Made by a program: the position numbers and the translations under genes
In this document: positions 1 to 64,000 of the stretch, one piece after another
Numbering within the stretch: the stretch's first letter is position 1
Layout of the letters: each line of letters starts with the position of its first letter
Source: Scyliorhinus canicula
Lineage: Eukaryota
Assembly: GCF_902713615.1 (NCBI RefSeq)
Contig: NC_052151.1
Coordinates: 201,589,703-201,653,702, forward strand
Reading direction: 5' to 3'
Length of the DNA stretch: 64,000 bases
Notes under the pieces: model-generated
The model's input: the letters and a program-made list of their open reading frames with translations, nothing else
What the model was told of the DNA's origin: nothing
The model's database searches: none

Positions 1-930
1 CCCATCTCTGCAAACCCCTCCAGCACCTGGAATCCACCCTAATGTGTAACCTACAGCCCCAACAGCCCTCTCAATCTGTAATCTCCTTCAGCCCCTACAA
101 CCCTCCCAATCTCTGTAATCTCCTTCAACCCCTACATCCCTCCTATCTCTGTAACCTCCTCCAGCCCCTACAGCCCTCCCTCCCTATCTCTGTAACCTCC
201 TCCAGCTTCTACAACCCTCCCTATCTCTGTAACCTTGTCCAGCCCCTACAACCCTCCCTATCTTTGTAACCTCCTTCAGCCCCTACAACCCTCCCAATCT
301 CTGTAACCTCCTCCATCCCCAACAACCCTCCCTATGTCTGTAACCTCCTCCAGTCCCTACAACCCTCCCTATCTCTGTAACCTCCTCCAGCCCCTACAAA
401 CCTCCCAATTTCTGTAACCTCCTCCATCCCCAACAACCCTCCCAATCTCTGTAACCTCCTCCATCCCCAACAACCCTCCCTATGTCTGTAACCTCCTCCA
501 GTCCCTACAACCCTCCCTATCTCTGTAACCTCCTCCAGCCCCTACAAACCTCCCAATCTCTGTAACCTCCTCCAGCCCCCGAGAACCCTCCCTATCTCTG
601 CAACCTCCCCCAGCCCCTACAACCCTCCCAATCTCTGTAACCTCCTCCATCCCCAACAACCCTCCCTATGTCTGTAACCTCCTCCAGTCCCTACAACCCT
701 CCCTATCTCTGTAACCTCCTCCAGCCCCTACAAACCTCCCAATCTCTGTAACCTCCTCCATCCCCAACAGCCCTCCCTATCTCTGTAACCTCCCCCAGCC
801 CCGACAACCCTCCCTATCTCTGTAACCTCCTCCAGCCCCTCCAACCCTCCCTAACTCTTTAACCACCTCCAGCCCTACACCCCTTTCCTCTGTAACCTCC
901 ACCTGTCTCTTAAACCCTCCCTATCTCTGA
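1..930 (+). repeat. ~37-bp C-rich minisatellite (ctctgtaacctcctccagcccctacaaccctccctat)
   Basis: Unit visibly reiterated from the window start to about 930. Confidence 0.95.
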
Positions 931-949
931 AAACTCCGATCGCCATGAC

Positions 950-1150
950 AACCCCTCAAGATTTCTGCCCTCCTCCACTTCTGGTGTGTTAAACATCCGC
1001 CACTGCCAGTGGAACTACATAAGCGCTGGAAATCCCTCCCTACATCTCCGAGCCTCGTTCTCTCTCTCTCCACCTTTAAGATGCTCCTGAAATGCTCCCT
1101 CTTTCCCAGAGCCTGCGGTCAAGCTTCCCTACTATCTCTTCCTGTGGCTC
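950..1150 (+). mobile_element. Decayed L2-like LINE 3' remnant
   Basis: tccctccctacatctccgagcctc...ctctccacctttaagatgctcctgaaa resembles L2 3' ends as recalled; continuous with the minisatellite. Confidence 0.45.
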
Positions 1151-1226
1151 CTCTGGTGAAATATTTTGGTATTCTCAGGGTTCTATCTAATTATTGTTGT
1201 TGCTGTTTCATTTTCCAAATACTCAC

Positions 1227-1259
1227 TCTGCGCATCAAATCTTTTGAAGTGCACAGCAA
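1227..1259 (-). CDS. Candidate 33-nt cytoplasmic micro-exon of copy A
   Basis: Polypyrimidine acceptor cattttcttccactttctacgatgcag and GTGAGT donor. Phase 1-1, (V)AVHFKRFDAQ, compatible with the TM exon frame. No transcript evidence. Confidence 0.4.
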
Positions 1260-1952
1260 CTGCATCGTAGAAAGTGGAAGAAAATGCTCCTTCTCTCCAT
1301 CGAGCACATTCCACACCCGCCTGCCTAAAGACGGGTGTTCTGCTCTTTATATTGACCATCAACTCAGTGAAAGACACTGGCGCCTCCCAATGCCCAGCCC
1401 TACATGGCGAGAGACGCACTAAAGCTCGGGGCAGCTGCCACGAAGGTGTGAGGGGCAAAGTCACCGTCTAGAAGCCTTTTGGGCACCGCACACAGTTCCG
1501 GTCTCCATGGGTTTTGGAAACTGTGTGAAACCCCCTCATACACTTGTGATGGAATGTCGTCCGCGGATCCCTGTGAAATTGCACGGAGACAACGGAGAGA
1601 GGGAAGTGAGCAAAATACTGCCGATTCTGGAATCTGAGACAAGAACAGAGGATGTCGGAAAAACTCAGCAGGTCCGGCGGCATCTTTCAGGACAGAAACA
1701 GAATTAATGTTTCAAGTCTGTGATGAATGTAGGAATTTCAGACCTATTGCATTGTCTGTATTTGCTGCAGTAAAGGTTAAAAGCCTGGGTTAGTGTGTGT
1801 GACTGCTGCAGTCATGTTTTTCCAAATTCTGGTTTGCAAGTCAGCTCGGCTTTTTTGCCATGAGGTGAAATTTAAGCATCGTAAAAGTTTGGACTAATGG
1901 ATTTTTATTTATGTGCAGTGGGTTCCCTGCAGAGTAGTTAATTAGAGACAAT

Positions 1953-2688
1953 GGGCGAGATTCTCCGACCCGTGTCGGAGAATCGCCCGGGGCCGGCATC
2001 AATCCCTCCCCCGCTATGTCCCAAATTCTCTGCCACCAGAAATTCGGCGGGGGCGGCAATCCCGCGGGGGCGGGATTCGCGCCGCGCCGGTCGGCGGGCC
2101 CCCCCCCCCCCGCGGCGATTCTCCGGCCCGTGTTGGGCCGAAGTCCCGCCGCTGTCAGGCCTCTCCCACCGGCGGGAATCAAAACACCTACCTGACCGGC
2201 GGGATTGGCGGCGCGGGCGGGCTCCGGGGTCCTGGGAGGGGCGCAGCGCGACCTGGCCCCAAGGGGTGCCCCCACGGTGGCCTGGCCCGCGATCAGGGCC
2301 TACTGATCTGCGGGCGGGCCTGTGCCGTGGGGGCACTCTTTTTCTTCCGCCTTTGCCATGGTCTTCACCATGGTGGAGGCGGAAGAGACCCCCTCCCCTG
2401 CGCATGCGCCGGGATGATGTCAGCAGCCGCTGACGCTCCGGCGCTTGCACGGACTTACCCCGGCCGGCGAGGTCCTTTCGGCCCCCGCTGGCTTGGCGCC
2501 AAAGGCCGTTCACGCCAGCGGGCGGAGCGGGAACCACTCCGGCTGGAGCCTAGCCCCTCAAGGTGAGGGCTTGGCCCCTAAAGGTGCGGAGACATCCGCA
2601 CCTTTGGGGCGGCCCGACGCCGGAGTGGTTCACGCCACTCCATGATGCTGGGACCCCCGCCCGGCCGGGTAGAGGAGAATCCCAGCCC
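1953..2688. mobile_element. GC-rich MITE-like insertion inside the 5' LTR
   Basis: Imperfect terminal inverted repeats gggcgagattctcc / ggagaatcccagccc, abrupt GC shift, no coding signal. Confidence 0.6.
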
Positions 2689-3416
2689 TTGTGTTCAACT
2701 CAGCAAGATGATGTATTTAATGGGAGGAGCAGGGGTTGAAGCAGTCAGGTGTTGATATCCAGCAATTTAATTTTGGCTGGGAGGCTTCTGAAGAAATAGA
2801 ACCAGAGATTCTGCCTAGTTCTGACAGGATGTCAGGTCTCTTTCTTTTAAGCATCTCAAAGGACCTCTCTCTTTCTCAAAATGGAGAATTCAAGACATCT
2901 CAGTGCAGCTAGTATTTCTGAGTGTAATAAAGTTTGTTTTAATGTACCATATCCCCGTTTCTTTGTGAAATCACACCTGGCAGGAGGTGTCCTTTCCAGT
3001 CTTACAAAATTACAATAAATATTGGGGTTTCTGTCCAGTATCCTGTTCACTGTTGGGGTCTGGCCCGTGATTGTCATAAAACTGGGGCTCTTTACTGGGA
3101 TTTAAAAGTACAATTCCTTGTTTGGCTTGGGTGTGAGTGTGTGAGGAATGGATGCTTTCTTTCAGGTGGCACAATTTAAATAGGGAAAGACTGGAGATGG
3201 TTCTTTCAGTGGCAAAAGGTGCTCTTGGTGTGGAAGAGGTGATTTGGGCTGGTTTGCAAAGGCTGATGAAAACTAAAATTTTTGGTTTGGTGGACAAGTC
3301 TGTCTGAAGGGGTGAGTAAGATGGAGATGATACAAACTATAGCTCAGCATTCAAACTTGCCAGGGATACAGCCTGAATCATTGGAATTAGTTAGAATTCA
3401 ATTACAAATGAAACAT

Positions 3417-3756
3417 GGCAGCACGGTAGCATGGTGGTTAGCATAAATGCTTCACAGCTCCAGGATCCCAGGTTCGATTCCCGGCTGGGTCACTGTCTGT
3501 GCAGAGTCTGCACGTCCACCCCGTGTGTGCGTGGGTTTCCTCCGGGTGCTCCGGTTTCCTCCCACAGTCCAAAGATGTGCTTGTTAGGTGGATTGGCCAT
3601 GCTAAATTGCCCGTAGTGTCCTAAAGGTTACGGGGGGGGGGGTTGTTGGGTTACGGGTAGAGGGTGGATATGTGGGTTTGAGTAGGGTGATCATTGCACG
3701 GCACAACATCGAGGGCCAAAGGGCCTGTTCTGTGCTGTATTGTTCTATGTTCTATG
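3417..3756 (+). mobile_element. V-SINE/HE1-like SINE inserted in gag
   Basis: tRNA-like head ggcagcacggtagcatggtggttagc, V-domain gggtttcctccgggtgctccggtttcctcccaca, CR1-type tail ending (ttctatg)2. Confidence 0.9.
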
Positions 3757-3927
3757 AGAGAGTCAGGAAAAGAAAAGGAGAGAGTGTCTGTGGCAGAAGA
3801 AAAAGAAAGAGGTAGAATTGGAATGATTGGCAAAGGAAGAAAGGGAGAAGTAAAAAGAGAGAAAAGCAATGGAAAATGAGAAAGTATTTGAACTTTGGAT
3901 ACTGGAAGTGAAAAAGAACATCAACGG

Positions 3928-4311
3928 TGTCATAATATACACCAGTATATCATGGTGCAGACACACACTGATGGACACACACAGGGACCAATCAACGTGT
4001 ACAAACACCGCAGCCAATCACCAGTTAGAATACACACACTATAAAGGCAGAGGGCACCACGGTTCCCGTTCATTCTGGGTGCTGCCTCTCAGTGTAACAA
4101 GAACTCATCCAGCCCAGCACAGACTCACAACACGTGCTGAGAGAATCAACTGGTTCGGACAAGGCTTAGGTCTCTAGTTTAAGTTAGCATCATTTAGACC
4201 CACAGTCATCGTGTGTTAGTTAGTTCGAAGTAGTTAATAAAATTGAGTAGAACCTTCATCAGTGTTGGAAGTGTCTGTTCATCTCTCAAGTCTACACTAG
4301 CCAACACTTCA
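3928..4311 (+). mobile_element. Solo LTR with 5-bp TSD AACGG
   Basis: TG...CA termini; AACGG at 3923-3927 and 4312-4316; internal TATAAA and AATAAA. Confidence 0.9.
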
Positions 4312-7254
4312 AACGGAAAAGGCTGGAGTAAAGGCAGAAGCTGAGGAAGGTCTCGAGGAAGGAGAAACACGTCCTAGCCAAATGCCCAGTAGGGATATGT
4401 TTAAATATATTCAAGTACTGCCAAGGTTTGATGAGAAATATGTGGAAATGCTTTGTATCAGCTTTGCGAAAGTGGCTAAGCAATTGAATTGTCTAAAGAC
4501 CACATGGGTAGTGTTGGTTGAAACAAAGTTGGTCGGTAGAGCTAGTGAGGTGTTTGCATCACTGTCAGAGGAGGAATCTAGGATTATGATCAGGTGAGAA
4601 AAAACACATTAAGGGCATATGAACTCGTACCAGAAGCCTACAGACAGAGGTTTAGAAAAATAAGGAAAGAACCATGTCAGGCATATACAGAATTTGAATG
4701 AATTGAATAAAGTAAAGAAAAAGAGAAGCGGTGGATGACGTGGGTATCTTTAGTTCAAGAAGGTTAGTAGAATTGCAGCAGAAAGACTCAGAGATAAAGC
4801 AGCTGTATCGGAAATCATATACGGAAATAGAACCTGATTTTATAGCAGCTAGAAATAGTGTATTAATGAAAAAATGGAGAACTTTACATATTCACGCAGA
4901 TGAGAAGTGGACAGATAGTCATCAAGTGGTGTTACCGGTGGGTTATAGAAGGAGGTTAGGCAGGTAGCGCATGAGGCTCCAGTAGGGGGTCATTTAAGAG
5001 TAAGGAAAACTCATGCAAAAATACAGAAATATTTTTATTGGCCTGGACTGCATAAGGATGTAGTTGAATTTTGCTGTACATGTCACACATGTCAGGTGAT
5101 AGGGAAACCTCGGACAAACCAGCACCCTTAATGCCCATTCCAGCATTTGAGTAACATTTTACAAGGGTCCTGACTCAATGCTTGGGACCTCTGACTGAAG
5201 CAAAAAGTGGGAATCAGTATTTGTTGGCCATAATGGATGAAGAAAGATTAAAGCAAAGAGAGTTGTAGAGGAGTTAACTATTTTTTTTTTACCAGATATG
5301 GACAATCAAAAGAAATCTAATCAGAACAGGGATCCAATTTTATGAAGTTATTCAAGGAAGTTAAGGATAGTTTAAGAGTAAAGCAATTTAACTCAACTAT
5401 GTATCATCTGGAATCACAGAGGCCGTTAGAAAGGTGGCATCAAACTTTAAAGACCTTGTTAAGGGCCTATAGTCAGGATTATCCAGAGAATTGGGATAAA
5501 GCATTTGTACTATAAGCAATTAGTGATGCACCTAATGAATCAATTAAATTCAATCCATTCAAATTGAGGTAGAGGACCACTTAAATTGGTCAAACAGAAA
5601 TTGGCGAGTCAGCATTTAGAGATTATGTTGTTGGACTATGGAAACTTTAGGAAGAGATTAACTAGAGCTGGTGAGTTGGCTGGAAAACATTTTAAATTGT
5701 CACAGCATGTGATAAGAAAGAGGTGGATAAGAAATCAAAAATTTGTAGTTTTGTTAGTGGTGAATAAGTATTAGTATTGTTACCAATGGTAGGTGAACCA
5801 TTAAAAGCAAGAGTTTGTGGGATTATCAAATTGAAAGGAAATTGAGTGAAGTAAATTATTTGACAGAAGGAGTGTGTATTGTTAATATGCTCAAAGGCTA
5901 TTTTGATAAAGAAGGAATGAAGGAGGTTGTAACTCAGGGAGAAAGGATAATCCATGTGATTCTGAATTTGACAGTCCTCAAATTAGATTGGACAAAGAGG
6001 AAGTGATAAGAAATTGGGATAAAATACTGAGTTACCTTCCAGAAGAAGATCAAAGTGACCTGAAAGAGTTATTGCAGTCACATAGAGTTGTGTGTGGAAC
6101 TAAATTGAAATATTTAGATTCCGAGAAAAATAACTAACAGGCTTTTCTATGCTTTTGTCGTCTTCCTGTAACAGTACGACACCAACTAAATTGGGAAGTA
6201 CAAAAGTAATTATACATGAGGTAGATATAGGCAATGCTACTCCGATTAAGCAACACCCATGCAGGCTCAATCCACTAAAGTTAACACAGGTACAAACGGA
6301 AATTGAATGATATCATCGATGTGAGTTGCAGCGATTGGAGCTCACCTACTGTGACGGTAGCAAAACTCAATGGAACACAATTGTTTGTGGACTACAGAAA
6401 AGTCAACGCAATTACAAAGTTAAATTCATATCCTATTCCATGTTGGAAGACTATGCTGAAAATGTGGCACAAGTGAATTTTATTCCCACACTTGACTTAA
6501 AGGGCAATTAATGTGAGTGATGTGGGTGTTGGTGCTGTACTGTTACAGGAAGACGACAAAAGAATAGAAAGGCCTGTTAGTTATTTTTCTCAGAATCTAA
6601 ATATTTATCAAACAAAATAGTCAATTTCAACCATCGAGAAGGATACATTGAGTTTGGTAATGGCGTTGCAACATTTTGACATTTATGTTGCTGACAATTC
6701 ATCAGAGACTATTGGATATACAGACCACAATCCATTAAGGTTTTTGGAAAAGTTTAATGCAAGACGTCCGATAAAGTTTATTGCTTCATCCATTTAACTT
6801 AAAAATTATACATGTAGCAGGGAGTGAAAACGTGATTGCTAATGCTTTATGATGATATGAAATATGCGAAGGATGGATCGTTCGAAGGTGGAAAAGAAAG
6901 ATTGACATGGACTGTACTCATGTTTAAGTTTGCATACTTAAATGTAATATGATATGTAACATATGAATTGTTTGTTGTGCTTCGTAATGAGAAATGTTTA
7001 GTGTTTAATGGCTTTGGAAAATGAAGCCATCTTTTTATACTGCTGGTTCATTTTTATTAAGGGGCAGGTGTGATGAATGTCAGAATTATGGATGTATTGT
7101 ATTATAGGTACAGTAAGGGTTAAAAGCCTGTGTATGATAAAATAAATTCCGCATTGCGAGACAGCCAGATATTTTGGGAGTCAGAGGTGCAATTAAAGCA
7201 CCATAAAAGTTTGGGCAAATACTTTTTATTTACATTATGAGGTTCCCTGCATTC

Positions 7255-7627
7255 AATTTTTGTTCTATGCATGGGATGTCGGCGTCGCTGGCTGGACCAG
7301 CATTTGTTGCCCATCTCTAATTGCCCTTGAACTGACCGGCTCGCCCGGCCATTTCAGAGGGCAATTAAGAGTCAACCAAATTGCCGTGGCTCTGGAGTAA
7401 CATGGAGGCCAGACCAGGAATGGGTGGCAGATCTTCTCTTTCGGACATTAGTGAATCAGATGGGTTTATAATCCACAGTGGTTTCATGGTCATCTTCAGA
7501 CTTTTAATTCCAGATTTTTATTCATTTCAAATTTCACCTTCTGCCGTGGTGGGATTTGAACACTGGTCCCCAGAGCATTACCCTGGGCCTCTGAACTAAT
7601 AGTCCAGTGACAATCCCACTACGCCAT
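7255..7627 (-). mobile_element. SacSINE1-like (Deu-domain) SINE
   Basis: The reverse strand gives a tRNA-like head ggcgtagtggg...gttcaaatcccaccacggcag and a Deu-like core; related copies at 8358-8610 and 23350-23673. Confidence 0.75.
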
Positions 7628-8122
7628 GGTCACGCCAATAAATGGAAACTGCTGTCACTGTCCATCACTTGATGTAGAATTAAACAAGGAAACCTGAGTT
7701 TAACAAGTGTTGCTCTGCCCAGGAGATGGAATAGAATCTTTGTGCTGTGGGGATGGGGAGAGGGGGCCGGGGGGGGGGGGGGGGGGGGGGGGGGGGAACG
7801 GTTAACTCCCTTGGCAATTACTCACGTAGTTGTTGGGAATCGTGGGAGCCCGAGGCAGGCGCTGATCAAGCGGAGTCGAATCTGAAACGAGAGAGGTGGA
7901 GAGGTCAAGGGTTGGGATCCCGATGGGGCACAGCTTAATACCCAGCTCAGTGCGACAATTCCCATGTTCACAGCTTGACCATGATAATGACCAGCGATTT
8001 TGAGAGACAAGATGGCCGAATCTAACACACAAAATGGCCGACGGTGACAAGTCGGGTTTTGGTGTCCTGCGACCAATCCCCCTCTCCCTGGCGTACTACC
8101 CAAGATTAAAGTAAACTATTAC

Positions 8123-8248
8123 CTTCTATGTTTCCACGACCTGATTTCTGACATGTTTTCAAACGTAATGCGATGACGATGATGATAATGATGACGATGA
8201 CGGCAATGATGGGGACGATGATGGAGATGATGTTGAACCTAGCCTCTT
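8123..8248 (-). CDS. CD2/SLAM-family receptor copy A, transmembrane exon
   Basis: 126 nt, phase 1-1, tag acceptor and GTAATA donor. Encodes EEARFNIISIIVPIIAVIVIIIIIVIALRLKTCQKSGRGNIE. Homologous to 53390-53536 and lies in a duplicated block. Confidence 0.85.
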
Positions 8249-8357
8249 CTACATGTACAAGACAGGAAATAAAGAGAAGCAATTGCCAAACAGATTCCCA
8301 GTAGACAAGTTACAATATTACCTATAATTTTCTCAGGACCAATTGAAAAAAAAAATC

Positions 8358-8610
8358 TTTGGGGTCTTGGGGGTCACCGGCTGGGCCAGCATTAACAGGC
8401 CATCACAAAAGGCCCTTGACCGGGTAATTGAGAGTCAACCACATTGCTGTGAGTCTGGAGTCACATGTAGGCCAGATGGTAGGAATGGCAGATTTCCTTC
8501 CCTAAAGTACATTAGTGAACCAGATGGGTTTTTACCACAATCGGCAATGGTTTCATGGTCACCATTTGACTTTTCATTACAGATTTTTATTGAATTTTAA
8601 TTTCATCTGC
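8358..8610 (-). mobile_element. SacSINE1-like SINE fragment
   Basis: Similar to 7255-7627 (gagtcaaccacattgctgtg...catttagtgaaccagatggg type core). Confidence 0.7.
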
Positions 8611-9520
8611 CATAAGAATATAAGAACATAAGAACTAGGAGCAGGAGTAGGCCATCTGGCCCCTCGAGCCTGCTCCGCCATTCAATGAGAGCATGGCTGA
8701 TCTTTTGTGGACTCAGCTCCACTTTCCGGCCCGAACACCATAACCCTTAATCCCTTTATTCTTCAAAAAAACTATCTATCTATCTTAAAAACATTTAATA
8801 AAGGAGCCTCAACTGCTTCACTGGGCAAGGAATTCCAGAGATTCACAACCCTTTGGGTGAAGAAGTTCCTCCTAAACTCAGTCCTAAATCTATTTTCCCT
8901 TATTTTGAGGCTGTGTCCCCCTAGTTCTGCTTTCACCCGCCAGTGGAAACAACTTGCCCGCATCTATCCTATCTATTCCCTTCATAATTTTATATGTTTC
9001 CAAAAGATCCCCCCTCATCCTTCTAAATTCCAACGAGTACAGTCCCAGTCTAATCAACCTCTCCTCATAATCCAACCCCTTCAGCTCTGGGATTAACCTA
9101 GTGAATTTCCTCTGCACACCCTCCAGTGCCTGTACGTCCTTTCTCAGGTAAGGAGACCAAAACTGAACACAATACTCCAGGTGTGGCCTCACTAACACCT
9201 TATACAATTTCAGCATAACCTCCCTAGTCTTAAACTCCATCCCTCTACCAATGAGGGACAAAATTCCATTCGCCTTCTTAATCACCTGTTGCACCTATAA
9301 ACCAACGTTTTGTGACTCATGCGCTAGCACACCCAGGTCTCTCTGCACAGCGGCACGTTTTAATATTTTATCATTTATATAATAATCCCTTTTGCTGTTA
9401 TTCCTTAAAAAATGGATAACCTCACATTTGTCAACATTGTATTCCATCTGCCAGACCCCAGCCCATTCACTTTACCTATCCAAATCCCTCTGCAGACTTC
9501 AAGTATCCCCTGTACATTTT
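8611..9520 (-). mobile_element. CR1 LINE 3' fragment
   Basis: ORF2 C-terminus VLVRPHLEYCVQFWSPYLRKD...LGLYSLEFRRMRGDL and a (ttcttat)n 3' tail. Confidence 0.92.
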
Positions 9521-9949
9521 GCTTTGTGGGATTTGAACCTGGGTTCTCGGAGCAATGCCCTGGATCTCTCGTTTACTATTCCAGTGACAATACCACAAGA
9601 CCACAACCTCCCATCAATGGGGTAGAGGAGCACACAGTTCATTGTCTGTAGAAGGGTGATATGGACTTGAAATTATAACTCAGTTTCTCTCTCCACAGAT
9701 GTTGCCAGAGCAGACGGGTTTATCCAGCAGTTTGATTTAATTTCTGATTTCCAGCATCCCAAAGTATTTTGCTTTTATTGACAATGGTAAATATCTTGTT
9801 GATTGAGGCGGTTTGATTACTGATGCACAGATCACTAAAGGTGGTGACACAGGTTACTGAGGGTGTAAGTCAGCAGCAAAGCTTGTCCTGGGCTCCTTTC
9901 TACAGCGTTCAAATTGAAAGGCAGACAATTTAGGTGAAACTTGTATTAA

Positions 9950-11370
9950 ACTTTGGTTACACCACACTAGGTGCACTGTGCACAGTTCTGGTCTCCATAT
10001 CCCTCGGTTAGATCATACTGGGAGCACTGTGCACAGTTCTGGTCTCCATATCCTTTGGCTGGTTCCCACTTGGAGCACTGTGCACAGTTCTGGTCTCCAT
10101 ATCCCTCGGTTAGACCACACTGGGAGCACTGTGCACAGTTCTGGTCTCCATATCCCTCGGTTAGACCACACTGGGAGCACTGTGCACAGTTCTGGTCTCC
10201 ATATCCCTCGGTTAGACCACACTTCAGAGCACTGTGCACAGTTCTGGTCTCCATACCCCTCGGTTAGACCACACTGGGAGCACTGTGCACAGTTCTGGTC
10301 TCCATATCCCTCGGTTAGACCACATTGGGAGCACTGTGCTTAGTTCTGGTCTCCATATCCCTCAGTTAGACCACACTGGGAGCACTGTGCATAGTTCTGG
10401 TCTCCAAAGGGCAGCACGGTAGCATTGTGGATAGCACAATCGCTTCACAGCTCCAGGGTCCGAGGTTCGATTCCGGCTTGGGTCACTGTCTGTGTGGAGT
10501 CTGCACATCCTCCCCGTGTGTGCATGGGAGACCACACTGGGAGCACTGTGCACAGTTCTGGTCTCCATATCCCTCGGTTAGGTCACACTGGGAGCACTGT
10601 GCACAGTTCTGGTCTCCATATCCCTCGGTTAGACCACACTGGGAGCACTGTGCACAGTTCTGGTCTCCATATCCCTCGGTTAGACCACACTGGGAGCACT
10701 GTGCACAGTTCTGGTCTCCATATCCCTCGGTTAGACCACACTGGGAGCACTGTACTCAGTTCTGGTCTCCATATCCCTCGGTTAGACCACATTGGGAGCA
10801 CTGTGCTTAGTTCTGGTCTCCATATCCCTCAGTTAGACCACACTGGGAGCACTGTGCATAGTTCTGGTCTCCAAAGGGCAGCACGGTAGCATTGTGGATA
10901 GCACAATCGCTTCACAGCTCCAGGGTCCCAGGTTCGATTCCGGCTTGGGTCACTGTCTGTGTGGAGTCTGCACATCCTCCCCGTGTGTGCATGGGAGACC
11001 ACACTGGGAGCACTGTGCACAGTTCTGGTCTCCATATCCCTCGGTTAGGTCACACTGGGAGCACTGTGCACAGTTCTGGTCTCCATATCCCTCGGTTAGA
11101 CCACACTGGGAGCACTGTGCACAGTTCTGGTCTCCATATCCCTCGGTTAGACCACACTGGGAGCACTGTGCACAGTTCTGGTCTCCATATCCCTCGGTTA
11201 GACCACACTGGGAGCAATGTGCACAGTTCTGGTCTCCATATCCCTCAGTTAGACCACACTGGGAGCACTGTGCACAGTTCTGGTCTCCATATCCCTCGGT
11301 TAGACCACACTTGAGAGCACTGTACCCAGTTCTGATCTCCATATCCCTCGGTTACACCACACTTTGGAGA
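9950..11370 (+). repeat. 51-bp minisatellite derived from CR1 ORF2, with two embedded SINE heads
   Basis: Unit tgcacagttctggtctccatatccctcggttagaccacactgggagcactg. SINE heads at about 10406-10525 and 10873-10992 are offset by 467 bp. Confidence 0.95.
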
Positions 11371-12178
11371 AAATATCTATTCAGAACAAATGGTCATGTA
11401 CATTTCTCTAGAAAGGAGAAGACTGAGGACTAATCTCATTGTTGTCTTTACAATTATGAATGGCTTTGATGGAGTGAGTGCTTCCTGAGGGGGACCATCA
11501 ATACTAGGGTGCAGAAATAGAAGACAATCACCAATAAATCCAACGGGGAATTCAGGAGAAACGTCTTTACCTAGCAGAAAATAAGATGGTTGTGGAGTTC
11601 AATCATCTCGGCTCCCGGGGTTACCGTTGTCCACGACCTGAACTGGACCATCCATATAAATACTGTGGCTACAGGAACAGGTCAGAGGCTGGGAATCCTG
11701 TGGTGAGTAACTAACCTCCTGACTCCCCAAAGCATGTTCACCATCTACAAGACACAAGTCAGGATGGTGATGGATTACCTGTTAACTTTAGTGTTCAAGG
11801 AAGGTGTTCAAATGCATTGTTAAACAAAGGAACTTATTTATATAAATAAGTAACAAAGTTTAACAGCAGTAACTCAACCGAACTGCAGTAACAGTAATAA
11901 CTATGAAGACAGGAGCGGTAGTAAAACACGTTTGCTTGTAGAACACTCTCTTGCAGAATGCAAAAACCCGCCCACAGCTTGCACGTGCTCAGTACCCTCA
12001 ACAAATGCCAATAAAAAAAAATCAGAGAAGGTTCAACATGACTCTCAGCAACATTTCTTTCCCCTTAAATTTCAATCCTCCTTCAGGACAGAAATGCAAT
12101 AATGTCTTAAACTATACAAAAGGCTTCCCGCAGACTTTGCAGTTGTGACTTATGCGTTAACCACCGGTGAATCTTTTT

Positions 12179-12502
12179 CATAGAATTTACAGTGCAGAAG
12201 GAGGCCATTCGGCCCATCGAGTCTACACCGGCTCTTGGAAAGAGCACCCTGCCTAAGGCCAACCCCTCCACCCTATCCCCATAACCCTGTAACCCCAGCC
12301 AACACTAAGGGCAATTTTGGTCACTAAGGGTAATTTATCATGACCAATCCACCTAACCTGCACGTCTTTGGACTGTAGGAGGAAACCGGAGCACCCGGAG
12401 GAAACCCACGCACACACGGGGAGGATGTGCAAACTCCGCACAGAGTGACCCAAGCCTGGAATCGAACCTGGGACCCTGGAGCTGTGAAGCGATTGTGCTA
12501 TC
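12179..12502 (-). mobile_element. V-SINE/HE1-like SINE
   Basis: Reverse-complement V-domain and CR1-type tail. Confidence 0.88.
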
Positions 12503-13075
12503 TTGTAGCAGTTGATCTGGGATCGTAGGTGAAGAAGTAGATGGAGAGTCCAAACACGTACCTACCTCTTCCACTTCCCCAGCAGAGTTAACCGGCAAAC
12601 CAGGAAACACAGGAACTACTTCCTGCTGAACGCCACTAGCAGAACCTTCTCCGAGTCATAACGCAACCAAATATAGCCTTGGTGTCTGCAAACAACCCTT
12701 CTGTGTTGCAGTCTCAGGATTCAAGATACTTGTCTCCTGCTCACTTTTGCTCTGAGATTTGAATGAACCAAATATAGATGGGATTTCGGCCTTCTGCCTA
12801 CCAATGATGCCGCCGGAGCCAACCATGTCGTGGATTGGACAGTGGAACAATACTGGAATAAACAGTGCATGGAATACGCAGTACCACCTGCCACTCTCTT
12901 CCATCTCTCCTTTTCAGAGTTTCAACAGCTCACACCACCAAATCATTCCAAACTGGATGAAATGGCGCAGTACGCACACGGCACAGAACATAGAACATAG
13001 AAAAATACAGCACAGAACAGGCCCTTCGGCCCACGATGTTGTGCCGAACCTTTGTCCCAGATTAGTCATAGATTA

Positions 13076-13420
13076 TCATAGAATTTACAGTGCAGAAGGA
13101 GGCCACTCGGCCCATCGAGTCTGCACCGGCTCTTGGAAAGAGCACCCTACCCAAGCCCACACCTCCACCCCATCCCCATAACCCAGTAACCCCACCCACC
13201 CAGCACTAAGGGCAATTTTGGACACTAAGGGCAATTTATCATGGCCAATCCACCTAACTTGCACATCTTTGGACTGTGGGAGGAAACCGAAGCACCCGGA
13301 GGAAACCCACACAGACACGGGGAGAACGTGCAGACTCTACACAGACAGTGACCCAAGCCGGAATCGAACCTGGGACCCTGGAGCTGTGAAGCAATTGTGC
13401 TATCCACAATGCTACTGTGA
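13076..13420 (-). mobile_element. V-SINE/HE1-like SINE
   Basis: Full head-to-tail match to other copies. Confidence 0.88.
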
Positions 13421-13479
13421 TGCCCTTAAGAAAAAATTAATCTACTCCATTATTTTACCATAATCCATGTACCTAGCCA

Positions 13480-14300
13480 ATAGCCACTTGAAGGTGCCTA
13501 ATGTTTCCGACTAATCTACTTCCACAGGCAGTGCATTCCATGCCCCACTACTCTCTGGGTAAAGAACACCCCCGACATCCCCCGCTATCTTCCACCATTC
13601 ACCTTAAATGTATGTCCCCTTGTAATGGTTTGTCCCACCTGGGGAAAAAAGTCTCTGACTGTCTACTCTATCTAATCTCCTGATCATCTTATAAACCTCT
13701 ATCAAGTCGCCCCTCATCCTTCCCCGTTCTAATGAGAAAAGGCCTAGCACCCTCAACCTTTCCTCGTAAGACCTACTCTCCACTCCAGGCAACATCCTGG
13801 TAAATCTCCTTCGTACCTTTTCCAAAGCTTCCACATCCTTCCTAAAATGGGGCAGCACGGTGGCCTAGTGGTTAGCACAACCGCCTCACGGCGCTGAGGT
13901 CCCAGGTTCTATCCCGGCTCTGGGTCACTGTCCGTGTGGAGTTTGCACATTCTCCCTGTGTCTGCGTGGGTTTCGGCCCACACAACCCAAAAATGTGCAA
14001 AGTAGGTGGATTGGCCACGCTAAATTGCCCCTTAATTGGAAAAAATAATTGGGTAATCTAAAATTTAAAAAAAAAATCCTTCCTAAAATGAGGCGACCAG
14101 AACTGCACACAGTACTCCAAATGTGGCCTTCCCAAGGTTTTGTCCAGCTGCATCATCACCTCACGGCTCTTAAATTCAATCCCTCTGCTGATGAACGCTA
14201 GCACACCATAGGCCTTCTTCACAGCTCTATCCACTTGAGTGGCAACTTTCAAAGATCTATGAACATAGACCACAAGATCTCTCTGCTCCTCCACATTGCC
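13480..14300 (-). mobile_element. CR1 ORF2 fragment interrupted by a SINE
   Basis: HLEYCVQFWSPHFRKD / KDVEALEKVRRRFTRMLPG on either side of the SINE. Confidence 0.88.
13850..14075 (+). mobile_element. Short V-SINE with 15-bp TSD
   Basis: atccttcctaaaatg at 13835-13849 and 14076-14090; A-rich tail. Confidence 0.92.
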
Positions 14301-14859
14301 AAGAACCCTACCGTGAACCACAATTACCTCTGCAATTCTTGAAACAATTCACTTGTAAATGTAGTGTTGTTACCTGACACAAGTGAATCTGGTAGACCAT
14401 GAACCAGATTTCTTCTGGTTGAAGAAATTTAACGCAGCTTCTCAATTGTTACAGGAATTGCAATATTATTCTGTGATGAGAGCTTCCAACCATTTCAAGT
14501 CTGCGTCTACGGCAACCAAAAACATGTGGTTCGTAAAAGGTCCCACAAAGCACGCACAAAGTCAGGACCACAGCCTATCAGGCCACTACCAAGGATGGAC
14601 GGGCCATCTTCTGGTTCATCTGACATGCTGAACAGGATTTCAGATTGCTCTCCAAGTCCAGGTCCATATTAGGCCACCAAATAGACGACCTGGCTAAACT
14701 TTCCATTCTGGAAGCACTAAGATGAGCCTGATTAATTTCCGACATGACCTGCGAATGAGCAGGGGGCGAACGACTATCCGCGACTCCGTAGTATGCATCC
14801 ACCCTGCACACTTAACACACCCTGCCCTTCACACAGGGTTTCAACTCATCATCTTCTAA

Positions 14860-15130
14860 TAATAATCTTTATTAGTGTCACAAGTAGGCTTACATTAACA
14901 CTGCAATGAAGTTACTGTGAAAAGCCCCTAGTCGCCACATTCCGGCGCCTGTTCGGGTCCACAGAGGGTGAATTCAGAATGTCCAATTCACCCTAACAGC
15001 ACGTATTTCGGGACTTGTGGGAGGAAACCGGAGCACCCGGAGGAAACCCACGCAGACACGGGGAGAACGTGCAGACTCCACACAGACAGTGACCCAAGCC
15101 GGGAATCGAACACGGGTCCCTGGCGCTGTC
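14860..15130 (-). mobile_element. V-SINE, alternative 3' tail subfamily
   Basis: V-domain plus tail cttttcacagtaacttcattgcagtgttaatgtaagcctacttgtgaca; same type at 18019-18322, 39233-39535 and 47975-48190. Confidence 0.82.
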
Positions 15131-15474
15131 GCTGTGATCGTTGGCCATTCTTGCATTAGAAATCTTTTAACTTGAGACAGAATACATCTCTGTGCATCCA
15201 CTGCTTAATCTGCTTCGCACTTAGTGGAACACGTGCCAGTCCCTTGATAAGAAGGTCCTCTCGGGAGGACACAATACCTCGAATGGAAAATTCGGTAACG
15301 GCAGACGACTCAATGTGTCCGCATTTTTGTTGTTTTTTTCCAGTTCTGGACACGGTATTATGCCTGGTACACTGACAATGTAAGCACCCAGCCCTGTATT
15401 CGTGCTCTGGTCAGGGGAGGAACACATTCCGACTCACTGAAATTAATCATCAACAGCTTGTGGCCAGTACATAT

Positions 15475-17233
15475 TGTCATGTGACTGTCCCTTTAAGAAA
15501 AGTTGTGTCTTATCACATGACTTGTCGCACAGCTTCAGTGATGTCATCTGTGGGTGGAGCCCGGGCTGTGGCTGTCAGGCGAGAGGGGTTTTAGTGTCGG
15601 GGTTTCAGTTCTGTTTGTTGCTTTGGACTGCAGAAGAGAAGCAGCGTTTCCCTGTTTTCATTTTAAAACTGTCCCAGGGAACTGAAAGCACATTGGGTGT
15701 GGCAATCTGCTTTGGTGACGTTAAAAATAGAACTGCCTTCAGGAAGGAATTTTTAATCTGCTGGGTTTTAAATAGCACAGGCCCTTCGGCCCTCGATGTT
15801 GCGCTGACCTGTGAAACCCCTCTAAAGCCCATCTACACTATTCCCTTATCGTCCATATGTCTATCCAATCACCATTTGAATGCGTTTAGTGTTGGCGAGT
15901 CCACTACCGCTGCAGGCAGGGCATTCCACACCCTTACTACTCTCTGAGTAAAGAACCTACCTCTGACATCTGTCCTGTATCTATCTCCCCTCAATTTAAA
16001 GCTATGTCCCCTCGTGCTGGACATCACCACCCGAGGAAAAAGGCTCTCACTGTCCACCTAAATATTGTTTTGATATAAGCGTCTGTGAAGTCTGATGAAA
16101 TCACACCTGAAGTGAAGGCTCTTGTTCTCATCCTAGCCAAATTCAACGTAAAGGTTAGAGGTCAGGTGAACTTTATGATACAATGGAGTTTCTCAGCCCT
16201 GGCCCATAACAAACTGGGGGTTCAGCCAGGAAAAAAGTCTATATTTAGTGATTGGGTTGGCTTAGTGAACCCAGAGACAGTGAGGGGTGAGCATATTTGT
16301 GTTTGCTTTTCAGGTGCTGTATCCAAGTTTAAATAGAGAGTGTGTTGTGGACAATGGATCTTTCGGAGGATTTTGGGGGTGAAGCAGGTTCGATGGCGGA
16401 AGACATAGAACTGAAATGGACTATATTACTGTAAATGTTTGTCTGTTTTGATTTTATGAAATGTATGTACGTTTATTGTCAAAGGCTAGTAATGAGCAAG
16501 TGAAAAGAGTTGAAAAATGAAACCACCTTTGAAGTTGATGGGTTTTTTTTCTTGTGGGGAGGTGTCATGTGAGTGCCTCTTTAAGAAACATTTTGTCTTA
16601 TCACATGACTTGCCGCACGGCTTCAGTTAAGTCATTTGTGGGTGGAGCCGGGCTGTGGCTGTCAGATGAGAGGGGTTTAGTGATTGGGTTTCAGTTTTGG
16701 TTGATTGCTTTGGCGTGCAGAAGAGAAGCAGTGTTTCCCTGTTTTCATTTTAAAGCTGTTCCAGGGAACTGAAAGCACATTGGGTTTGGTAACTTTAAAG
16801 ATATAGTTGCTTTCCGGAAGGAGTTTTGAATCTGCTGGTTGGAACTGGATCAGAATCTCAGGGAAAGGACCTGTCCCATTTAAGTGAGATTACAGTGTGC
16901 TGGGCCACACCCTTGAAAGGTTGTTTTGGTTTATTGGATTTTGTTATTGAATTGGAACAGTTACTAAGGGGGATTCATTAAGAGTTACATACAATACTGT
17001 AGCTGTTGTGTTTTCTTTATGTTTGCAATTAATAACAAATTCTAGCTGTGTTTCAAATATGTTAATTACATTCTTATAATAAACATTGCTTTGATAAAAG
17101 TGTCTCGGAAGTCTGTTGAATCACACCTGAAGTGAAGGCTCTTGTTCTCATCCTAGCCAAATTCAACATAAAAGTTACAGGTCAGGTGGACATCATAATA
17201 CACTTTGGAGTTTCTAAGCACTGGCCCATAACA
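15475..17233 (+). mobile_element. Miniature two-LTR element (internally deleted Gypsy, TRIM-like)
   Basis: LTR1 15475-16211 (contains a CR1 piece 15775-16060) and LTR2 16563-17233, both tgtcatgtga...cccataaca. PBS-like tgggggttcagcc at 16215, PPT ggggagg, 351-bp internal region, TSD ATAT at 15471-15474 and 17234-17237. Confidence 0.9.
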
Positions 17234-18018
17234 ATATGATGAACGAACGGCCATAGAGGTATGACTGATGGAATCTTTCTACCACAAAAACGATAGCTAG
17301 ACCTTCTTTGTTAAACTGTGAATACTTCCTTTCAGCCTTTGACAGTGTTCTTGATTAAATACCAATGATTTTTTTTGTCCACAGTACATGAGAAAGTACC
17401 GCCCCCACACCACAGGGTAAGCTTCGCATGACAGAATATGTTTCCTGTGCGGATCAAAATAGGCTAGCAGGTCAGTCAATTGCAGCAGCGCTTTCACATC
17501 TTTGAAAGCCGCCTTCTGTGCAGACTCCCACTTCCACTTGCTTTCTTTTAGCAGAAGTAGGTGCGGTGGAGCTAACACTGTCGACTGGCTGGGAATAATT
17601 TCACGCAATAACTTACCAAAAATGACTTGAGCTCTGACATGTTCCGGAGCTTCCATAATCGCTCAAACCTTCCCTTCCACAGGAGATAAACCTAATGCAG
17701 TGGTTGTGTGGCTGGGATATTCCATGCTCGGTGCCTGAAAATTGCACCTCTTCTGTTTCAGATACAGTCCTGCCTCTGAAAACCTTTTTAAAACTTGACC
17801 CAGGTTGCTGAGGTGTTGCTCCTCAGTCCTACCCTAAATTAAAATGTCATCTAGGTAGGCTGCAGCATGGGGAATGACTTGTCACAAGGTTGAGCATCGT
17901 CCTTTGGAATGTCGCCAGAGTGGAGGAAATGCCGGAAACCAAACGATTCGACTTGAACAACCCTCTGTGTGTGTTGATGGTCGTGTACTGCTTCGAACCT
18001 TCCTCCAGCAAGAGTTGG

Positions 18019-18630
18019 CACAGTAGCACAGTGGTTAGCACTGTTGCTTCACAGCGCCGTGGCCCCGGGTTCGAATCCCGTTGGGGACACTGTCTCTGAG
18101 GAGTTTGCATGTTCTCCCTGTGTCTGCGTGGGTTTCCTCCGGGCGCTCCGGTTTCCTCCCACAAGTGCCGAAAGACGTGCTTGTTATGTGAATTGGACAT
18201 TCTGAATTCTCCCTCTGTGTACCCGAACAGGCGCCGGAATGTGGCGATTAGCGGCTTTTCACAGTAATGTCATTGCAGTGTTAATGTGAGCCGACTTGTG
18301 ACAATAAAAATTATTATTATTATACATAGACATAGAATTTACAGTGCAGAAGGAGGCCATTCGGCCCATCGAGCCTGCACTGACTCCTGGAAAGAGCACC
18401 CTACCCAAGGTCAACACCTCCACCCTATCCCCATAACCCAGTAACCCCACCCAACACAAAGGGCAATTTTGGACACTAAGGGCAATTTATCATGGCCAAT
18501 CCACCTAACCCGTTCATCTTTGGACTGTGGGAGGAAACCGGAGCACCCGGAGGAAACCCACACACACACGGGGAGGATGTGCAGACTCCGCACAGACAGT
18601 GACGCAAGCCAGAATCGAACCTGGGACCCT
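18019..18630. mobile_element. Two tail-to-tail V-SINEs (18019-18322 +, 18328-18630 -)
   Basis: V-domains on opposite strands with abutting tails. Confidence 0.85.
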
Positions 18631-20679
18631 GGGACCCTGTTGATAGAGCAGGCTCAAGTCCAGTTTTGAAAATGTCTTGCCTTCCACAATTGTTCAAAAT
18701 AAATCGTCCACCCTAGGTAATGGATAAACTTTGAAATCTGGTTAATGCCAAACTTGTAGTCACCACATATGCACACCCTACCATCAGCCTTAAGGACAGG
18801 AACGATTGGAGCTGCCCAATGAGAAAATTGAATGGGCTCAATGATTCCTCCTCCACTTCCCTTCGCATGGAATGGGGCGCTCTCCTGGGCTTGGAAAAGC
18901 GAGGAGTACCTGATCTATGTTCAACTTCACAGTAGGACCACGCAATGTATCTAGTTCATTCTTGAACACCTCCGAATACTTCTTGACAACATCCTCGGTC
19001 ACCCCACTGCAATAGAATTTTGCTCAGCCAGTCCCGCCCAAGCAAACTTTGACCAGAAGGAGATGTGTACTTGTTTCTTGACTGTTGCCCGCAATATGGA
19101 CTTCCAACATGCCAACAAACGGAATGGGCTCCCTGTTGTCCTGAGTTTGATTTCTGCCGGATAAAGGGCTGGTGATCGGTTAGAATCCCAAGTCAACTGG
19201 TAGATCCCTCCACTAATTACGGATGCGGAGCCTCATGTCCATCTCCGCCTTGACTTGCTTCCCATACCGCCACTGTTGTATAAAGAGGCTCTGCTCATGC
19301 ATTGTTCACATTAAACATGTTGTAAGGATGACCCTCTGCCTGCTCTGAGCTTTCCACGTGGTATGGAGCTGCTTGAGGCTTCCTCAAATTAAAATTTTCT
19401 TGCTCCGTATTCACCTTGCTTTTCACACCCCCGCATTTCTTCGCTAAATGTCTCTTCCTTTTTGCATTGGAGACAAACAACATCCAGAAATGTGCAATTA
19501 TAGACCTAGTGTGGCCCTCCGCAGCTAAAACATTCCACTGCTTTCAGTTTTCCCTGGAAACTTCTTTCTGTAATTGGTGTAGTACCCCCTGCTTGGCACT
19601 ATTATTAGCCTGCTGAAAAGCCCTGGCATTGCTGGCAGCTATTTCTGAACCCTGAGGTTCAGAGCTTTCTTAAAGATAAGTGTGGCTTCACTCAATAACT
19701 GACGCTGAATGTTGCCTTTGTTAATGCCGCAGGCCAGCCTCTCTCAAAGCATATCATCTAAAACTGTTCCAAAATCACAGCGTTCTGAAAGCTGCCACAA
19801 TTCTCCCACAGAATTCGCTATCAGTCGACCTGCATTTTTGAAAATGATTATGAAATTTGAATGTCTGAACGATCACCAAGGGCTTTGGATGATAGAGGTT
19901 CTAGTCCAGAACGACTAAGTCTGAAAATGAAATCTGCCCTGGTTTGCGTGGCGTGGCCAGATTCCTCATCAACTTGTTCACCCCCCCCCCCCCCCCACAC
20001 GTGGGAGAATCAAACGCTGCTTTGCAGCATCTTCCGCTCCATTTGCTCAAAAGAAGTGCTGTAGCCTCTCCTCATATTCTGCCCAGTCCTCACTTCGTTC
20101 ATTAATCTCTCCTCCTGTCCTAAACAAAGCCATAGTGTTGCTAACTCAAACTTTCATCGAATAAATTCACAAAGAAACTAGATACCTGTATTCACTGTAT
20201 GCACCCTGGTGTTGCCAAATCGAACAATAAGAAAAATGTGGTTTCTCTCTCGTCACTAAAGATTTGTTGACTTGATACGACAAATAAGTGAGTCAAATGC
20301 ATTGTTTAAAAGGAACGTCTTTGTATCAATAAATAACAATGTTTAACAATATCAGTAATAACTATGAAAACAGCTCTCGTAAAAAAGGTGTAACTTGCAG
20401 AACACACTCTTACAGACTATATTAGCCTACCCAATGCCTATTCACAGCCCTCAACAGACACCAGGAAAACAATTACATAGGAGAAAGGCTTATAAGAACA
20501 CTTTTCTCTTCCACTTTGCTCTCTCCCCGATTCTCTCTCTCTCCCACTTATCTCTCTCCCCCTTTTGTCTCTTCCACTTTTCTTTCTCCCCTTTTCTCAC
20601 TCCCATTATGTTGCTTTCTATATTTTCTCCTGTTTCTCTCTCTCTGCCTCAGTCAGTCGCTCTCTCTCGATTTCCATTT

Positions 20680-20990
20680 TGAATGTGTGCAGCTCCAACA
20701 ACACTCAAGAAGCTGGACATCATCCAGGACAAAGCAGCCCACATAACCTCTGCCCCACCCACCGACATTCAAAGCCTCCACCACCGACGAACAGTGGCAG
20801 CCGTGTGTACCATCTACAAGATGCACTGCAGTAACTCACCTGGGTTCCCTCAGGCAGCACCTTCCAAACCCACGACCACTACCATCTAGAAAGACAAGGA
20901 CAGCAGATCCAGGGAACCCTGCACCTGGAAGTTCTCCTCCAAGTCACTGCCCATCCTGATTTGGAAATATATCGCCGTTCCTGTACTGCC
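20680..20990 (+). mobile_element. CR1-like LINE 3' fragment (second family)
   Basis: AAPTTLKKLDIIQDKAAH...HHRRTVAAVCTIYKMHCSNSP; similar piece at about 52600-52790. Confidence 0.75.
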
Positions 20991-21009
20991 CCTTTACCTA
21001 CTTCCTCGT

Positions 21010-21362
21010 CGCCATTCAAGGCCCCAAACAATCCTTTCAGGCTAGCAGTGTTTCAGTTGCAATTCCTTCAATTTAGTTTATTGCTGATCCCTATTTGGTC
21101 TCTTCTACACTGGGGAGACTGAATGCAGACGGAGTAACTGCTTTGCACAATACCTTCGTTCAGACTGCAAACCAGATCACACCTTCCAATTCCTTGCCGT
21201 TTTAACCCAGCACCTTGCTCCCGTGTCCATATACCTGCCCTTGTCCTGCTGCAATGTTCCAGTGAAGCCGGTCGCAAGCTGGAGGAGCAGATCTCATCTT
21301 CCGGTCGGGCAGGTTGCAGCCCTCCAGACTCAATGTAGAGGTCAGCAACTTTAGATTGTGAA
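21010..21362 (+). mobile_element. Penelope-like element GIY-YIG endonuclease relic
   Basis: Frameshifted translation gives IQGPKQSFQ, FYTGET and EAGRKLEEQ/LIFRSGRLQPSRLNVEVSNFRL, resembling the Penelope C-terminus. Confidence 0.75.
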
Positions 21363-21394
21363 TCTCCTCCTCTTCTAAAATATCTCATCCACAG

Positions 21395-22430
21395 AAACAT
21401 AGAAAATAGGAGCAGGAGGAGGCCATTCGGCCCTTCCAGCTGCTCCGCCATTCATTCTGATCATGGCTGATCATCAAGTTTAATACCCTGATCCCACCTT
21501 CTCCCTATATCCCTTTGATCCCTTTCGCCCCGAGAGCTATATTTAATTCCTTCTTGAAATTACACAACGTTTTGGCCTCAACTACTTTCTGTGGTAGCGA
21601 ATTCCAGAATCTCCACTCTCTGGGTGAAGAAATGCCTCCTCACCGCAATCCTAAAAGGTTTACCCCTTATCCTCAAACTCTGACCCCTAGTTCGGGACTC
21701 CCCCCACCATCGGGAACATTCTTTCTGAATCTACCCTGTCTAACCCTGTTAGGATTTTGTAAGTTTCAATGAGATCCTCTCTCACTCTTCTAAACTCCAA
21801 TAATCCTCATATGAGTCTCTCTTCGTGCGACAGTCCCGCCATCCCTGGAATCAGTCTGGTAAACCTTCGCCGCACTCCCGTGAGAGCAAGAACATTCTTC
21901 CCCAGATAATGACACCAAAACTGCTCACAATATTCCAGGTGTGGCCTCACCAATACCCAATACAATTGCAGTAAAACATCTCTATTCCTATACTCGAATC
22001 CCCTCGCTATGAAGGCTAACAGACCATTTGCCGCCTTTACTGCCTGCTCTACCTGTGCGCTAACTTTCAGCGACTGACACTCGAGGGCTGAGTGTCCACC
22101 TCTCTCAATTTACACCCATTCAAATAATAATCTGCCTCCCTATTTTTGCTATCAAAGTGGATGACCTCATTTATCCACATTATACTGGATCTACCATGCA
22201 CGTGCCCACTCACTCAGCCTGTCCAAATCCCGCTGATCCATCTCTGCATCCTCCTCACAGCTCACCCTCCCACCCAACTTTGTGTCATTTGCAAATTTGG
22301 AGATAACACATTTAGATCCCTCGTCCGAATCATTGATATACAATCTGAACAGTTGGGGTCCCAGCACCGATCCCTGTGGTACCCCACTAGTCACCGCCTG
22401 CCAATCAGAAGAAGGCCTATGTATTGCCTC
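21395..22430 (-). mobile_element. CR1 LINE 3' fragment
   Basis: WQAVTSGVPQGSVLGPQLFRLYINDSDEG...SKFANDTKLGG (RT motif region) and a 3' tail. Confidence 0.88.
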
Positions 22431-22741
22431 AATGCAATCCCCCCTCCCTCCCCCCAAACCAGGTCATCTGTCTCTTGTTCTTAAAGTTGCTACTTTTTGT
22501 TACAATCTCTCACAGCTACATTTTACTATCTAACACATTCTCCCTCCCTTCGGTTCCAACGAAGAGGTGAAAGGACCCGGAACGTTAACTCTGTTTTTCC
22601 CCTCCTTACAGGTGCTGCCAGACCTGCTGAGTTTATCCAGCCGTCTGTTCTTGTTGGGGAGGTGGGGATTGTTCCCGTTGGACCCAGCACCCAGGCCTCC
22701 CTGGAGAGAGAGTTTAGCCCTCACAATGGCTTTCTGGTGAC

Positions 22742-23032
22742 TATCATGGATTCCCTACAGTGCAGAAGGAGGCCATTCGGCCCATCGAATCTGCAACAAA
22801 GCCTTGGAAAGAGCACCCCATCCTGGGCCCGATTCACACCCTACTCTTGCAAACCACCTGGAAGGGCAAATCCACCAATCTTTGGACTGTGGGAGGAAAC
22901 CGGAGCACCTGGAGAAAACCCACGCAGGTATGGAGCAAATGTGCAAACTCCATACTGACAGTCGCCCGGGGTGGGAATTGAACTCGGCTCCTTGCCGCTG
23001 TGAGGCAGCAGTGCTAATCACCGTGCCGCCAG
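22742..23032 (-). mobile_element. V-SINE, diverged
   Basis: Head, V-domain and tail recognisable. Confidence 0.8.
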
Positions 23033-23349
23033 AATTAGCTGGATCTTTTTTGGAGAGTTAGTTGGATTCCTTCACCGGTTGCGAGAAACAAAACTCAAGC
23101 CTTGAAGCTCTGAAAACATTCCAGTGGGATCAGATCTAATCACCGCCTGTTATCGAGCGTGGCACAGCCCTTTGTGCCAATTCATCGGCCACCATCCAAT
23201 CAATCAAGCCGAGTGCTCACTAATCTCTCTGTTATTGGCCAAACTCCCAATTTAAACCAGCACAGTCTTCCAGATTCTCCTGCTTGTGATAAAGGTACAG
23301 GCGTCTTGCATTAAAGTCACAGGTCCATTAATCATCCATGATTAATCAC

Positions 23350-23673
23350 CTAGTAATCCAGAAACCCAGAGTCAGGCTCTGGGGGCCCAGGTTCGAATCC
23401 CGCAATGACAGAGGGTGAAATTTAAATTCAAGGAAAAATAAATCTGGAATTAAAGGTCTCGGGATGACCATCGTCCACGGTCGATTGTCGGAAAAACCCA
23501 TCTGGTTCACTAATGTCCTTCAGGGAAGGAAATCTGTCGATTGTACCTGGTCTGGCAGACATGTGACTCCAGATCCACAGCAATGTGGTCGACTCTCAAT
23601 TTCCCTCAGGGATGGGCAACAAATGCTGGGCCCAGCCAGAGGCGCCCACTTCCCGTGAACGGATAAAAAAAAA
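23350..23673 (+). mobile_element. SacSINE1-like SINE
   Basis: Core acccatctggttcactaatgtccttcagggaaggaaatctg...catgtgactccagatccacagcaatgtgg with poly-A end. Confidence 0.75.
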
Positions 23674-23705
23674 GTTTAAAATTATTTCAATTGAAACAAT
23701 GTGCA

Positions 23706-24502
23706 GGAATGGCGGCGACACAGTGGGTTAGCACTGCTGCCTCAAGGCACTGAGGTCCCAGGTTCGATCCCGGCTCTGGGCCACTGTCCGCATGGAGTTT
23801 GCACATTCTCCCCGTGTCTGCGTGGGTTTCACCCCCACAACCCAAAGGTGTGCAGGGTAGCTGGATTGGCCATGCTAAATTGCCCCTTAATTGGAAAAAA
23901 TGAATTGGGTGCTGTAACATTTTTTTAAAAAGAAACAATGTGCAGGGGAAACGTGGAAAAGGCAGGAAAGTAGCACTAAGTCATGATGCTTGTTGGAGAG
24001 CAATTGCAGAGATGAAGGGCTCAATGGTTTCCTTCTAGCCATAGAATCATTACAGTGCAGGAGGTGACCATTCAGCCCATTGAATCTCCACCGACCCATC
24101 GAAAGAACATCCTGCCTAGTCCCACATCCCCGCCCTGTGCACAGATAATAGCCAATCCACCTAGCCTGCACAGCCTTGGACTGTGAATCATAGAATAGAA
24201 TCATGACAGAGCAGGAGGCCACTCAGCCATTGACGCTGCACCGACCCACCGAACGTGCACCCTACTAGGCTCCCCCACTGTATTCCCGTAGCCTGATTGA
24301 ACCGTTGGACACTAAGGGGCAATTTAGCATGGCCAACCCAACTAACCTGCACATTTTTGGATTGTGGGAGGAAACCGGAGCACCCGGAGGAAACCCACGC
24401 AGACACGGGGAGGTCGTGCAGACTCCACACAGTCACCTGAGGTGTGAATCGAACACGGGTCCCAGGTGCTGTGGTGCAGCAATGCTAACCACTGTGCCAC
24501 CC
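23706..24502. mobile_element. V-SINE cluster (23706-23925 +; 24040-24185 tail; 24195-24502 -)
   Basis: V-domains. The 24195-24502 copy corresponds to 58135-58478 in copy B, so it predates the gene duplication. Confidence 0.8.
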
Positions 24503-24715
24503 CTCTGCACCATTTAATTGTGAGATTCTGTGATCTCCTCACTGTTCGTCTTCCAATCTTGAAAAGCTGGACAAAATAACACCTTCAACATTAACCATTC
24601 CAGGGGTAACAGCCCGGTCTCTTGAAGCTGAACCCTTGGGTTCCCGCAGTTATCTCTCAGTCCACTCCATTCCCTACTCCAGCTTCCCCCTGTCAGATAC
24701 AAGGTTGACACTGAC

Positions 24716-25006
24716 CTTCCTGAGTGTGTTGACATGGTTTATCTTTACTGAACACTGTGCTCTCCTCACTGACAGGGTTCTGGGCTGTGCACAGGTAGTT
24801 GATGGAGTCGGAACTTCCCACCGACAATTCCAACTGCTCCATATTCCTGGAGACAGGCTGAATGGAATCATTCCTGTCAAAGTATCCAACTGGAGACCAG
24901 CTATAGAGGACACGATCTCCCCTCTCCACAGAGCAGCGCAGGGTCACCATACAGGGCTGACCAATGGTGGTGTTGACCAACTCCACTCGAGGCTTGGATA
25001 CAGGCT
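24716..25006 (-). CDS. CD2/SLAM-family receptor copy A, IgC2 exon
   Basis: Acceptor ctttgttcacacag, donor GTCAGT, 291 nt, phase 1-1. EPVSKP...CMVTLRC...YSW...YLCTAQNPVS...KPC has four Cys and the PVSKP and CxAxNPVS motifs of the SLAM C2 domain. Confidence 0.93.
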
Positions 25007-25064
25007 CTGTGTGAACAAAGAGAGGCTGTGAGTGAGTGTGGATCGGAAAAGCTCCTGGCCTGGA

Positions 25065-25228
25065 CTCTCCCCTCTGAGAGAGACGGGACCCTGAGACTCC
25101 TGTCTCCAGACCCTCCCCTCGGTGGGAGACGGGACGGAGAGACTCCTGTCCCCAGACTCTCCCCTCGGTGGGAGACGGGACGGAGAGACTCCTGTCCCCA
25201 GACTCTCCCCTCGGTGGGAGACAGGACC
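25065..25228. repeat. 46-bp VNTR in the IgV-IgC2 intron of copy A (about 3.5 units)
   Basis: Unit gagactcctgtccccagactctcccctcggtgggagacgggacgga. Confidence 0.9.
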
Positions 25229-25264
25229 GAGTAACTCTCTCAATTGAAACTGCAAAATACTCAC

Positions 25265-25594
25265 CATAAACCTGGAGAGAAAGTTGTTTTTTATGAACAC
25301 TTGATGCCACCACGGACACAGTGTAAATCCCTTCATCGATTCTTTCGAGTGCATTTATCTGAAGTGTAAAATTCACAAACATTTGGACTCTTCCTGCGAA
25401 TCTGCTTGGAAAGATCTTTGTTCTGTCAGTGCTGGTGTCATATCGGATGACAACGATTTCAGAGCTTCCTGTGAATCTCCAGATGATTTCTGCACCGTTT
25501 GGGATTGGGTCAATTTCCACAGGTAACCACACAGAATGTCCCAGGCTCCCATTCACTGGATAATCTGGAGTTATAACATTCACTTCACCAAGAC
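25265..25594 (-). CDS. CD2/SLAM-family receptor copy A, IgV exon
   Basis: Acceptor ttttccatttgaag, donor GTGAGT, 330 nt, phase 1-1. Encodes LGEVNVITPDY...IIWRF...FTLQINALERIDEGIYTVSV...LSLQVY: a V-set fold with the C-strand Trp and DxGxY motif but no Cys, typical of CD2/SLAM N-terminal domains. Confidence 0.92.
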
Positions 25595-25767
25595 CTTCAA
25601 ATGGAAAACATGAAACATACTTTTACTGTCAATCTCTCCCACACACACAAAATCATTTAGATTAGGTCTGTGTCTCTGTCATTGAAACTTGGGGAACATC
25701 ACAGATAACGGAGCAGTGATTGAAAAGGCAGCAATTGGAGACAATTCTCCAGAGATCAGCAGCTGAG

Positions 25768-28700
25768 ACAGAGGGTCAGTACTGAGGCAGTGCTGCACTG
25801 TCAGAGGGTCAGTACTGAGGGAGTGCTGCACTGTCAGAGGGTCAGTACTGAGGGAGCGCGGAACTGTCAGAGGGTCAGTAATGAGGGAGGGCTGCACTGA
25901 CAGAGGGTCAGTACTGAGGGAGAGCTGCACTGTCAGAGGGTCAGTACTGAGGGAGCGCTGCACTGTCAGAGGGTCAGTACTGAGGGAGCGCTGCACTGTC
26001 AGAGGGTCAGTACTGAGGGAGTGCTGCACTGTCAGATGGTCAGTACTGAGGGAGTGCCGCACTGTCAGAGGGTCAGTACTGAGGGAGGGCTGCACTTTCA
26101 GAGGGTTAGTACTGAGGGAGTGCTGCACTGTCAGAGGGTCAGTACTGAGGGAGGGCTGCACTGTCAGAGGGTCAGTACTGAGGGAGCGCTGCACTGTCAG
26201 AGGGTCAGTACTGAGGGAGTGCTGCACTGTCAAAGGGTCAGTACTGAGGGAGTGCTGCACTGTCAGAGGGTCAGTACTGAGGGAGTGCTGCATTGTCAGA
26301 GGGTCAGTGCTGAGGGAGTGCCACTCTGTCAGAGGGTCAGTACTGAGGGAGCGCTGCACTGTCAGAGGGTCAGAACTGAGGGAGTGCTGTACTGTGAGAG
26401 GGTGAGTACTGAGGGACTGCTGCACTGTCAGAGGGTCAGTACTGAGGGAGTGCTGCACTGTCAGAGGGTCAGTACTGAGGGAGTGCGGCACTGTCAGACG
26501 GTCAGTACTGAGGGAGTGCTGCACTGTCAGAGGGTCAGTACTCACGGAGTGCTGCACTGTCAGAGGGTCAGTACTGAGGGAGTGCTGCACTGTCAGAGGG
26601 TCAGTACTGAGGGAGTGCTGCACTGTCAGAGGGTCAATACTGAGGGAGTGCTGCACTGTCAGAGGGTCAGTACTGACGGAGCGCTGCACTGTCAGAGGGT
26701 CAGTACTGAGGGAGTGCTGCACTGTCAGAGGGTCAGTACTGAGAGAGCGCTGCACTGTCAGAGGGTCAGTACTGAGGGAGTGCTGCACTGTCAGAGGGTC
26801 AGTACTGAGGGAGTGCTGCACTGTCAGAGTGTCAGTACTGAGGGAGTGCTGCACTGTCAGAGGGTCAGTACTGAGGGAGTGCTGCACTGTCAGAGGGTCA
26901 GTACTGAGGGAGTGCTGCACTGTCAGAGGGTCAGTACTGAGGGAGCGCGGAACTGTCAGAGGGTCAGTACTGAGGGAGGGCTGCACTGACAGAGGGTCAG
27001 TATTGAGGGAGTGCTACACTGTCAGAGGGTCAGTACTGAGGGAGCGCTGCACTGTCAAAGGGTCAGTACTGAGGGAGTGCCGCACTGTCAGAGGTCAGTA
27101 CTGAGGGAGGGCTGCACTGTCAGAGGGTTAGTACTGAGGGAGTGCTGCACTGTCAGAGGGTCAGTACTGAGGGAGGGCTGCACTGTCAGAGGGTCAGTAC
27201 TGAGGGAGCGCTGCACTGTCAGAGGGTCAGTACTGAGGGAGTGCTGCACTGTCAAAGGGTCAGTACTGAGGGAGTGCTGCACTGTCAGAGGGTCAGTACT
27301 GAGGGAGTGCTGCACTGTCAGAGGGTCAGTGCTGAGGGAGTGCCATTCTGTCAGAGGGTCAGTACTGAGGGAGCGCTGCACTGTCAGAGGGTCAGTACTG
27401 AGGGAGTGCTGTACTGTGAGAGGGTCAGTACTGAGGGACTGCTGCACTGTCAGAGGGTCAGTACTGAGGGAGTGCTGCACTGTCAGAGGGTCAGTACTGA
27501 GGGAGTGCGGCACTGTCAGAGGGTCAGTACTGAGGGAGTGCTGCACTGTCAGAGGGTCAGTACTCACGGAGTGCTGCACTGTCAGAGGGTCAGTACTGAG
27601 GGAGTGCTGCACTGTCAGAGGGTCAGTACTGAGGGAGTGCTGCACTGTCAGAGGGTCAGTACTGAGGGAGTGCTGCACTGTCAGGGAGTCAGTACTGAGG
27701 GAGTGCTGCACTGTCAGAGGGTCAGTACTGAGGGAGTGCTGCACTGTCAGAGGGTCAGTACTGAGGGAGTGCTGCACTGTCAGAGGGTCAGTACTGAGGG
27801 AGTGCTGCACTGTCAGAGGGTCAGTACTGAGGGAGCTGCACTGTCAGAGGGTCAGTACTGAGCGAGTGCTGCACTCTCAGAGGGTCAGTACTGAGCGAGT
27901 CCTGCACTGTCAGAGGGTCAGTACTGAGGGAGCGCTGCACTGTCAGAGGGTCAGTACTGAGGGAGCTGCACTGTCAGAGGGTCGGTACTGAGGGAGTGCT
28001 GCACTGTCAGAGGGTCAGTACTGAGGGAGAGCTGCACTGTCAGAGGGTCAGTACTGAGGGAGTGCTGCACTGTCAGAGGGTCAGTACTGAGGGAGTGCTG
28101 CACTGTCAGAGGGTCAGTACTGAGAGAGTGCTGCACTGTCAGAGGGTCAGTACTGAGCGAGTCCTGCACTGTCAGAGGGTCAGTACTGAGGGAGCGCTGC
28201 ACGGTCAGAGGGTCAGTACTGAGCGAGTGCTGCTCTGTCAGAGGGTCAGTACTGAGGGAGTGCTACACTGTCAGGGTCAGTACTGAGGGAGTGCTGCACT
28301 GTCAGAGGGTCGGTACTGAGGGAGTGCTTCACTGTCAGAGGGTCAGTACTGAGGGAGTGCTGCACTGTCAGAGGGTCAGTACTGAGCGAGTGCTGCACTC
28401 TCAGAGGGTCAGTACTGAACGAGTCCTGCACTGTCAGACGGTCAGTACTGAGGGAGCGCTGCACGGTCAGAGGGTCAGTACTGAGCGAGTGCTGCTCTGT
28501 CAGAGGGTCAGTACTGAGGGAGCGCTGCACGGTCAGAGGGTCAGTACTGAGGGAGTGCTGCACTGTCAGAGAGTCAGCACTGAGGGAGTGCTGCACTGTC
28601 AGAGGGTTAGAAATGAGGGAGTGCTGCACTGTCAGAGGGTCAGTACTGAGTGAGTGCTGCACTGTCAGAGGGTTAGAACTGAGGGAGTGCTGCACTGTCA

Positions 28701-31700
28701 GAGGGTCAGTACTGAGTGAGTGCTGCACTGTCAGAGGGTCAGTACTGAGTGAGTGCTGCACTGTCAGAGGGTCAGTACTGAGGGAGTGCTACACTGTCAG
28801 GGTCAGTACTGAGGGAGTGCTGCACTGTCAGAGGGTCGGTACTGAGGGAGTGCTGCACTGTCAGAGAGTCAGTACTGAGGGAGTGCTGCACTGTCAGAGG
28901 GTCAGTACTGAGCGAGTGCTGCACTCTCAGAGGGTCAGTACTGAGCGAGTCCTGCACAGTCAGAGGGTCAGTACTGAGGGAGCGCTGCACGGTCAGAGGG
29001 TCAGTACTGAGCGAGTGCTGCTCTGTCAGAGGGTCAGTACTGAGGGAGCTGCACTGTCAGAGGGTCAGTACTGAGGGAGGGCTGCACTGTCAGAGGGTCA
29101 GTACTGAGGGAGCGCTGCACTGTCAGAGGGTCAGTACTGAGGGAGTGCTGCACTGTCAAAGGGTCAGTACTGAGGGAGTGCTGCACTGTCAGAGGGTCAG
29201 TACTGAGGGAGTGCTGCACTGTCAGAGGGTCAGTGCTGAGGGAGTGCCATTCTGTCAGAGGGTCAGTACTGAGGGAGCGCTGCACTGTCAGAGGGTCAGT
29301 ACTGAGGGAGTGCTGTACTGTGAGAGGGTCAGTACTGAGGGACTGCTGCACTGTCAGAGGGTCAGTACTGAGGGAGTGCTGCACTGTCAGAGGGTCAGTA
29401 CTGAGGGAGTGCGGCACTGTCAGAGGGTCAGTACTGAGGGAGTGCTGCACTGTCAGAGGGTCAGTACTCACGGAGTGCTGCACTGTCAGAGGGTCAGTAC
29501 TGAGGGAGTGCTGCACTGTCAGAGGGTCAGTACTGAGGGAGTGCTGCACTGTCAGAGGGTCAGTACTGAGGGAGTGCTGCACTGTCAGGGAGTCAGTACT
29601 GAGGGAGTGCTGCACTGTCAGAGGGTCAGTACTGAGGGAGTGCTGCACTGTCAGAGGGTCAGTACTGAGGGAGTGCTGCACTGTCAGAGGGTCAGTACTG
29701 AGGGAGTGCTGCACTGTCAGAGGGTCAGTACTGAGGGAGCTGCACTGTCAGAGGGTCAGTACTGAGCGAGTGCTGCACTCTCAGAGGGTCAGTACTGAGC
29801 GAGTCCTGCACTGTCAGAGGGTCAGTACTGAGGGAGCGCTGCACTGTCAGAGGGTCAGTACTGAGGGAGCTGCACTGTCAGAGGGTCGGTACTGAGGGAG
29901 TGCTGCACTGTCAGAGGGTCAGTACTGAGGGAGAGCTGCACTGTCAGAGGGTCAGTACTGAGGGAGTGCTGCACTGTCAGAGGGTCAGTACTGAGGGAGT
30001 GCTGCACTGTCAGAGGGTCAGTACTGAGAGAGTGCTGCACTGTCAGAGGGTCAGTACTGAGCGAGTCCTGCACTGTCAGAGGGTCAGTACTGAGGGAGCG
30101 CTGCACGGTCAGAGGGTCAGTACTGAGCGAGTGCTGCTCTGTCAGAGGGTCAGTACTGAGGGAGTGCTACACTGTCAGGGTCAGTACTGAGGGAGTGCTG
30201 CACTGTCAGAGGGTCGGTACTGAGGGAGTGCTTCACTGTCAGAGGGTCAGTACTGAGGGAGTGCTGCACTGTCAGAGGGTCAGTACTGAGCGAGTGCTGC
30301 ACTCTCAGAGGGTCAGTACTGAACGAGTCCTGCACTGTCAGACGGTCAGTACTGAGGGAGCGCTGCACGGTCAGAGGGTCAGTACTGAGCGAGTGCTGCT
30401 CTGTCAGAGGGTCAGTACTGAGGGAGCGCTGCACGGTCAGAGGGTCAGTACTGAGGGAGTGCTGCACTGTCAGAGAGTCAGCACTGAGGGAGTGCTGCAC
30501 TGTCAGAGGGTTAGAAATGAGGGAGTGCTACACTGTCAGGGTCAGTACTGAGGGAGTGCTGCACTGTCAGAGGGTCAGTACTGAGGGAGCGCGGAACTGT
30601 CAGAGGGTCAGTACTGAGGGAGGGCTGCACTGACAGAGGGTCAGTACTGAGGGAGTGCTGCACTGTCAGAGGGTCAGTACTGAGGGAGTGCTGCACTGTC
30701 AAAGGGTCAGTACTGAGGGAGTGCTGCACTGTCAGAGGGTCAGTACTGAGGGAGTGCTGCACTGTCAGAGGGTCAGTGCTGAGGGAGTGCCACTCTGTTA
30801 GAGGGTCAGTACTGAGGGAGCGCTGCACTGTCAGATGGTCAGTACTGAGGGAGTGCTGTATTGTGAGAGGTTCAGTATTGAGGGAGTGCTGCACTGTCAG
30901 AGGGTCAGTACTGAGGGAGTGCGGCACTGTCAGAGGGTCAGTACTGAGGGAGTGCTGCACTGTCAGAGGGTCCGTACTGAGGGAGTGCCGCACTGTCAGA
31001 GGGTCAGTACTGAGGGAGTGCTGCACTTTCAGATGGTCAGTACTGAGGGAGTGCTGCACTGTCAGAGGGTCAGTACTGAGGGAGTGCTGCAATGTCAGAG
31101 GGTCAGTACTGAGGGAGCGCTGCACTGTCAGAGGGTCAGTACTGAGGGAGTGCTGCACTGTCAGAGGGTCAGTACTGAGGGAGCGCTGCACTGTCAGAGG
31201 GTCAGTACTGAGGGAGTGCCGCACTGTCAGAGGGTCAGTACTGAGGGAGTGCTGCACTGTCAGAGGGTCAGTACTGAGCGAGTGCTGCACTGTCAGAGGG
31301 TCAGTACTGAGGGAGTGCTGCACTGTCAGAGGGTCAGTACTGAGGGAGTGCTGCACTGTCAGAGGGTCAGTACTGAGCGAGTGCTGCACTCTCAGAGGGT
31401 CAGTACTGAGCGAGTCCTGCACTGTCAGAGGGTCAGTACTGAGGGAGCGCTGCTCTGTCAGAGGGTCAGTACTGAGGGAGCTGCACTGTCAGAGGGTCGG
31501 TACTGAGGGAGTGCTGCACTGTCAGAGGGTCAGTACTGAGGGAGTGCTGCACTCTCAGAGGGTCAGTACTGAGCGAGTCCTGCACTGTCAGAGGGTCAGT
31601 ACTGAGGGAGCGCTGCACGGTCAGAGGGTCAGTACTGAGCGAGTGCTGCTCTGTCAGAGGGTCAGTACTGAGGGAGTGCTACACTGTCAGGGTCAGTACT

Positions 31701-32668
31701 GAGGGAGTGCTGCACTGTCAGAGGGTCGGTACTGAGCGAGTGCTGCACTCTCAGAGGGTCAGTACTGAGCGAGTGCTGCTCTGTCAGAGGGTCAGTACTG
31801 AGGGAGCGCTGCACGGTCAGAGGGTCAGTACTGAGGGAGTGCTGCACTGTCAGAGAGTCAGCACTGAGGGAGTGCTGCACTGTAAGAGGGTTAGAAATAA
31901 GGGAGTGCTGCACTGTCAGAGGGTCAGTACTGAGTGAGTGCTGCACTGTCAGAGGGTTAGAACTGAGGGAGTGCTGCACTGTCAGAGGGTCAGTACTGAG
32001 TGAGTGCTGCACTGTCAGAGGGTCAGTACTGAGGGCGTGCTACACTGTCAGGGTCAGTACTGAGGGAGTGCTGCACTGTCAGAGGGTCGGTACTGAGGGA
32101 GTGCTGCACTGTCAGAGAGTCAGTACTGAGGGAGTGCTGCACTGTCAGAGGGTCAGTACTGAGCAAGTGCTGCACTCTCAGAGGGTCAGTACTGAGCGAG
32201 TCCTGCACTGTCAGAGGGTCAGTACTGAGGGAGCGCTGCACGGTCAGAGGGTCAGTACTGAGCGAGTGCTGCTCTGTCAGAGGGTCAGTACTGAGGGAGC
32301 GCTGCACGGTCAGAGGGTCAGTACTGAGGGAGTGCTGCACTGTCTGAGAGTCAGCACTGAGGGAGTGCTGCACTGTCAGAGGGTCAGTATTGAGGGAGTG
32401 CTGCACTGTCAGAGGGTCAGTACTGAGGGTGTGCTGCACTGTCAGAGGGTCAGTACTGAGGGAGTGCTGCACTGTCAGAGGGTCAGTACTGAGGGAGTGT
32501 GGCACTGTCAGAGGGTCAGTACTGAGGGAGTGCTGCACTGTCAGAGGGTCAGTGCTGAGGGAGTGCTGCACTGTCAGAGGGTCAGTGCTGAGGGAGTGCT
32601 GCACTGTCAGAGGGTCAGTACTGAGGGAGCGCTGCACTGTCAGAGGGTCAGTACTGAGTGAGTGCTGC
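25768..32668. repeat. 6.9-kb 33-bp satellite in intron 1 of copy A
   Basis: Unit actgagggagtgctgcactgtcagagggtcagt; contains higher-order duplications. Confidence 0.98.
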
Positions 32669-32862
32669 CCTGTCATTAGCAGTCTCCATGCTGCTAAGTG
32701 GATGTGGAACAATCCCTGGGACTGTTTGAAGGAAGTGCTCCGGATTCATCCCCAGCGAATACTCCATGAACGTCACTTACAATGACAGACTACTGGTTAG
32801 CACCTTAGTACATTGTGGGATCTTTTGTGTACAATGTTGCTGAGATTTCCAGAGCTACAGAG

Positions 32863-33266
32863 TGTCATAATAAACACACAAGTATATGATGGTGCAGAGA
32901 CACACACTGACTGACACAGTTCAAGACCAATCAACACACAGAACACAGCAGCCAATCACCAGACAGGACACGGCCACTATAAAGCCAGGGGGCACTAGCT
33001 TTCCCGCTCATTCGGGATGCAGCCTCTGAGACAGCCAGAGCCCGTGATCAGCAACACAAACATCCACCATGTGGTAGTAAGATAGTCTGGTCAGGTTAGC
33101 CTCAGGTCTCCAGTCAACATAGCATAGTGTCAACCCACAGGGCAAGTATGTTTAACAGCTCATCGTTAAATAAAATAGAGTTTTACTTCTCCAAGTGTTG
33201 GTAGCCTGTCTCTCTCACTGCTCTGGTAAACGCAGTCCTCGCAGACCCAGCTTACCCAACACATCA
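32863..33266 (+). mobile_element. Solo LTR with 5-bp TSD CAGAG
   Basis: TG...CA termini; CAGAG at 32858-32862 and 33267-33271; related to 3928-4311. Confidence 0.9.
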
Positions 33267-34304
33267 CAGAGTTCACAATCTCAGAACTGCCGGTCGGCTA
33301 CTTTGAGTTGAAATGAGGAGAAATTTCTTCACCTGCAGAGGGGTTGTGAATATTTGGAGTTATCTACCCCCCAGGGGGTTGTTGTTGCAATAAAAACAGA
33401 AAAATACTGAGGAACCCCTCCAGTGATTGTGGAGACAGAGTGTGGATTCCCCTGAGGAAGGAGCAGTGCTCCGAAAGCTAGTGATTGCAAACAAACCTGT
33501 TGGACTTTAACCTGGTGTTGTCAGACTCCTCACGGTGGAGACAGAAACGGAGATAACTATTCGAGTCCTTATGACTCTTCTTCTGAGCTGAAGAGAGGGG
33601 GGGAATGTGGTGGATTTTATCATGTTTAAGGGGAGGGGGCGGGGAGTAAAACAGAAGGTCCGTGATAGGTGGGAGCTGGGAGGGATTGCCCTATGATGTC
33701 ATGGGGACAAGACAGGGGAAGTGTTAACGACAGTGTTACAGACTGGAGAAGGTGGCAATAGTGGCAGAAAGGCAAGATGGCAGAAACGGAGGGGACGGGG
33801 TGGTGGTGGTGGGGGGGGGGGGGGGGGTATATTTTTCAAGACTGTATTTCGGGCAGTGAAGGAATCAGGGAATGTGGGACAGTTCAGGAAAGTAGAGTTG
33901 TGGTAGATTAGGGATGATCAGGAATAGAAAGATTCCAAAAGGCTGATGGATCACCGACTGCTCTGTCTCGGGGCTGGGAATTCCGGAGGGTAGGTGTTGT
34001 ACAAAAGCAAAACACTGCGGATGCTGGAGGTTTCCGATCAAAGTGAAAATGCTGGAAGTGCTCAGCCGGCCTGGCCGTATCTGTGCAAAGAGAGCAACAG
34101 AGTTAATGGTTCAGGTTGACGGGCGTGATCAGAACAAAGAATAACAGGAATTGTAATGGGTTTACGTTAAGTGGAAGGGGGTTCAGGGGATGGGGGAACA
34201 GAGGGAAGGCCTGTGATTGGTCAACGCAGTGGCCATCACTGCTGCCTCACAGCGCCAGGGTCCCGGGTTCAATTCCAGCCTTCGGGTGACTGTGTGGTTT
34301 GTCC

Positions 34305-34719
34305 TGTCAATGATATGCAGACATGCAGATAATGATATACAGTCAGACACAGACAGGCAGCTAATGGACACAGAGAACAGGACATGACCAATGAGCAGGC
34401 AGGACACTCAGGGGTGGTATCTCACTATAAAAGGCACGAGGCGTTCACACTCCGCCTCTTTCCACTGATGAACATCTACAGAGTGAGTCAGGGTGTATGT
34501 ACAGTATCACACCTCCAGCACATGGCTAAGAACTAGTCTGGTTCAGTCAGACAGAGTAACCACACTTAGGGTAGTAGAGATTCGAACTCATAGAGAACTG
34601 TGCTAACTGTGCTACTGGTTCAATAAATCAGATTGAACTAACTTCCAGGTCTGGAGTATCTTTTGGTTAAAGCTGCATCTAGTTGCAGCCTGTGTTACCC
34701 CAGAGTACATAACACAACA
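34305..34719 (+). mobile_element. Solo LTR interrupting a V-SINE
   Basis: TG...CA, TATAAAA and AATAAA. SINE head 34225-34304 resumes at 34720; TSD not clear. Confidence 0.75.
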
Positions 34720-34784
34720 CGGTCTTTATCCCCATTTCTGCCTGGGTTTCCTCCGGGTGCTCCGGTTTCCTCCCGCAGTCCAAA

Positions 34785-35412
34785 GATGTGCAGGTTAGGT
34801 GGATTGGCCATGATCATTGTGTGGTGTTCCGGGGATAGGGCGGGGGCGTGGACCTAACCAGGGTGCTCTTTTGGATGATGGACAGGGTCGATGGGCTGAA
34901 AGGCCTTCTGTACTATAGGAGTTCTATGAATCTAAAACTGGAGAGATTAAAAGAAAAAAAAAGAGTTGGCGGTGCTCCCCCAAAGGAAGTGGTAACGGGT
35001 CAACGGTGACTGTGTGGAGTTTGTCCTTTCTCCCCGTGTCTGCGTGGGTTTCCTCCGAGTGCTCCGGATTCTTCCCACTGGCAGAGATGTGCAGGTTAGC
35101 TGGATTGGCCATGATCATTGTGTGGTGTTCCGGGGATAGGGCGGGGGCGTGGACCTAACCAGGGTGCTCTTTTGGATGATGGACAGGGTCGATGGGCTGA
35201 AAGGCCTTCTGTACTATAGGAGTTCTATGAATCTAAAACTGGAGAGATTAAAAGAAAAAAAAAGAGTTGGCGGTGCTCCCCCAAAGGAAGTGGTAACGGG
35301 TCAACGGTGACTGTGTGGAGTTTGTCCTTTCTCCCCGTGTCTGCGTGGGTTTCCTCCAAGTGCTCCGGATTCTTCCCACTGGCAGAGATGTGCAGGTTAG
35401 CTGGATTGGCCA
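34785..35412 (+). repeat. 301-bp tandem duplication of SINE-containing sequence
   Basis: gatgtgcaggttag recurs at 34785, 35086 and 35387; near-identical ORFs at 34924 and 35225. Confidence 0.9.
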
Positions 35413-36089
35413 TGATAAATGTGTAGGATTAAGGGGTGGGGCGGGGAGTGAACCTCGATAGTGTTCTCTTTCGGAGGGTCGAATGGCCGTCTGCACTGTA
35501 GGAGTTCTATGAGTCAAAAACTGGAGACATTAAATTATAAAACAAAGTGTTGCCGGTGCTCAGTCAAAGGAAGGGGTAACAGGTCAATAAAGAAACAAAA
35601 GGATGTATCGCGTGCAGGCGAGGGAGTGATGAACGGCTGACAGACAAAAGCAAAAAGTGGAGACAAACAGAAATGAACTGGAAACCCATAAAGAAAAAGG
35701 AACCAAATTGGGGAGAGAGATTCTGACCCGTTTGAATCTGAGATTGACAGGTTTAATCTATCGAGAGATAATGGGAGAAATGTGAGGGAAATGGAGTTTG
35801 GTGGAATGGACACAGAATGGCTTCCTTATATTCCGGTCTATATTCGTACGGAAGGCACAACAGAAATAGACATCTTTCCCTCCTTCCTGCCTCTCCAGAG
35901 ATGCCTGGAAGGGGGCTGGAGACATGGAGACTGTGATATTGCTGCCCCAAACCCCACCCAATCCCCACTGACACCGTCCCCCGCGACTCTCTGAGCTCAG
36001 GACTCTCCCAGAGCAGTTACAGGCCGACAGCAGGAAACCTGGTGGTTTTATTCAGCTTCCTCCCAGCGTAGTTCACAAGCGAATGGCAT

Positions 36090-36400
36090 CAAAATGGAAA
36101 TCGAGAGAGAGAGAGAGAGACAGACTGAGGCAGAGAGGGAGAGAAGCAGGAGAAAATACAGAGAGCGAGAAAAGGGGAGCGAGAAAAGGGGAGAGAGAAA
36201 AGAGGAAGAGAAAAAAGGGGGAGAGAGAGAAAAGGGGGAGTGAGAAAAGAGGAGGAGAAAAAGGGGGAGAGAGAGAATCGGGGAGAGAGAAAAGAGGAAG
36301 AGAAAAGGGGAAGAGAATCGACGGAGAAAAGGGTGGAGAGAAAACGGAGCAAAAGAAAGGGGAGAGGGAGGGAGCGAGAGAAGGAAGTTAAGGAATGACA
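36090..36400 (+). repeat. GA-rich low-complexity tract with a unique head
   Basis: caaaatggaaatcgagagag...gactgaggcagagag; inverted homologue at 20505-20682. Confidence 0.8.
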
Positions 36401-36611
36401 GAGATGGAACGAATGCGAGGAAGAGTCAGAGGGAAGGGACTGATAAATGGGAGTTGACAAGTGGATGGAGAGGGCTCAGGGTGAGGAAGACAGGGGATTG
36501 TCTTGTCTCGCCGCTCTGACAGCGAGCAGGCAGTGGGGGAAGGTCTGGTAAAGACACGTTCAAGGCTGCTGACAGGGTGCCTGAGACAGGAATCCAACAA
36601 CAGGTTCTTAC

Positions 36612-36669
36612 CGGCAGACAGAAGAGGAAGCAGGAGGAAAACCCGGGCTCTGAGACAACAAGCTGCCAT
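36612..36669 (-). CDS. CD2/SLAM-family receptor copy A, exon 1 (signal peptide)
   Basis: ATG at 36669 reads MAACCLRARVFLLLPLLSA-G then a GTAAGA donor (phase 1). It joins the IgV exon in frame to give ...LLSAGLGEVNVIT, a hydrophobic leader. The link spans an 11-kb intron and is inferred. Confidence 0.75.
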
Positions 36670-36745
36670 TTCACCCCCACCAGATCCGATCTAGCACCAG
36701 CCAGGCTGGAGCCCGGCACCGGAGAAGGAAGGGAAAATGCGGAGA

Positions 36746-37044
36746 TGTGACCATCAATTCACACGACATGTGGTTGGAAGTGAACAGTGGTTTAAATAGG
36801 CTTTCAACAGAGCCTGCCTGCGACGTGATGAACTGGCAAGTTCATCACGACTGCCAAGCTTTATAATTCCGGTTAGTGGGAGGAGCCATGGGCGGAGCCA
36901 TGGGCGGAGCCAAGGGTAGAGCCCAGTACAAACTCCTCATCTCCCCACATGGGAAGAGCCGCGCAATTGCTCGTATACCGAGCTTACGTAGACACAGTAC
37001 ATCATATATAACAGTGTGAATTCCACGGACTGTCATTCACCACG
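36746..37044 (-). mobile_element. Solo LTR immediately upstream of the copy A start codon
   Basis: Homologous to 44476-44764 (accatcaattcac...gggcggagccaagggt...cagtgtgaatt...ttcaccac); flanked by ATGCGGAGA on both sides. Confidence 0.8.
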
Positions 37045-37206
37045 ATGCGGAGATTGGAACCTCAGACCTATTTACAATAGGCGGGGTTGGTAAAGGGGTA
37101 GGTCACTCTCACAGTCACAGCACTGACATCCTGTGGAATCTTCCAGAAATACGCTCTTCATTTCGTCCATCTCTCTTTAAAAAATACCCAACCATCGAAA
37201 CCTCTG

Positions 37207-37220
37207 ACCACAGCTGTGGT
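37207..37220. promoter_or_regulatory. Palindromic RUNX/E-box/RUNX element (ACCACAGCTGTGGT)
   Basis: Perfect 14-bp palindrome with ACCACA, CAGCTG and TGTGGT, about 540 bp upstream of the copy A ATG. Function inferred. Confidence 0.45.
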
Positions 37221-37519
37221 TCCTTCAGCAAGCTAGGCCCGAAATCCCCTCGTTCTCTCTCTCCGCCTCTTTCTCTCTCTCTCTCTCTCTCTCTGCCTTT
37301 CCTTCCAGTTTGAAGGTGCTCCTTTGGCTGAGCTTTGCTCACGAATAACACCTCCATTTACGTAGCTCGGTGTCAATGTTCCCGAGGAGCAACTTAGTGT
37401 GTGTGACTTTGTCAAAGGCCCTTTGTAATGGCAGCTTCCCACATTGTGATTCGGATTAGGGGGTCAGGTTCATATCTCAGAGATTTGAATGAAGACGGCT
37501 GGGAGGAATCCGAGGAAAC

Positions 37520-38700
37520 TGGAACTCCTCACACCCCCACCCCACCCCCTCCAAAGCTGTGGGAGACCCCCCCCCCACCTCAGCCCACCCCCTCCAAAGC
37601 TGTGGGACCCCCCCCCCACCCCACCCCTCCAAAGCTGTGGGACCCCCCCCCCCACCCCACCCCCTCCAAAGCTGTGGGACCCCCCCCCCCACACCACCCC
37701 ATCCAAAGCTGTGGGACACCCCCCCACACCACCCCCTCCAAAGCTGTGGGACACCGCCCCACCTCAGCCCACCCCCTCCAAAGCTGTGGGATACTCCCCC
37801 ACCCCACCCCCCTCCAAAGCTGTGGGACACCGCCCCACCCTCCCCCACCCCACCCCCTCCAAAGCTGTGGGACCCGCCATGACCTCACTCCCTCCAAAGC
37901 TGCGGGATACTCCGCCACCCCACCCCCTCCAAAGCTGCGGGATACTCCCCCACCCCACCCCCCTCCAAAGCTGTGGGATACTCCCCCACCCCACCCCCCT
38001 CCAAAGCTGCGGGATACTCCCCCACCTCACCCCCTCCAAACCTGCGGGATACTCCCCCACCCCACCTCCCCTCGAAAGCTGTGGGATACTCCCCCACCCC
38101 ACCCCCTCCAAAGCTGTGGGACCCCCCCCACCTCAGCCCACCCCCTCCAAAGCTGTGGGACCCCCCCCCCCCACCCCACCCCCTCCAAAGCTGCGGGATA
38201 CTCCCCCACCCCACCCCCTCCAAAGCTGTGGGATACTCCCCCACCCCACCCCGGCCAAAGCTGCGGGACACCTCACCCCCCCCCCCCCCCACAATCACCC
38301 CCCCTCCAACGCTCTGTGACTACTTACCCCCCCCTTCCCCTTGCCAAAGCTATGGGACTCCTGACTCCCAAAACTGTTGGATACCTCACTCCCACCAAAC
38401 CTGTGGGTCTCCCTCCCCCCTTTCCGTAAAACTGTCCGTCTCCTCAACCCCCCAAACTGTTCGACACCTCACCCCCACCCCCCCAAAAACTGAGACACCT
38501 CACCCCCACCCCCCCAAAAACTGAGACACCTCACCCTCACCCCTCCCCAAAAACTGAGACACCCCACCCCCACCCCCCCCAAAACTGAGACACCTCACCC
38601 CCACCCTCCCCAAAAACTTTGCCACCTCACCCCCACCCCTCCCAAAAACTGTGAGACCCCCCCCCCCCCCACCCCCAACAAAGTGTAGGGCTACTCACCG
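37520..38700. repeat. C-rich variable minisatellite (ccccaccccctccaaagctgtggga..., then cacctcaccccaccccccaaaaactgaga)
   Basis: Visible tandem units of about 30-45 bp. Confidence 0.92.
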
Positions 38701-41690
38701 TGCATCCAAACTGTGGGATTCCTCACAGCCCCGTGCCCCGAAATTGTGGGACCCCTCGCCATGCCCCTAACCGTGGGACTCCCCACCCACCGTTGCCAAA
38801 ATGTGGGATTCCCTATGGGGCTTGAATAACCCCAGCAGGGGCTTGTGGTCGGTATATACCGTGGACGTTCGCCCAGAAACGTACTGGTAGAATTTCCTCA
38901 CACAACTGCCAAGCCTTCCTTGTTCCATCTGGGCGCAGTTCCGCTTGGCGTCTGCCAGATTGTGGGATGCAAAAGCGAGAGGTCGCTCCGAGCCATTGGG
39001 CATGCGGAGTGCCAGGAGAGCCCCAATGCCGTATGGTGAGGTGTCACATGTGAGGAGCAGGGTTTTGTCCAGTGTTAGGATATTGTCCGTCTGTCCTGCG
39101 TTCCCTTCTAATGCCCGTCCTGCTGCCTGTTCAGATCTACATTCTTCAGGGTTGGCTGCTGCAAAGTTATTGCAGCATTCGGGTTTTCTGTTTAAATTGT
39201 AGTTTTTTGACACTGGGACAAACCCCCTTTTAGAATAACAATCTTTATTGTCACAAGTAGGCTTATATTAACACTGTAATGAAGTTACTGTGAAAAGCCC
39301 CTAGTCGCCACATTCCGGCGTCTGTTCGGGTACACAGAGGGAGAATTCAGAATTTCCAAATTACCTATCAGCACGTCTTTCCGGACTTGTGGGAGGAAAC
39401 CGGAGCACCCGGAGGAAACCTACACAGACACAGGGAGAACGTGCAGACTCCGCACAGACAGTGATCCAATCAGGAATCGAACCCTGGCACTGTGAAGCAA
39501 CAATGCTAACCACTGTGCTATCATGCTGCCCATAGATGGGCTGGTCCGAAAACACCCCCTTTAGGTTCTGTGGCAGAATCCGTGATGTTGGTTGATGGAC
39601 TTGGCAAGCAGCCAATCGGTGTCGGTGGAGTTTTCAATGTCCTCCTATTGCGGCCTGTGGTTGGTGAAGCCAGTCAGGAACTTTCAGGAAAGAAGGCGGG
39701 TATTCTGGAGAGTGCCATCTTTCCTTCAGTTCTGTACAGCAGCGAGCGATGGAAGGACCCAGAAGTCTCCCTTTCTCTCTGCTGGATGATTTTAAGAAGC
39801 ATTTCAGCCAAATCATAGAAGAATTTCCTCTGTGTAAAGGAGCGTAGACACCAACAGACCTGAGAAAAGGATCTTCACTGTGAAAGGACAAATTTTCCCA
39901 AAGTTCATTGACCTTCCATACGACCATAAGAACCGTGTGTGTCAGGTCTGGGAAGAGCTGAATAATTGAATCTTAAGGCGGGAGCATTTATGAGAAAACC
40001 TCCAAAGTCTTGTCCAGGAATCAACCAGTAAAAACTACTAACTTCCAAGACCAGAGCTGTATTGTTCTCACAGGGAGGCAAAAGTGCCACCTGGTGGAAG
40101 AAAGGTAGAAGTGCATCAACCTGGAGCATCCTGTGTGCATCACCACCTGGTGGCCGGCGACGAGAACTACACTGACCAGGAATTCTTCGGTGATACACCA
40201 TCTGATGGTCGAAGGACAGAATTGTGCCGACCTGAACCTCTCGCGTAAATCTTTTTCCCAGAGACTGCAAACACAGAGTGAAAACTCATCTCAGCCCTAC
40301 CTCTTTAATCCCTGTGTTATTTTGTTTCTCATTGACCCTTACCTGGTGTCTGTCTTGTGCGTGTCTGGGCAGAAGGTGGGACGAGATTTGGGGATTAGGT
40401 CATCTGGTAGACGGTTATCCTGTTATTTCCTTATATGTTCATCTTTTCTCCTTTTTATTGATAAATAGTTTGTTAATGTTTTACTGATAAATCTGGTGTC
40501 TGTAACTCATTGGAGCAGTCAAGGTTAAAGATGTTTGGAAAATATTGGTTCATTCGGTTTTGTTGGGACTCGGGGGTCTGTGGGGCTGGAATTAACCGCG
40601 CACTCGTCTCGGGTGTGGTAACATAAATTGGGGGCTCGTCCAGGATTGGGAGTATTTGACGACGAATTTATAACGTAAATTATAACGAGACACCAGATTT
40701 GTAGTAATGTAACAGTACGGCTATGGAAGTTGCTAAGATATTTCTCCAGGTGGACGACATATCTCTGGTATTTGCAGAGGAGCTTCACAAAGACTCACTC
40801 ATCAAATTGGCAAGGGAATGGAAACTTGTTGTACCAGCTAGGACCAAGAAGGCAGAGGTAATTGACGCAATTGCTCAACATTTAAATTTGAATGGGATCC
40901 ACCCCAGGCAGGATCAACAGTTGGTAGAATTGGCTAAGATCCAGTTACAGATGAAACAGTTATAAATGCAGCAAACACAGAGAGAAATGGAAACGGAAAT
41001 GACGAGAGAGGAGAGAGAACAAAAGTGAAATTGAAATGGAGATAGAAATGAGGAAGTTAGAATTAGATAGAAACTTCCAGCTTGAGGTACTGGAAAGGGG
41101 TGGGAAGCCACCAGAACGTGAAGGGGAGCCTCGTCCCAGAACAGAACTAAGTGGTGATATGATTAACTTTATACAGGCTATCCCAAGATTTGAAGAGAAA
41201 AAAGTAGAAACATTCTTTCGTGCTTTTGAGGAAATAGCAACCTAAATGGAGTGGCCGAAGGAGAAGTGGGTATTACCCCTGTGGAGTAAGTTGACAGGGA
41301 GGGCACAGGAAGTTTATGCCGCTTGTCAGAGCAGGAGTCTAGGGATTATGACTAGGTGGAAAAGGCCATTCTAGATGCATATGAGTTGGTTCCTGAAGCA
41401 TAGCGACATAAATTCCCGAATCAGACTTAAGCAGAATTTGCGAGGGTTAAACAGGACAGTTTTAACAGATGGGTACGAGCATTGGGAGTTGCAACTATCT
41501 ATGAGACTCTGAGAGAGGTCATTCTCTTCGAGGAGTTTAAGAATTCCTTACCATCGATAATAAGAATCCATGTTGAAGACCAGAGGGTATTAACTTCTCG
41601 GAAAGCAGCAATTATTGCCGACGATTCCGAGCTAATCCATAAATTTAAACCTTTGTTCCATCACCCCCATGATTTTGAAAAGGATAGGAA

Positions 41691-41916
41691 GGCAGCACGG
41701 TGGCGCAGTGGTTAGCACTGCTGTCTCACGGCGCTGAGGTCCCAGGTTCGATCCCGGCTCTGGGTCACTGTCCGTGTGGAGTTTGAACATTCTCCCCGTG
41801 TCTGCGTGGGTTTCGCCCCCACAACCCAAAGATGTGCAGAGTAGGTGAATTGGCCATGCTAAATTGCCCCATAATTGGAAAAATGAATTGGGCACTCTAA
41901 ATTTACCAAAAAAAAA
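41691..41916 (+). mobile_element. Short V-SINE with 14-bp TSD in gag
   Basis: gaaaaggataggaa at 41677-41690 versus gaaaaggatagaaa at 41917-41930. Confidence 0.9.
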
Positions 41917-42534
41917 GAAAAGGATAGAAAGTGGGAGAGTGAAAAGGACGGCAGGTTGATAAGGTAAGGAATGGATAGCTGGGAACGTTCCGAGATCTCT
42001 TCCGCAGACCAGGAAGGAAGGTGCTGGGGGGAGTGAGACTTGAACGCCTAAATGTTACCATAAGATGGGACATGTTCGGTCAGCATGTTTGAAGTTGCAA
42101 GGAAGGCCCAAGAAAGTTGTGGGGCGTTGGAAGGAGGATTCTGAGAAGCGAGCGAAGGTGGAGACGGTAACATCAACTACACTTCGGAAGCCACAGGTGA
42201 ATACTGCTGTGGGAGCAGGTGTAGAGAATGTGGATGGAAGATATACTGGTTTTGTGTCAAAGGGGAAAGTCACCCCATTTTCCTCGACAGAGGTAGCCAA
42301 GCCCATAATGATATTGAGAGACACAGGGGCTACTCAAACCTTTGTGCTGGAGAAGGATTTGATCTTTCCTCCAGAGAGCTCAGTGAAAGCCGAGGTATTT
42401 GTGAATAGAATGGGTGGAAGCTGTATCCGAGTTCCATTTTATAAGATGCAATTGAAGTGTGATTTAGTGTCAGAACATAGAATATACAGTGCAGAAGGAG
42501 GCCATTCGGCCCATCGAGTCCATACGGACCCACT

Positions 42535-43115
42535 CAATCGCTCACTTCCACCCTACACTGGGGGTGTCAATTACAAGGGGTCACGATTTCAAGGTGAAAG
42601 GGGGAAAGTTTAAGGGAGATGTGCGGGGAAAGTTTTTTATGCAGAGGGTGGTGGGTGCCTGGAACGCTTTGCCAGCGGAGGTGGTACAGGCGGGCACGAT
42701 AGCATCATTTAAGATGCATCTAGACAGGTATATGTACGGGCGGGGAACAGAGGGAAGTAGATCCTTGGAAAATAAGCAACAGGTTTTGATAAAGGATCTG
42801 AATCGGCACAGGCTGGGAGGGCCGAAGGGCCTGTTCCTGTGCTGTAATTTTCTTTGTTCTTTGTTCTATTCCCGTAACCCAATAACCCCTCCTAACCTTT
42901 TTTCTTTTGGAAACTAAGGGCAATTTAGCATGGCCAATCCACCTAACTTGCACATCTTTGGACTGTGGGAGGAAACCGGAGCACCCGGAGGAAACCCACG
43001 CAGACACGGGGAGAACGTGCAGACTCCGCACAGACAGTGACCCAGCGGGGAATCGAACCTGGGACCCTGGCGCTGTGAAGCCACGGTGCTAACCACTTGC
43101 GCTACCGTGCTGCCC
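42535..43115. mobile_element. CR1 3' end (+, 42535-42862) abutting a V-SINE (-, 42870-43115)
   Basis: RGHDFKVKGGKFKGDVRGKFF...WNALP and a (ttctttg)n tail; SINE V-domain. Confidence 0.85.
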
Positions 43116-44475
43116 TGAAGGTCTGGTAGCTGTTGTAATGGTTAAGGAATTTTCAGGGGAAGGAATAGACTTAGCTCTGGGGAACGATTTAGCGGGAGTG
43201 AATGTTGTACCTTCACCCATGGTTACGGAGAGTCTGAAGGAATATTGCAGTTAGCCCCGCATGTAGAAGCTCGGAAAACTCATTGGGCCGTAGAAGGCTT
43301 GGAGAAAGAGATGTTGACGACTGTTGAGCATGTTTCAAGCGACCATGGTAGTGAACCCTCCGAGCATTTTCAGACCGACGGTGTCTGTATGGCTGAGGAG
43401 TTAGACATTGGCCTTGACTTTGGTTCTGATAAACAGTTGTTGCAAGAATGTTGGTCAGGAGGAGTCAGACAAAGGTTTTGACTTCGGCCTACGTCCTGGT
43501 TATGAATCGTTGTTGTGAGAGTGATAGCAGGGAGGAATAGTCAGACGACTTGATTTGATCTTGGGTCTGTGTAGGATGCCATGATAGACGGTTGTTCCTG
43601 AGTAGACTCGTCACCAGTTGAGAAAGTAACCTGGAGGAGGTAGGTGAAGTGGATTGCCAAAAGGTAGTTGGTTACCGCATCTTGAGATAAAGCCATTGCC
43701 ACTCCCTTTTGGTGAAAGAAGTTCACAGAGCAGATTGCCGAAGGAAAGTATACCTCACTGCACAGTGTCATTTAGTCAGGACGAGGACCGTAAGGACTGG
43801 GGAGTGATACCAAGCGAGCGGCTGGTCGACCAGCATCCTTTTGAAGGTTTACAGTCTCCTTCCAAGTCAGTAGAGGTTGATAGCCAGGAAGATGAGGTAG
43901 TTGGTCATGAATCCTTTTTGGGAGTTAAGGGAAAGCTTGTTGGCGACTCCTGCAGTGGTTCTGCTACCACGGAGGCCAGGAAACCCCAAGCTGGTTGTCG
44001 AGTCAGTGACGTCCCGTACTCTGATTCTGAAAGTGCGGACGCAGGCGGTGGTTACGAAAACTCCAATGCAGAGATAAAAGTTGCCACCCCGGGATTAGTG
44101 CCTGTTGGGTCAATTACCTTTGGCAGGTCCGACACCCCCTCCCCCCCCCCCCACCCCCCAACCTCCTGTTGCTGAAGGTAGCCCGGTAAAGGCCAAGAGA
44201 GAATGTAAGGCTGGTGGGGTTGAAAGGGTTATTGGTTACCAGTGAACCCACCACATCATTCTGTGTTGACAACCCTACTCGCAGTGTAGTTGTAGGAAAC
44301 CCTCAAAGTTTGTGCATTCATCAGACAGTCAGGAAGACTCGTTAGCGTTACCCGAGGGTCAGCAAGAGGCAGATCTAGAACAGGTGCCAAAGGAAGGTAG
44401 ATGAAGGTTTAGGGACGCACCAGGCGACACTCCATTAACCACCCCTGCTGTGGATTTCAAAACCTTTTGACCCAC

Positions 44476-44764
44476 TGATGGAACCATCAATTCACCAGAC
44501 ACGTGTTTCCGATATGAATCTAGGCTTTAATCAACTTACTTCAGAGCTAGCCTGTTACCCGTTGATGAACTCTCTGTGAACTGCAGGCTGACTCTGGACA
44601 AGGGTATTTATACAGCAGCACTAGGGGGAGGAGTCGTGGGCGGAGCCAAGGGTGGAGCCCTGTACAAGCTCCAGAGCATTCCCAGAGCTACTCCCCCTAG
44701 TGGTCGGGTAACGCTACTGCGCTTATAATATACAGTGTGAATTTACCATGTTATATTCACCACA
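44476..44764 (-). mobile_element. Solo LTR with 5-bp TSD CCCAC
   Basis: TG...CA termini; CCCAC at 44471-44475 and 44765-44769. Confidence 0.9.
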
Positions 44765-46304
44765 CCCACCCAATCCACCTCCGTCTCGACTCCAACTATA
44801 CTGATTGGCTCAGTTAGAAACTGAGGAGCGATGCATGATGGACAGGTTGCAGGAACACGGAACCCTGTTGTGGCCCACGGAATGCCGAGGAGAGTCTGGG
44901 AAGTGGACGGCCATGTTGGAGGATGAATTGGTGCTGGCTGGCCCGGGCGGCTCCCAGCTGTTGGCTACTTGCGTTGAGAGAGACATTTAAAAACCAGAAT
45001 GCAAGAGTTTTTGTCAGGGTCTTCATTGTAATAGTTTGCTGTAAAGACTGTGTACATATTTTCTCGAGGCAATACTGAGTGTAAGTTTTTTCCCCGTGTG
45101 TATTAAAAGGCATTAATGCCGAAGCCAGGCAGGGGGTTGTATTCGGGTAGTTTACACAGGTATGTGTGGGTGCTGTGTAACTTGCACACCTCATAATGAG
45201 ACACACCTCATAGACACACCTCTATGTCCTGACATGTAATTTCTTTAGTGGGGGGGGAAGGTATGTTAGAATATTATCTGTCTGTCCTGCGTTTCCTTCT
45301 AATGCCGGTCCTGCTGCCTGTTCTGATCTCCATTCTTCAGGGTTGACTGCTGCAAAGTTATTGCAGCCTTTGGGTTTTCTGTTTAAATTATAGTGTCTGG
45401 ATACTGGGACAAACCCCCCTTTTAGATGGTCTGGTCCAAAAACATCCCCTTTCGGTTCTGTGGTAGAATCTGTGATGTTGTTTGATGGACTTGGCAAGCA
45501 GCCAATCGGTATCGGTGGGGTTTTCAATGTCCTCCTATTGCGGCCTATGGTTGGTGAAGCCAGTCAGGAACTTTCAGGGAAGTAGGCGGGTCTTCTGGAG
45601 AGTGTTATCTTTCGTTCAGTTCTGTACAGCAGCGAGCGAAGGAAGGACCCAGAAGTCTCCCTTACTCTCTGCTGGACGATTTTAAGAAGCATTGTAGCCA
45701 AATCTGTGAAGTCTTTCCTGTGTTTAAAGGAGAGTAGACACCAACACACCTCAGAACGAGATCTTGAGTGTAAAGCTTCAAGTTTTCCCCAAGGTCAGTA
45801 ACCTTTGAACTGTGTGTGTCAGGGGCTGGGAAAAGCCGACGAATTGAAGCATTTGTGATAAAGCCGCCAGTCTTGTACAGGAATCAGGCAACTAAAAACT
45901 ACTAACATCCAGGACCAGAGCTGTATTGTCACAGGGAGGCGAAAACTCCATCTGGTGGTAGAAAGGCAGAAGGAAACCGACCTGAGCATCCTGTGTACAG
46001 CACCATCCGCTGGCCGGTGACGGGAACTGCATTGAACTGGAATTCTTAGGTGAAACACCATCTGGTGGTCGAAGGAGAGAATTGCGCCAACCTGAACTTC
46101 TCAAATGACCCTTTTTCCCAGAGACTGCGGCCACAGAATGAACACTCATCCCAAACCTACCGCTTTAATCCCTGATTTATTTTATTCCTTGCCGACCTTT
46201 ACCTGGTGCCTGTCTTGTGTGTGTCTGGGCAGAAAGTGGGACCGGATCTTGGGATTAGGTAGTCTGGGAGACGGTTAATTCCTTATATGTTCATCTTTTC
46301 ACAA

Positions 46305-46735
46305 AGAACAAAGAAAAGTACAGCACAGGAACAGGCCCTTCGGCCCTCCAAGCCTGTGCCAACAATGCTGCCCGTCTAAACTATAATCTTCTACACTTCC
46401 TGGGTCCGTATCCCTCTATTCCCATCCTATTCATGTATATGTCATGATGCCCCTTAAATGTCACTATCGTCCCTGCTTCCACCACCTCCTCCGGCAGCGA
46501 GTTCCAGGCACCCACTACCCTCTGTGTAAAAAACTTGCCTCGGACATCTCCTCTAAACTTTGCCCCTCGCACCTTAAACATATGCCCCTAGTAATTGACC
46601 CCTCTACCCTGGGGAAAAGCCTCTGGCGATCCACTCTGTCTATGCCCCCCATAATTTTGTAGCCCTCTATCAGGTCGCCCCTCAACCTCCGTCGTTCCAG
46701 TGAGAACAAACCGAGTTTACTCAACCGCTCCTTTT
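46305..46735 (-). mobile_element. CR1 3' fragment inserted in the 3' LTR
   Basis: LGLFSLERRRLRGDLIE...; absent from the 5' LTR. Confidence 0.88.
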
Positions 46736-48274
46736 TATTAATAACAAGTTTGTTAATGTTTTATGTATTAATCTGGTGTCTGTAACTCATTGGAGCAGGC
46801 AAGGGTTAAATTTCTTTGGAGAATACAAATTATTGGTCAATTTGCTTATGTTTGGAGTCTGGGGTCTGTGGGACTGGCATTGACTGCGCACTCGCCCAGG
46901 GGGTGGTAACTCCGGGTCGAAGTGGGTCAGTAATTCATTCGATGAGAGATGCTGCTTCACCTCTTGAAATGCCTGTTGGTGCGGGGCGGCCCCAGTCCCA
47001 CTTCTGTCCCTTCTTCAGTAGTTGGTTGTGCGGAATGAGCCATCCTGGGTGTGAACTTCCCATAGTAGTTCACCAGGCCTAGGAGGGAACCATTTGATCA
47101 TGAGGGATGGGGCCCTGGTGAATCGCCCGCACCGTTTCTTCCACTGGATGGAGGCTCCTGCTGTCCACTCGGCAGCCGAGATATGTTGACCTGCGGTGGG
47201 TGACCCCTGACTGAGAAAACCGGTCAAAGACCTCGGTTTGATTCTCCACGTGTTCCTGATACGAGGTCCCTGTGATGATAACATCGTCCAGTGAGACGGC
47301 CACCCTTGGCAGCTCTTTAAAGATATTCTCCATAACCCTCTGGAATATTGCACAATCTGAAGAGACTCCGAACGGCAACTGCGCTTACTCGTATAGTCCA
47401 GTTGGGTATTGATCATTACGTATTTCCGGGAACTTGGCATGAGCACCAGATACAAGTCAGCATGGCTCATGTCCAGCTTCGTGAAAGTTTTTCCTCCACT
47501 GAGCCAGGGGAGAGACCATCAGTCTGAGACACTGGGTATTGGTCAAAGCGGGATTCCCAGTTTACGGTCATTTCACAGAGCCACACCCACCCTTCTGGCT
47601 TCAACACGGGGACTACAGGTGTAGCCCAATCAGCATAGTGGATGGGGGGGGGGGGATAAGAGCCAGCTGCTCTACCTTGACGCAAAGTGTATACGGCACA
47701 GGGCGGGCACGGAAATATCAGGGGTGGGCATTCTCTTCCACATTTATCGTGGCCATTGATCCTTTAATGGTCCCATGGCCTTTGGCAAAAACCGATGGGG
47801 ACCTGGACAGCACTCCATCTTGTCCAATGGGGTACATCTGGCACATTCATTGCCAATCCAAACATTATTGTCGCAGCCAATCATACCCCAATAGGCTGGG
47901 CCCGATGCCACGGACGATCACGCGGATTGGTCTCCGTATTCCATGGGCACGTGTACGGTGCCCTCGATTTATAATAATCATCTTTTTATTGTCACAAATA
48001 GGCTTCCATTAACACTGCAACAAAGTTACTGTGAAAAGCCCCTAGTCGCCACATTCCGGCACCTGTTCGGGTACACAGAGGGAGAATTCAGAATTCTCAG
48101 CTGGTACGGGAATTGAACCCACGCTGCTGGCCTTGTTCAGCATGACAAGCCAGCTGTCTAGCCCACTGAGCTAATCCAGCCCCCGGTGTACGCGGCCAGT
48201 TGGGCGAAGCTCCAGCGGCTGAAGACCTGTCGGGATCGCTGAAAGTCTGCAAACACTGACGCCAGAAACTGCCA

Positions 48275-48845
48275 TAAGACCATAAGACATAGGAGTGGAA
48301 GTAAGGCCATTCGGCCCATCGAGTCCACTCCGCCATTCAATCATGGCTGATGGGCATTTCAACTCCACCTCCCAGCATTCTCCCCATAGCCCTTAATTCC
48401 TCGCGACATCAAGAATTTATCTATCTCTGCCTTGAAGCCATTTAGCGTCCCGGCCTCCACTGCACTCTGCGGCAATGAATTCCACAGGCCCACCACTCTC
48501 TGGCTGAAGAAATGTCTCCGCATTTCTGTTTTGAATTTACCCCCTCTAATTCTAAGGCTGTGCCCACGGGTCCTCGACTCCTCGCCTAACGGAAACAGTT
48601 TCTTTGCGTCCATCCTTTCTAAGCCATGTATTATCTTGTAAGTTTCTATTAGATCTCCCCTTAACCTTCTGAACTCCAATGAATACAATCCCAGGAACGC
48701 CAGCCGTTCCTCATATGCTAGACCCGCCATTCCAGGGATCATCCGTGTGAATCTCCGCTGGACACGCTCCAGTGCCAGTATGTCCTTCCTGAGATGTGGG
48801 GCCCAAAACTGGACACAGTACTCCAAATGGGGCCTAACCCGTGTC
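48275..48845 (-). mobile_element. CR1 3' fragment
   Basis: VRPHLEYCVQFWAPHLRKD through AGRWS with an intact frame, plus tail. Confidence 0.92.
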
Positions 48846-51407
48846 CAGTTCGATCTGGGTGGGGGGGTCGCGTTTAGCAGCAGCATCACCCGGATAGGTG
48901 CCATTCTGGGGCCAGTCACACAGAGCAGCAGCAGGGTCAGCTCCTCAGACTCCAGGTCTTCCAGGGAATGCCTGCTGCTCCTTCGGGGAAAATGGCGACT
49001 GGTCCGTTGTTGGGAAACGGCACCCTCACGTGATCGCCCGGAGCCTCGTTCCTGGCCTTGCTTTCCCGCTTGATGCTGGTGCCTGCCGTCCGGAAACACT
49101 GAGTCGGGGGAAGCTCCACGGTCCGGGATGAGTCACGGCGGAAGTAGTGGGACTTGCGGTGACTTCCACCCTGGGATGGTCCCGGCACCTCGATTCTGGT
49201 GGTCGCCAGCCGGCGGTGTTGATGGCCCCCAATGTTCAGGACCGTTCGGAGTTCTTGGAGCCTGCGGACGGCGCTTTCTTGGGTGAGCGACAGCCCTGGC
49301 CAGGGTCCGGGGAGTCTCCCAGTCCCGAAGTCCGCAAACAAAGCGGTCCCTCAGTGATTCAGTAAGGGCAGTTCCGAACTCGCAGGGGGCAGCGAGTCCC
49401 CGTACGCAGGCCAAGTGTTCCCAGGTGGACTCTGGGAAGAGCTATGGAAAGGGTACCGCCAGACTAATGGGGAGGCTGTTCATTTAGCTGACGGCCCACT
49501 CAGTCAATCAGCCTGACGAACGGCAATCATCCCGTCCTGTCTGGGTAAGTCACGTTCCTGATTAGTGCATAGGTCGGTCCTCCAACGGCGGTCACTAAGG
49601 TGACGGTCTGTCGCTCGTCAGTGCTGATGACGTTTATGTGAAAAAAAATGTTTTGATGTGCTGGGCCCAATCGTCCGAGTTGGCATCAAAAGGCTCGGCA
49701 TTTCCTATGTGTGCCATACCTGCCAGCTGGAGAATGGCCTCCTGAGGAAGCGGAAAAACGATTCAGGTAGCACTTTATCCTCGTCGCCAGTGCTGTAGAC
49801 GGAGGCAATGACTCCACAATGGGCCGGGCTGATAGGATACAACACTCTTTATTCCACACTGCTCAATCAATCCTCAACACTGACTCCTCTCCACTCCCCA
49901 CAGCGTCTCCTTCCCCCAACTGCTTCCGGGTCGGGGTTTGTTTCCTATGGAGAGCTCCACCAATTGGGAGGAAGCTTCCCCCCCCCCCCCAGTCACCTGG
50001 GTAGCTCATACTCTGAGGCACATGCAGGTTGTGTTTCTCTGAGCTCCCGCTGCTTCTGGCTGTCACCCTGCTCCCGGACCTGGTGTGTTATTCTGTATAT
50101 TGGCTGACTTTCCTGGACTTTGAACCCTGGACTAAGGCAAGGGGGAACGGTGCTATGAACGGCTGGATAGAGGGGAAGAGGATCCTGTTGCTTCTGCCAG
50201 TTGCTTGCAGGGGAGCGAGAGAGGAGAGAGCTTACCTGCCTGCAGTTGTTACGCCTGGGACTCGTACTTGTCACTGGCTGCCTTTCTGCTTATCGGCTGG
50301 GAGTGGCGCATGGCGGGGGTGTGGGGGGTTGGGGTTAGGTTGGCCTCCTCCTGGGCTGAAGGTGGAGGAGAACAGACTGGTTTTTGCAGCTTTGGACTGG
50401 ATGGTGTCTGGATGCTGGAACTGTGAGAGCTGCTTGTGCAAATGTTGGTTTGGTTTGACTGTTGGGGGGGATTGTGTAGTTATTATTGTATTTATGTTGT
50501 GTTTTGTTTATTTTTGTATCTAGCGTCTGGGTGCTCGCCAGTTGGGGCCCCCCCTGTTTCAGTGCACTGGAAGGTGAGGGGTCTTCCCGGTTCTAGTGAA
50601 GGGGAGGGATGTTCTCTCTCACTCTCCTCCACCCCTCGCTGCCTGTCCTTTTCCAGTGGACTGAGCTGCTTGTGGGCGCCTCTTCTCTGACGTGAGGCTG
50701 TCGCTGGAGCCGGAGGAGGGTGGGGGAGGGGAGCATGTGCTGGCTCGAGTGCTGGCGGCTTTACCGTGTATTTAATTGTTTGTTGGATTTCTTGCTGTTG
50801 CTCTGTATTTTGTTTTGTTTTTTGTAAAAGGATCTCTGTGTCTTCGTAATAACAGAAATTCAAGATTGGCTTCTTGGATTGAAAGCAATTTGCAACTTTT
50901 ATTTTGTCACCTAGTAGTGTCAACTGGTAAGCTTTAATTTTCACACGAGTACTGAATTTAGGAAGGCCCAACCAGCCCTGCAGTAAGCTAGTCAGATGTA
51001 TCGATTGTTTGTCCTCAGCAAATACAGCTAAGTTGAATTGAATTTAAAATGCTATTATAGTTCGTGGTAATTTTGTCAACTCAAGATTCACAGTACAAAA
51101 TGACTGCGCAGTTTAAAATAGAATAAAATAGCCATTTTGCAAAGCAAGCAGATAGAATACGTTTCAGAGGATAGGTTGCATTGATTCTGGAGTGGCCTTC
51201 CCATCCCAATGCCTGAACTTTTAAGAAGATTACTATCCTAAACGTTTCGTCCTCTTTACAGCTATGATTGGTTTTAAATAATTTATAATTCATTCAATTC
51301 GAGCAAATGTCTGTCTGTTCAAATTTAAGAGATAACGGTGGCTGTATTTTTCCATAGCACCAGGAGTGGGGTGACTGGTCGTCACCATCAAAACAAAACT
51401 AGGATTT

Positions 51408-51580
51408 CAGCACAGGGCTAAATCGCTGGCTTTGAAAGCAGACCAAGTCAGGCCAGCAGCACGGTTCGATTCCCGTAACAGCCTCCCCGAACAGGCGCCG
51501 GAATGTGGCGACTAGGGGCTTTTCACAGTAACTTCATTGAAGCCTACTCGTGACAATAAGTGATTTTCATTTCATTTCAT
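51408..51580 (+). mobile_element. Short tRNA-derived SINE
   Basis: ggttcgattccc B-box-like motif and the tail shared with the 14860-type SINEs, ending (ttcat)n. Confidence 0.75.
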
Positions 51581-53389
51581 AGTTCTTTACGAGACAGAGG
51601 GTCTTTTCGCAGCATGACTGAGCGCAGACTCTGACGGTCTGCGAAAATGTGCTTATCAGATCAATTCACAAGCACTCCGCTTTTCTTACTGTCACGGTTA
51701 ATATATGACTTTAAATTTTATTTGACATGATTTCTCTCAATAATTTCTTCATTTAAACCTTTTTCTCTCTTTTCCGCCTTGCGGGGTGGGGGTGGGGGGG
51801 GGGATGGGGATGGGGGGTGGTGCCATTGACTTCATCCAGTTGCCTTCTCTCATTCCCTGTGTCAAGGTCCAGCATGGAGCGGGGAGATTCCATTGGGAGT
51901 CTATTTCGGAATACTGTCCAGCTGAGGTCAAGGCCTGGGAGCAATAGTGGGAGGAGGTAGGGGGAGGGGGGGAGGAAGAGACAGGAATCTTGCTGTGCCT
52001 GCGAGGATCAGCACCACACCAGGATAACTTGGTACAGACCCTGGGAGGGGGTAAGAGGGGTGTAAACCAGGCTCCTCTGTCAGTAATGGTGGGGGTGGAG
52101 GGGTGGGTTTATGAGAGTTAATTAGGAGGTTTGAGGGCAGTGAGAGATGCAGATGTTGGGTGTGGGATTGGAACAGGGAGTGACGAAGGGAGATGACATG
52201 AGAAGGGGCCACCAGCGGCTAACAGGAAATCTTCACTGGCAGATTGGTCAGACTGGGAGTCCCACCGCGTAGACCCGTCTCTGAACGTCTTGGTCCCAGG
52301 GCTGCCGAGGAGGGCCCTCTTTTCCTTCCACTTTTCGGAAGATGACCTTTGATCTTGGCAGCGAACGAGGCTGGAATGGGATCAACCTGCAAATGAAAGA
52401 TGGAGGTGTCGGTATATCAGCAACAAATGACATTTCCTGGAAGCACGTCAACAGTGACAGAGACAACAACATTTAAACACACTGCTGGCAATCAGGTCAA
52501 TATCAGATACGGACATTACAGTGGGAGGGAGCGGAGTGGTTCAGCAATATCGCTCCAGCATTGCAAAGGAACCTCCCACCTGTTCACATTACCATGCTCA
52601 GTGGGGTCTGGAACTAACAACTCCACCTGTCTTCCTCAAACATCCACTCCCTCCACCACCAACGCAGAGCCGTCACCAAAGACATCTCTGTGCAGCCGTG
52701 TGTACCACCCACAGGTCAAGGCTCCTTCGGCAGCACCTTCCCAACTCACGACTTCTACCATCCAGAAGGACAAGAGCAGCGATCCCTTCCAGTCAGGAAC
52801 ACTTCAGCAGTCCAGGCCGTTCCGCCTCCCATCTTTGGGTAAACATTCTCCAAGGCGCCCTTTGCGTCAACGCAGAATCTCCGAGCAGAAACCCGTAGCC
52901 AAGTTCCACACGCGTGAGGGCGGCCTCAACCGAGATCTCGGGGTCGCGTCACATTACATGTAACCCCCACCATACTACCCGGGTTGGAAGAATCCTACTA
53001 AGTGTCCTGGCTTGAGACAATTCACAGCTTGATTCCCTGCGATTATCCCTCACCCCACTCACACTATTCCTATAAAGATTTGCTCTTCACATTCCAATCT
53101 GTCATTATTTTGCAATTGTGTCTCTCCTGTATATTGCTGCGATTGTGAACCTGTCTCCACTTCGCCTGATGGAGGGGCGGCGCTCTGAAAGCTACTGATT
53201 TCAAATCAACCTGTTGGACTTTAACCGGGTGTGAGACTTCTTACCCAGCAAGGAAAAGCTGAGTTCAATGAGCGTGGCTCCGCCCACGAGCTGAATATAA
53301 TGCAAGATGGCCAAAGGTGACAGGTCGGATTATTACGTCCTGCGACCAATCCCCTCCACGTATTGCCTGAGATTAAGATGAACCATTAC

Positions 53390-53536
53390 CTTCTATGTTT
53401 CCATGACCAGATTTCTGACGTGACTTATGATATAAAACGATGATAATAATGATCATGATGGAGAAGATAATGATGATGCTGATTTTGACAATGATGGGGA
53501 TAATGTTGATCCTGGTCTTGAATAAATTATTTGAAT
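53390..53536 (-). CDS. CD2/SLAM-family receptor copy B, transmembrane exon
   Basis: Acceptor tttcctgtcttgcag, donor GTAATG, 147 nt, phase 1-1. Encodes DSNNLFKTRINIIPIIVKISIIIIFSIMIIIIIVLYHKSRQKSGHGNIE. Confidence 0.87.
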
Positions 53537-53591
53537 CTGCAAGACAGGAAACAAATAGACAAACGTGAGATCTATGGGCAATAAGTGGGGT

Positions 53592-53955
53592 AGAATCAAA
53601 AGAGTCATAGGATTTGCAGTGCTGAAGGAGGCCATTTGGCCCATCGAGTCTGCACCGGCCCTTGGAAAGAGCACCCCACCCAAGCCCACACCTCCATCCC
53701 ATCCCCACACCTACACCCTATCCCCGTAACCCCAACAAATCTTTTTTGGACACCAAGGGCAATTTATCATGGCCAATCCATCTAATCTGCACAGTTTTGG
53801 ACTGTGGAGGGGAAAGCGGAGCACCCGGAGGAAACCCACGCAGACACGGGGAGAACGTGCAGACTCCGCACAGACAGTGACCCAAGCCAGGAATCGAACC
53901 TGGGACCCTGGAGCTGTGAAGAAACTGTGCTAACCACTGTGCTACCGTGCTGCTG
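53592..53955 (-). mobile_element. V-SINE/HE1-like SINE
   Basis: Full head, V-domain and tail. Confidence 0.88.
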
Positions 53956-54869
53956 AGGAGCACACGCTTCATTTTCTGTGGAAGGGTGATTATGGACTCG
54001 AAACGTTAACTCAGTTTCCCTCTCCACAGATGTTGCCAGAGCAGACGGGTTTGTCCAACACTTTCAGTTTGTGGTTCTGATTTCCAGCACGCAAAGTATT
54101 TTGCTTTTATTGACAAGGGTAAATATCTTGTTGAGTGAGGCGGTTTTATTACTGATGCACAGATCACTAAAGGGGGTGACACAGGTTTACTGAGGGTGTA
54201 AGTCAGCAGCAAAGCTTGTCCTGGGCTCCTTTCTACAGGGGGCAAATTGAAAGGCCTACAATTTAGTTTAAACTTGTATTAAACTTCGGTGACACCACGC
54301 TTGGGAGCGCTGTGCGCAGTTGTGAGACGTGATTTAACCGGACAAAATCTATATCCGGTTCCGGGCACGTGTGGCGGGTGTTTCTCAGTGACTGCAGCGG
54401 CTGAGGAACAGCAGATATTTAACGACACTTTGCCATTTATTTTGGTCTCGGGAAGTTTCTGTCTGCCAAGACCGCACTAAAGAGCCATTTCTCGCTGGTG
54501 AGCCCAACAGGAAAGGCTCCTCGCAGATCGGGGCGCCATTTTCCCTGACTGCGCCGATCTTCCCCGCCCCCACCCACCTTTCAGCAACTCCCCCCCTCCC
54601 ACTTTGGACCTCCCCCCAATATCGAGGGAACAGAACCCCCGCCCCCCCCCCACCGCCCCCAGACCTGGTAAGGCCTCTCCAGGGTCCAATCCCTCGCAGT
54701 GTGAACTTGGCACCCGGCTATCCTGGTCCTGGCATCCTGGCAGTGACTCTGCCCGCCTGGCGGTGCCAGTGTTCCAGAGGGAGTTCCAAGGTGCCACCCT
54801 GCTCTGTCCTCTATCACCTGGGGGTCTGCAATGGCCTGTGGGATCCCCACCCCGAGGTGCCATAAGGCC

Positions 54870-55352
54870 ATGAGACATAGCTGCAGAATTAGGCCTCTCG
54901 GCCCATCGAGTCTGCTCCGCTATTCAATCATGGCTGATATTTTTCTCATCCCCATTCTCCTGCCTTCTCCCCATAACCCCTGATCCCCTTATTGATCAAG
55001 AACCTATCTATCTCTGTCTAAAAGACACTCAGTGATTTGGCCTCCACAGCCTTCTGCGGCAAAGAGTTCCACTGATTCATCAACATCTGGCTGAAGAAAT
55101 TCCTCCTCATCTCTGTTTTAAAGGATCGTCCCTTTACTCTTAGATTCTGTCCTCTGGTTCTAGTTTCTCCAACAAGTGGAAACATCCTCTCCACGTCCAC
55201 TCTATCCAGGCCTCGCAGTACCCTGTAAGTTTCAATAATATCCCCCCTCATCCTTCTGAACTCCGAGAACAGACCCAGAGCCCTCAACCATTCCTCAGAC
55301 GACAAGCTCTTCATTCCAGGGATCTTTCTTGCGAACCTCCTCTGGACCCTTT
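54870..55352 (-). mobile_element. CR1 3' fragment
   Basis: LERVQRRFARKIPGMK...WNSLPQKAVEA. Confidence 0.9.
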
Positions 55353-55506
55353 CCAAGGGCAGCACGGTAGCATTGTGGATAGCACAATCGCTTCACAGCT
55401 CCAGGGTCCCAGGTTCGATTCCGGCTTGGGTCACTGTCTGTGCGGAGTCTGCACATCCTCCCCGTGTGTGCGTGGGTTTCCTCCGGGTGCTCCAGTTTCC
55501 TCCCAC

Positions 55507-56432
55507 TATGCACAGTTCTGGTCTCCATATCCCTCGGTTAGACCACACTGGGAGCACTGTGCACAGTTCTGGTCTCCATATCCCTCGGTTAGACCACACT
55601 TGGAGCACTGTGCACAGTTCTGGTCTCCATAATCCCTCAGTTAGACCACACTGGGAGCACTGTGCACATTTCTGGTCTCCATATCCCTCGGTTAGACCAC
55701 ACTTGGAGCACTGTGCACAGTTCTGGTCTCCATATCCCTCGGTTAGACCACATTTGGAGCACTGTGCACAATTCTGGTCTCCATATCCCTCGGTTAGACC
55801 ACACTTGGAGCACTGTGCACAGTTCTGGTCTCCATATCCCTCGGTTAGACCACATTGGGAGCACTGTGCACAGTTCTGGTCTCCATATCCCTCGGTTAGA
55901 CCACACTGGGAGCACTGTGCACAATTCTGGTCTCCATATCCCTCGGTTAGACCACACTTGGAGCACTGTGCACAGTTCTGGTCTCCATATCCCTCGGTTA
56001 GACCACATTTGGAGCACTGTGCACAATTCTGGTCTCCATATCCTCGGCTAGACCACATTTGGAGCACTGTGCACAATTCTGGTCTCCATATCCCTCGGTT
56101 AGACCATACTGGGAGCACTGTGCACAATTCTGGTCTCCATATCCCTCGGTCAGACCACACTGGGAGCACTGTGCACAGTTCTGGTCTCCATATCCCTCGG
56201 TTAGACCACACTGGGAGCACTGTGCACAGTTCTGGTCTCCATATCCCTCGGTTAGACCACGCTTGGAGCACTGTGCACAGTTCTGGTCTCCATATCCCTC
56301 GGTTAGACCACACTGGGAGCACTGTGCACAGTTCTGGTCTCCATATCCCTCGGTTAGACCACGCTTGGAGCACTGTGCACAGTTCTGGTCTCCATATCCC
56401 TCGGTTAGACCACGCTTGGAGCACTGTGCACA
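55507..56432 (+). repeat. 51-bp CR1-derived minisatellite (copy B), preceded by a SINE head at 55357-55506
   Basis: Same unit as 9950-11370. Confidence 0.95.
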
Positions 56433-56534
56433 GACTCAATCATGGAGCTTTTAAAAAAAAAATTCTTTAAAGGCACCAGTGAATGAGGAGAATAGATTTA
56501 CACAGAACAAATAGCCATGATCCTTTCTTCAGAA

Positions 56535-56827
56535 CAGTGTTCCTCAAAGTGGGGTTGGCGACCCACAGGTAGGTCGCAGGATGATGTAAAATGGGTCCCC
56601 AAAGTTCTCCAAAAACGATGCCCAAAGATTGCCTGACCATTCTTCCTATTTTCTATCTGGGTAAATTCCCGCTGCAGCACAGTCTATGACCACATGAGGG
56701 CAGTTGGAGGATAAATGTGACATTTTTCAAAGTAACGATGGAGAATCTATTGTGAACATGGCGTGGGTCCCGCACGGCGGCCATTTTGAAAAGTCGTGCC
56801 AGAAAAAAAAAAGGTTGAGAAACACTG
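56535..56827. mobile_element. hAT/Charlie-type MITE
   Basis: TIRs cagtgttcctcaa / ttgagaaacactg; degenerate 8-bp TSD cttcagaa / ctcgagaa; empty site ctctagaa in copy A near 11405. Confidence 0.85.
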
Positions 56828-57099
56828 CTCGAGAAAGTAGAAGGTCGAGGACTAAAATATCTTTGCAATTATGAATGGCTTCGATAGAGAGAGTGAGCCC
56901 TGAGGGGGTGGATAAGTAGAAAATATCACCCGTTTCAAGAGAAGAGCACCCAGAGGCGTGCTGGAGAGAGAGTCAGCCCTCACAGTGGCCTCCTGGAGAC
57001 AATTAACTGGATCTTTATGGAGAGAGTTAGTTGGATTTCTTCACCACCGGCCAGAAACAAAACTCAAACCACAAACTCAAGCCTTGAAGCTCTGAAAAA

Positions 57100-57500
57100 C
57101 ATAAGATATAGGAGCAGAATTAGGCCATTTGGCCCATTGAGTCTGCTCTGCCAGTCAATCATGACTGATTTCAACCTGGCCTCAACTCCCCCGTCTTGAC
57201 CCGTCTCCGTAACCTTCAACCCATTACCAATTAAAAATCTGTCCAACTCCCCCTTCAATTTACTCACTGTCCCAGCATCCACCACACTCTGCGACAGCAA
57301 ATTCCACAGATTCACAATCCTTTGGGAGAAGTAGTTTATCCTCGGCTGTGTTTTAAATTTGCTGCATCTTATCCTCAGACTATGACCTCTCATTTTCGAA
57401 TGCCTCACGAAGAAGCATCCGCTCCCACGTCTACTTTATCCATACCTTTTATCATCTTGGATATCTCACTTTGATCTCTCAAAATTCTTCTAAACTCTCT
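57100..57500 (-). mobile_element. CR1 3' fragment
   Basis: RGHSLRIRCSKFK...FSQRIVNLWN. Confidence 0.82.
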
Positions 57501-58690
57501 CTAGGCTTGTGGGATCAGACCCAATCACCGCCTGTTACCGAGCAGAGCACAGCCTTTGGGCTAATTCATTAGCCAGCAGCCAATCAATCAAACCGAGTCC
57601 TCACTGATCTCCCTGACATTGGTCAAGCTCCTGTTTAAACCAGCACAACCTTCCGGATACTTCTGTTTGAATTAAAGGTACAGGCTTCTTGCATTAAAGT
57701 CGCAGGTCCATTAATCATCCATGGATCAAAAGTGAAACAGTAAAATAAAAGAAAGGGGAAATAAAGGAAGGAACAAGAAGGAGCCTTACATGTGAGATTT
57801 TTGATGTGAGACACAATGAGCGACTGGGCTCTGGAATATTCTGCCTTGAAGTGTGGTGGAGACAGGTTTAATCGAGGGCATTGGACGATTATCTTCAGAG
57901 AAACAATTAAGTCATGATGCTCGTTTGGAGAGCTGGTGCAGAGATGAAGGGCAGAATGGCCTCCTGATAGCTATGAAATCCTTTCAGCACAGAAGCAGGC
58001 CATTCAGCCCATCGTGTGTGCTTGACCGACCCCAGAGAGGAGCCCACCAAGGCCACACCCCGTCCTATCCCGTAACCCTGCACATTGATCATGGCCAGTC
58101 TACCTCTGCTGCGCATCTCTGGACAGTGAATCATAGAACAGAATGACTATAGCGCAGGAGGCCATTTGGCCCATCGAGTCTGCACCAACCCTCTGAAAGC
58201 GCGCCCCATCTAGGCCCGCTCCCCTGCCCTATCCCCAGAACCCCAACCAACCTTTGGATGCTAAGGGGCAATTTAGCATGGCCAATCCACCTAATCTGCA
58301 GATCTGTGGACTGCGGGAGGAAACCGGAGCATCCGGAGGAAACCCACACAGACACGGGGAGATCGTGCAGACTCCACACAGACACACACACACACGCACA
58401 CACACAGGTGAGCCAAGGTGCAGATTGTATCTGGGTCCCTGGCACTGTGGGGCAGCAGTGCTAACCACTGTGCCACCCCTCTGCACCATTTAATTGTGAG
58501 ATTCCGTGATCTCCTCACTGTTCGTCTTCCAATCTTGAAAACCTGGACAAAATAACCCTTTAAATTTAACCATCCCAGGGGTAACAGCCCGGCCTATTGA
58601 AGCCGAGCCCTTGGGTCCCCACAGTTATCTCTCAGTCCACTCCATTCCCTACTCCAGCTTCCCCCTGTTAGATACAAGGTTGTCACTGAC

Positions 58691-58981
58691 CTTTCTGTGT
58701 ATGTTGACATGGTTTATCTTTACTGAACACTGTGCTCTCCTCGCTGACAGGGTTCTGGGCTGTGCACAGGTAGTTGATGGAGTTGGACATTCCCACCGAC
58801 ACTTCCAACTGCTCCATATTCCTGGAGACAGGCTGAATGGAATCATCCCAGTCAAAGTATCCAACTGGAGACCAGCTATAGAGGACACGATCTCCCCTCT
58901 CCACAGAGCAGCGCAGGGTCACCATACAGGGCTGACCAATGGTGGTGTTGACCAACTCCACTCGAGGCTTGGATATAGGCT
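58691..58981 (-). CDS. CD2/SLAM-family receptor copy B, IgC2 exon
   Basis: 291 nt, same splice sites, four Cys retained. 7 amino-acid differences over 97 positions versus copy A. Confidence 0.93.
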
Positions 58982-59029
58982 CTGTGTGAAAAAAGAGAGG
59001 CTGTGAGTGAGTGTGGATCGGAAAAGCTC

Positions 59030-59568
59030 CTGGCCTGGACTCTCCCCTCGGTGGGAGACGGGACCCTGAGACTCCTGTCCCCAGACTCTCCCCTCGGTGG
59101 GAGACGGGACGGAGAGACTCCTGTCCCCAGACTCTCCCCTCGGTGGGAGACGGGACGGAGAGGCTCCTGTCCCCAGACTCTCCCCTCGGTGGGAGACGGG
59201 ACGGAGAGGCTCCTGTCCCCAGACTCTCCCCTCGGTGGGAGACGGGACGGAGAGGCTCCTGTCCCCAGACTCTCCCCTCGGTTGGAGACGGGACGGAGAG
59301 ACTCCTGTCCCCAGACTCTCCCCTCGGTGGGAGACGGGACGGAGAGGCTCCTGTCCCCAGACTCTCCCCTCGGTGGGAGACGGGACGGAGAGGCTCCTGT
59401 CCCCAGACTCTCCCCTCGGTGGGAGACGGGACGGAGAGACTCCTGTCCCCAGACTCTCCCCTCGGTGGGAGACGGGACGGAGAGGCTCCTGTCCCCAGAC
59501 TCTCCCCTCGGTGGGAGACGGGACGGAGAGGCTCCTGTCCCCAGACTCTCCCCTCGGTGGGAGACGGG
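59030..59568. repeat. 46-bp VNTR in the IgV-IgC2 intron of copy B (about 12 units)
   Basis: Same unit as 25065-25228. Confidence 0.95.
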
Positions 59569-59610
59569 AAATAGTTACCCTTCTCTCAATTGAAACTGCA
59601 AAATACTCAC

Positions 59611-59940
59611 CATAAACCTGGAGAGAAAGGTGTTTTTTATCATCTCTTGATGTCACCACGGACACAGTGTAAATCCCTTCATCGATTCTTTCGAGTGCGT
59701 TTATCTGAAGCGTAAAATTCACAAACATTTGAACTCTTCCTGCGAATCTGCTTCGAAAGATCTTTGTTGTGTTAGTGCCGGTGTCATATCGGGCGATGCT
59801 GGTTTCAGGGCTTCCTGTGAATTTCCAGATGATTTCTGCATCGTTTGGGATTGGGTCAATTTCCACAGGTAACCACACAGAATGTCCCAGGCTCCCATTC
59901 ACTGGATAATCTGGAGTTATAACATTCACATCACCAAGAC
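59611..59940 (-). CDS. CD2/SLAM-family receptor copy B, IgV exon
   Basis: Same splice sites and 330-nt length as copy A. 17 amino-acid differences over 109 codons; frame open. Confidence 0.92.
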
Positions 59941-60112
59941 CTTCAAATGGAAAACATGAAACATACTTTTACTGTCTATCTCTCCCTCCACACAAAATCA
60001 TTTAGATTAGGTCTGCGTCTCTGTCATTGAAACTTGGGGAACATCACAGGTAACGGAGCAGTGATTGAAAAGGCAGCAATTGGAGTCAATTCTCCAGAGA
60101 TCAGCAGCTGAG

Positions 60113-63100
60113 ACAGAGGGTCAGTAATGAGGGGGTGCTGCACTGTCAGAGGGTCAGTACTGAGGGAGCGCGGCACTGTCAGAGGGTCAGTACTGAGGGA
60201 GTGCTGCACTGTCAGAGGATCAGTACTGAGGGAGTGCTGCACTGTCAGAGGGTCAGTACTGAGGGAGCGCCGCACTGTCAGAGGGTCAGCACTGAGGGAG
60301 TGCTGCACTGTCAGAGGGTCAGTACTGAGGGAGTGCCGCACTGTCAGAGGATCAGTACTGAGGGAGTGCTGCACTGTCAGAGGGTCAGTACTGAGGGAGT
60401 GCTGCACTGTCAGAGGGTCAGTACTGAGGGAGTGCTGCACTGTCAGAGGGTCAGTACTGAGGCAGTGCTGCACTGTCAGAGGGTCAGTACTGAGGGAGCG
60501 CTGCACTGTCAGAGGATCAGTACTCAGGGAGTGCTGCACTGTCAGAGGGTCAGTACTGAAGGAGTGCTGCACTGTCAGAGGGTCAGTACTGAGGGAGGGC
60601 TGCACTGTCAGAGAGTCAGAACTGAGGGAATGCCGCACTGTCAGAGGGTCAGTACTGAGTGAGTGCTGCACTGTCAGAGGGTCAGTACTGAGGGAGTGCT
60701 GCACTGTCAGAGGGTCAGTACTGAGGGAGTGCTGTACTGTCAGAGGGTCAGTACTGAGGGAGTGCAGCACTGTGAGAGAGTCAGTACTGATGAGTGCTGT
60801 ACGGTCAGAGGGTCAGTTCTGAGGGAGCGCTGTACTGTCAGAGGGTCAGTACTGAGGGAGTGCTGCACTGTCAGAGGTTCAGTACTGAGGGAGTGCTGCA
60901 CTGTCAGAGGGTCAGTACTGAGGGAGTGCTGCACTGTCAGAGGGTCAGTACTGAGGAAGTGCTGCACTGTCAGAGGGTCAGTACTGAGGGAGTGCTGCAC
61001 TGTCAGAGGGTCAGTACTGAGGGAGTGCTGCACTGTCAGAGGGTCAGTATTAAGGGAGCACTGCACTGTCAGAGGGTCAGTACTGAGGGAGTGCTATACT
61101 GTCGGAGAGTCAGTACTGAGGGAGTGCTGCACTGTCTGAGGGTCAGTACTGAGGGAGAGCTGCACTGTCTCATGGTCAGTACTGAGGGAGTGCTGCACTG
61201 TCAGAGGGTCAGTACTGAGGGAGTGCTGCACTGTCAGAGGGTCAGTACTGAGGGAGTGCTGCACTGTCACAGTGTCAGTTCTGAGGGAGTGCTGCACTGT
61301 CAGAGGGTCAGTACTGAGGGAGTGCTGTACTGTCAGAGGGTCAGTACTGAGGGAGCGCTGCACTGTCACAGGATCAGTACTGAGGGAGTGCTGCACTGTC
61401 AGAGGGTCAGTACTGAGGGAGTGCTGCAGTGTCAGAGGGTCAGTACTGAGGGAGAGCCGCACTGTCAGAGGGTCAGTACTGAGGGAGTGCTGCACTGTCA
61501 GAGGGTCAGTACTGAGGGAGTACTGCACTGTCAGAGGGTCAGTACTGAGGGACTGCCGCACTGTCAGAGGGTCAGTACAGAGGGAGTGCTGCACTGTCAG
61601 AGAGTTAGTACTGAGGGAGTGCTGCACTGTCAGAGGGTCAGTACTGAGGAAGCACTGCACGGTGAGAGAGTCAGTACTGATGAGTGCTGTACGGTCAGAG
61701 GGTCAGTTCTGAGGGAGCGCTGTACTGTCAGAGGGACAGTACTGAGGGAGCGCTGCACTGTCAGAGGGTCAGTACTGAGGGAGTGCTGCACTGTCAGAGG
61801 GTCAGTACTGAGGGAGTGCTGCACTGTCAGAGGTTCAGTACTGAGCGAGTGCTGCACTGTCAGAGGTTCAGTACTGAGCGAGTGCTGCACTGTCAGAGGG
61901 TCAGTACTGAGGGAGTGCTGCACTGTCAGAGGGTCAATACTGAGGGAGCTCTGCACTGTCAGAGGGTCAGTACTGAGGGAGTGCTGCACTGTCAGAGGGT
62001 CAGTACTGAGGGAGTGCTGCACTGTCAGAGGGTCAGTACTGAGAGGATGCTGCACTGTCAGAGAGTCAGTACTGAGGGAGTGCTGCACCATCAGAGGGTC
62101 AGTACTGAGGGAGTGCTGCACTGTCAGAAGGTCAGTATTAAGGGAGCACTGCACTGTCAGAGGGTCAGTACTGAGGGAGTGCTGCACTGTCAGAGGGTCA
62201 GTACTGAGGGAGTGCTGCACTGTCAGAGGGCCAGTACTGAGGGAGCGCTGCACTGTCGGACGGTCAGTACTGAGGAAGCGCTGCACTGTCAGAGGGTCAG
62301 TACTGAGGGAGTGCTGCATTGTCAGAGGGTCAGTACTGAGGGAGTGCTGCACTGTCAGAGCGTCAGTGCTGAGGGAGAGCTGCACTTTCAGAGGGTCAGT
62401 ACTGAGGGAGTGCCTCACTGTCAGAGGGCCAGTACTGAGGGAGTGCTATACTGTCAGAGAGTCAGTACTGAGGGAGTGCTGCACTGTCTGAGGGTCAGTA
62501 CTGAGGGAGAGCTGCACTGTCTCAGGGTCAGTACTGAGGGAGTGGTGCACTGTCACAGGGCCAGTACTGAGGGAGTGCTGTACTGTCAGAGGGTCAGTAC
62601 TGAGGGAGTGCTGTACTGTCAGAGGGTCAGTACTGAGGGAGCGCTGCACTGTCACAGGATCAGTACTGAGGGAGTGCTGCACTGTCAGAGGGTCAGTACT
62701 GAGGGAGTGCTGCACTGTCAGAGGGTCATAGAACATAGAACAGTACAGCACAGAACAGGCCCTTCAGCCCTCGATGTTTTGCCGAGCAATGATCACCCTA
62801 CTCAAACCCATGTATCCACCCTATACCCGTAACCCAACAAACCCCCCCCCCCAACCTTACTTTTTAGGACACTATGGGCAATTTAGCATGTCCAATCCAC
62901 CTAACCCGCAGATCTTTGGACTGTGGGAGGTAACCGGAGCACCCGGAGGAAACCCACGCACACACGGGGAGGACATGCAGACTCCGCACAGACAGTCACC
63001 CAGCCGAGAACCGAACCTGGGACCCTGGAGCTGTGAAGCATTTATGCTAACCACCATGCTACCGTGCTGCCCCTGAGCAGTACTCCCTCAGTACTGAGGG

Positions 63101-63655
63101 AGTGCTGCACTATCAGAGGGTCAGTACTGAGGGAGTGCTGCACTGTTAGAGGGTCAGTACTGAGGGAGTGCGGCACTGTTAGAGAGTCAGTACTGAGGGA
63201 GTGCTGCACTGCCAGAGGGTCAGTACTGAGGGAGTGCTGCACTGTCAGAGGGTCAGTACTGAAAGAGTGCTGCACTGTCAGAGGGTCAGTACTGAGGGAG
63301 TGCTGCACTGTCAGGGACAGTACTGAGGGAGTGCTGCACTGTCAGAGGGTCAGTACTGAGGGAGTGCTGCACTGTTAGTGGGTCAGTACTGAGAGAGTGC
63401 TGCACTGTCAGAGGGTCAGTACTGAGGGAGTGCTGCACTGTCAGAGGGTCAGTACTGAGGGAGTGCTGCACTGTTAGGGGGTCAGTACTGAGGGAGTGCT
63501 GCACTGTTAGGGGGTCAGTACTGAGAGAGTGCTGCACTGTTAGGGGGTCAGTACTGAGAGAGTGCTGCATTGTCAGAGGGTCAGTACTGAGGGAGTGCTG
63601 CACTGTTAGTGGGTCAGTACTGAGAGAGTGCTGCACTATCAGAGGGTCAGTGCTC
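60113..63655. repeat. 33-bp satellite in intron 1 of copy B
   Basis: Same unit and same start position relative to the IgV exon as in copy A. Confidence 0.97.
62727..63072 (-). mobile_element. V-SINE inserted into the 33-bp satellite
   Basis: Full-length SINE between satellite units. Confidence 0.92.
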
Positions 63656-64000
63656 GGGTTGCGCTGACACTAATAAAACTTATTATTATTATTCAAAGCT
63701 GAAGATAGGGGGAAATGTTTAAGGGGAGGGGGCGGGGAGGGAAATAGTAGGTCCGTGATAGGTTGGAGCTGGGAGGGATTGCCCTATGATGTCATGGGGA
63801 CAAGACAGGGAAGTGTTAACGACAGTGTTACAGACTGGAGAAGGTGGCAATAGTGGCAGAAAGGCAAGATGGCAGAAACGGAGGGGACGGGGTGGTGGGG
63901 TGGGGGGGGCGGGGGGTGGGGTGGGGGGGGTGGGGTGGGGGGGATTATATTTATATAAGACTGTATTTCGGGCAGTGAAGGAATCAGGGAATGTGGGACA

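What the first reader, a model, noticed from the sequence alone, without database searches (positions are those of the whole stretch)
8123..59940. Tandem pair of CD2/SLAM-family receptor genes hidden in repeats of a shark-type genome
Seen: two minus-strand exon sets (IgV 330 nt, IgC2 291 nt, TM), all phase 1 with GT-AG sites and open frames. Collinear intronic blocks support duplication: 8030-8330/53300-53590, 9660-9990/54000-54330, 23950-25760/57850-60110 and 33590-33890/63700-64000. Known: a Cys-less V domain plus a four-Cys C2 domain with PVSKP and CxAxNPVS defines CD2/SLAM receptors, which cluster and expand by lineage. Inference: part of a chondrichthyan-specific expansion that probably continues past the window. 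I cannot tell whether it is already annotated.
Basis: partly seen in the sequence, partly recalled or inferred. Interest (0 to 1): 0.8.

Follow-up and report, generated by a model that had tools for sequence, protein, structure and literature searches.

The report
Catshark SLAM-family receptor gene pair
The window holds two real, expressed, neighbouring immune-receptor genes of the SLAM/CD2 family in the small-spotted catshark; NCBI already annotates both under SLAM names, so the interest lies in their look as an inhibitory/activating receptor pair kept alike by gene conversion.

Summary
Two minus-strand genes each have a Cys-less IgV exon (330 nt), a four-Cys IgC2 exon (291 nt) and a TM exon, all phase 1 with AG/GT sites. 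The window is Scyliorhinus canicula. Spliced gene 1 exons equal the first 287 of 309 residues of XP_038656733.1 (SLAM-like isoform X1). Gene 2 exons match XP_038656738.1 (SLAM family member 5-like). So both genes are already annotated.

Contigs from four public runs skip the V-C2 intron and join leader to V and C2 to TM in gene 1. One run carries gene 2 letters and its V-C2 junction.

SLAM membership holds, by a modest margin. All four C2 cysteines align with human SLAMF6. Gene 1's tail has the motif TIYAVV, encoded outside the window. A shark-only profile scores bat CD84 above HEPACAM2. A tree puts CD84 with the shark proteins (97/94).

Ectodomains group by species while TM exons group by type. 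That fits a paired receptor homogenised by gene conversion, which is inference only.

The same scan flagged another SLAM/CD2 pair 184 kb beyond the window's end, on other DNA of this genome.

The parts
36612..36669 (-). Gene 1 leader exon, coding part: ATG at 36669, 19 codons plus 1 base, donor GT at 36611-36610.
   Evidence: Matches residues 1-19 of XP_038656733/4 at 100%. A contig loose end at 25595 maps to 36613 onward, which confirms the leader-to-V splice.
25265..25594 (-). Gene 1 IgV exon, 330 nt, phase 1, no Cys.
   Evidence: Pfam V-set E 1.4e-10. Splice sites read directly. A 2665-nt contig in run X26 covers it with 0 mismatches.
25007..25264 (-). Gene 1 intron 2, 258 nt, GT..AG. It is open in frame and holds about 3 copies of a 46-nt repeat.
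   Evidence: Skipped by contigs in all 4 runs laid. ORF 24693-25583 reads through it.
24716..25006 (-). Gene 1 IgC2 exon, 291 nt, phase 1, four Cys.
   Evidence: Pfam Ig_3/Ig_2 matches are below the curated cut-offs. All four Cys align with human SLAMF6. Contig joints and loose ends fall at both exon ends.
8123..8248 (-). Gene 1 TM exon, 126 nt, phase 1, with an uncharged Ile-rich TM. RefSeq isoform X2 skips it.
   Evidence: Hydrophobicity scan and sequence reading. The loose end at 24716 in runs X26, X15 and X1 equals window 8219-8248. The exon is present in the 309-aa isoform X1.
7826..7881 (-). Gene 1 first cytoplasmic exon, 56 nt (DSTPLDQRLPRAPTIPNNY). The next exon, which carries the ITSM TIYAVV, lies outside the window.
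   Evidence: tblastn 100%. Splice sites read. No match to the last 22 residues anywhere in the window.
59611..59940 (-). Gene 2 IgV exon, 330 nt, phase 1, no Cys.
   Evidence: Pfam V-set E 3.7e-11. Matches XP_038656738.1 at 100%. Contig record 8 of run X15 carries 17 of 17 gene 2-specific letters.
58691..58981 (-). Gene 2 IgC2 exon, 291 nt, phase 1, four Cys.
   Evidence: The X15 loose end at the V donor equals window 58966-58981, which confirms the gene 2 V-to-C2 splice.
53390..53536 (-). Gene 2 TM exon, 147 nt, phase 1, with a Lys inside the TM (IIPIIVKISIII), followed by a short basic stretch.
   Evidence: Matches the C-terminus of XP_038656738.1 at 100%. The S. torazame orthologue P0004 is 74% identical and keeps the Lys.
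52386..53210 (-). Region holding the two candidate starts of gene 2's last coding exon. An acceptor followed by GT TGA begins an exon at 53210 or at 52386. Which one is used is unresolved.
   Evidence: Pattern scan. The protein ends ...NIEG then stop, and reading through the donor would give a different end.
25769..32675 (.). 33-nt satellite, 210 copies, inside gene 1 intron 1. The same satellite sits in gene 2 intron 1 at 60114-63651.
   Evidence: Tandem Repeats Finder. blastn 25040-28378 / 59383-62728 at 92.3%.

Best explanation
The window holds a head-to-tail pair of expressed SLAM/CD2-family receptor genes of Scyliorhinus canicula on the minus strand. They arose by tandem duplication.

Gene 1 (XP_038656733.1, 309 aa) is a type I membrane protein. 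It has a Cys-less IgV domain, a two-disulfide IgC2 domain, an uncharged TM and a tail with a YxN motif and one ITSM (TIYAVV). By analogy with SLAM receptors, tyrosine phosphorylation of the ITSM would recruit SH2 adaptors or phosphatases of the SAP/EAT-2 or SHP/SHIP type after the V domain binds its ligand on another cell. This step is inferred.

Gene 2 (XP_038656738.1, 276 aa) has a nearly identical ectodomain. It carries a different TM exon with a lysine in the membrane and almost no tail. The most likely reading is an activating counterpart that signals through an acidic-TM ITAM adaptor of the DAP12 or FcR-gamma type. This step is also inferred.

The K-type and ITSM-type TM exons predate the S. 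canicula / S. torazame split. The leader-V-C2 part has been homogenised within each species, probably by gene conversion. The remaining differences between the two copies sit on the presumed ligand-binding face.
For: Identity and annotation:
- Exon-by-exon 100% matches to the RefSeq proteins. The spliced window exons equal the first 287 residues of isoform X1.

Expression and splicing:
- The intron 2 skip appears in contigs of 4 runs.
- Loose ends equal the leader exon and the TM exon of gene 1.
- Gene 2-specific letters and the gene 2 V-C2 junction appear in run X15.

Family:
- Pfam V-set.
- Single-sequence PDB search puts SLAMF6 first (5.5e-7) and CD48 second (5.2e-6), with all four C2 Cys aligned to SLAMF6.
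- Profile against PDB gives SLAMF6 1.4e-15 over both domains.
- Foldseek against PDB puts CD48/CD2 first, with CD2, CD58 and NTB-A among the best TM-scores.
- A shark-only HMM scores bat CD84 at 115 bits, HEPACAM2 at 75-93 and a CEACAM-like protein at 57.
- The ML tree has a 97/94 split.
- The ITSM T[IV]YA[VET]V is conserved in sharks and a skate.

Paired-receptor pattern:
- Within species the V domains are 85-92% identical and the C2 domains 93-100%. Between species they are 71-80%.
- The K-type TM exons are 74% identical between species but only 45-48% identical to the ITSM-type TM.
- The ectodomain tree groups by species, 100/97 and 100/99.
- Non-coding identity is 97% just upstream of the V exon and 95% before the C2 exon. 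It falls to about 72-75% around the TM exon.
- 15 of the 17 V-domain replacements lie from the C strand through the C''-D loop or in the F-G hairpin of the AF2 model.
Against: - The ectodomain alone does not separate SLAM from hepaCAM. Foldseek against Swiss-Prot models ranks hepaCAM first, and HEPACAM2 scores only 22-40 bits below CD84.
- The tree contains a single tetrapod SLAM protein on a long branch.
- The ITSM exon of gene 1 is not in the window. It is known only from the RefSeq model.
- No adaptor, SAP homologue or ligand was examined.
- The Lys could be incidental in a very Ile-rich TM.
- V-exon dN/dS is 1.43 but not significant (P about 0.19).
- The runs are labelled RNA only by guess, and tissues are unknown.
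- Gene 2's C2-to-TM junction and its last exon were not seen in reads.
Confidence: 0.8

Rival explanations
1. Gene 2 is not an activating receptor. It is a short-tailed, non-signalling family member: a ligand or decoy like CD48 or CD58, or a dominant-negative competitor for gene 1's ligand. The TM lysine has no adaptor role.
For: CD2/SLAM families regularly include tail-less members, and NCBI names several shark relatives 'CD48 antigen-like'. Other elasmobranch members have short tails without a charged TM, for example P0011, P0013, P0014 and P0021. No adaptor was tested.
Against: The Lys and its surrounding motif IIPIIVKISI are conserved between two Scyliorhinus species although the TM exon as a whole is only 74% identical. 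A skate relative (P0162) also has a Lys in its TM with a short tail. A basic TM residue with a short tail next to a motif-bearing twin is the standard signature of adaptor-coupled paired receptors (own knowledge). Xenopus CD2/SLAM genes with NxxR TMs are reported in PMC4536121.
Confidence: 0.3
2. The two genes belong to a hepaCAM- or CEACAM-like branch of V-C2 adhesion molecules, not to CD2/SLAM. The SLAM names would then be annotation by weak best hit.
For: Foldseek against Swiss-Prot models ranks hepaCAM first at 3e-15. NCBI names a few relatives HEPACAM-like, namely P0015 and P0017. HEPACAM2 scores 75-93 bits with the shark profile. The Cys-less V domain and the NPVS motif are shared with CEACAM and HEPACAM2.
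Against: In alignment A3 HEPACAM2 lacks the first of the four C2 cysteines, while all the shark proteins aligned there keep it. CD84 outscores every HEPACAM2 tested. The tree puts CD84 on the shark side of a 97/94 split. The best two-domain PDB match is SLAMF6. The tail is short with an ITSM, and two ITSMs in shark group B, as in SLAM receptors.
Confidence: 0.07
3. The similarity of the two ectodomains reflects a recent independent duplication in each Scyliorhinus species, with the 3' part then replaced. It would not reflect ongoing gene conversion of an old pair.
For: Only protein data are available for S. torazame. Within-species clustering is also what a recent duplication would give.
Against: Both species have the same two TM exon types. 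The K-type TM exons are 74% identical across species, against 45-48% identity to the ITSM-type TM. Independent origin would therefore need the same exon capture twice. Identity between the two copies in the window drops stepwise from 97% just upstream of the V exon to about 72-75% around the TM exon, as expected for a conversion tract inside an older duplication.
Confidence: 0.12

Closest known systems
Mammalian SLAM-family receptors (SLAMF5/CD84, SLAMF6/NTB-A, SLAMF1)
   Same: - Leader / V / C2 / TM / cytoplasmic exon plan.
- Cys-less V domain.
- C2 domain with four aligned Cys.
- TxYxxV/I switch motif in the tail.
- Tandem clustering.
- Best sequence matches.
   Different: - Only about 25% identity.
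- Gene 1 has one ITSM plus a YxN motif, where most mammalian members have two to four ITSMs.
- There is no one-to-one orthology with any of SLAMF1-9, and the NCBI names vary among relatives (SLAM, SLAMF5, 6, 8, 9, CD48, Ly-9).
- To my knowledge mammalian SLAM receptors have no member with a Lys in the TM.
Expanded CD2/SLAM family of Xenopus (Guselnikov et al. 2011, cited in PMC4536121)
   Same: A lineage-specific expansion of CD2/SLAM genes in which some members gained TM exons of the activating type with a basic residue.
   Different: The Xenopus TMs carry the NxxR motif linked to FcR-gamma. The catshark copy has a Lys in an Ile-rich TM without NxxR. I did not read the 2011 paper itself.
CEACAM1 / CEACAM3-type paired receptors (Kammerer and Zimmermann 2010, PMC2832619)
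   Same: A related V-C2 family in which an inhibitory-motif receptor and activating relatives keep closely related ligand-binding V domains through gene conversion, with diversifying selection on the binding face.
   Different: The activating CEACAMs carry their own ITAM-like tail rather than a charged TM. CEACAM C2 domains score lower here and lack the four-Cys pattern.
hepaCAM / HEPACAM2
   Same: Cys-less V domain plus C2 domain with an NPVS-type F strand. Top structural hit among Swiss-Prot models.
   Different: - HEPACAM2 has a second C2 domain.
- It lacks the first of the four C2 Cys.
- It has a long tail.
- It falls across a 97/94 split in the tree.

Membership tests
CD2/SLAM family | N-terminal V-set Ig domain without the canonical B-F disulfide | tested here: met
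   The 110-residue V exons of both genes contain no Cys. Pfam V-set E 1.4e-10 and 3.7e-11. The feature is shared with CEACAM and hepaCAM, so it is necessary but not sufficient.
CD2/SLAM family | Membrane-proximal C2-set domain with four conserved Cys (two disulfides) | tested here: met
   Four Cys in each C2 exon. All four align with the four Cys of human SLAMF6 (2if7). Three are invariant and the fourth is near-invariant across the 27 aligned relatives, and HEPACAM2 lacks the first.
CD2/SLAM family (SLAM subfamily) | Cytoplasmic ITSM, TxYxxV/I | tested here: met
   Gene 1: TIYAVV in XP_038656733/4. The motif is conserved as T[IV]YA[VET]V in shark and skate orthologues. The exon lies outside the window. 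Gene 2 has no ITSM, only a short tail.
CD2/SLAM family | Sequence closer to CD2/SLAM proteins than to other V-C2 Ig families | tested here: met
   PDB profile: SLAMF6 1.4e-15 over two domains against CEACAM at about 6e-12. Shark-only HMM: CD84 115 bits, HEPACAM2 75-93, CEACAM-like 57. Tree split 97/94. The margin is modest and only one tetrapod SLAM sequence was available.
CD2/SLAM family | Genes lie in a cluster of family members | tested here: met
   The tandem pair lies in this window. A Ly-9-like paralogue XP_038656735.1 sits on the same 226-Mb chromosome with an adjacent accession number. A third V variant appears in RNA contigs. The wider map and any MHC linkage (PMC10751288) were not testable.
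CD2/SLAM family | V domain binds homophilically or to another family member; ITSM binds SAP/EAT-2 | not testable with these tools
   No usable computational result was obtained. This needs binding assays.
Paired activating/inhibitory receptors | Two neighbouring genes with near-identical ectodomains, one with a tyrosine motif tail and the other with a basic TM residue and short tail | tested here: met
   The V domains are 85% identical and the C2 domains 93%. Gene 1 has an ITSM tail. Gene 2 has a Lys in the TM and about 15 cytoplasmic residues.
Paired activating/inhibitory receptors | The basic-TM member associates with an ITAM adaptor | not testable with these tools
   Catshark DAP12 and FcR-gamma were not examined. 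This needs co-expression and co-precipitation.
hepaCAM family | C2 domain with a single disulfide, long proline-rich tail (hepaCAM) or V-C2-C2 ectodomain (HEPACAM2) | tested here: not met
   The catshark proteins have a four-Cys C2, a single C2 domain and a short tail. HEPACAM2 lies across a 97/94 split. The hepaCAM features themselves are recalled from memory, except for what alignment A3 shows for HEPACAM2.

The most novel reading that the evidence does not exclude
The two genes form an ancient paired receptor system inside the SLAM family. One is an ITSM 'switch' receptor. The other is a Lys-TM partner that signals through a DAP12/FcR-gamma-type adaptor. Their ligand-binding ectodomains are kept alike by gene conversion while the binding face diverges, possibly under pathogen pressure. 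If so, paired-receptor evolution in the CD2/SLAM lineage would reach back to elasmobranchs, with a Lys-type TM unlike the NxxR type reported for Xenopus.
Probability: 0.4. Interest if true: 0.55.

Novelty: already known. Interest (0 to 1): 0.3.

Why it matters
As a gene discovery it adds little. Both genes are RefSeq models with SLAM names, and slamf genes in elasmobranchs are mentioned in the literature (PMC10751288, PMC10529500).

What may be worth a specialist's time is the pattern the annotation does not state. There is an ITSM-tailed copy and a Lys-TM short-tailed copy. Both are conserved in two catshark species. Their ectodomains are homogenised within species, and the remaining differences sit on the presumed binding face. 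That gives a concrete, testable case for how early activating/inhibitory pairing and concerted evolution arose in the SLAM/CD2 lineage.

Tried and rejected
- Complex prediction on two copies of the gene 1 V domain gave no verdict. The score was 0.40 against 0.50 for a control. It counts neither for nor against homophilic binding.
- The search of protein representatives returned mostly giant multi-Ig proteins whose summed scores swamp the list. It did not help classification. Ten single-pass hits that I named were all elasmobranch SLAM/CD48/Ly-9-like.
- The third homologous-protein search, with an alignment that included one HEPACAM2, was flooded by HEPACAM2 orthologues. It yielded no further tetrapod SLAM sequences. 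The tree therefore has only one mammalian SLAM protein.
- Foldseek against Swiss-Prot models could not separate hepaCAM from SLAM.
- The look-up of encoding contigs returned no DNA and no neighbours for gene 2, and had no record for isoform X2 of gene 1.
- The last exon of gene 2 could not be fixed. Two acceptors fit.
- V-exon dN/dS above 1 is not significant.
- Literature searches for shark SLAM, for paired SLAM receptors and for shark DAP12 found only passing mentions.
- The pseudogene reading is rejected: the frames are open, the RefSeq matches are exact, and spliced contigs exist.


Full report
**What is there.**
On the minus strand the window carries two sets of Ig-receptor exons. I read the splice sites base by base.
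- Gene 1: leader 36669-36612, IgV 25594-25265 (330 nt), IgC2 25006-24716 (291 nt), TM 8248-8123 (126 nt), first cytoplasmic exon 7881-7826 (56 nt).
- Gene 2: IgV 59940-59611 (330 nt), IgC2 58981-58691 (291 nt), TM 53536-53390 (147 nt).

All V, C2 and TM exons are phase 1, open, and flanked by AG and GT. The V exons contain no cysteine and the C2 exons contain four. The window has no N.

**The duplication.**
- 33622-33827 / 63715-63920: 95.7%.
- 25040-28378 / 59383-62728: 92.3%.
- 23977-25231 / 57908-59206: 85%.
- 9625-9987 / 53955-54321: 88.9%.
- 8030-8152 / 53303-53419: 78.9%.

The introns are mostly repeats.
- A 33-nt satellite sits in intron 1: 210 copies in gene 1, and 60114-63651 in gene 2.
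- A 51-nt satellite sits in intron 3 of both genes.
- A 46-nt minisatellite sits in intron 2: about 3 copies in gene 1 and 11.6 in gene 2.
- LTR-retroelement fragments are scattered through the introns and the intergenic region.

**Identity and annotation.**
A protein search returned exact matches from Scyliorhinus canicula on a 226-Mb chromosome of GCA_902713615.2.
- The spliced gene 1 exons equal the first 287 residues of XP_038656733.1, 'signaling lymphocytic activation molecule-like isoform X1', 309 aa.
- Isoform X2 (XP_038656734.1, 267 aa) skips the TM exon.
- The gene 2 exons match XP_038656738.1, 'SLAM family member 5-like', 276 aa.

The last 22 residues of gene 1, including the ITSM TIYAVV, are not encoded anywhere in the window. 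Gene 2's leader lies beyond position 64000. Gene 2 spans 13,847 bp in the record. Its final exon contributes two bases of a Gly codon and the stop. It could start at 53210 or at 52386, and I could not decide between them.

**Expression.**
I laid contigs of four public runs on 24600-25700.
- All four skip exactly 25007-25264, with GT..AG on the minus strand.
- Intron 2 has no depth apart from a 76-nt repeat piece, and the flanks beyond the two exons have none.
- One 2665-nt contig matches both exons without a mismatch.
- The loose ends at the C2 donor equal window 8219-8248, the start of gene 1's TM exon.
- The loose ends at the V acceptor equal 36613 onward, the leader exon.

So the leader-V, V-C2 and C2-TM junctions of gene 1 are all seen, and the TM-containing isoform is expressed.

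In run X15 one contig carries 17 of 17 gene 2-specific V letters. Another ends in the first 16 bases of gene 2's C2 exon. Gene 2 is therefore transcribed and spliced as well. Some contigs carry letters of neither gene, which points to a third paralogue or an allele.

Two caveats apply. The runs are RNA only by guess, although the missing introns argue for RNA. Tissues are coded and unknown.

**Family.**
Sequence searches:
- Pfam finds V-set for both V exons. It finds only sub-threshold Ig matches for the C2 exons.
- A single-sequence PDB search puts SLAMF6 first (5.5e-7) and CD48 second (5.2e-6). All four C2 cysteines align with those of SLAMF6.
- A six-sequence profile matches SLAMF6 over both domains at 1.4e-15. 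CEACAMs come in at about 6e-12, CD48 at 2e-9 and CD2 at 1e-7.

Structure searches used an AF2 model of the gene 2 ectodomain (pLDDT 86.5).
- Against PDB it hits the CD48/CD2 chimera first, with CD2, CD58, CEACAM1 and NTB-A among the best TM-scores.
- Against Swiss-Prot models hepaCAM ranks first, just ahead of SLAMF8, SLAM and SLAMF5. Fold alone therefore does not decide.

- A profile built only from shark and ray sequences scores a mammalian CD84 at 115 bits over V plus C2. That protein's cluster is named SLAM family member 5 of Pteropus.
- The same profile scores eleven HEPACAM2 orthologues at 75-93 bits and a CEACAM-like protein at 57 bits.
- An ML tree places HEPACAM2 and the CEACAM-like protein on one side of a 97/94 split. 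Both shark clades and CD84 fall on the other side.

The cytoplasmic motif T[IV]YA[VET]V is conserved in orthologues from sharks and a skate. A second shark clade has two ITSMs. HEPACAM2 lacks the first of the four C2 cysteines.

I conclude that the genes are CD2/SLAM-family members. The margin is modest, and only one tetrapod SLAM sequence was available.

**The pair.**
Gene 1's TM is uncharged and is followed by the ITSM tail. Gene 2's TM exon is different. It encodes a lysine within the membrane span (IIPIIVKISIII) and about 15 cytoplasmic residues.

S. torazame has the same two forms: P0003 with an ITSM tail and P0004 with a Lys TM. Identities by segment:
- V domains: 85-92% within species, 71-76% between species.
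- C2 domains: 93-100% within species, 79-80% between species.
- K-type TM exons: 74% between species, but only 45-48% to the ITSM-type TM.

The ectodomain tree groups the two S. canicula copies (100/97) and the two S. torazame copies (100/99). Within the window, non-coding identity between the copies is 97% just upstream of the V exon and 95% before the C2 exon. It is 83% after the C2 exon and about 72-75% around the TM exon.

The simplest reading is an old duplication with two TM types, whose leader-V-C2 part is homogenised by gene conversion.

Of the 17 amino-acid differences in the V domain, 15 lie from the C strand through the C''-D loop or in the F-G hairpin of the model. That region corresponds to the face that binds ligand in CD2/SLAM proteins (own knowledge). 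V-exon dN/dS is 1.43 and C2-exon dN/dS is 0.74, but the V-exon excess is not significant (P about 0.19).

**Mechanism.**
Shown: the gene structures, transcription and splicing, the domain family and the motifs.

Inferred from what is established for SLAM receptors and for paired receptors:
- Gene 1 signals through its phosphorylated ITSM by recruiting SAP/EAT-2-type adaptors or SHP/SHIP phosphatases. Its NNYEN motif may recruit Grb2.
- Gene 2 pairs through its lysine with an acidic-TM ITAM adaptor and acts as the activating twin.

None of this could be tested here. The homodimer prediction gave no verdict.

**Comparison and novelty.**
The closest known systems are these.
- Mammalian SLAMF receptors share the architecture and the ITSM.
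- The expanded Xenopus CD2/SLAM family has members with activating-type NxxR TMs (cited in PMC4536121).
- CEACAM1/CEACAM3-type pairs are kept alike by gene conversion (PMC2832619).

Elasmobranch slamf genes are mentioned as lying on the MHC chromosome (PMC10751288). Slamf6 is used as a marker in nurse shark T cells (PMC10529500).

The pair as such is therefore already known as annotated gene models. The Lys-TM/ITSM pairing with concerted evolution is, as far as my searches reached, not described for sharks. It would be a new member of a known kind of system.

**Extent of the expansion.**
The family is large in elasmobranchs. A profile search found 431 representative clusters at E of 1e-30 or better, though many are multi-Ig proteins. 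All ten that I named are shark or ray proteins called SLAM, CD48 or Ly-9-like, apart from one 'uncharacterized protein' of Mobula. No chimaera sequence was seen.

In S. canicula a Ly-9-like paralogue lies on the same chromosome and has an adjacent accession number. Scan note s1-286317 reports another SLAM/CD2 pair 184 kb beyond the window end, which I did not test.

Noticed in passing
window 25769-32675 and 60114-63651: A 33-nt satellite (210 and about 107 copies, 91-92% matches) fills intron 1 of both genes. It is open in several frames on both strands and yields spurious ORFs of up to 565 aa, such as repeats of SLSTDPLTVQH.
   Followed up: partly
window 9955-11363 and 55504-56433: A 51-nt satellite (27 and 18 copies) lies in intron 3 of both genes at collinear positions. 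In gene 1 it also shows a 467-nt higher-order period.
   Followed up: no
window 25007-25264 vs 58982-59610: Intron 2 holds a 46-nt minisatellite, about 3 copies in gene 1 and 11.6 in gene 2. In gene 1 the whole intron is open in the exon frame, so retaining the intron would add 86 residues without a stop.
   Followed up: partly
window 24600-25700 (runs X15 and X1): Some RNA-type contigs carry V- and C2-exon letters that belong to neither gene 1 nor gene 2, for example 25483 A>C, 25493 C>A, 25505 T>A, 25511 C>G and 24810 G>A. This suggests a third close paralogue or a divergent allele outside the window.
   Followed up: partly
window 8123-8248 (RefSeq isoform X2): RefSeq isoform X2 of gene 1 skips the TM exon in frame. 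That predicts a secreted protein which still carries the cytoplasmic tail with its ITSM. The contigs I laid showed the TM-containing junction. The skipping junction was not seen.
   Followed up: partly
window 38767-39213, 17297-17656, 14578-14811: LTR-retrotransposon fragments: RT RNase H-like domains (E 6e-17; a second match at E 2e-5 is below Pfam's cut-off) and an integrase zinc-binding domain (E 2e-10). They lie in the intergenic region and in gene 1 intron 3.
   Followed up: partly
window 37584-38290: A 35/72-nt C-rich repeat gives a 333-aa proline-rich ORF on the plus strand, about 0.9-1.6 kb upstream of gene 1's ATG. It looks like a repeat artefact rather than a gene.
   Followed up: no
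P0162 (Leucoraja), P0011, P0013 and P0014 (carpet sharks): Other elasmobranch family members also swap signalling modules. A skate 'CD48-like' protein has a Lys in its TM and a short tail. Orectolobiform genes or isoforms use an alternative TM (SVLQICLGG...) without an ITSM.
   Followed up: no

What the first reader, a model, noticed from the sequence alone, without database searches (positions are those of the whole stretch)
53390..53536. Copy B has a lysine in its TM segment, copy A has none: possible paired activating/inhibitory receptors
Seen: B reads NIIPIIVKISIIIIFSIMIIIIIVLY; A reads NIISIIVPIIAVIVIIIIIVIAL; the ectodomains are nearly identical. Known: a basic TM residue in Ig-family NK/myeloid receptors recruits FcR-gamma or DAP12, whereas classical SLAMs signal through cytoplasmic ITSMs. 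Inference: a paired-receptor design within a SLAM-like family would be unusual. Caveat: 18 uncharged residues follow the Lys, so it may lie just outside the membrane.
Basis: partly seen in the sequence, partly recalled or inferred. Interest (0 to 1): 0.7.

Follow-up and report, generated by a model that had tools for sequence, protein, structure and literature searches.

The report
Catshark SLAM receptor pair, lysine anchor
Two neighbouring catshark immune-receptor genes of the SLAM family share almost the same outer part. One has a tyrosine-motif signalling tail, while the other has a conserved lysine in its membrane anchor and almost no tail, which is the build of paired receptors already reported in frog SLAM genes.

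Summary
Window 53390-53536 (minus strand) is a 147-nt phase 1-1 exon of Scyliorhinus canicula 'SLAM family member 5-like' (XP_038656738.1, copy B). It encodes the stalk, the membrane anchor and the juxtamembrane segment, with Lys244 (codon 53484-53486).

- **Short tail.** RNA-derived contigs from three studies splice this exon to a terminal exon at 52386 that adds Gly and then TGA. B therefore has a 14-residue tail without any tyrosine motif.
- **Partner gene.** Copy A (XP_038656733.1) has no charge in its anchor. Its tail carries YEN and the ITSM TIYAVV.
- **Conservation.** The Lys, the exon length and the stop are conserved in the S. torazame orthologue. The Lys is also kept in a second S. 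canicula allele that differs at four neighbouring residues.
- **Concerted evolution.** Ectodomains group by species (AU test rejects orthology, p = 9e-8). Anchor exons group by type.
- **Position of the Lys.** It lies inside the predicted helix, 8 uncharged residues in and 18 from the cytoplasmic boundary.

This fits an adaptor-coupled partner of an ITSM receptor, but the coupling was not tested. It is not unprecedented. Xenopus CD2/SLAM genes use NxxR anchors, and other shark and ray SLAM-like proteins carry an Arg at the aligned position. This scan also noted a similar SLAM pair 184 kb away (s1-286317).

The parts
59611..59940 (-). Copy B IgV exon (330 nt, phase 1-1). The V-set domain has no cysteine, as in the CD2/SLAM family.
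   Evidence: Splice motifs and translation. 100% match to P0002 residues 20-129.
58691..58981 (-). Copy B IgC2 exon (291 nt, phase 1-1) with four cysteines.
53390..53536 (-). Copy B exon for the stalk, membrane anchor and juxtamembrane segment. This is the finding itself.
   Evidence: RNA contigs X2, X3 and X4 cover it, with flanking letters that lie elsewhere (table 8).
53484..53486 (-). Codon AAA for Lys244 of copy B.
   Evidence: Frame counted from the exon start. No variant at these bases in four runs (table 3).
52387..53389 (-). Last intron of copy B (1003 nt, GT..AG on the minus strand).
   Evidence: Joint 52384/52386 to 53388/53390, 'CT..AC (cut +2)', in contigs of X1, X3 and X4 (table 5).
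52041..52386 (-). Terminal exon of copy B. It starts GT then TGA (stop at 52382-52384), so the protein ends ...GNIEG. The rest is 3' UTR. AATAAA lies further on, at 51717-51722.
   Evidence: (X3 record 23 spans 52041-52384 plus the anchor exon). Agrees with the 276-aa NCBI product.
36612..36669 (-). Copy A exon 1 (ATG at 36669, signal peptide).
   Evidence: tblastn of P0001 residues 1-20 at 100%. Donor gtaaga.
25265..25594 (-). Copy A IgV exon.
24716..25006 (-). Copy A IgC2 exon.
8123..8248 (-). Copy A membrane-anchor exon (126 nt, no charged residue in the hydrophobic stretch). It is skipped in isoform X2.
   Evidence: Present in P0219 (isoform X1, 309 aa) and absent from P0001 (isoform X2).
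7825..7881 (-). Copy A first cytoplasmic exon (DSTPLDQRLPRAPTIPNNY). The last exon, with ITSM TIYAVV, lies outside the window.

Best explanation
Copies A and B are a tandem pair of CD2/SLAM-family receptor genes of the small-spotted catshark, built like a paired receptor. A is the ITSM type, with an uncharged anchor and a 41-residue tail carrying YEN and TIYAVV. B is the short-tailed type. Its anchor exon is homologous to A's but has a Lys in the outer third of the helix. A different terminal exon stops translation one codon after the anchor exon. I infer that B arose from an A-like gene by changes within the anchor exon plus loss of the cytoplasmic exons, the route proposed for activating KIRs. 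I also infer that the Lys lets B assemble with an ITAM subunit that has an Asp in its own anchor (FcR gamma, CD3 zeta or DAP12 type), so that the same ligand gives an ITSM signal through A and an ITAM signal through B. Gene conversion keeps the two ectodomains alike. Shown here: gene structures, splicing, the short tail, conservation of the Lys, and concerted evolution. Inferred: the origin of B, adaptor binding and the signalling outcome.
For: - **Gene models and splicing.**
- **Tail.** 14 residues without a tyrosine motif. No relic of A's cytoplasmic exons was found between B and A.
- **Homology limit.** A/B homology ends about 120 bp 3' of the anchor exon.
- **Conservation.** The S. torazame orthologue P0004 has the same length (276 aa), the same Lys and the same stop position. 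The anchor-exon peptide is 73% identical and gapless between canB and torB, against 49% between canB and canA.
- **Second allele.** In run X3 four residues near the Lys differ (I>F, S>F, M>I, V>A). All four equal the torazame state, and the Lys is unchanged (table 3).
- **Position in the helix.** The best 19-25-residue hydrophobic windows all include the Lys. The AlphaFold2 helix spans 238-269, with mean pLDDT 85 for residues 241-250.
- **Ectodomain tree.** (canA,canB) has support 97/96 and (torA,torB) 100/99. The AU test rejects canB+torB at p = 9.3e-8.
- **Relatives.** Arg sits at the aligned anchor position in other shark and ray SLAM-like proteins, three of which (P0099, P0128, P0191) have tails of 4-19 residues; P0111, P0164 and P0216 have 42-55 residues without an ITSM.
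- **Published rule and precedent.** Basic residues in ligand-binding chains pair with acidic residues in signalling subunits, and Xenopus CD2/SLAM genes use NxxR anchors (PMC4536121, PMC6557307).
Against: - No adaptor association, surface-expression or signalling data exist.
- The Lys is near the outer end of the helix. The 18 residues after it could almost span the hydrocarbon core, so it could snorkel and have no role.
- Mammalian SLAMF8 and SLAMF9 have short tails and, as far as I recall, are not known to use such adaptors.
- The B type was found only in two species of one genus. The nearest other shark retrieved (Mustelus) gave only the A type, although absence was not shown.
- The anchor is Ile-rich and repeat-like, and evolves fast.
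- The clade for the AU test was named after the identity values had been seen.
Confidence: 0.6

Rival explanations
1. B is a non-signalling short-tailed SLAM form: a decoy, a ligand, or a cis-regulator of A, comparable to CD48 or SLAMF8/9. Its Lys sits at the membrane interface and merely snorkels, and no adaptor is involved.
For: Eighteen uncharged residues follow the Lys. Short-tailed or lipid-anchored members without ITSM exist in the mammalian family (own knowledge). B's ectodomain is kept like A's, which a competitor for the same ligand would also need.
Against: The Lys is invariant across two species and two alleles while its neighbours change. Eight uncharged residues precede it inside one predicted helix. 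A basic residue recurs at the aligned position in other cartilaginous-fish SLAM-like proteins that lack an ITSM, some of them with short tails.
Confidence: 0.3
2. B is a decaying duplicate of A that lost its 3' end in a rearrangement. It looks intact only because gene conversion from A keeps repairing the ectodomain exons.
For: A/B homology stops about 120 bp 3' of the anchor exon. Exon dS is about 0.05, lower than the intron divergence.
Against: The truncated form, with the same length, Lys and stop, is kept in S. torazame. It is correctly spliced in RNA contigs of three studies. The anchor exon is open in both alleles.
Confidence: 0.07

Closest known systems
Xenopus CD2/SLAM-family receptors with NxxR membrane anchors (Guselnikov et al. 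2011, as cited in PMC4536121 and PMC6557307)
   Same: A CD2/SLAM-type ectodomain is combined with a basic residue in the anchor. These occur within an expanded family that also has ITSM members.
   Different: The frog genes use the conserved NxxR (Arg) anchor type shared with LRC and FCRL receptors. Copy B has a Lys with the nearest Asn at -7. Its anchor exon is a diverged copy of the partner's own anchor exon.
Activating versus inhibitory KIRs (KIR2DS/KIR2DL)
   Same: There is a Lys in an anchor that otherwise resembles the tyrosine-motif partner's anchor, a truncated tail, near-identical ectodomains, close linkage and sequence exchange between partners (PMC6557307 for the KIR anchor statement).
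   Different: The Ig family and chromosome region differ. The KIR Lys is more central and pairs with DAP12. The partner here has an ITSM plus YxN, not ITIMs.
Mammalian SLAMF6 (NTB-A), CD48 and CD2
   Same: These are among the best solved-structure matches to the V+C2 ectodomain: 2if7 E = 1.7e-8 over residues 31-222, then CD48 and CD2, interleaved with CD276 and CEACAM1 chains. The V domain lacks the disulfide. Copy A has an ITSM.
   Different: To my knowledge no mammalian SLAM member combines a basic anchor residue with a tail of about 14 residues.
Other cartilaginous-fish SLAM-like proteins with Arg in the anchor (P0099 S. torazame, P0128 Mustelus asterias, P0111, P0164 and P0191 Mobula, P0216 Hemitrygon)
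   Same: A basic residue at the aligned anchor position, 18-21 uncharged residues before the cytoplasmic boundary, and no ITSM.
   Different: They are only 27-31% identical to B. They carry Arg in an I-R context, and some have tails of 42-55 residues.

Membership tests
CD2/SLAM family of Ig receptors | N-terminal V-set domain without the canonical disulfide, followed by a C2-set domain with conserved cysteines | tested here: met
   B's V exon encodes no Cys and its C2 exon encodes four. Pfam V-set, Ig_3 and ig are precomputed for P0002. The AlphaFold2 model shows two beta domains.
CD2/SLAM family of Ig receptors | Closest sequence relatives are SLAM, CD48 and CD2 proteins | tested here: met
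   PDB search: SLAMF6 over both domains, then CD48 and CD2. CD276 and CEACAM1 score similarly on parts. Database relatives are named SLAM, CD48 or Ly-9-like.
CD2/SLAM family of Ig receptors | ITSM (TxYxxV/I) in the cytoplasmic tail (classical SLAM members only) | tested here: not met
   Copy A has TIYAVV. Copy B's tail is HKSRQKSGHGNIEG, without a tyrosine motif. This excludes B only from the classical ITSM subset, not from the family.
Paired activating/inhibitory-type receptors | Linked genes with highly similar ectodomains kept alike within a species | tested here: met
   Tandem genes on the same strand. B's terminal exon lies about 15 kb from A's ATG. Identity is 88%. The tree groups by species, and the AU test rejects orthologous grouping at p = 9.3e-8.
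Paired activating/inhibitory-type receptors | One partner has a tyrosine-motif tail; the other has a short tail and a basic residue in the anchor | tested here: met
Paired activating/inhibitory-type receptors | The short-tailed partner associates with an ITAM or YxxM signalling subunit through the charged residue | not testable with these tools
An unchecked scan note (s1-243490) places an expressed FcR gamma gene 559 kb before the window.
NxxR-type FcR gamma-associating anchors | Asn three residues before an Arg in the anchor, with acidic residue(s) at the C-terminal end | tested here: not met
   B reads N-I-I-P-I-I-V-K, so the Asn is at -7 and the basic residue is Lys. The helix ends in YHKSR.

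The most novel reading that the evidence does not exclude
At the base of jawed vertebrates, SLAM-family genes already worked as ITSM/adaptor-coupled pairs, made KIR-style by a charge change in the anchor plus tail loss. The adaptor would be the FcR gamma chain encoded on the same chromosome. In that case the FCER1G-SLAM linkage seen at human 1q23 would be the remnant of an ancient receptor-adaptor unit that mammals later lost on the SLAM side.
Probability: 0.2. Interest if true: 0.65.

Novelty: new member of a known kind. Interest (0 to 1): 0.5.

Why it matters
Mammalian SLAM receptors are taught as self-contained ITSM receptors. A conserved, expressed, lysine-anchored and nearly tailless partner in sharks adds to the frog NxxR forms. 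Together they suggest that adaptor-coupled SLAM receptors are old and widespread outside mammals. The pair also offers a simple test system: one ectodomain on two signalling modules, useful for asking how early vertebrate lymphocytes balanced signals. I found no paper on cartilaginous-fish SLAM genes in the held library.

Tried and rejected
- **Ig motif scan.** A scan for the classical G-x-Y-x-C Ig motif found no Ig exon, because the CD2/SLAM V domain lacks the cysteine. The exons were located through a scan note and the self-comparison.
- **ITSM scan downstream of B and A.** It gave only chance hits. A's last exon is outside the window.
- **Database search with B's anchor region alone.** It returned only B itself.
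- **Neighbouring DNA from other assemblies.** Attempts for the NCBI assemblies of S. canicula and Mustelus asterias returned no DNA. One isoform was not on record. A B-type gene in Mustelus could therefore be neither found nor excluded.
- **Literature searches.** Searches for shark SLAM genes and for shark DAP12/FcR gamma found nothing relevant. Guselnikov 2011 is not held, so it is cited only through two papers that summarise it.
- **Read-through ending.** Reading through the donor would give ...NIEGNGSS*. I rejected this as the main product because the contigs show the spliced form and the NCBI product ends at G276.

Full report
**What the window is.** The repeats and the database matches identify the small-spotted catshark, Scyliorhinus canicula. 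Two NCBI products match the window exon by exon at 100%. They are XP_038656733.1/XP_038656734.1 ('signaling lymphocytic activation molecule-like', copy A) and XP_038656738.1 ('SLAM family member 5-like', copy B). Both genes lie on the minus strand.

- Copy A: exon 1 at 36612-36669, IgV 25265-25594, IgC2 24716-25006, anchor exon 8123-8248, first cytoplasmic exon 7825-7881. The last exon lies outside the window.
- Copy B: IgV 59611-59940, IgC2 58691-58981, anchor exon 53390-53536.
- B's signal exon lies beyond the window end. The gene range on record is 13.8 kb.

**The observation.** The finding's coordinates are exactly one exon. It is bounded by ...cttgcag| and |gtaatg, is 147 nt long, and is phase 1 at both ends. 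It encodes a short stalk and a 27-residue uncharged stretch interrupted only by Lys244 (AAA, 53484-53486). The segment YHKSRQKSGHGNIE follows. The strings quoted for A and B are correct. Copy A has Pro where B has Lys in the simplest alignment. The ectodomains are 88% identical: IgV 93/110 and IgC2 90/97.

**The tail of B.** Contigs of four public runs were laid on 47650-53649. In X1, X3 and X4, which come from three studies, a contig joins 53390 to 52386. This removes 1003 nt with GT..AG on the minus strand. X3 record 23 and X4 record 31 also carry about 27 letters upstream of the anchor exon that do not lie in the laid stretch, as expected if they come from the IgC2 exon. The terminal exon starts GT TGA. 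The phase-1 G of the anchor exon therefore becomes Gly276, followed by a stop at 52382-52384. This matches the 276-residue NCBI product exactly. An AATAAA lies 664 nt into this exon. B's cytoplasmic part after Tyr262 is thus 14 residues long and has no tyrosine motif. No relic of A's cytoplasmic exons was found between B and A. A/B homology stops about 120 bp 3' of the anchor exon. Copy A isoform X1 (P0219, 309 aa) continues with a tail that ends in ...IPNNYENG...TIYAVV..., that is, a YxN site and one ITSM.

**Is the Lys in the membrane?**

- An AlphaFold2 model built on ten relatives gives one helix from 238 to 269. Mean pLDDT is 85 for residues 241-250 and 91 for 251-260.
- Eight uncharged residues precede the Lys and 18 follow it, up to Y262-H263-K264.
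- The Lys is therefore in the outer third of the anchor, not outside it.
- From my own knowledge, this depth is close to that of the Arg in NxxR receptors and of the Asp in FcR gamma and CD3 zeta. That is a recollection, not a test.

**Conservation.**

- S. torazame has the same pair. P0003 is the A type with TIYAVV. P0004 is the B type: 276 aa, the same Lys and the same end.
- The B anchor-exon peptides of the two species align without gaps at 73% identity. B against A within either species gives 49%.
- Run X3 carries a second S. canicula allele of the exon, with four differences, all non-synonymous (I>F, S>F, M>I, V>A). All four equal the torazame residue, and the Lys codon is untouched (table 3).

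**Concerted evolution.** A maximum-likelihood tree of the mature ectodomains joins canA with canB (support 97/96) and torA with torB (100/99). Forcing canB with torB costs 94.9 log-likelihood units (AU p = 9.3e-8). Forcing canA with torA gives p = 3e-4. I named these clades after seeing the identity table, which weakens the formal p-value but not the pattern. At the DNA level, A and B are 93.0% identical in IgV and 96.2% in IgC2. Flanking introns are 85-92% identical. The anchor exon is about 81% identical over the aligned part, with 28 nt unaligned. The B type therefore predates the split of the two species, and the ectodomain exons have been homogenised since. This is the usual signature of paired receptors.

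**Family context.** The best solved-structure matches include SLAMF6 over both domains, CD48 and CD2. CD276 and CEACAM1 score similarly on parts. A full HMMER search gave 936 relatives at E <= 0.001. A profile search returned 81 proteins, most of them annotated shark and ray proteins. In a simple anchor scan, several of these have an Arg at the position that aligns with Lys244, 18-21 uncharged residues before the cytoplasmic boundary, and lack an ITSM:

- P0099 (S. torazame, tail 8 residues)
- P0128 (Mustelus asterias, tail 4)
- P0191 (Mobula hypostoma, tail 19)
- P0111, P0164 and P0216 (Mobula and Hemitrygon, tails 42-55)

**What is known.** All ITAM subunits carry an acidic residue in the anchor that pairs with a basic residue of the ligand-binding chain (PMC4536121). 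NxxR anchors, which promote association with FcR gamma, are used by Xenopus FCRL and CD2/SLAM receptors (PMC4536121 and PMC6557307, both citing Guselnikov 2011, which I could not read). Activating KIRs have a Lys in an anchor that is otherwise like the inhibitory partner's, which suggests descent from the inhibitory form (PMC6557307). Copy B fits the KIR route rather than the NxxR route. Its anchor exon is a diverged copy of A's, sharing the N-I-I-x-I-I-V start and the QKSGxGNIE end. It has no NxxR motif.

**Verdict.** The structure is solid. B is an expressed, conserved SLAM-family gene with a lysine in the anchor and a 14-residue tail, next to an ITSM partner with a homogenised ectodomain. 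The function is inferred. I put about 0.6 on an adaptor-coupled partner, 0.3 on a non-signalling short-tailed form, and little on decay. The design is a new member of a known kind, not a new principle. This scan noted a similar SLAM pair 184 kb beyond the window (s1-286317) and an FcR gamma gene 559 kb before it (s1-243490). I did not check either note.

Noticed in passing
window 8123-8248 (copy A anchor exon): NCBI isoform X2 of copy A (P0001, 267 aa) skips the in-frame 126-nt anchor exon. This joins the ectodomain directly to the cytoplasmic exons and may give a secreted form. Its abundance is unknown.
   Followed up: partly
window 53437, 53454, 53461, 53474: A second S. canicula allele of B's anchor exon (run X3) has four differences, all non-synonymous and all equal to the S. 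torazame residue. The reference allele therefore looks derived, and the anchor evolves fast around a fixed Lys.
   Followed up: partly
window 25769-33000 and 60114-63671: A very large 33-bp satellite fills intron 1 of both genes and is 90-95% alike between them.
   Followed up: no
window 25040-25231 and 59084-59569: A 46-bp tandem repeat in the IgV-IgC2 intron is expanded in B. In copy A the whole intron is open in the exon frame, giving a stop-free 309-codon stretch at 24696-25622. This looks accidental.
   Followed up: no
window 9955-11369 and 55352-56433: A 51-bp tandem repeat lies in the IgC2-anchor intron of both copies. The intron is 16.5 kb in A and 5.2 kb in B.
   Followed up: no
window 25265-25594 versus 59611-59940: Between A and B the IgV exon has 19 non-synonymous and 4 synonymous differences (dN/dS 1.43). 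IgC2 has 8 and 3 (0.74). The counts are too small for a test, but they agree with the separate note on V-domain differences (s1-253721).
   Followed up: partly
copy A tail (exon 7825-7881 and the exon beyond the window): The YxN site (PNNYEN; NDYEN in the skate), upstream of the ITSM, is kept in the ITSM-bearing A-type relatives of the alignment, from catshark to skate, which suggests a conserved second docking site.
   Followed up: no
P0099, P0128, P0111, P0164, P0191, P0216 (other species): A set of shark and ray SLAM-like proteins has an I-R motif in the anchor and no ITSM. I found no paper describing them.
   Followed up: partly
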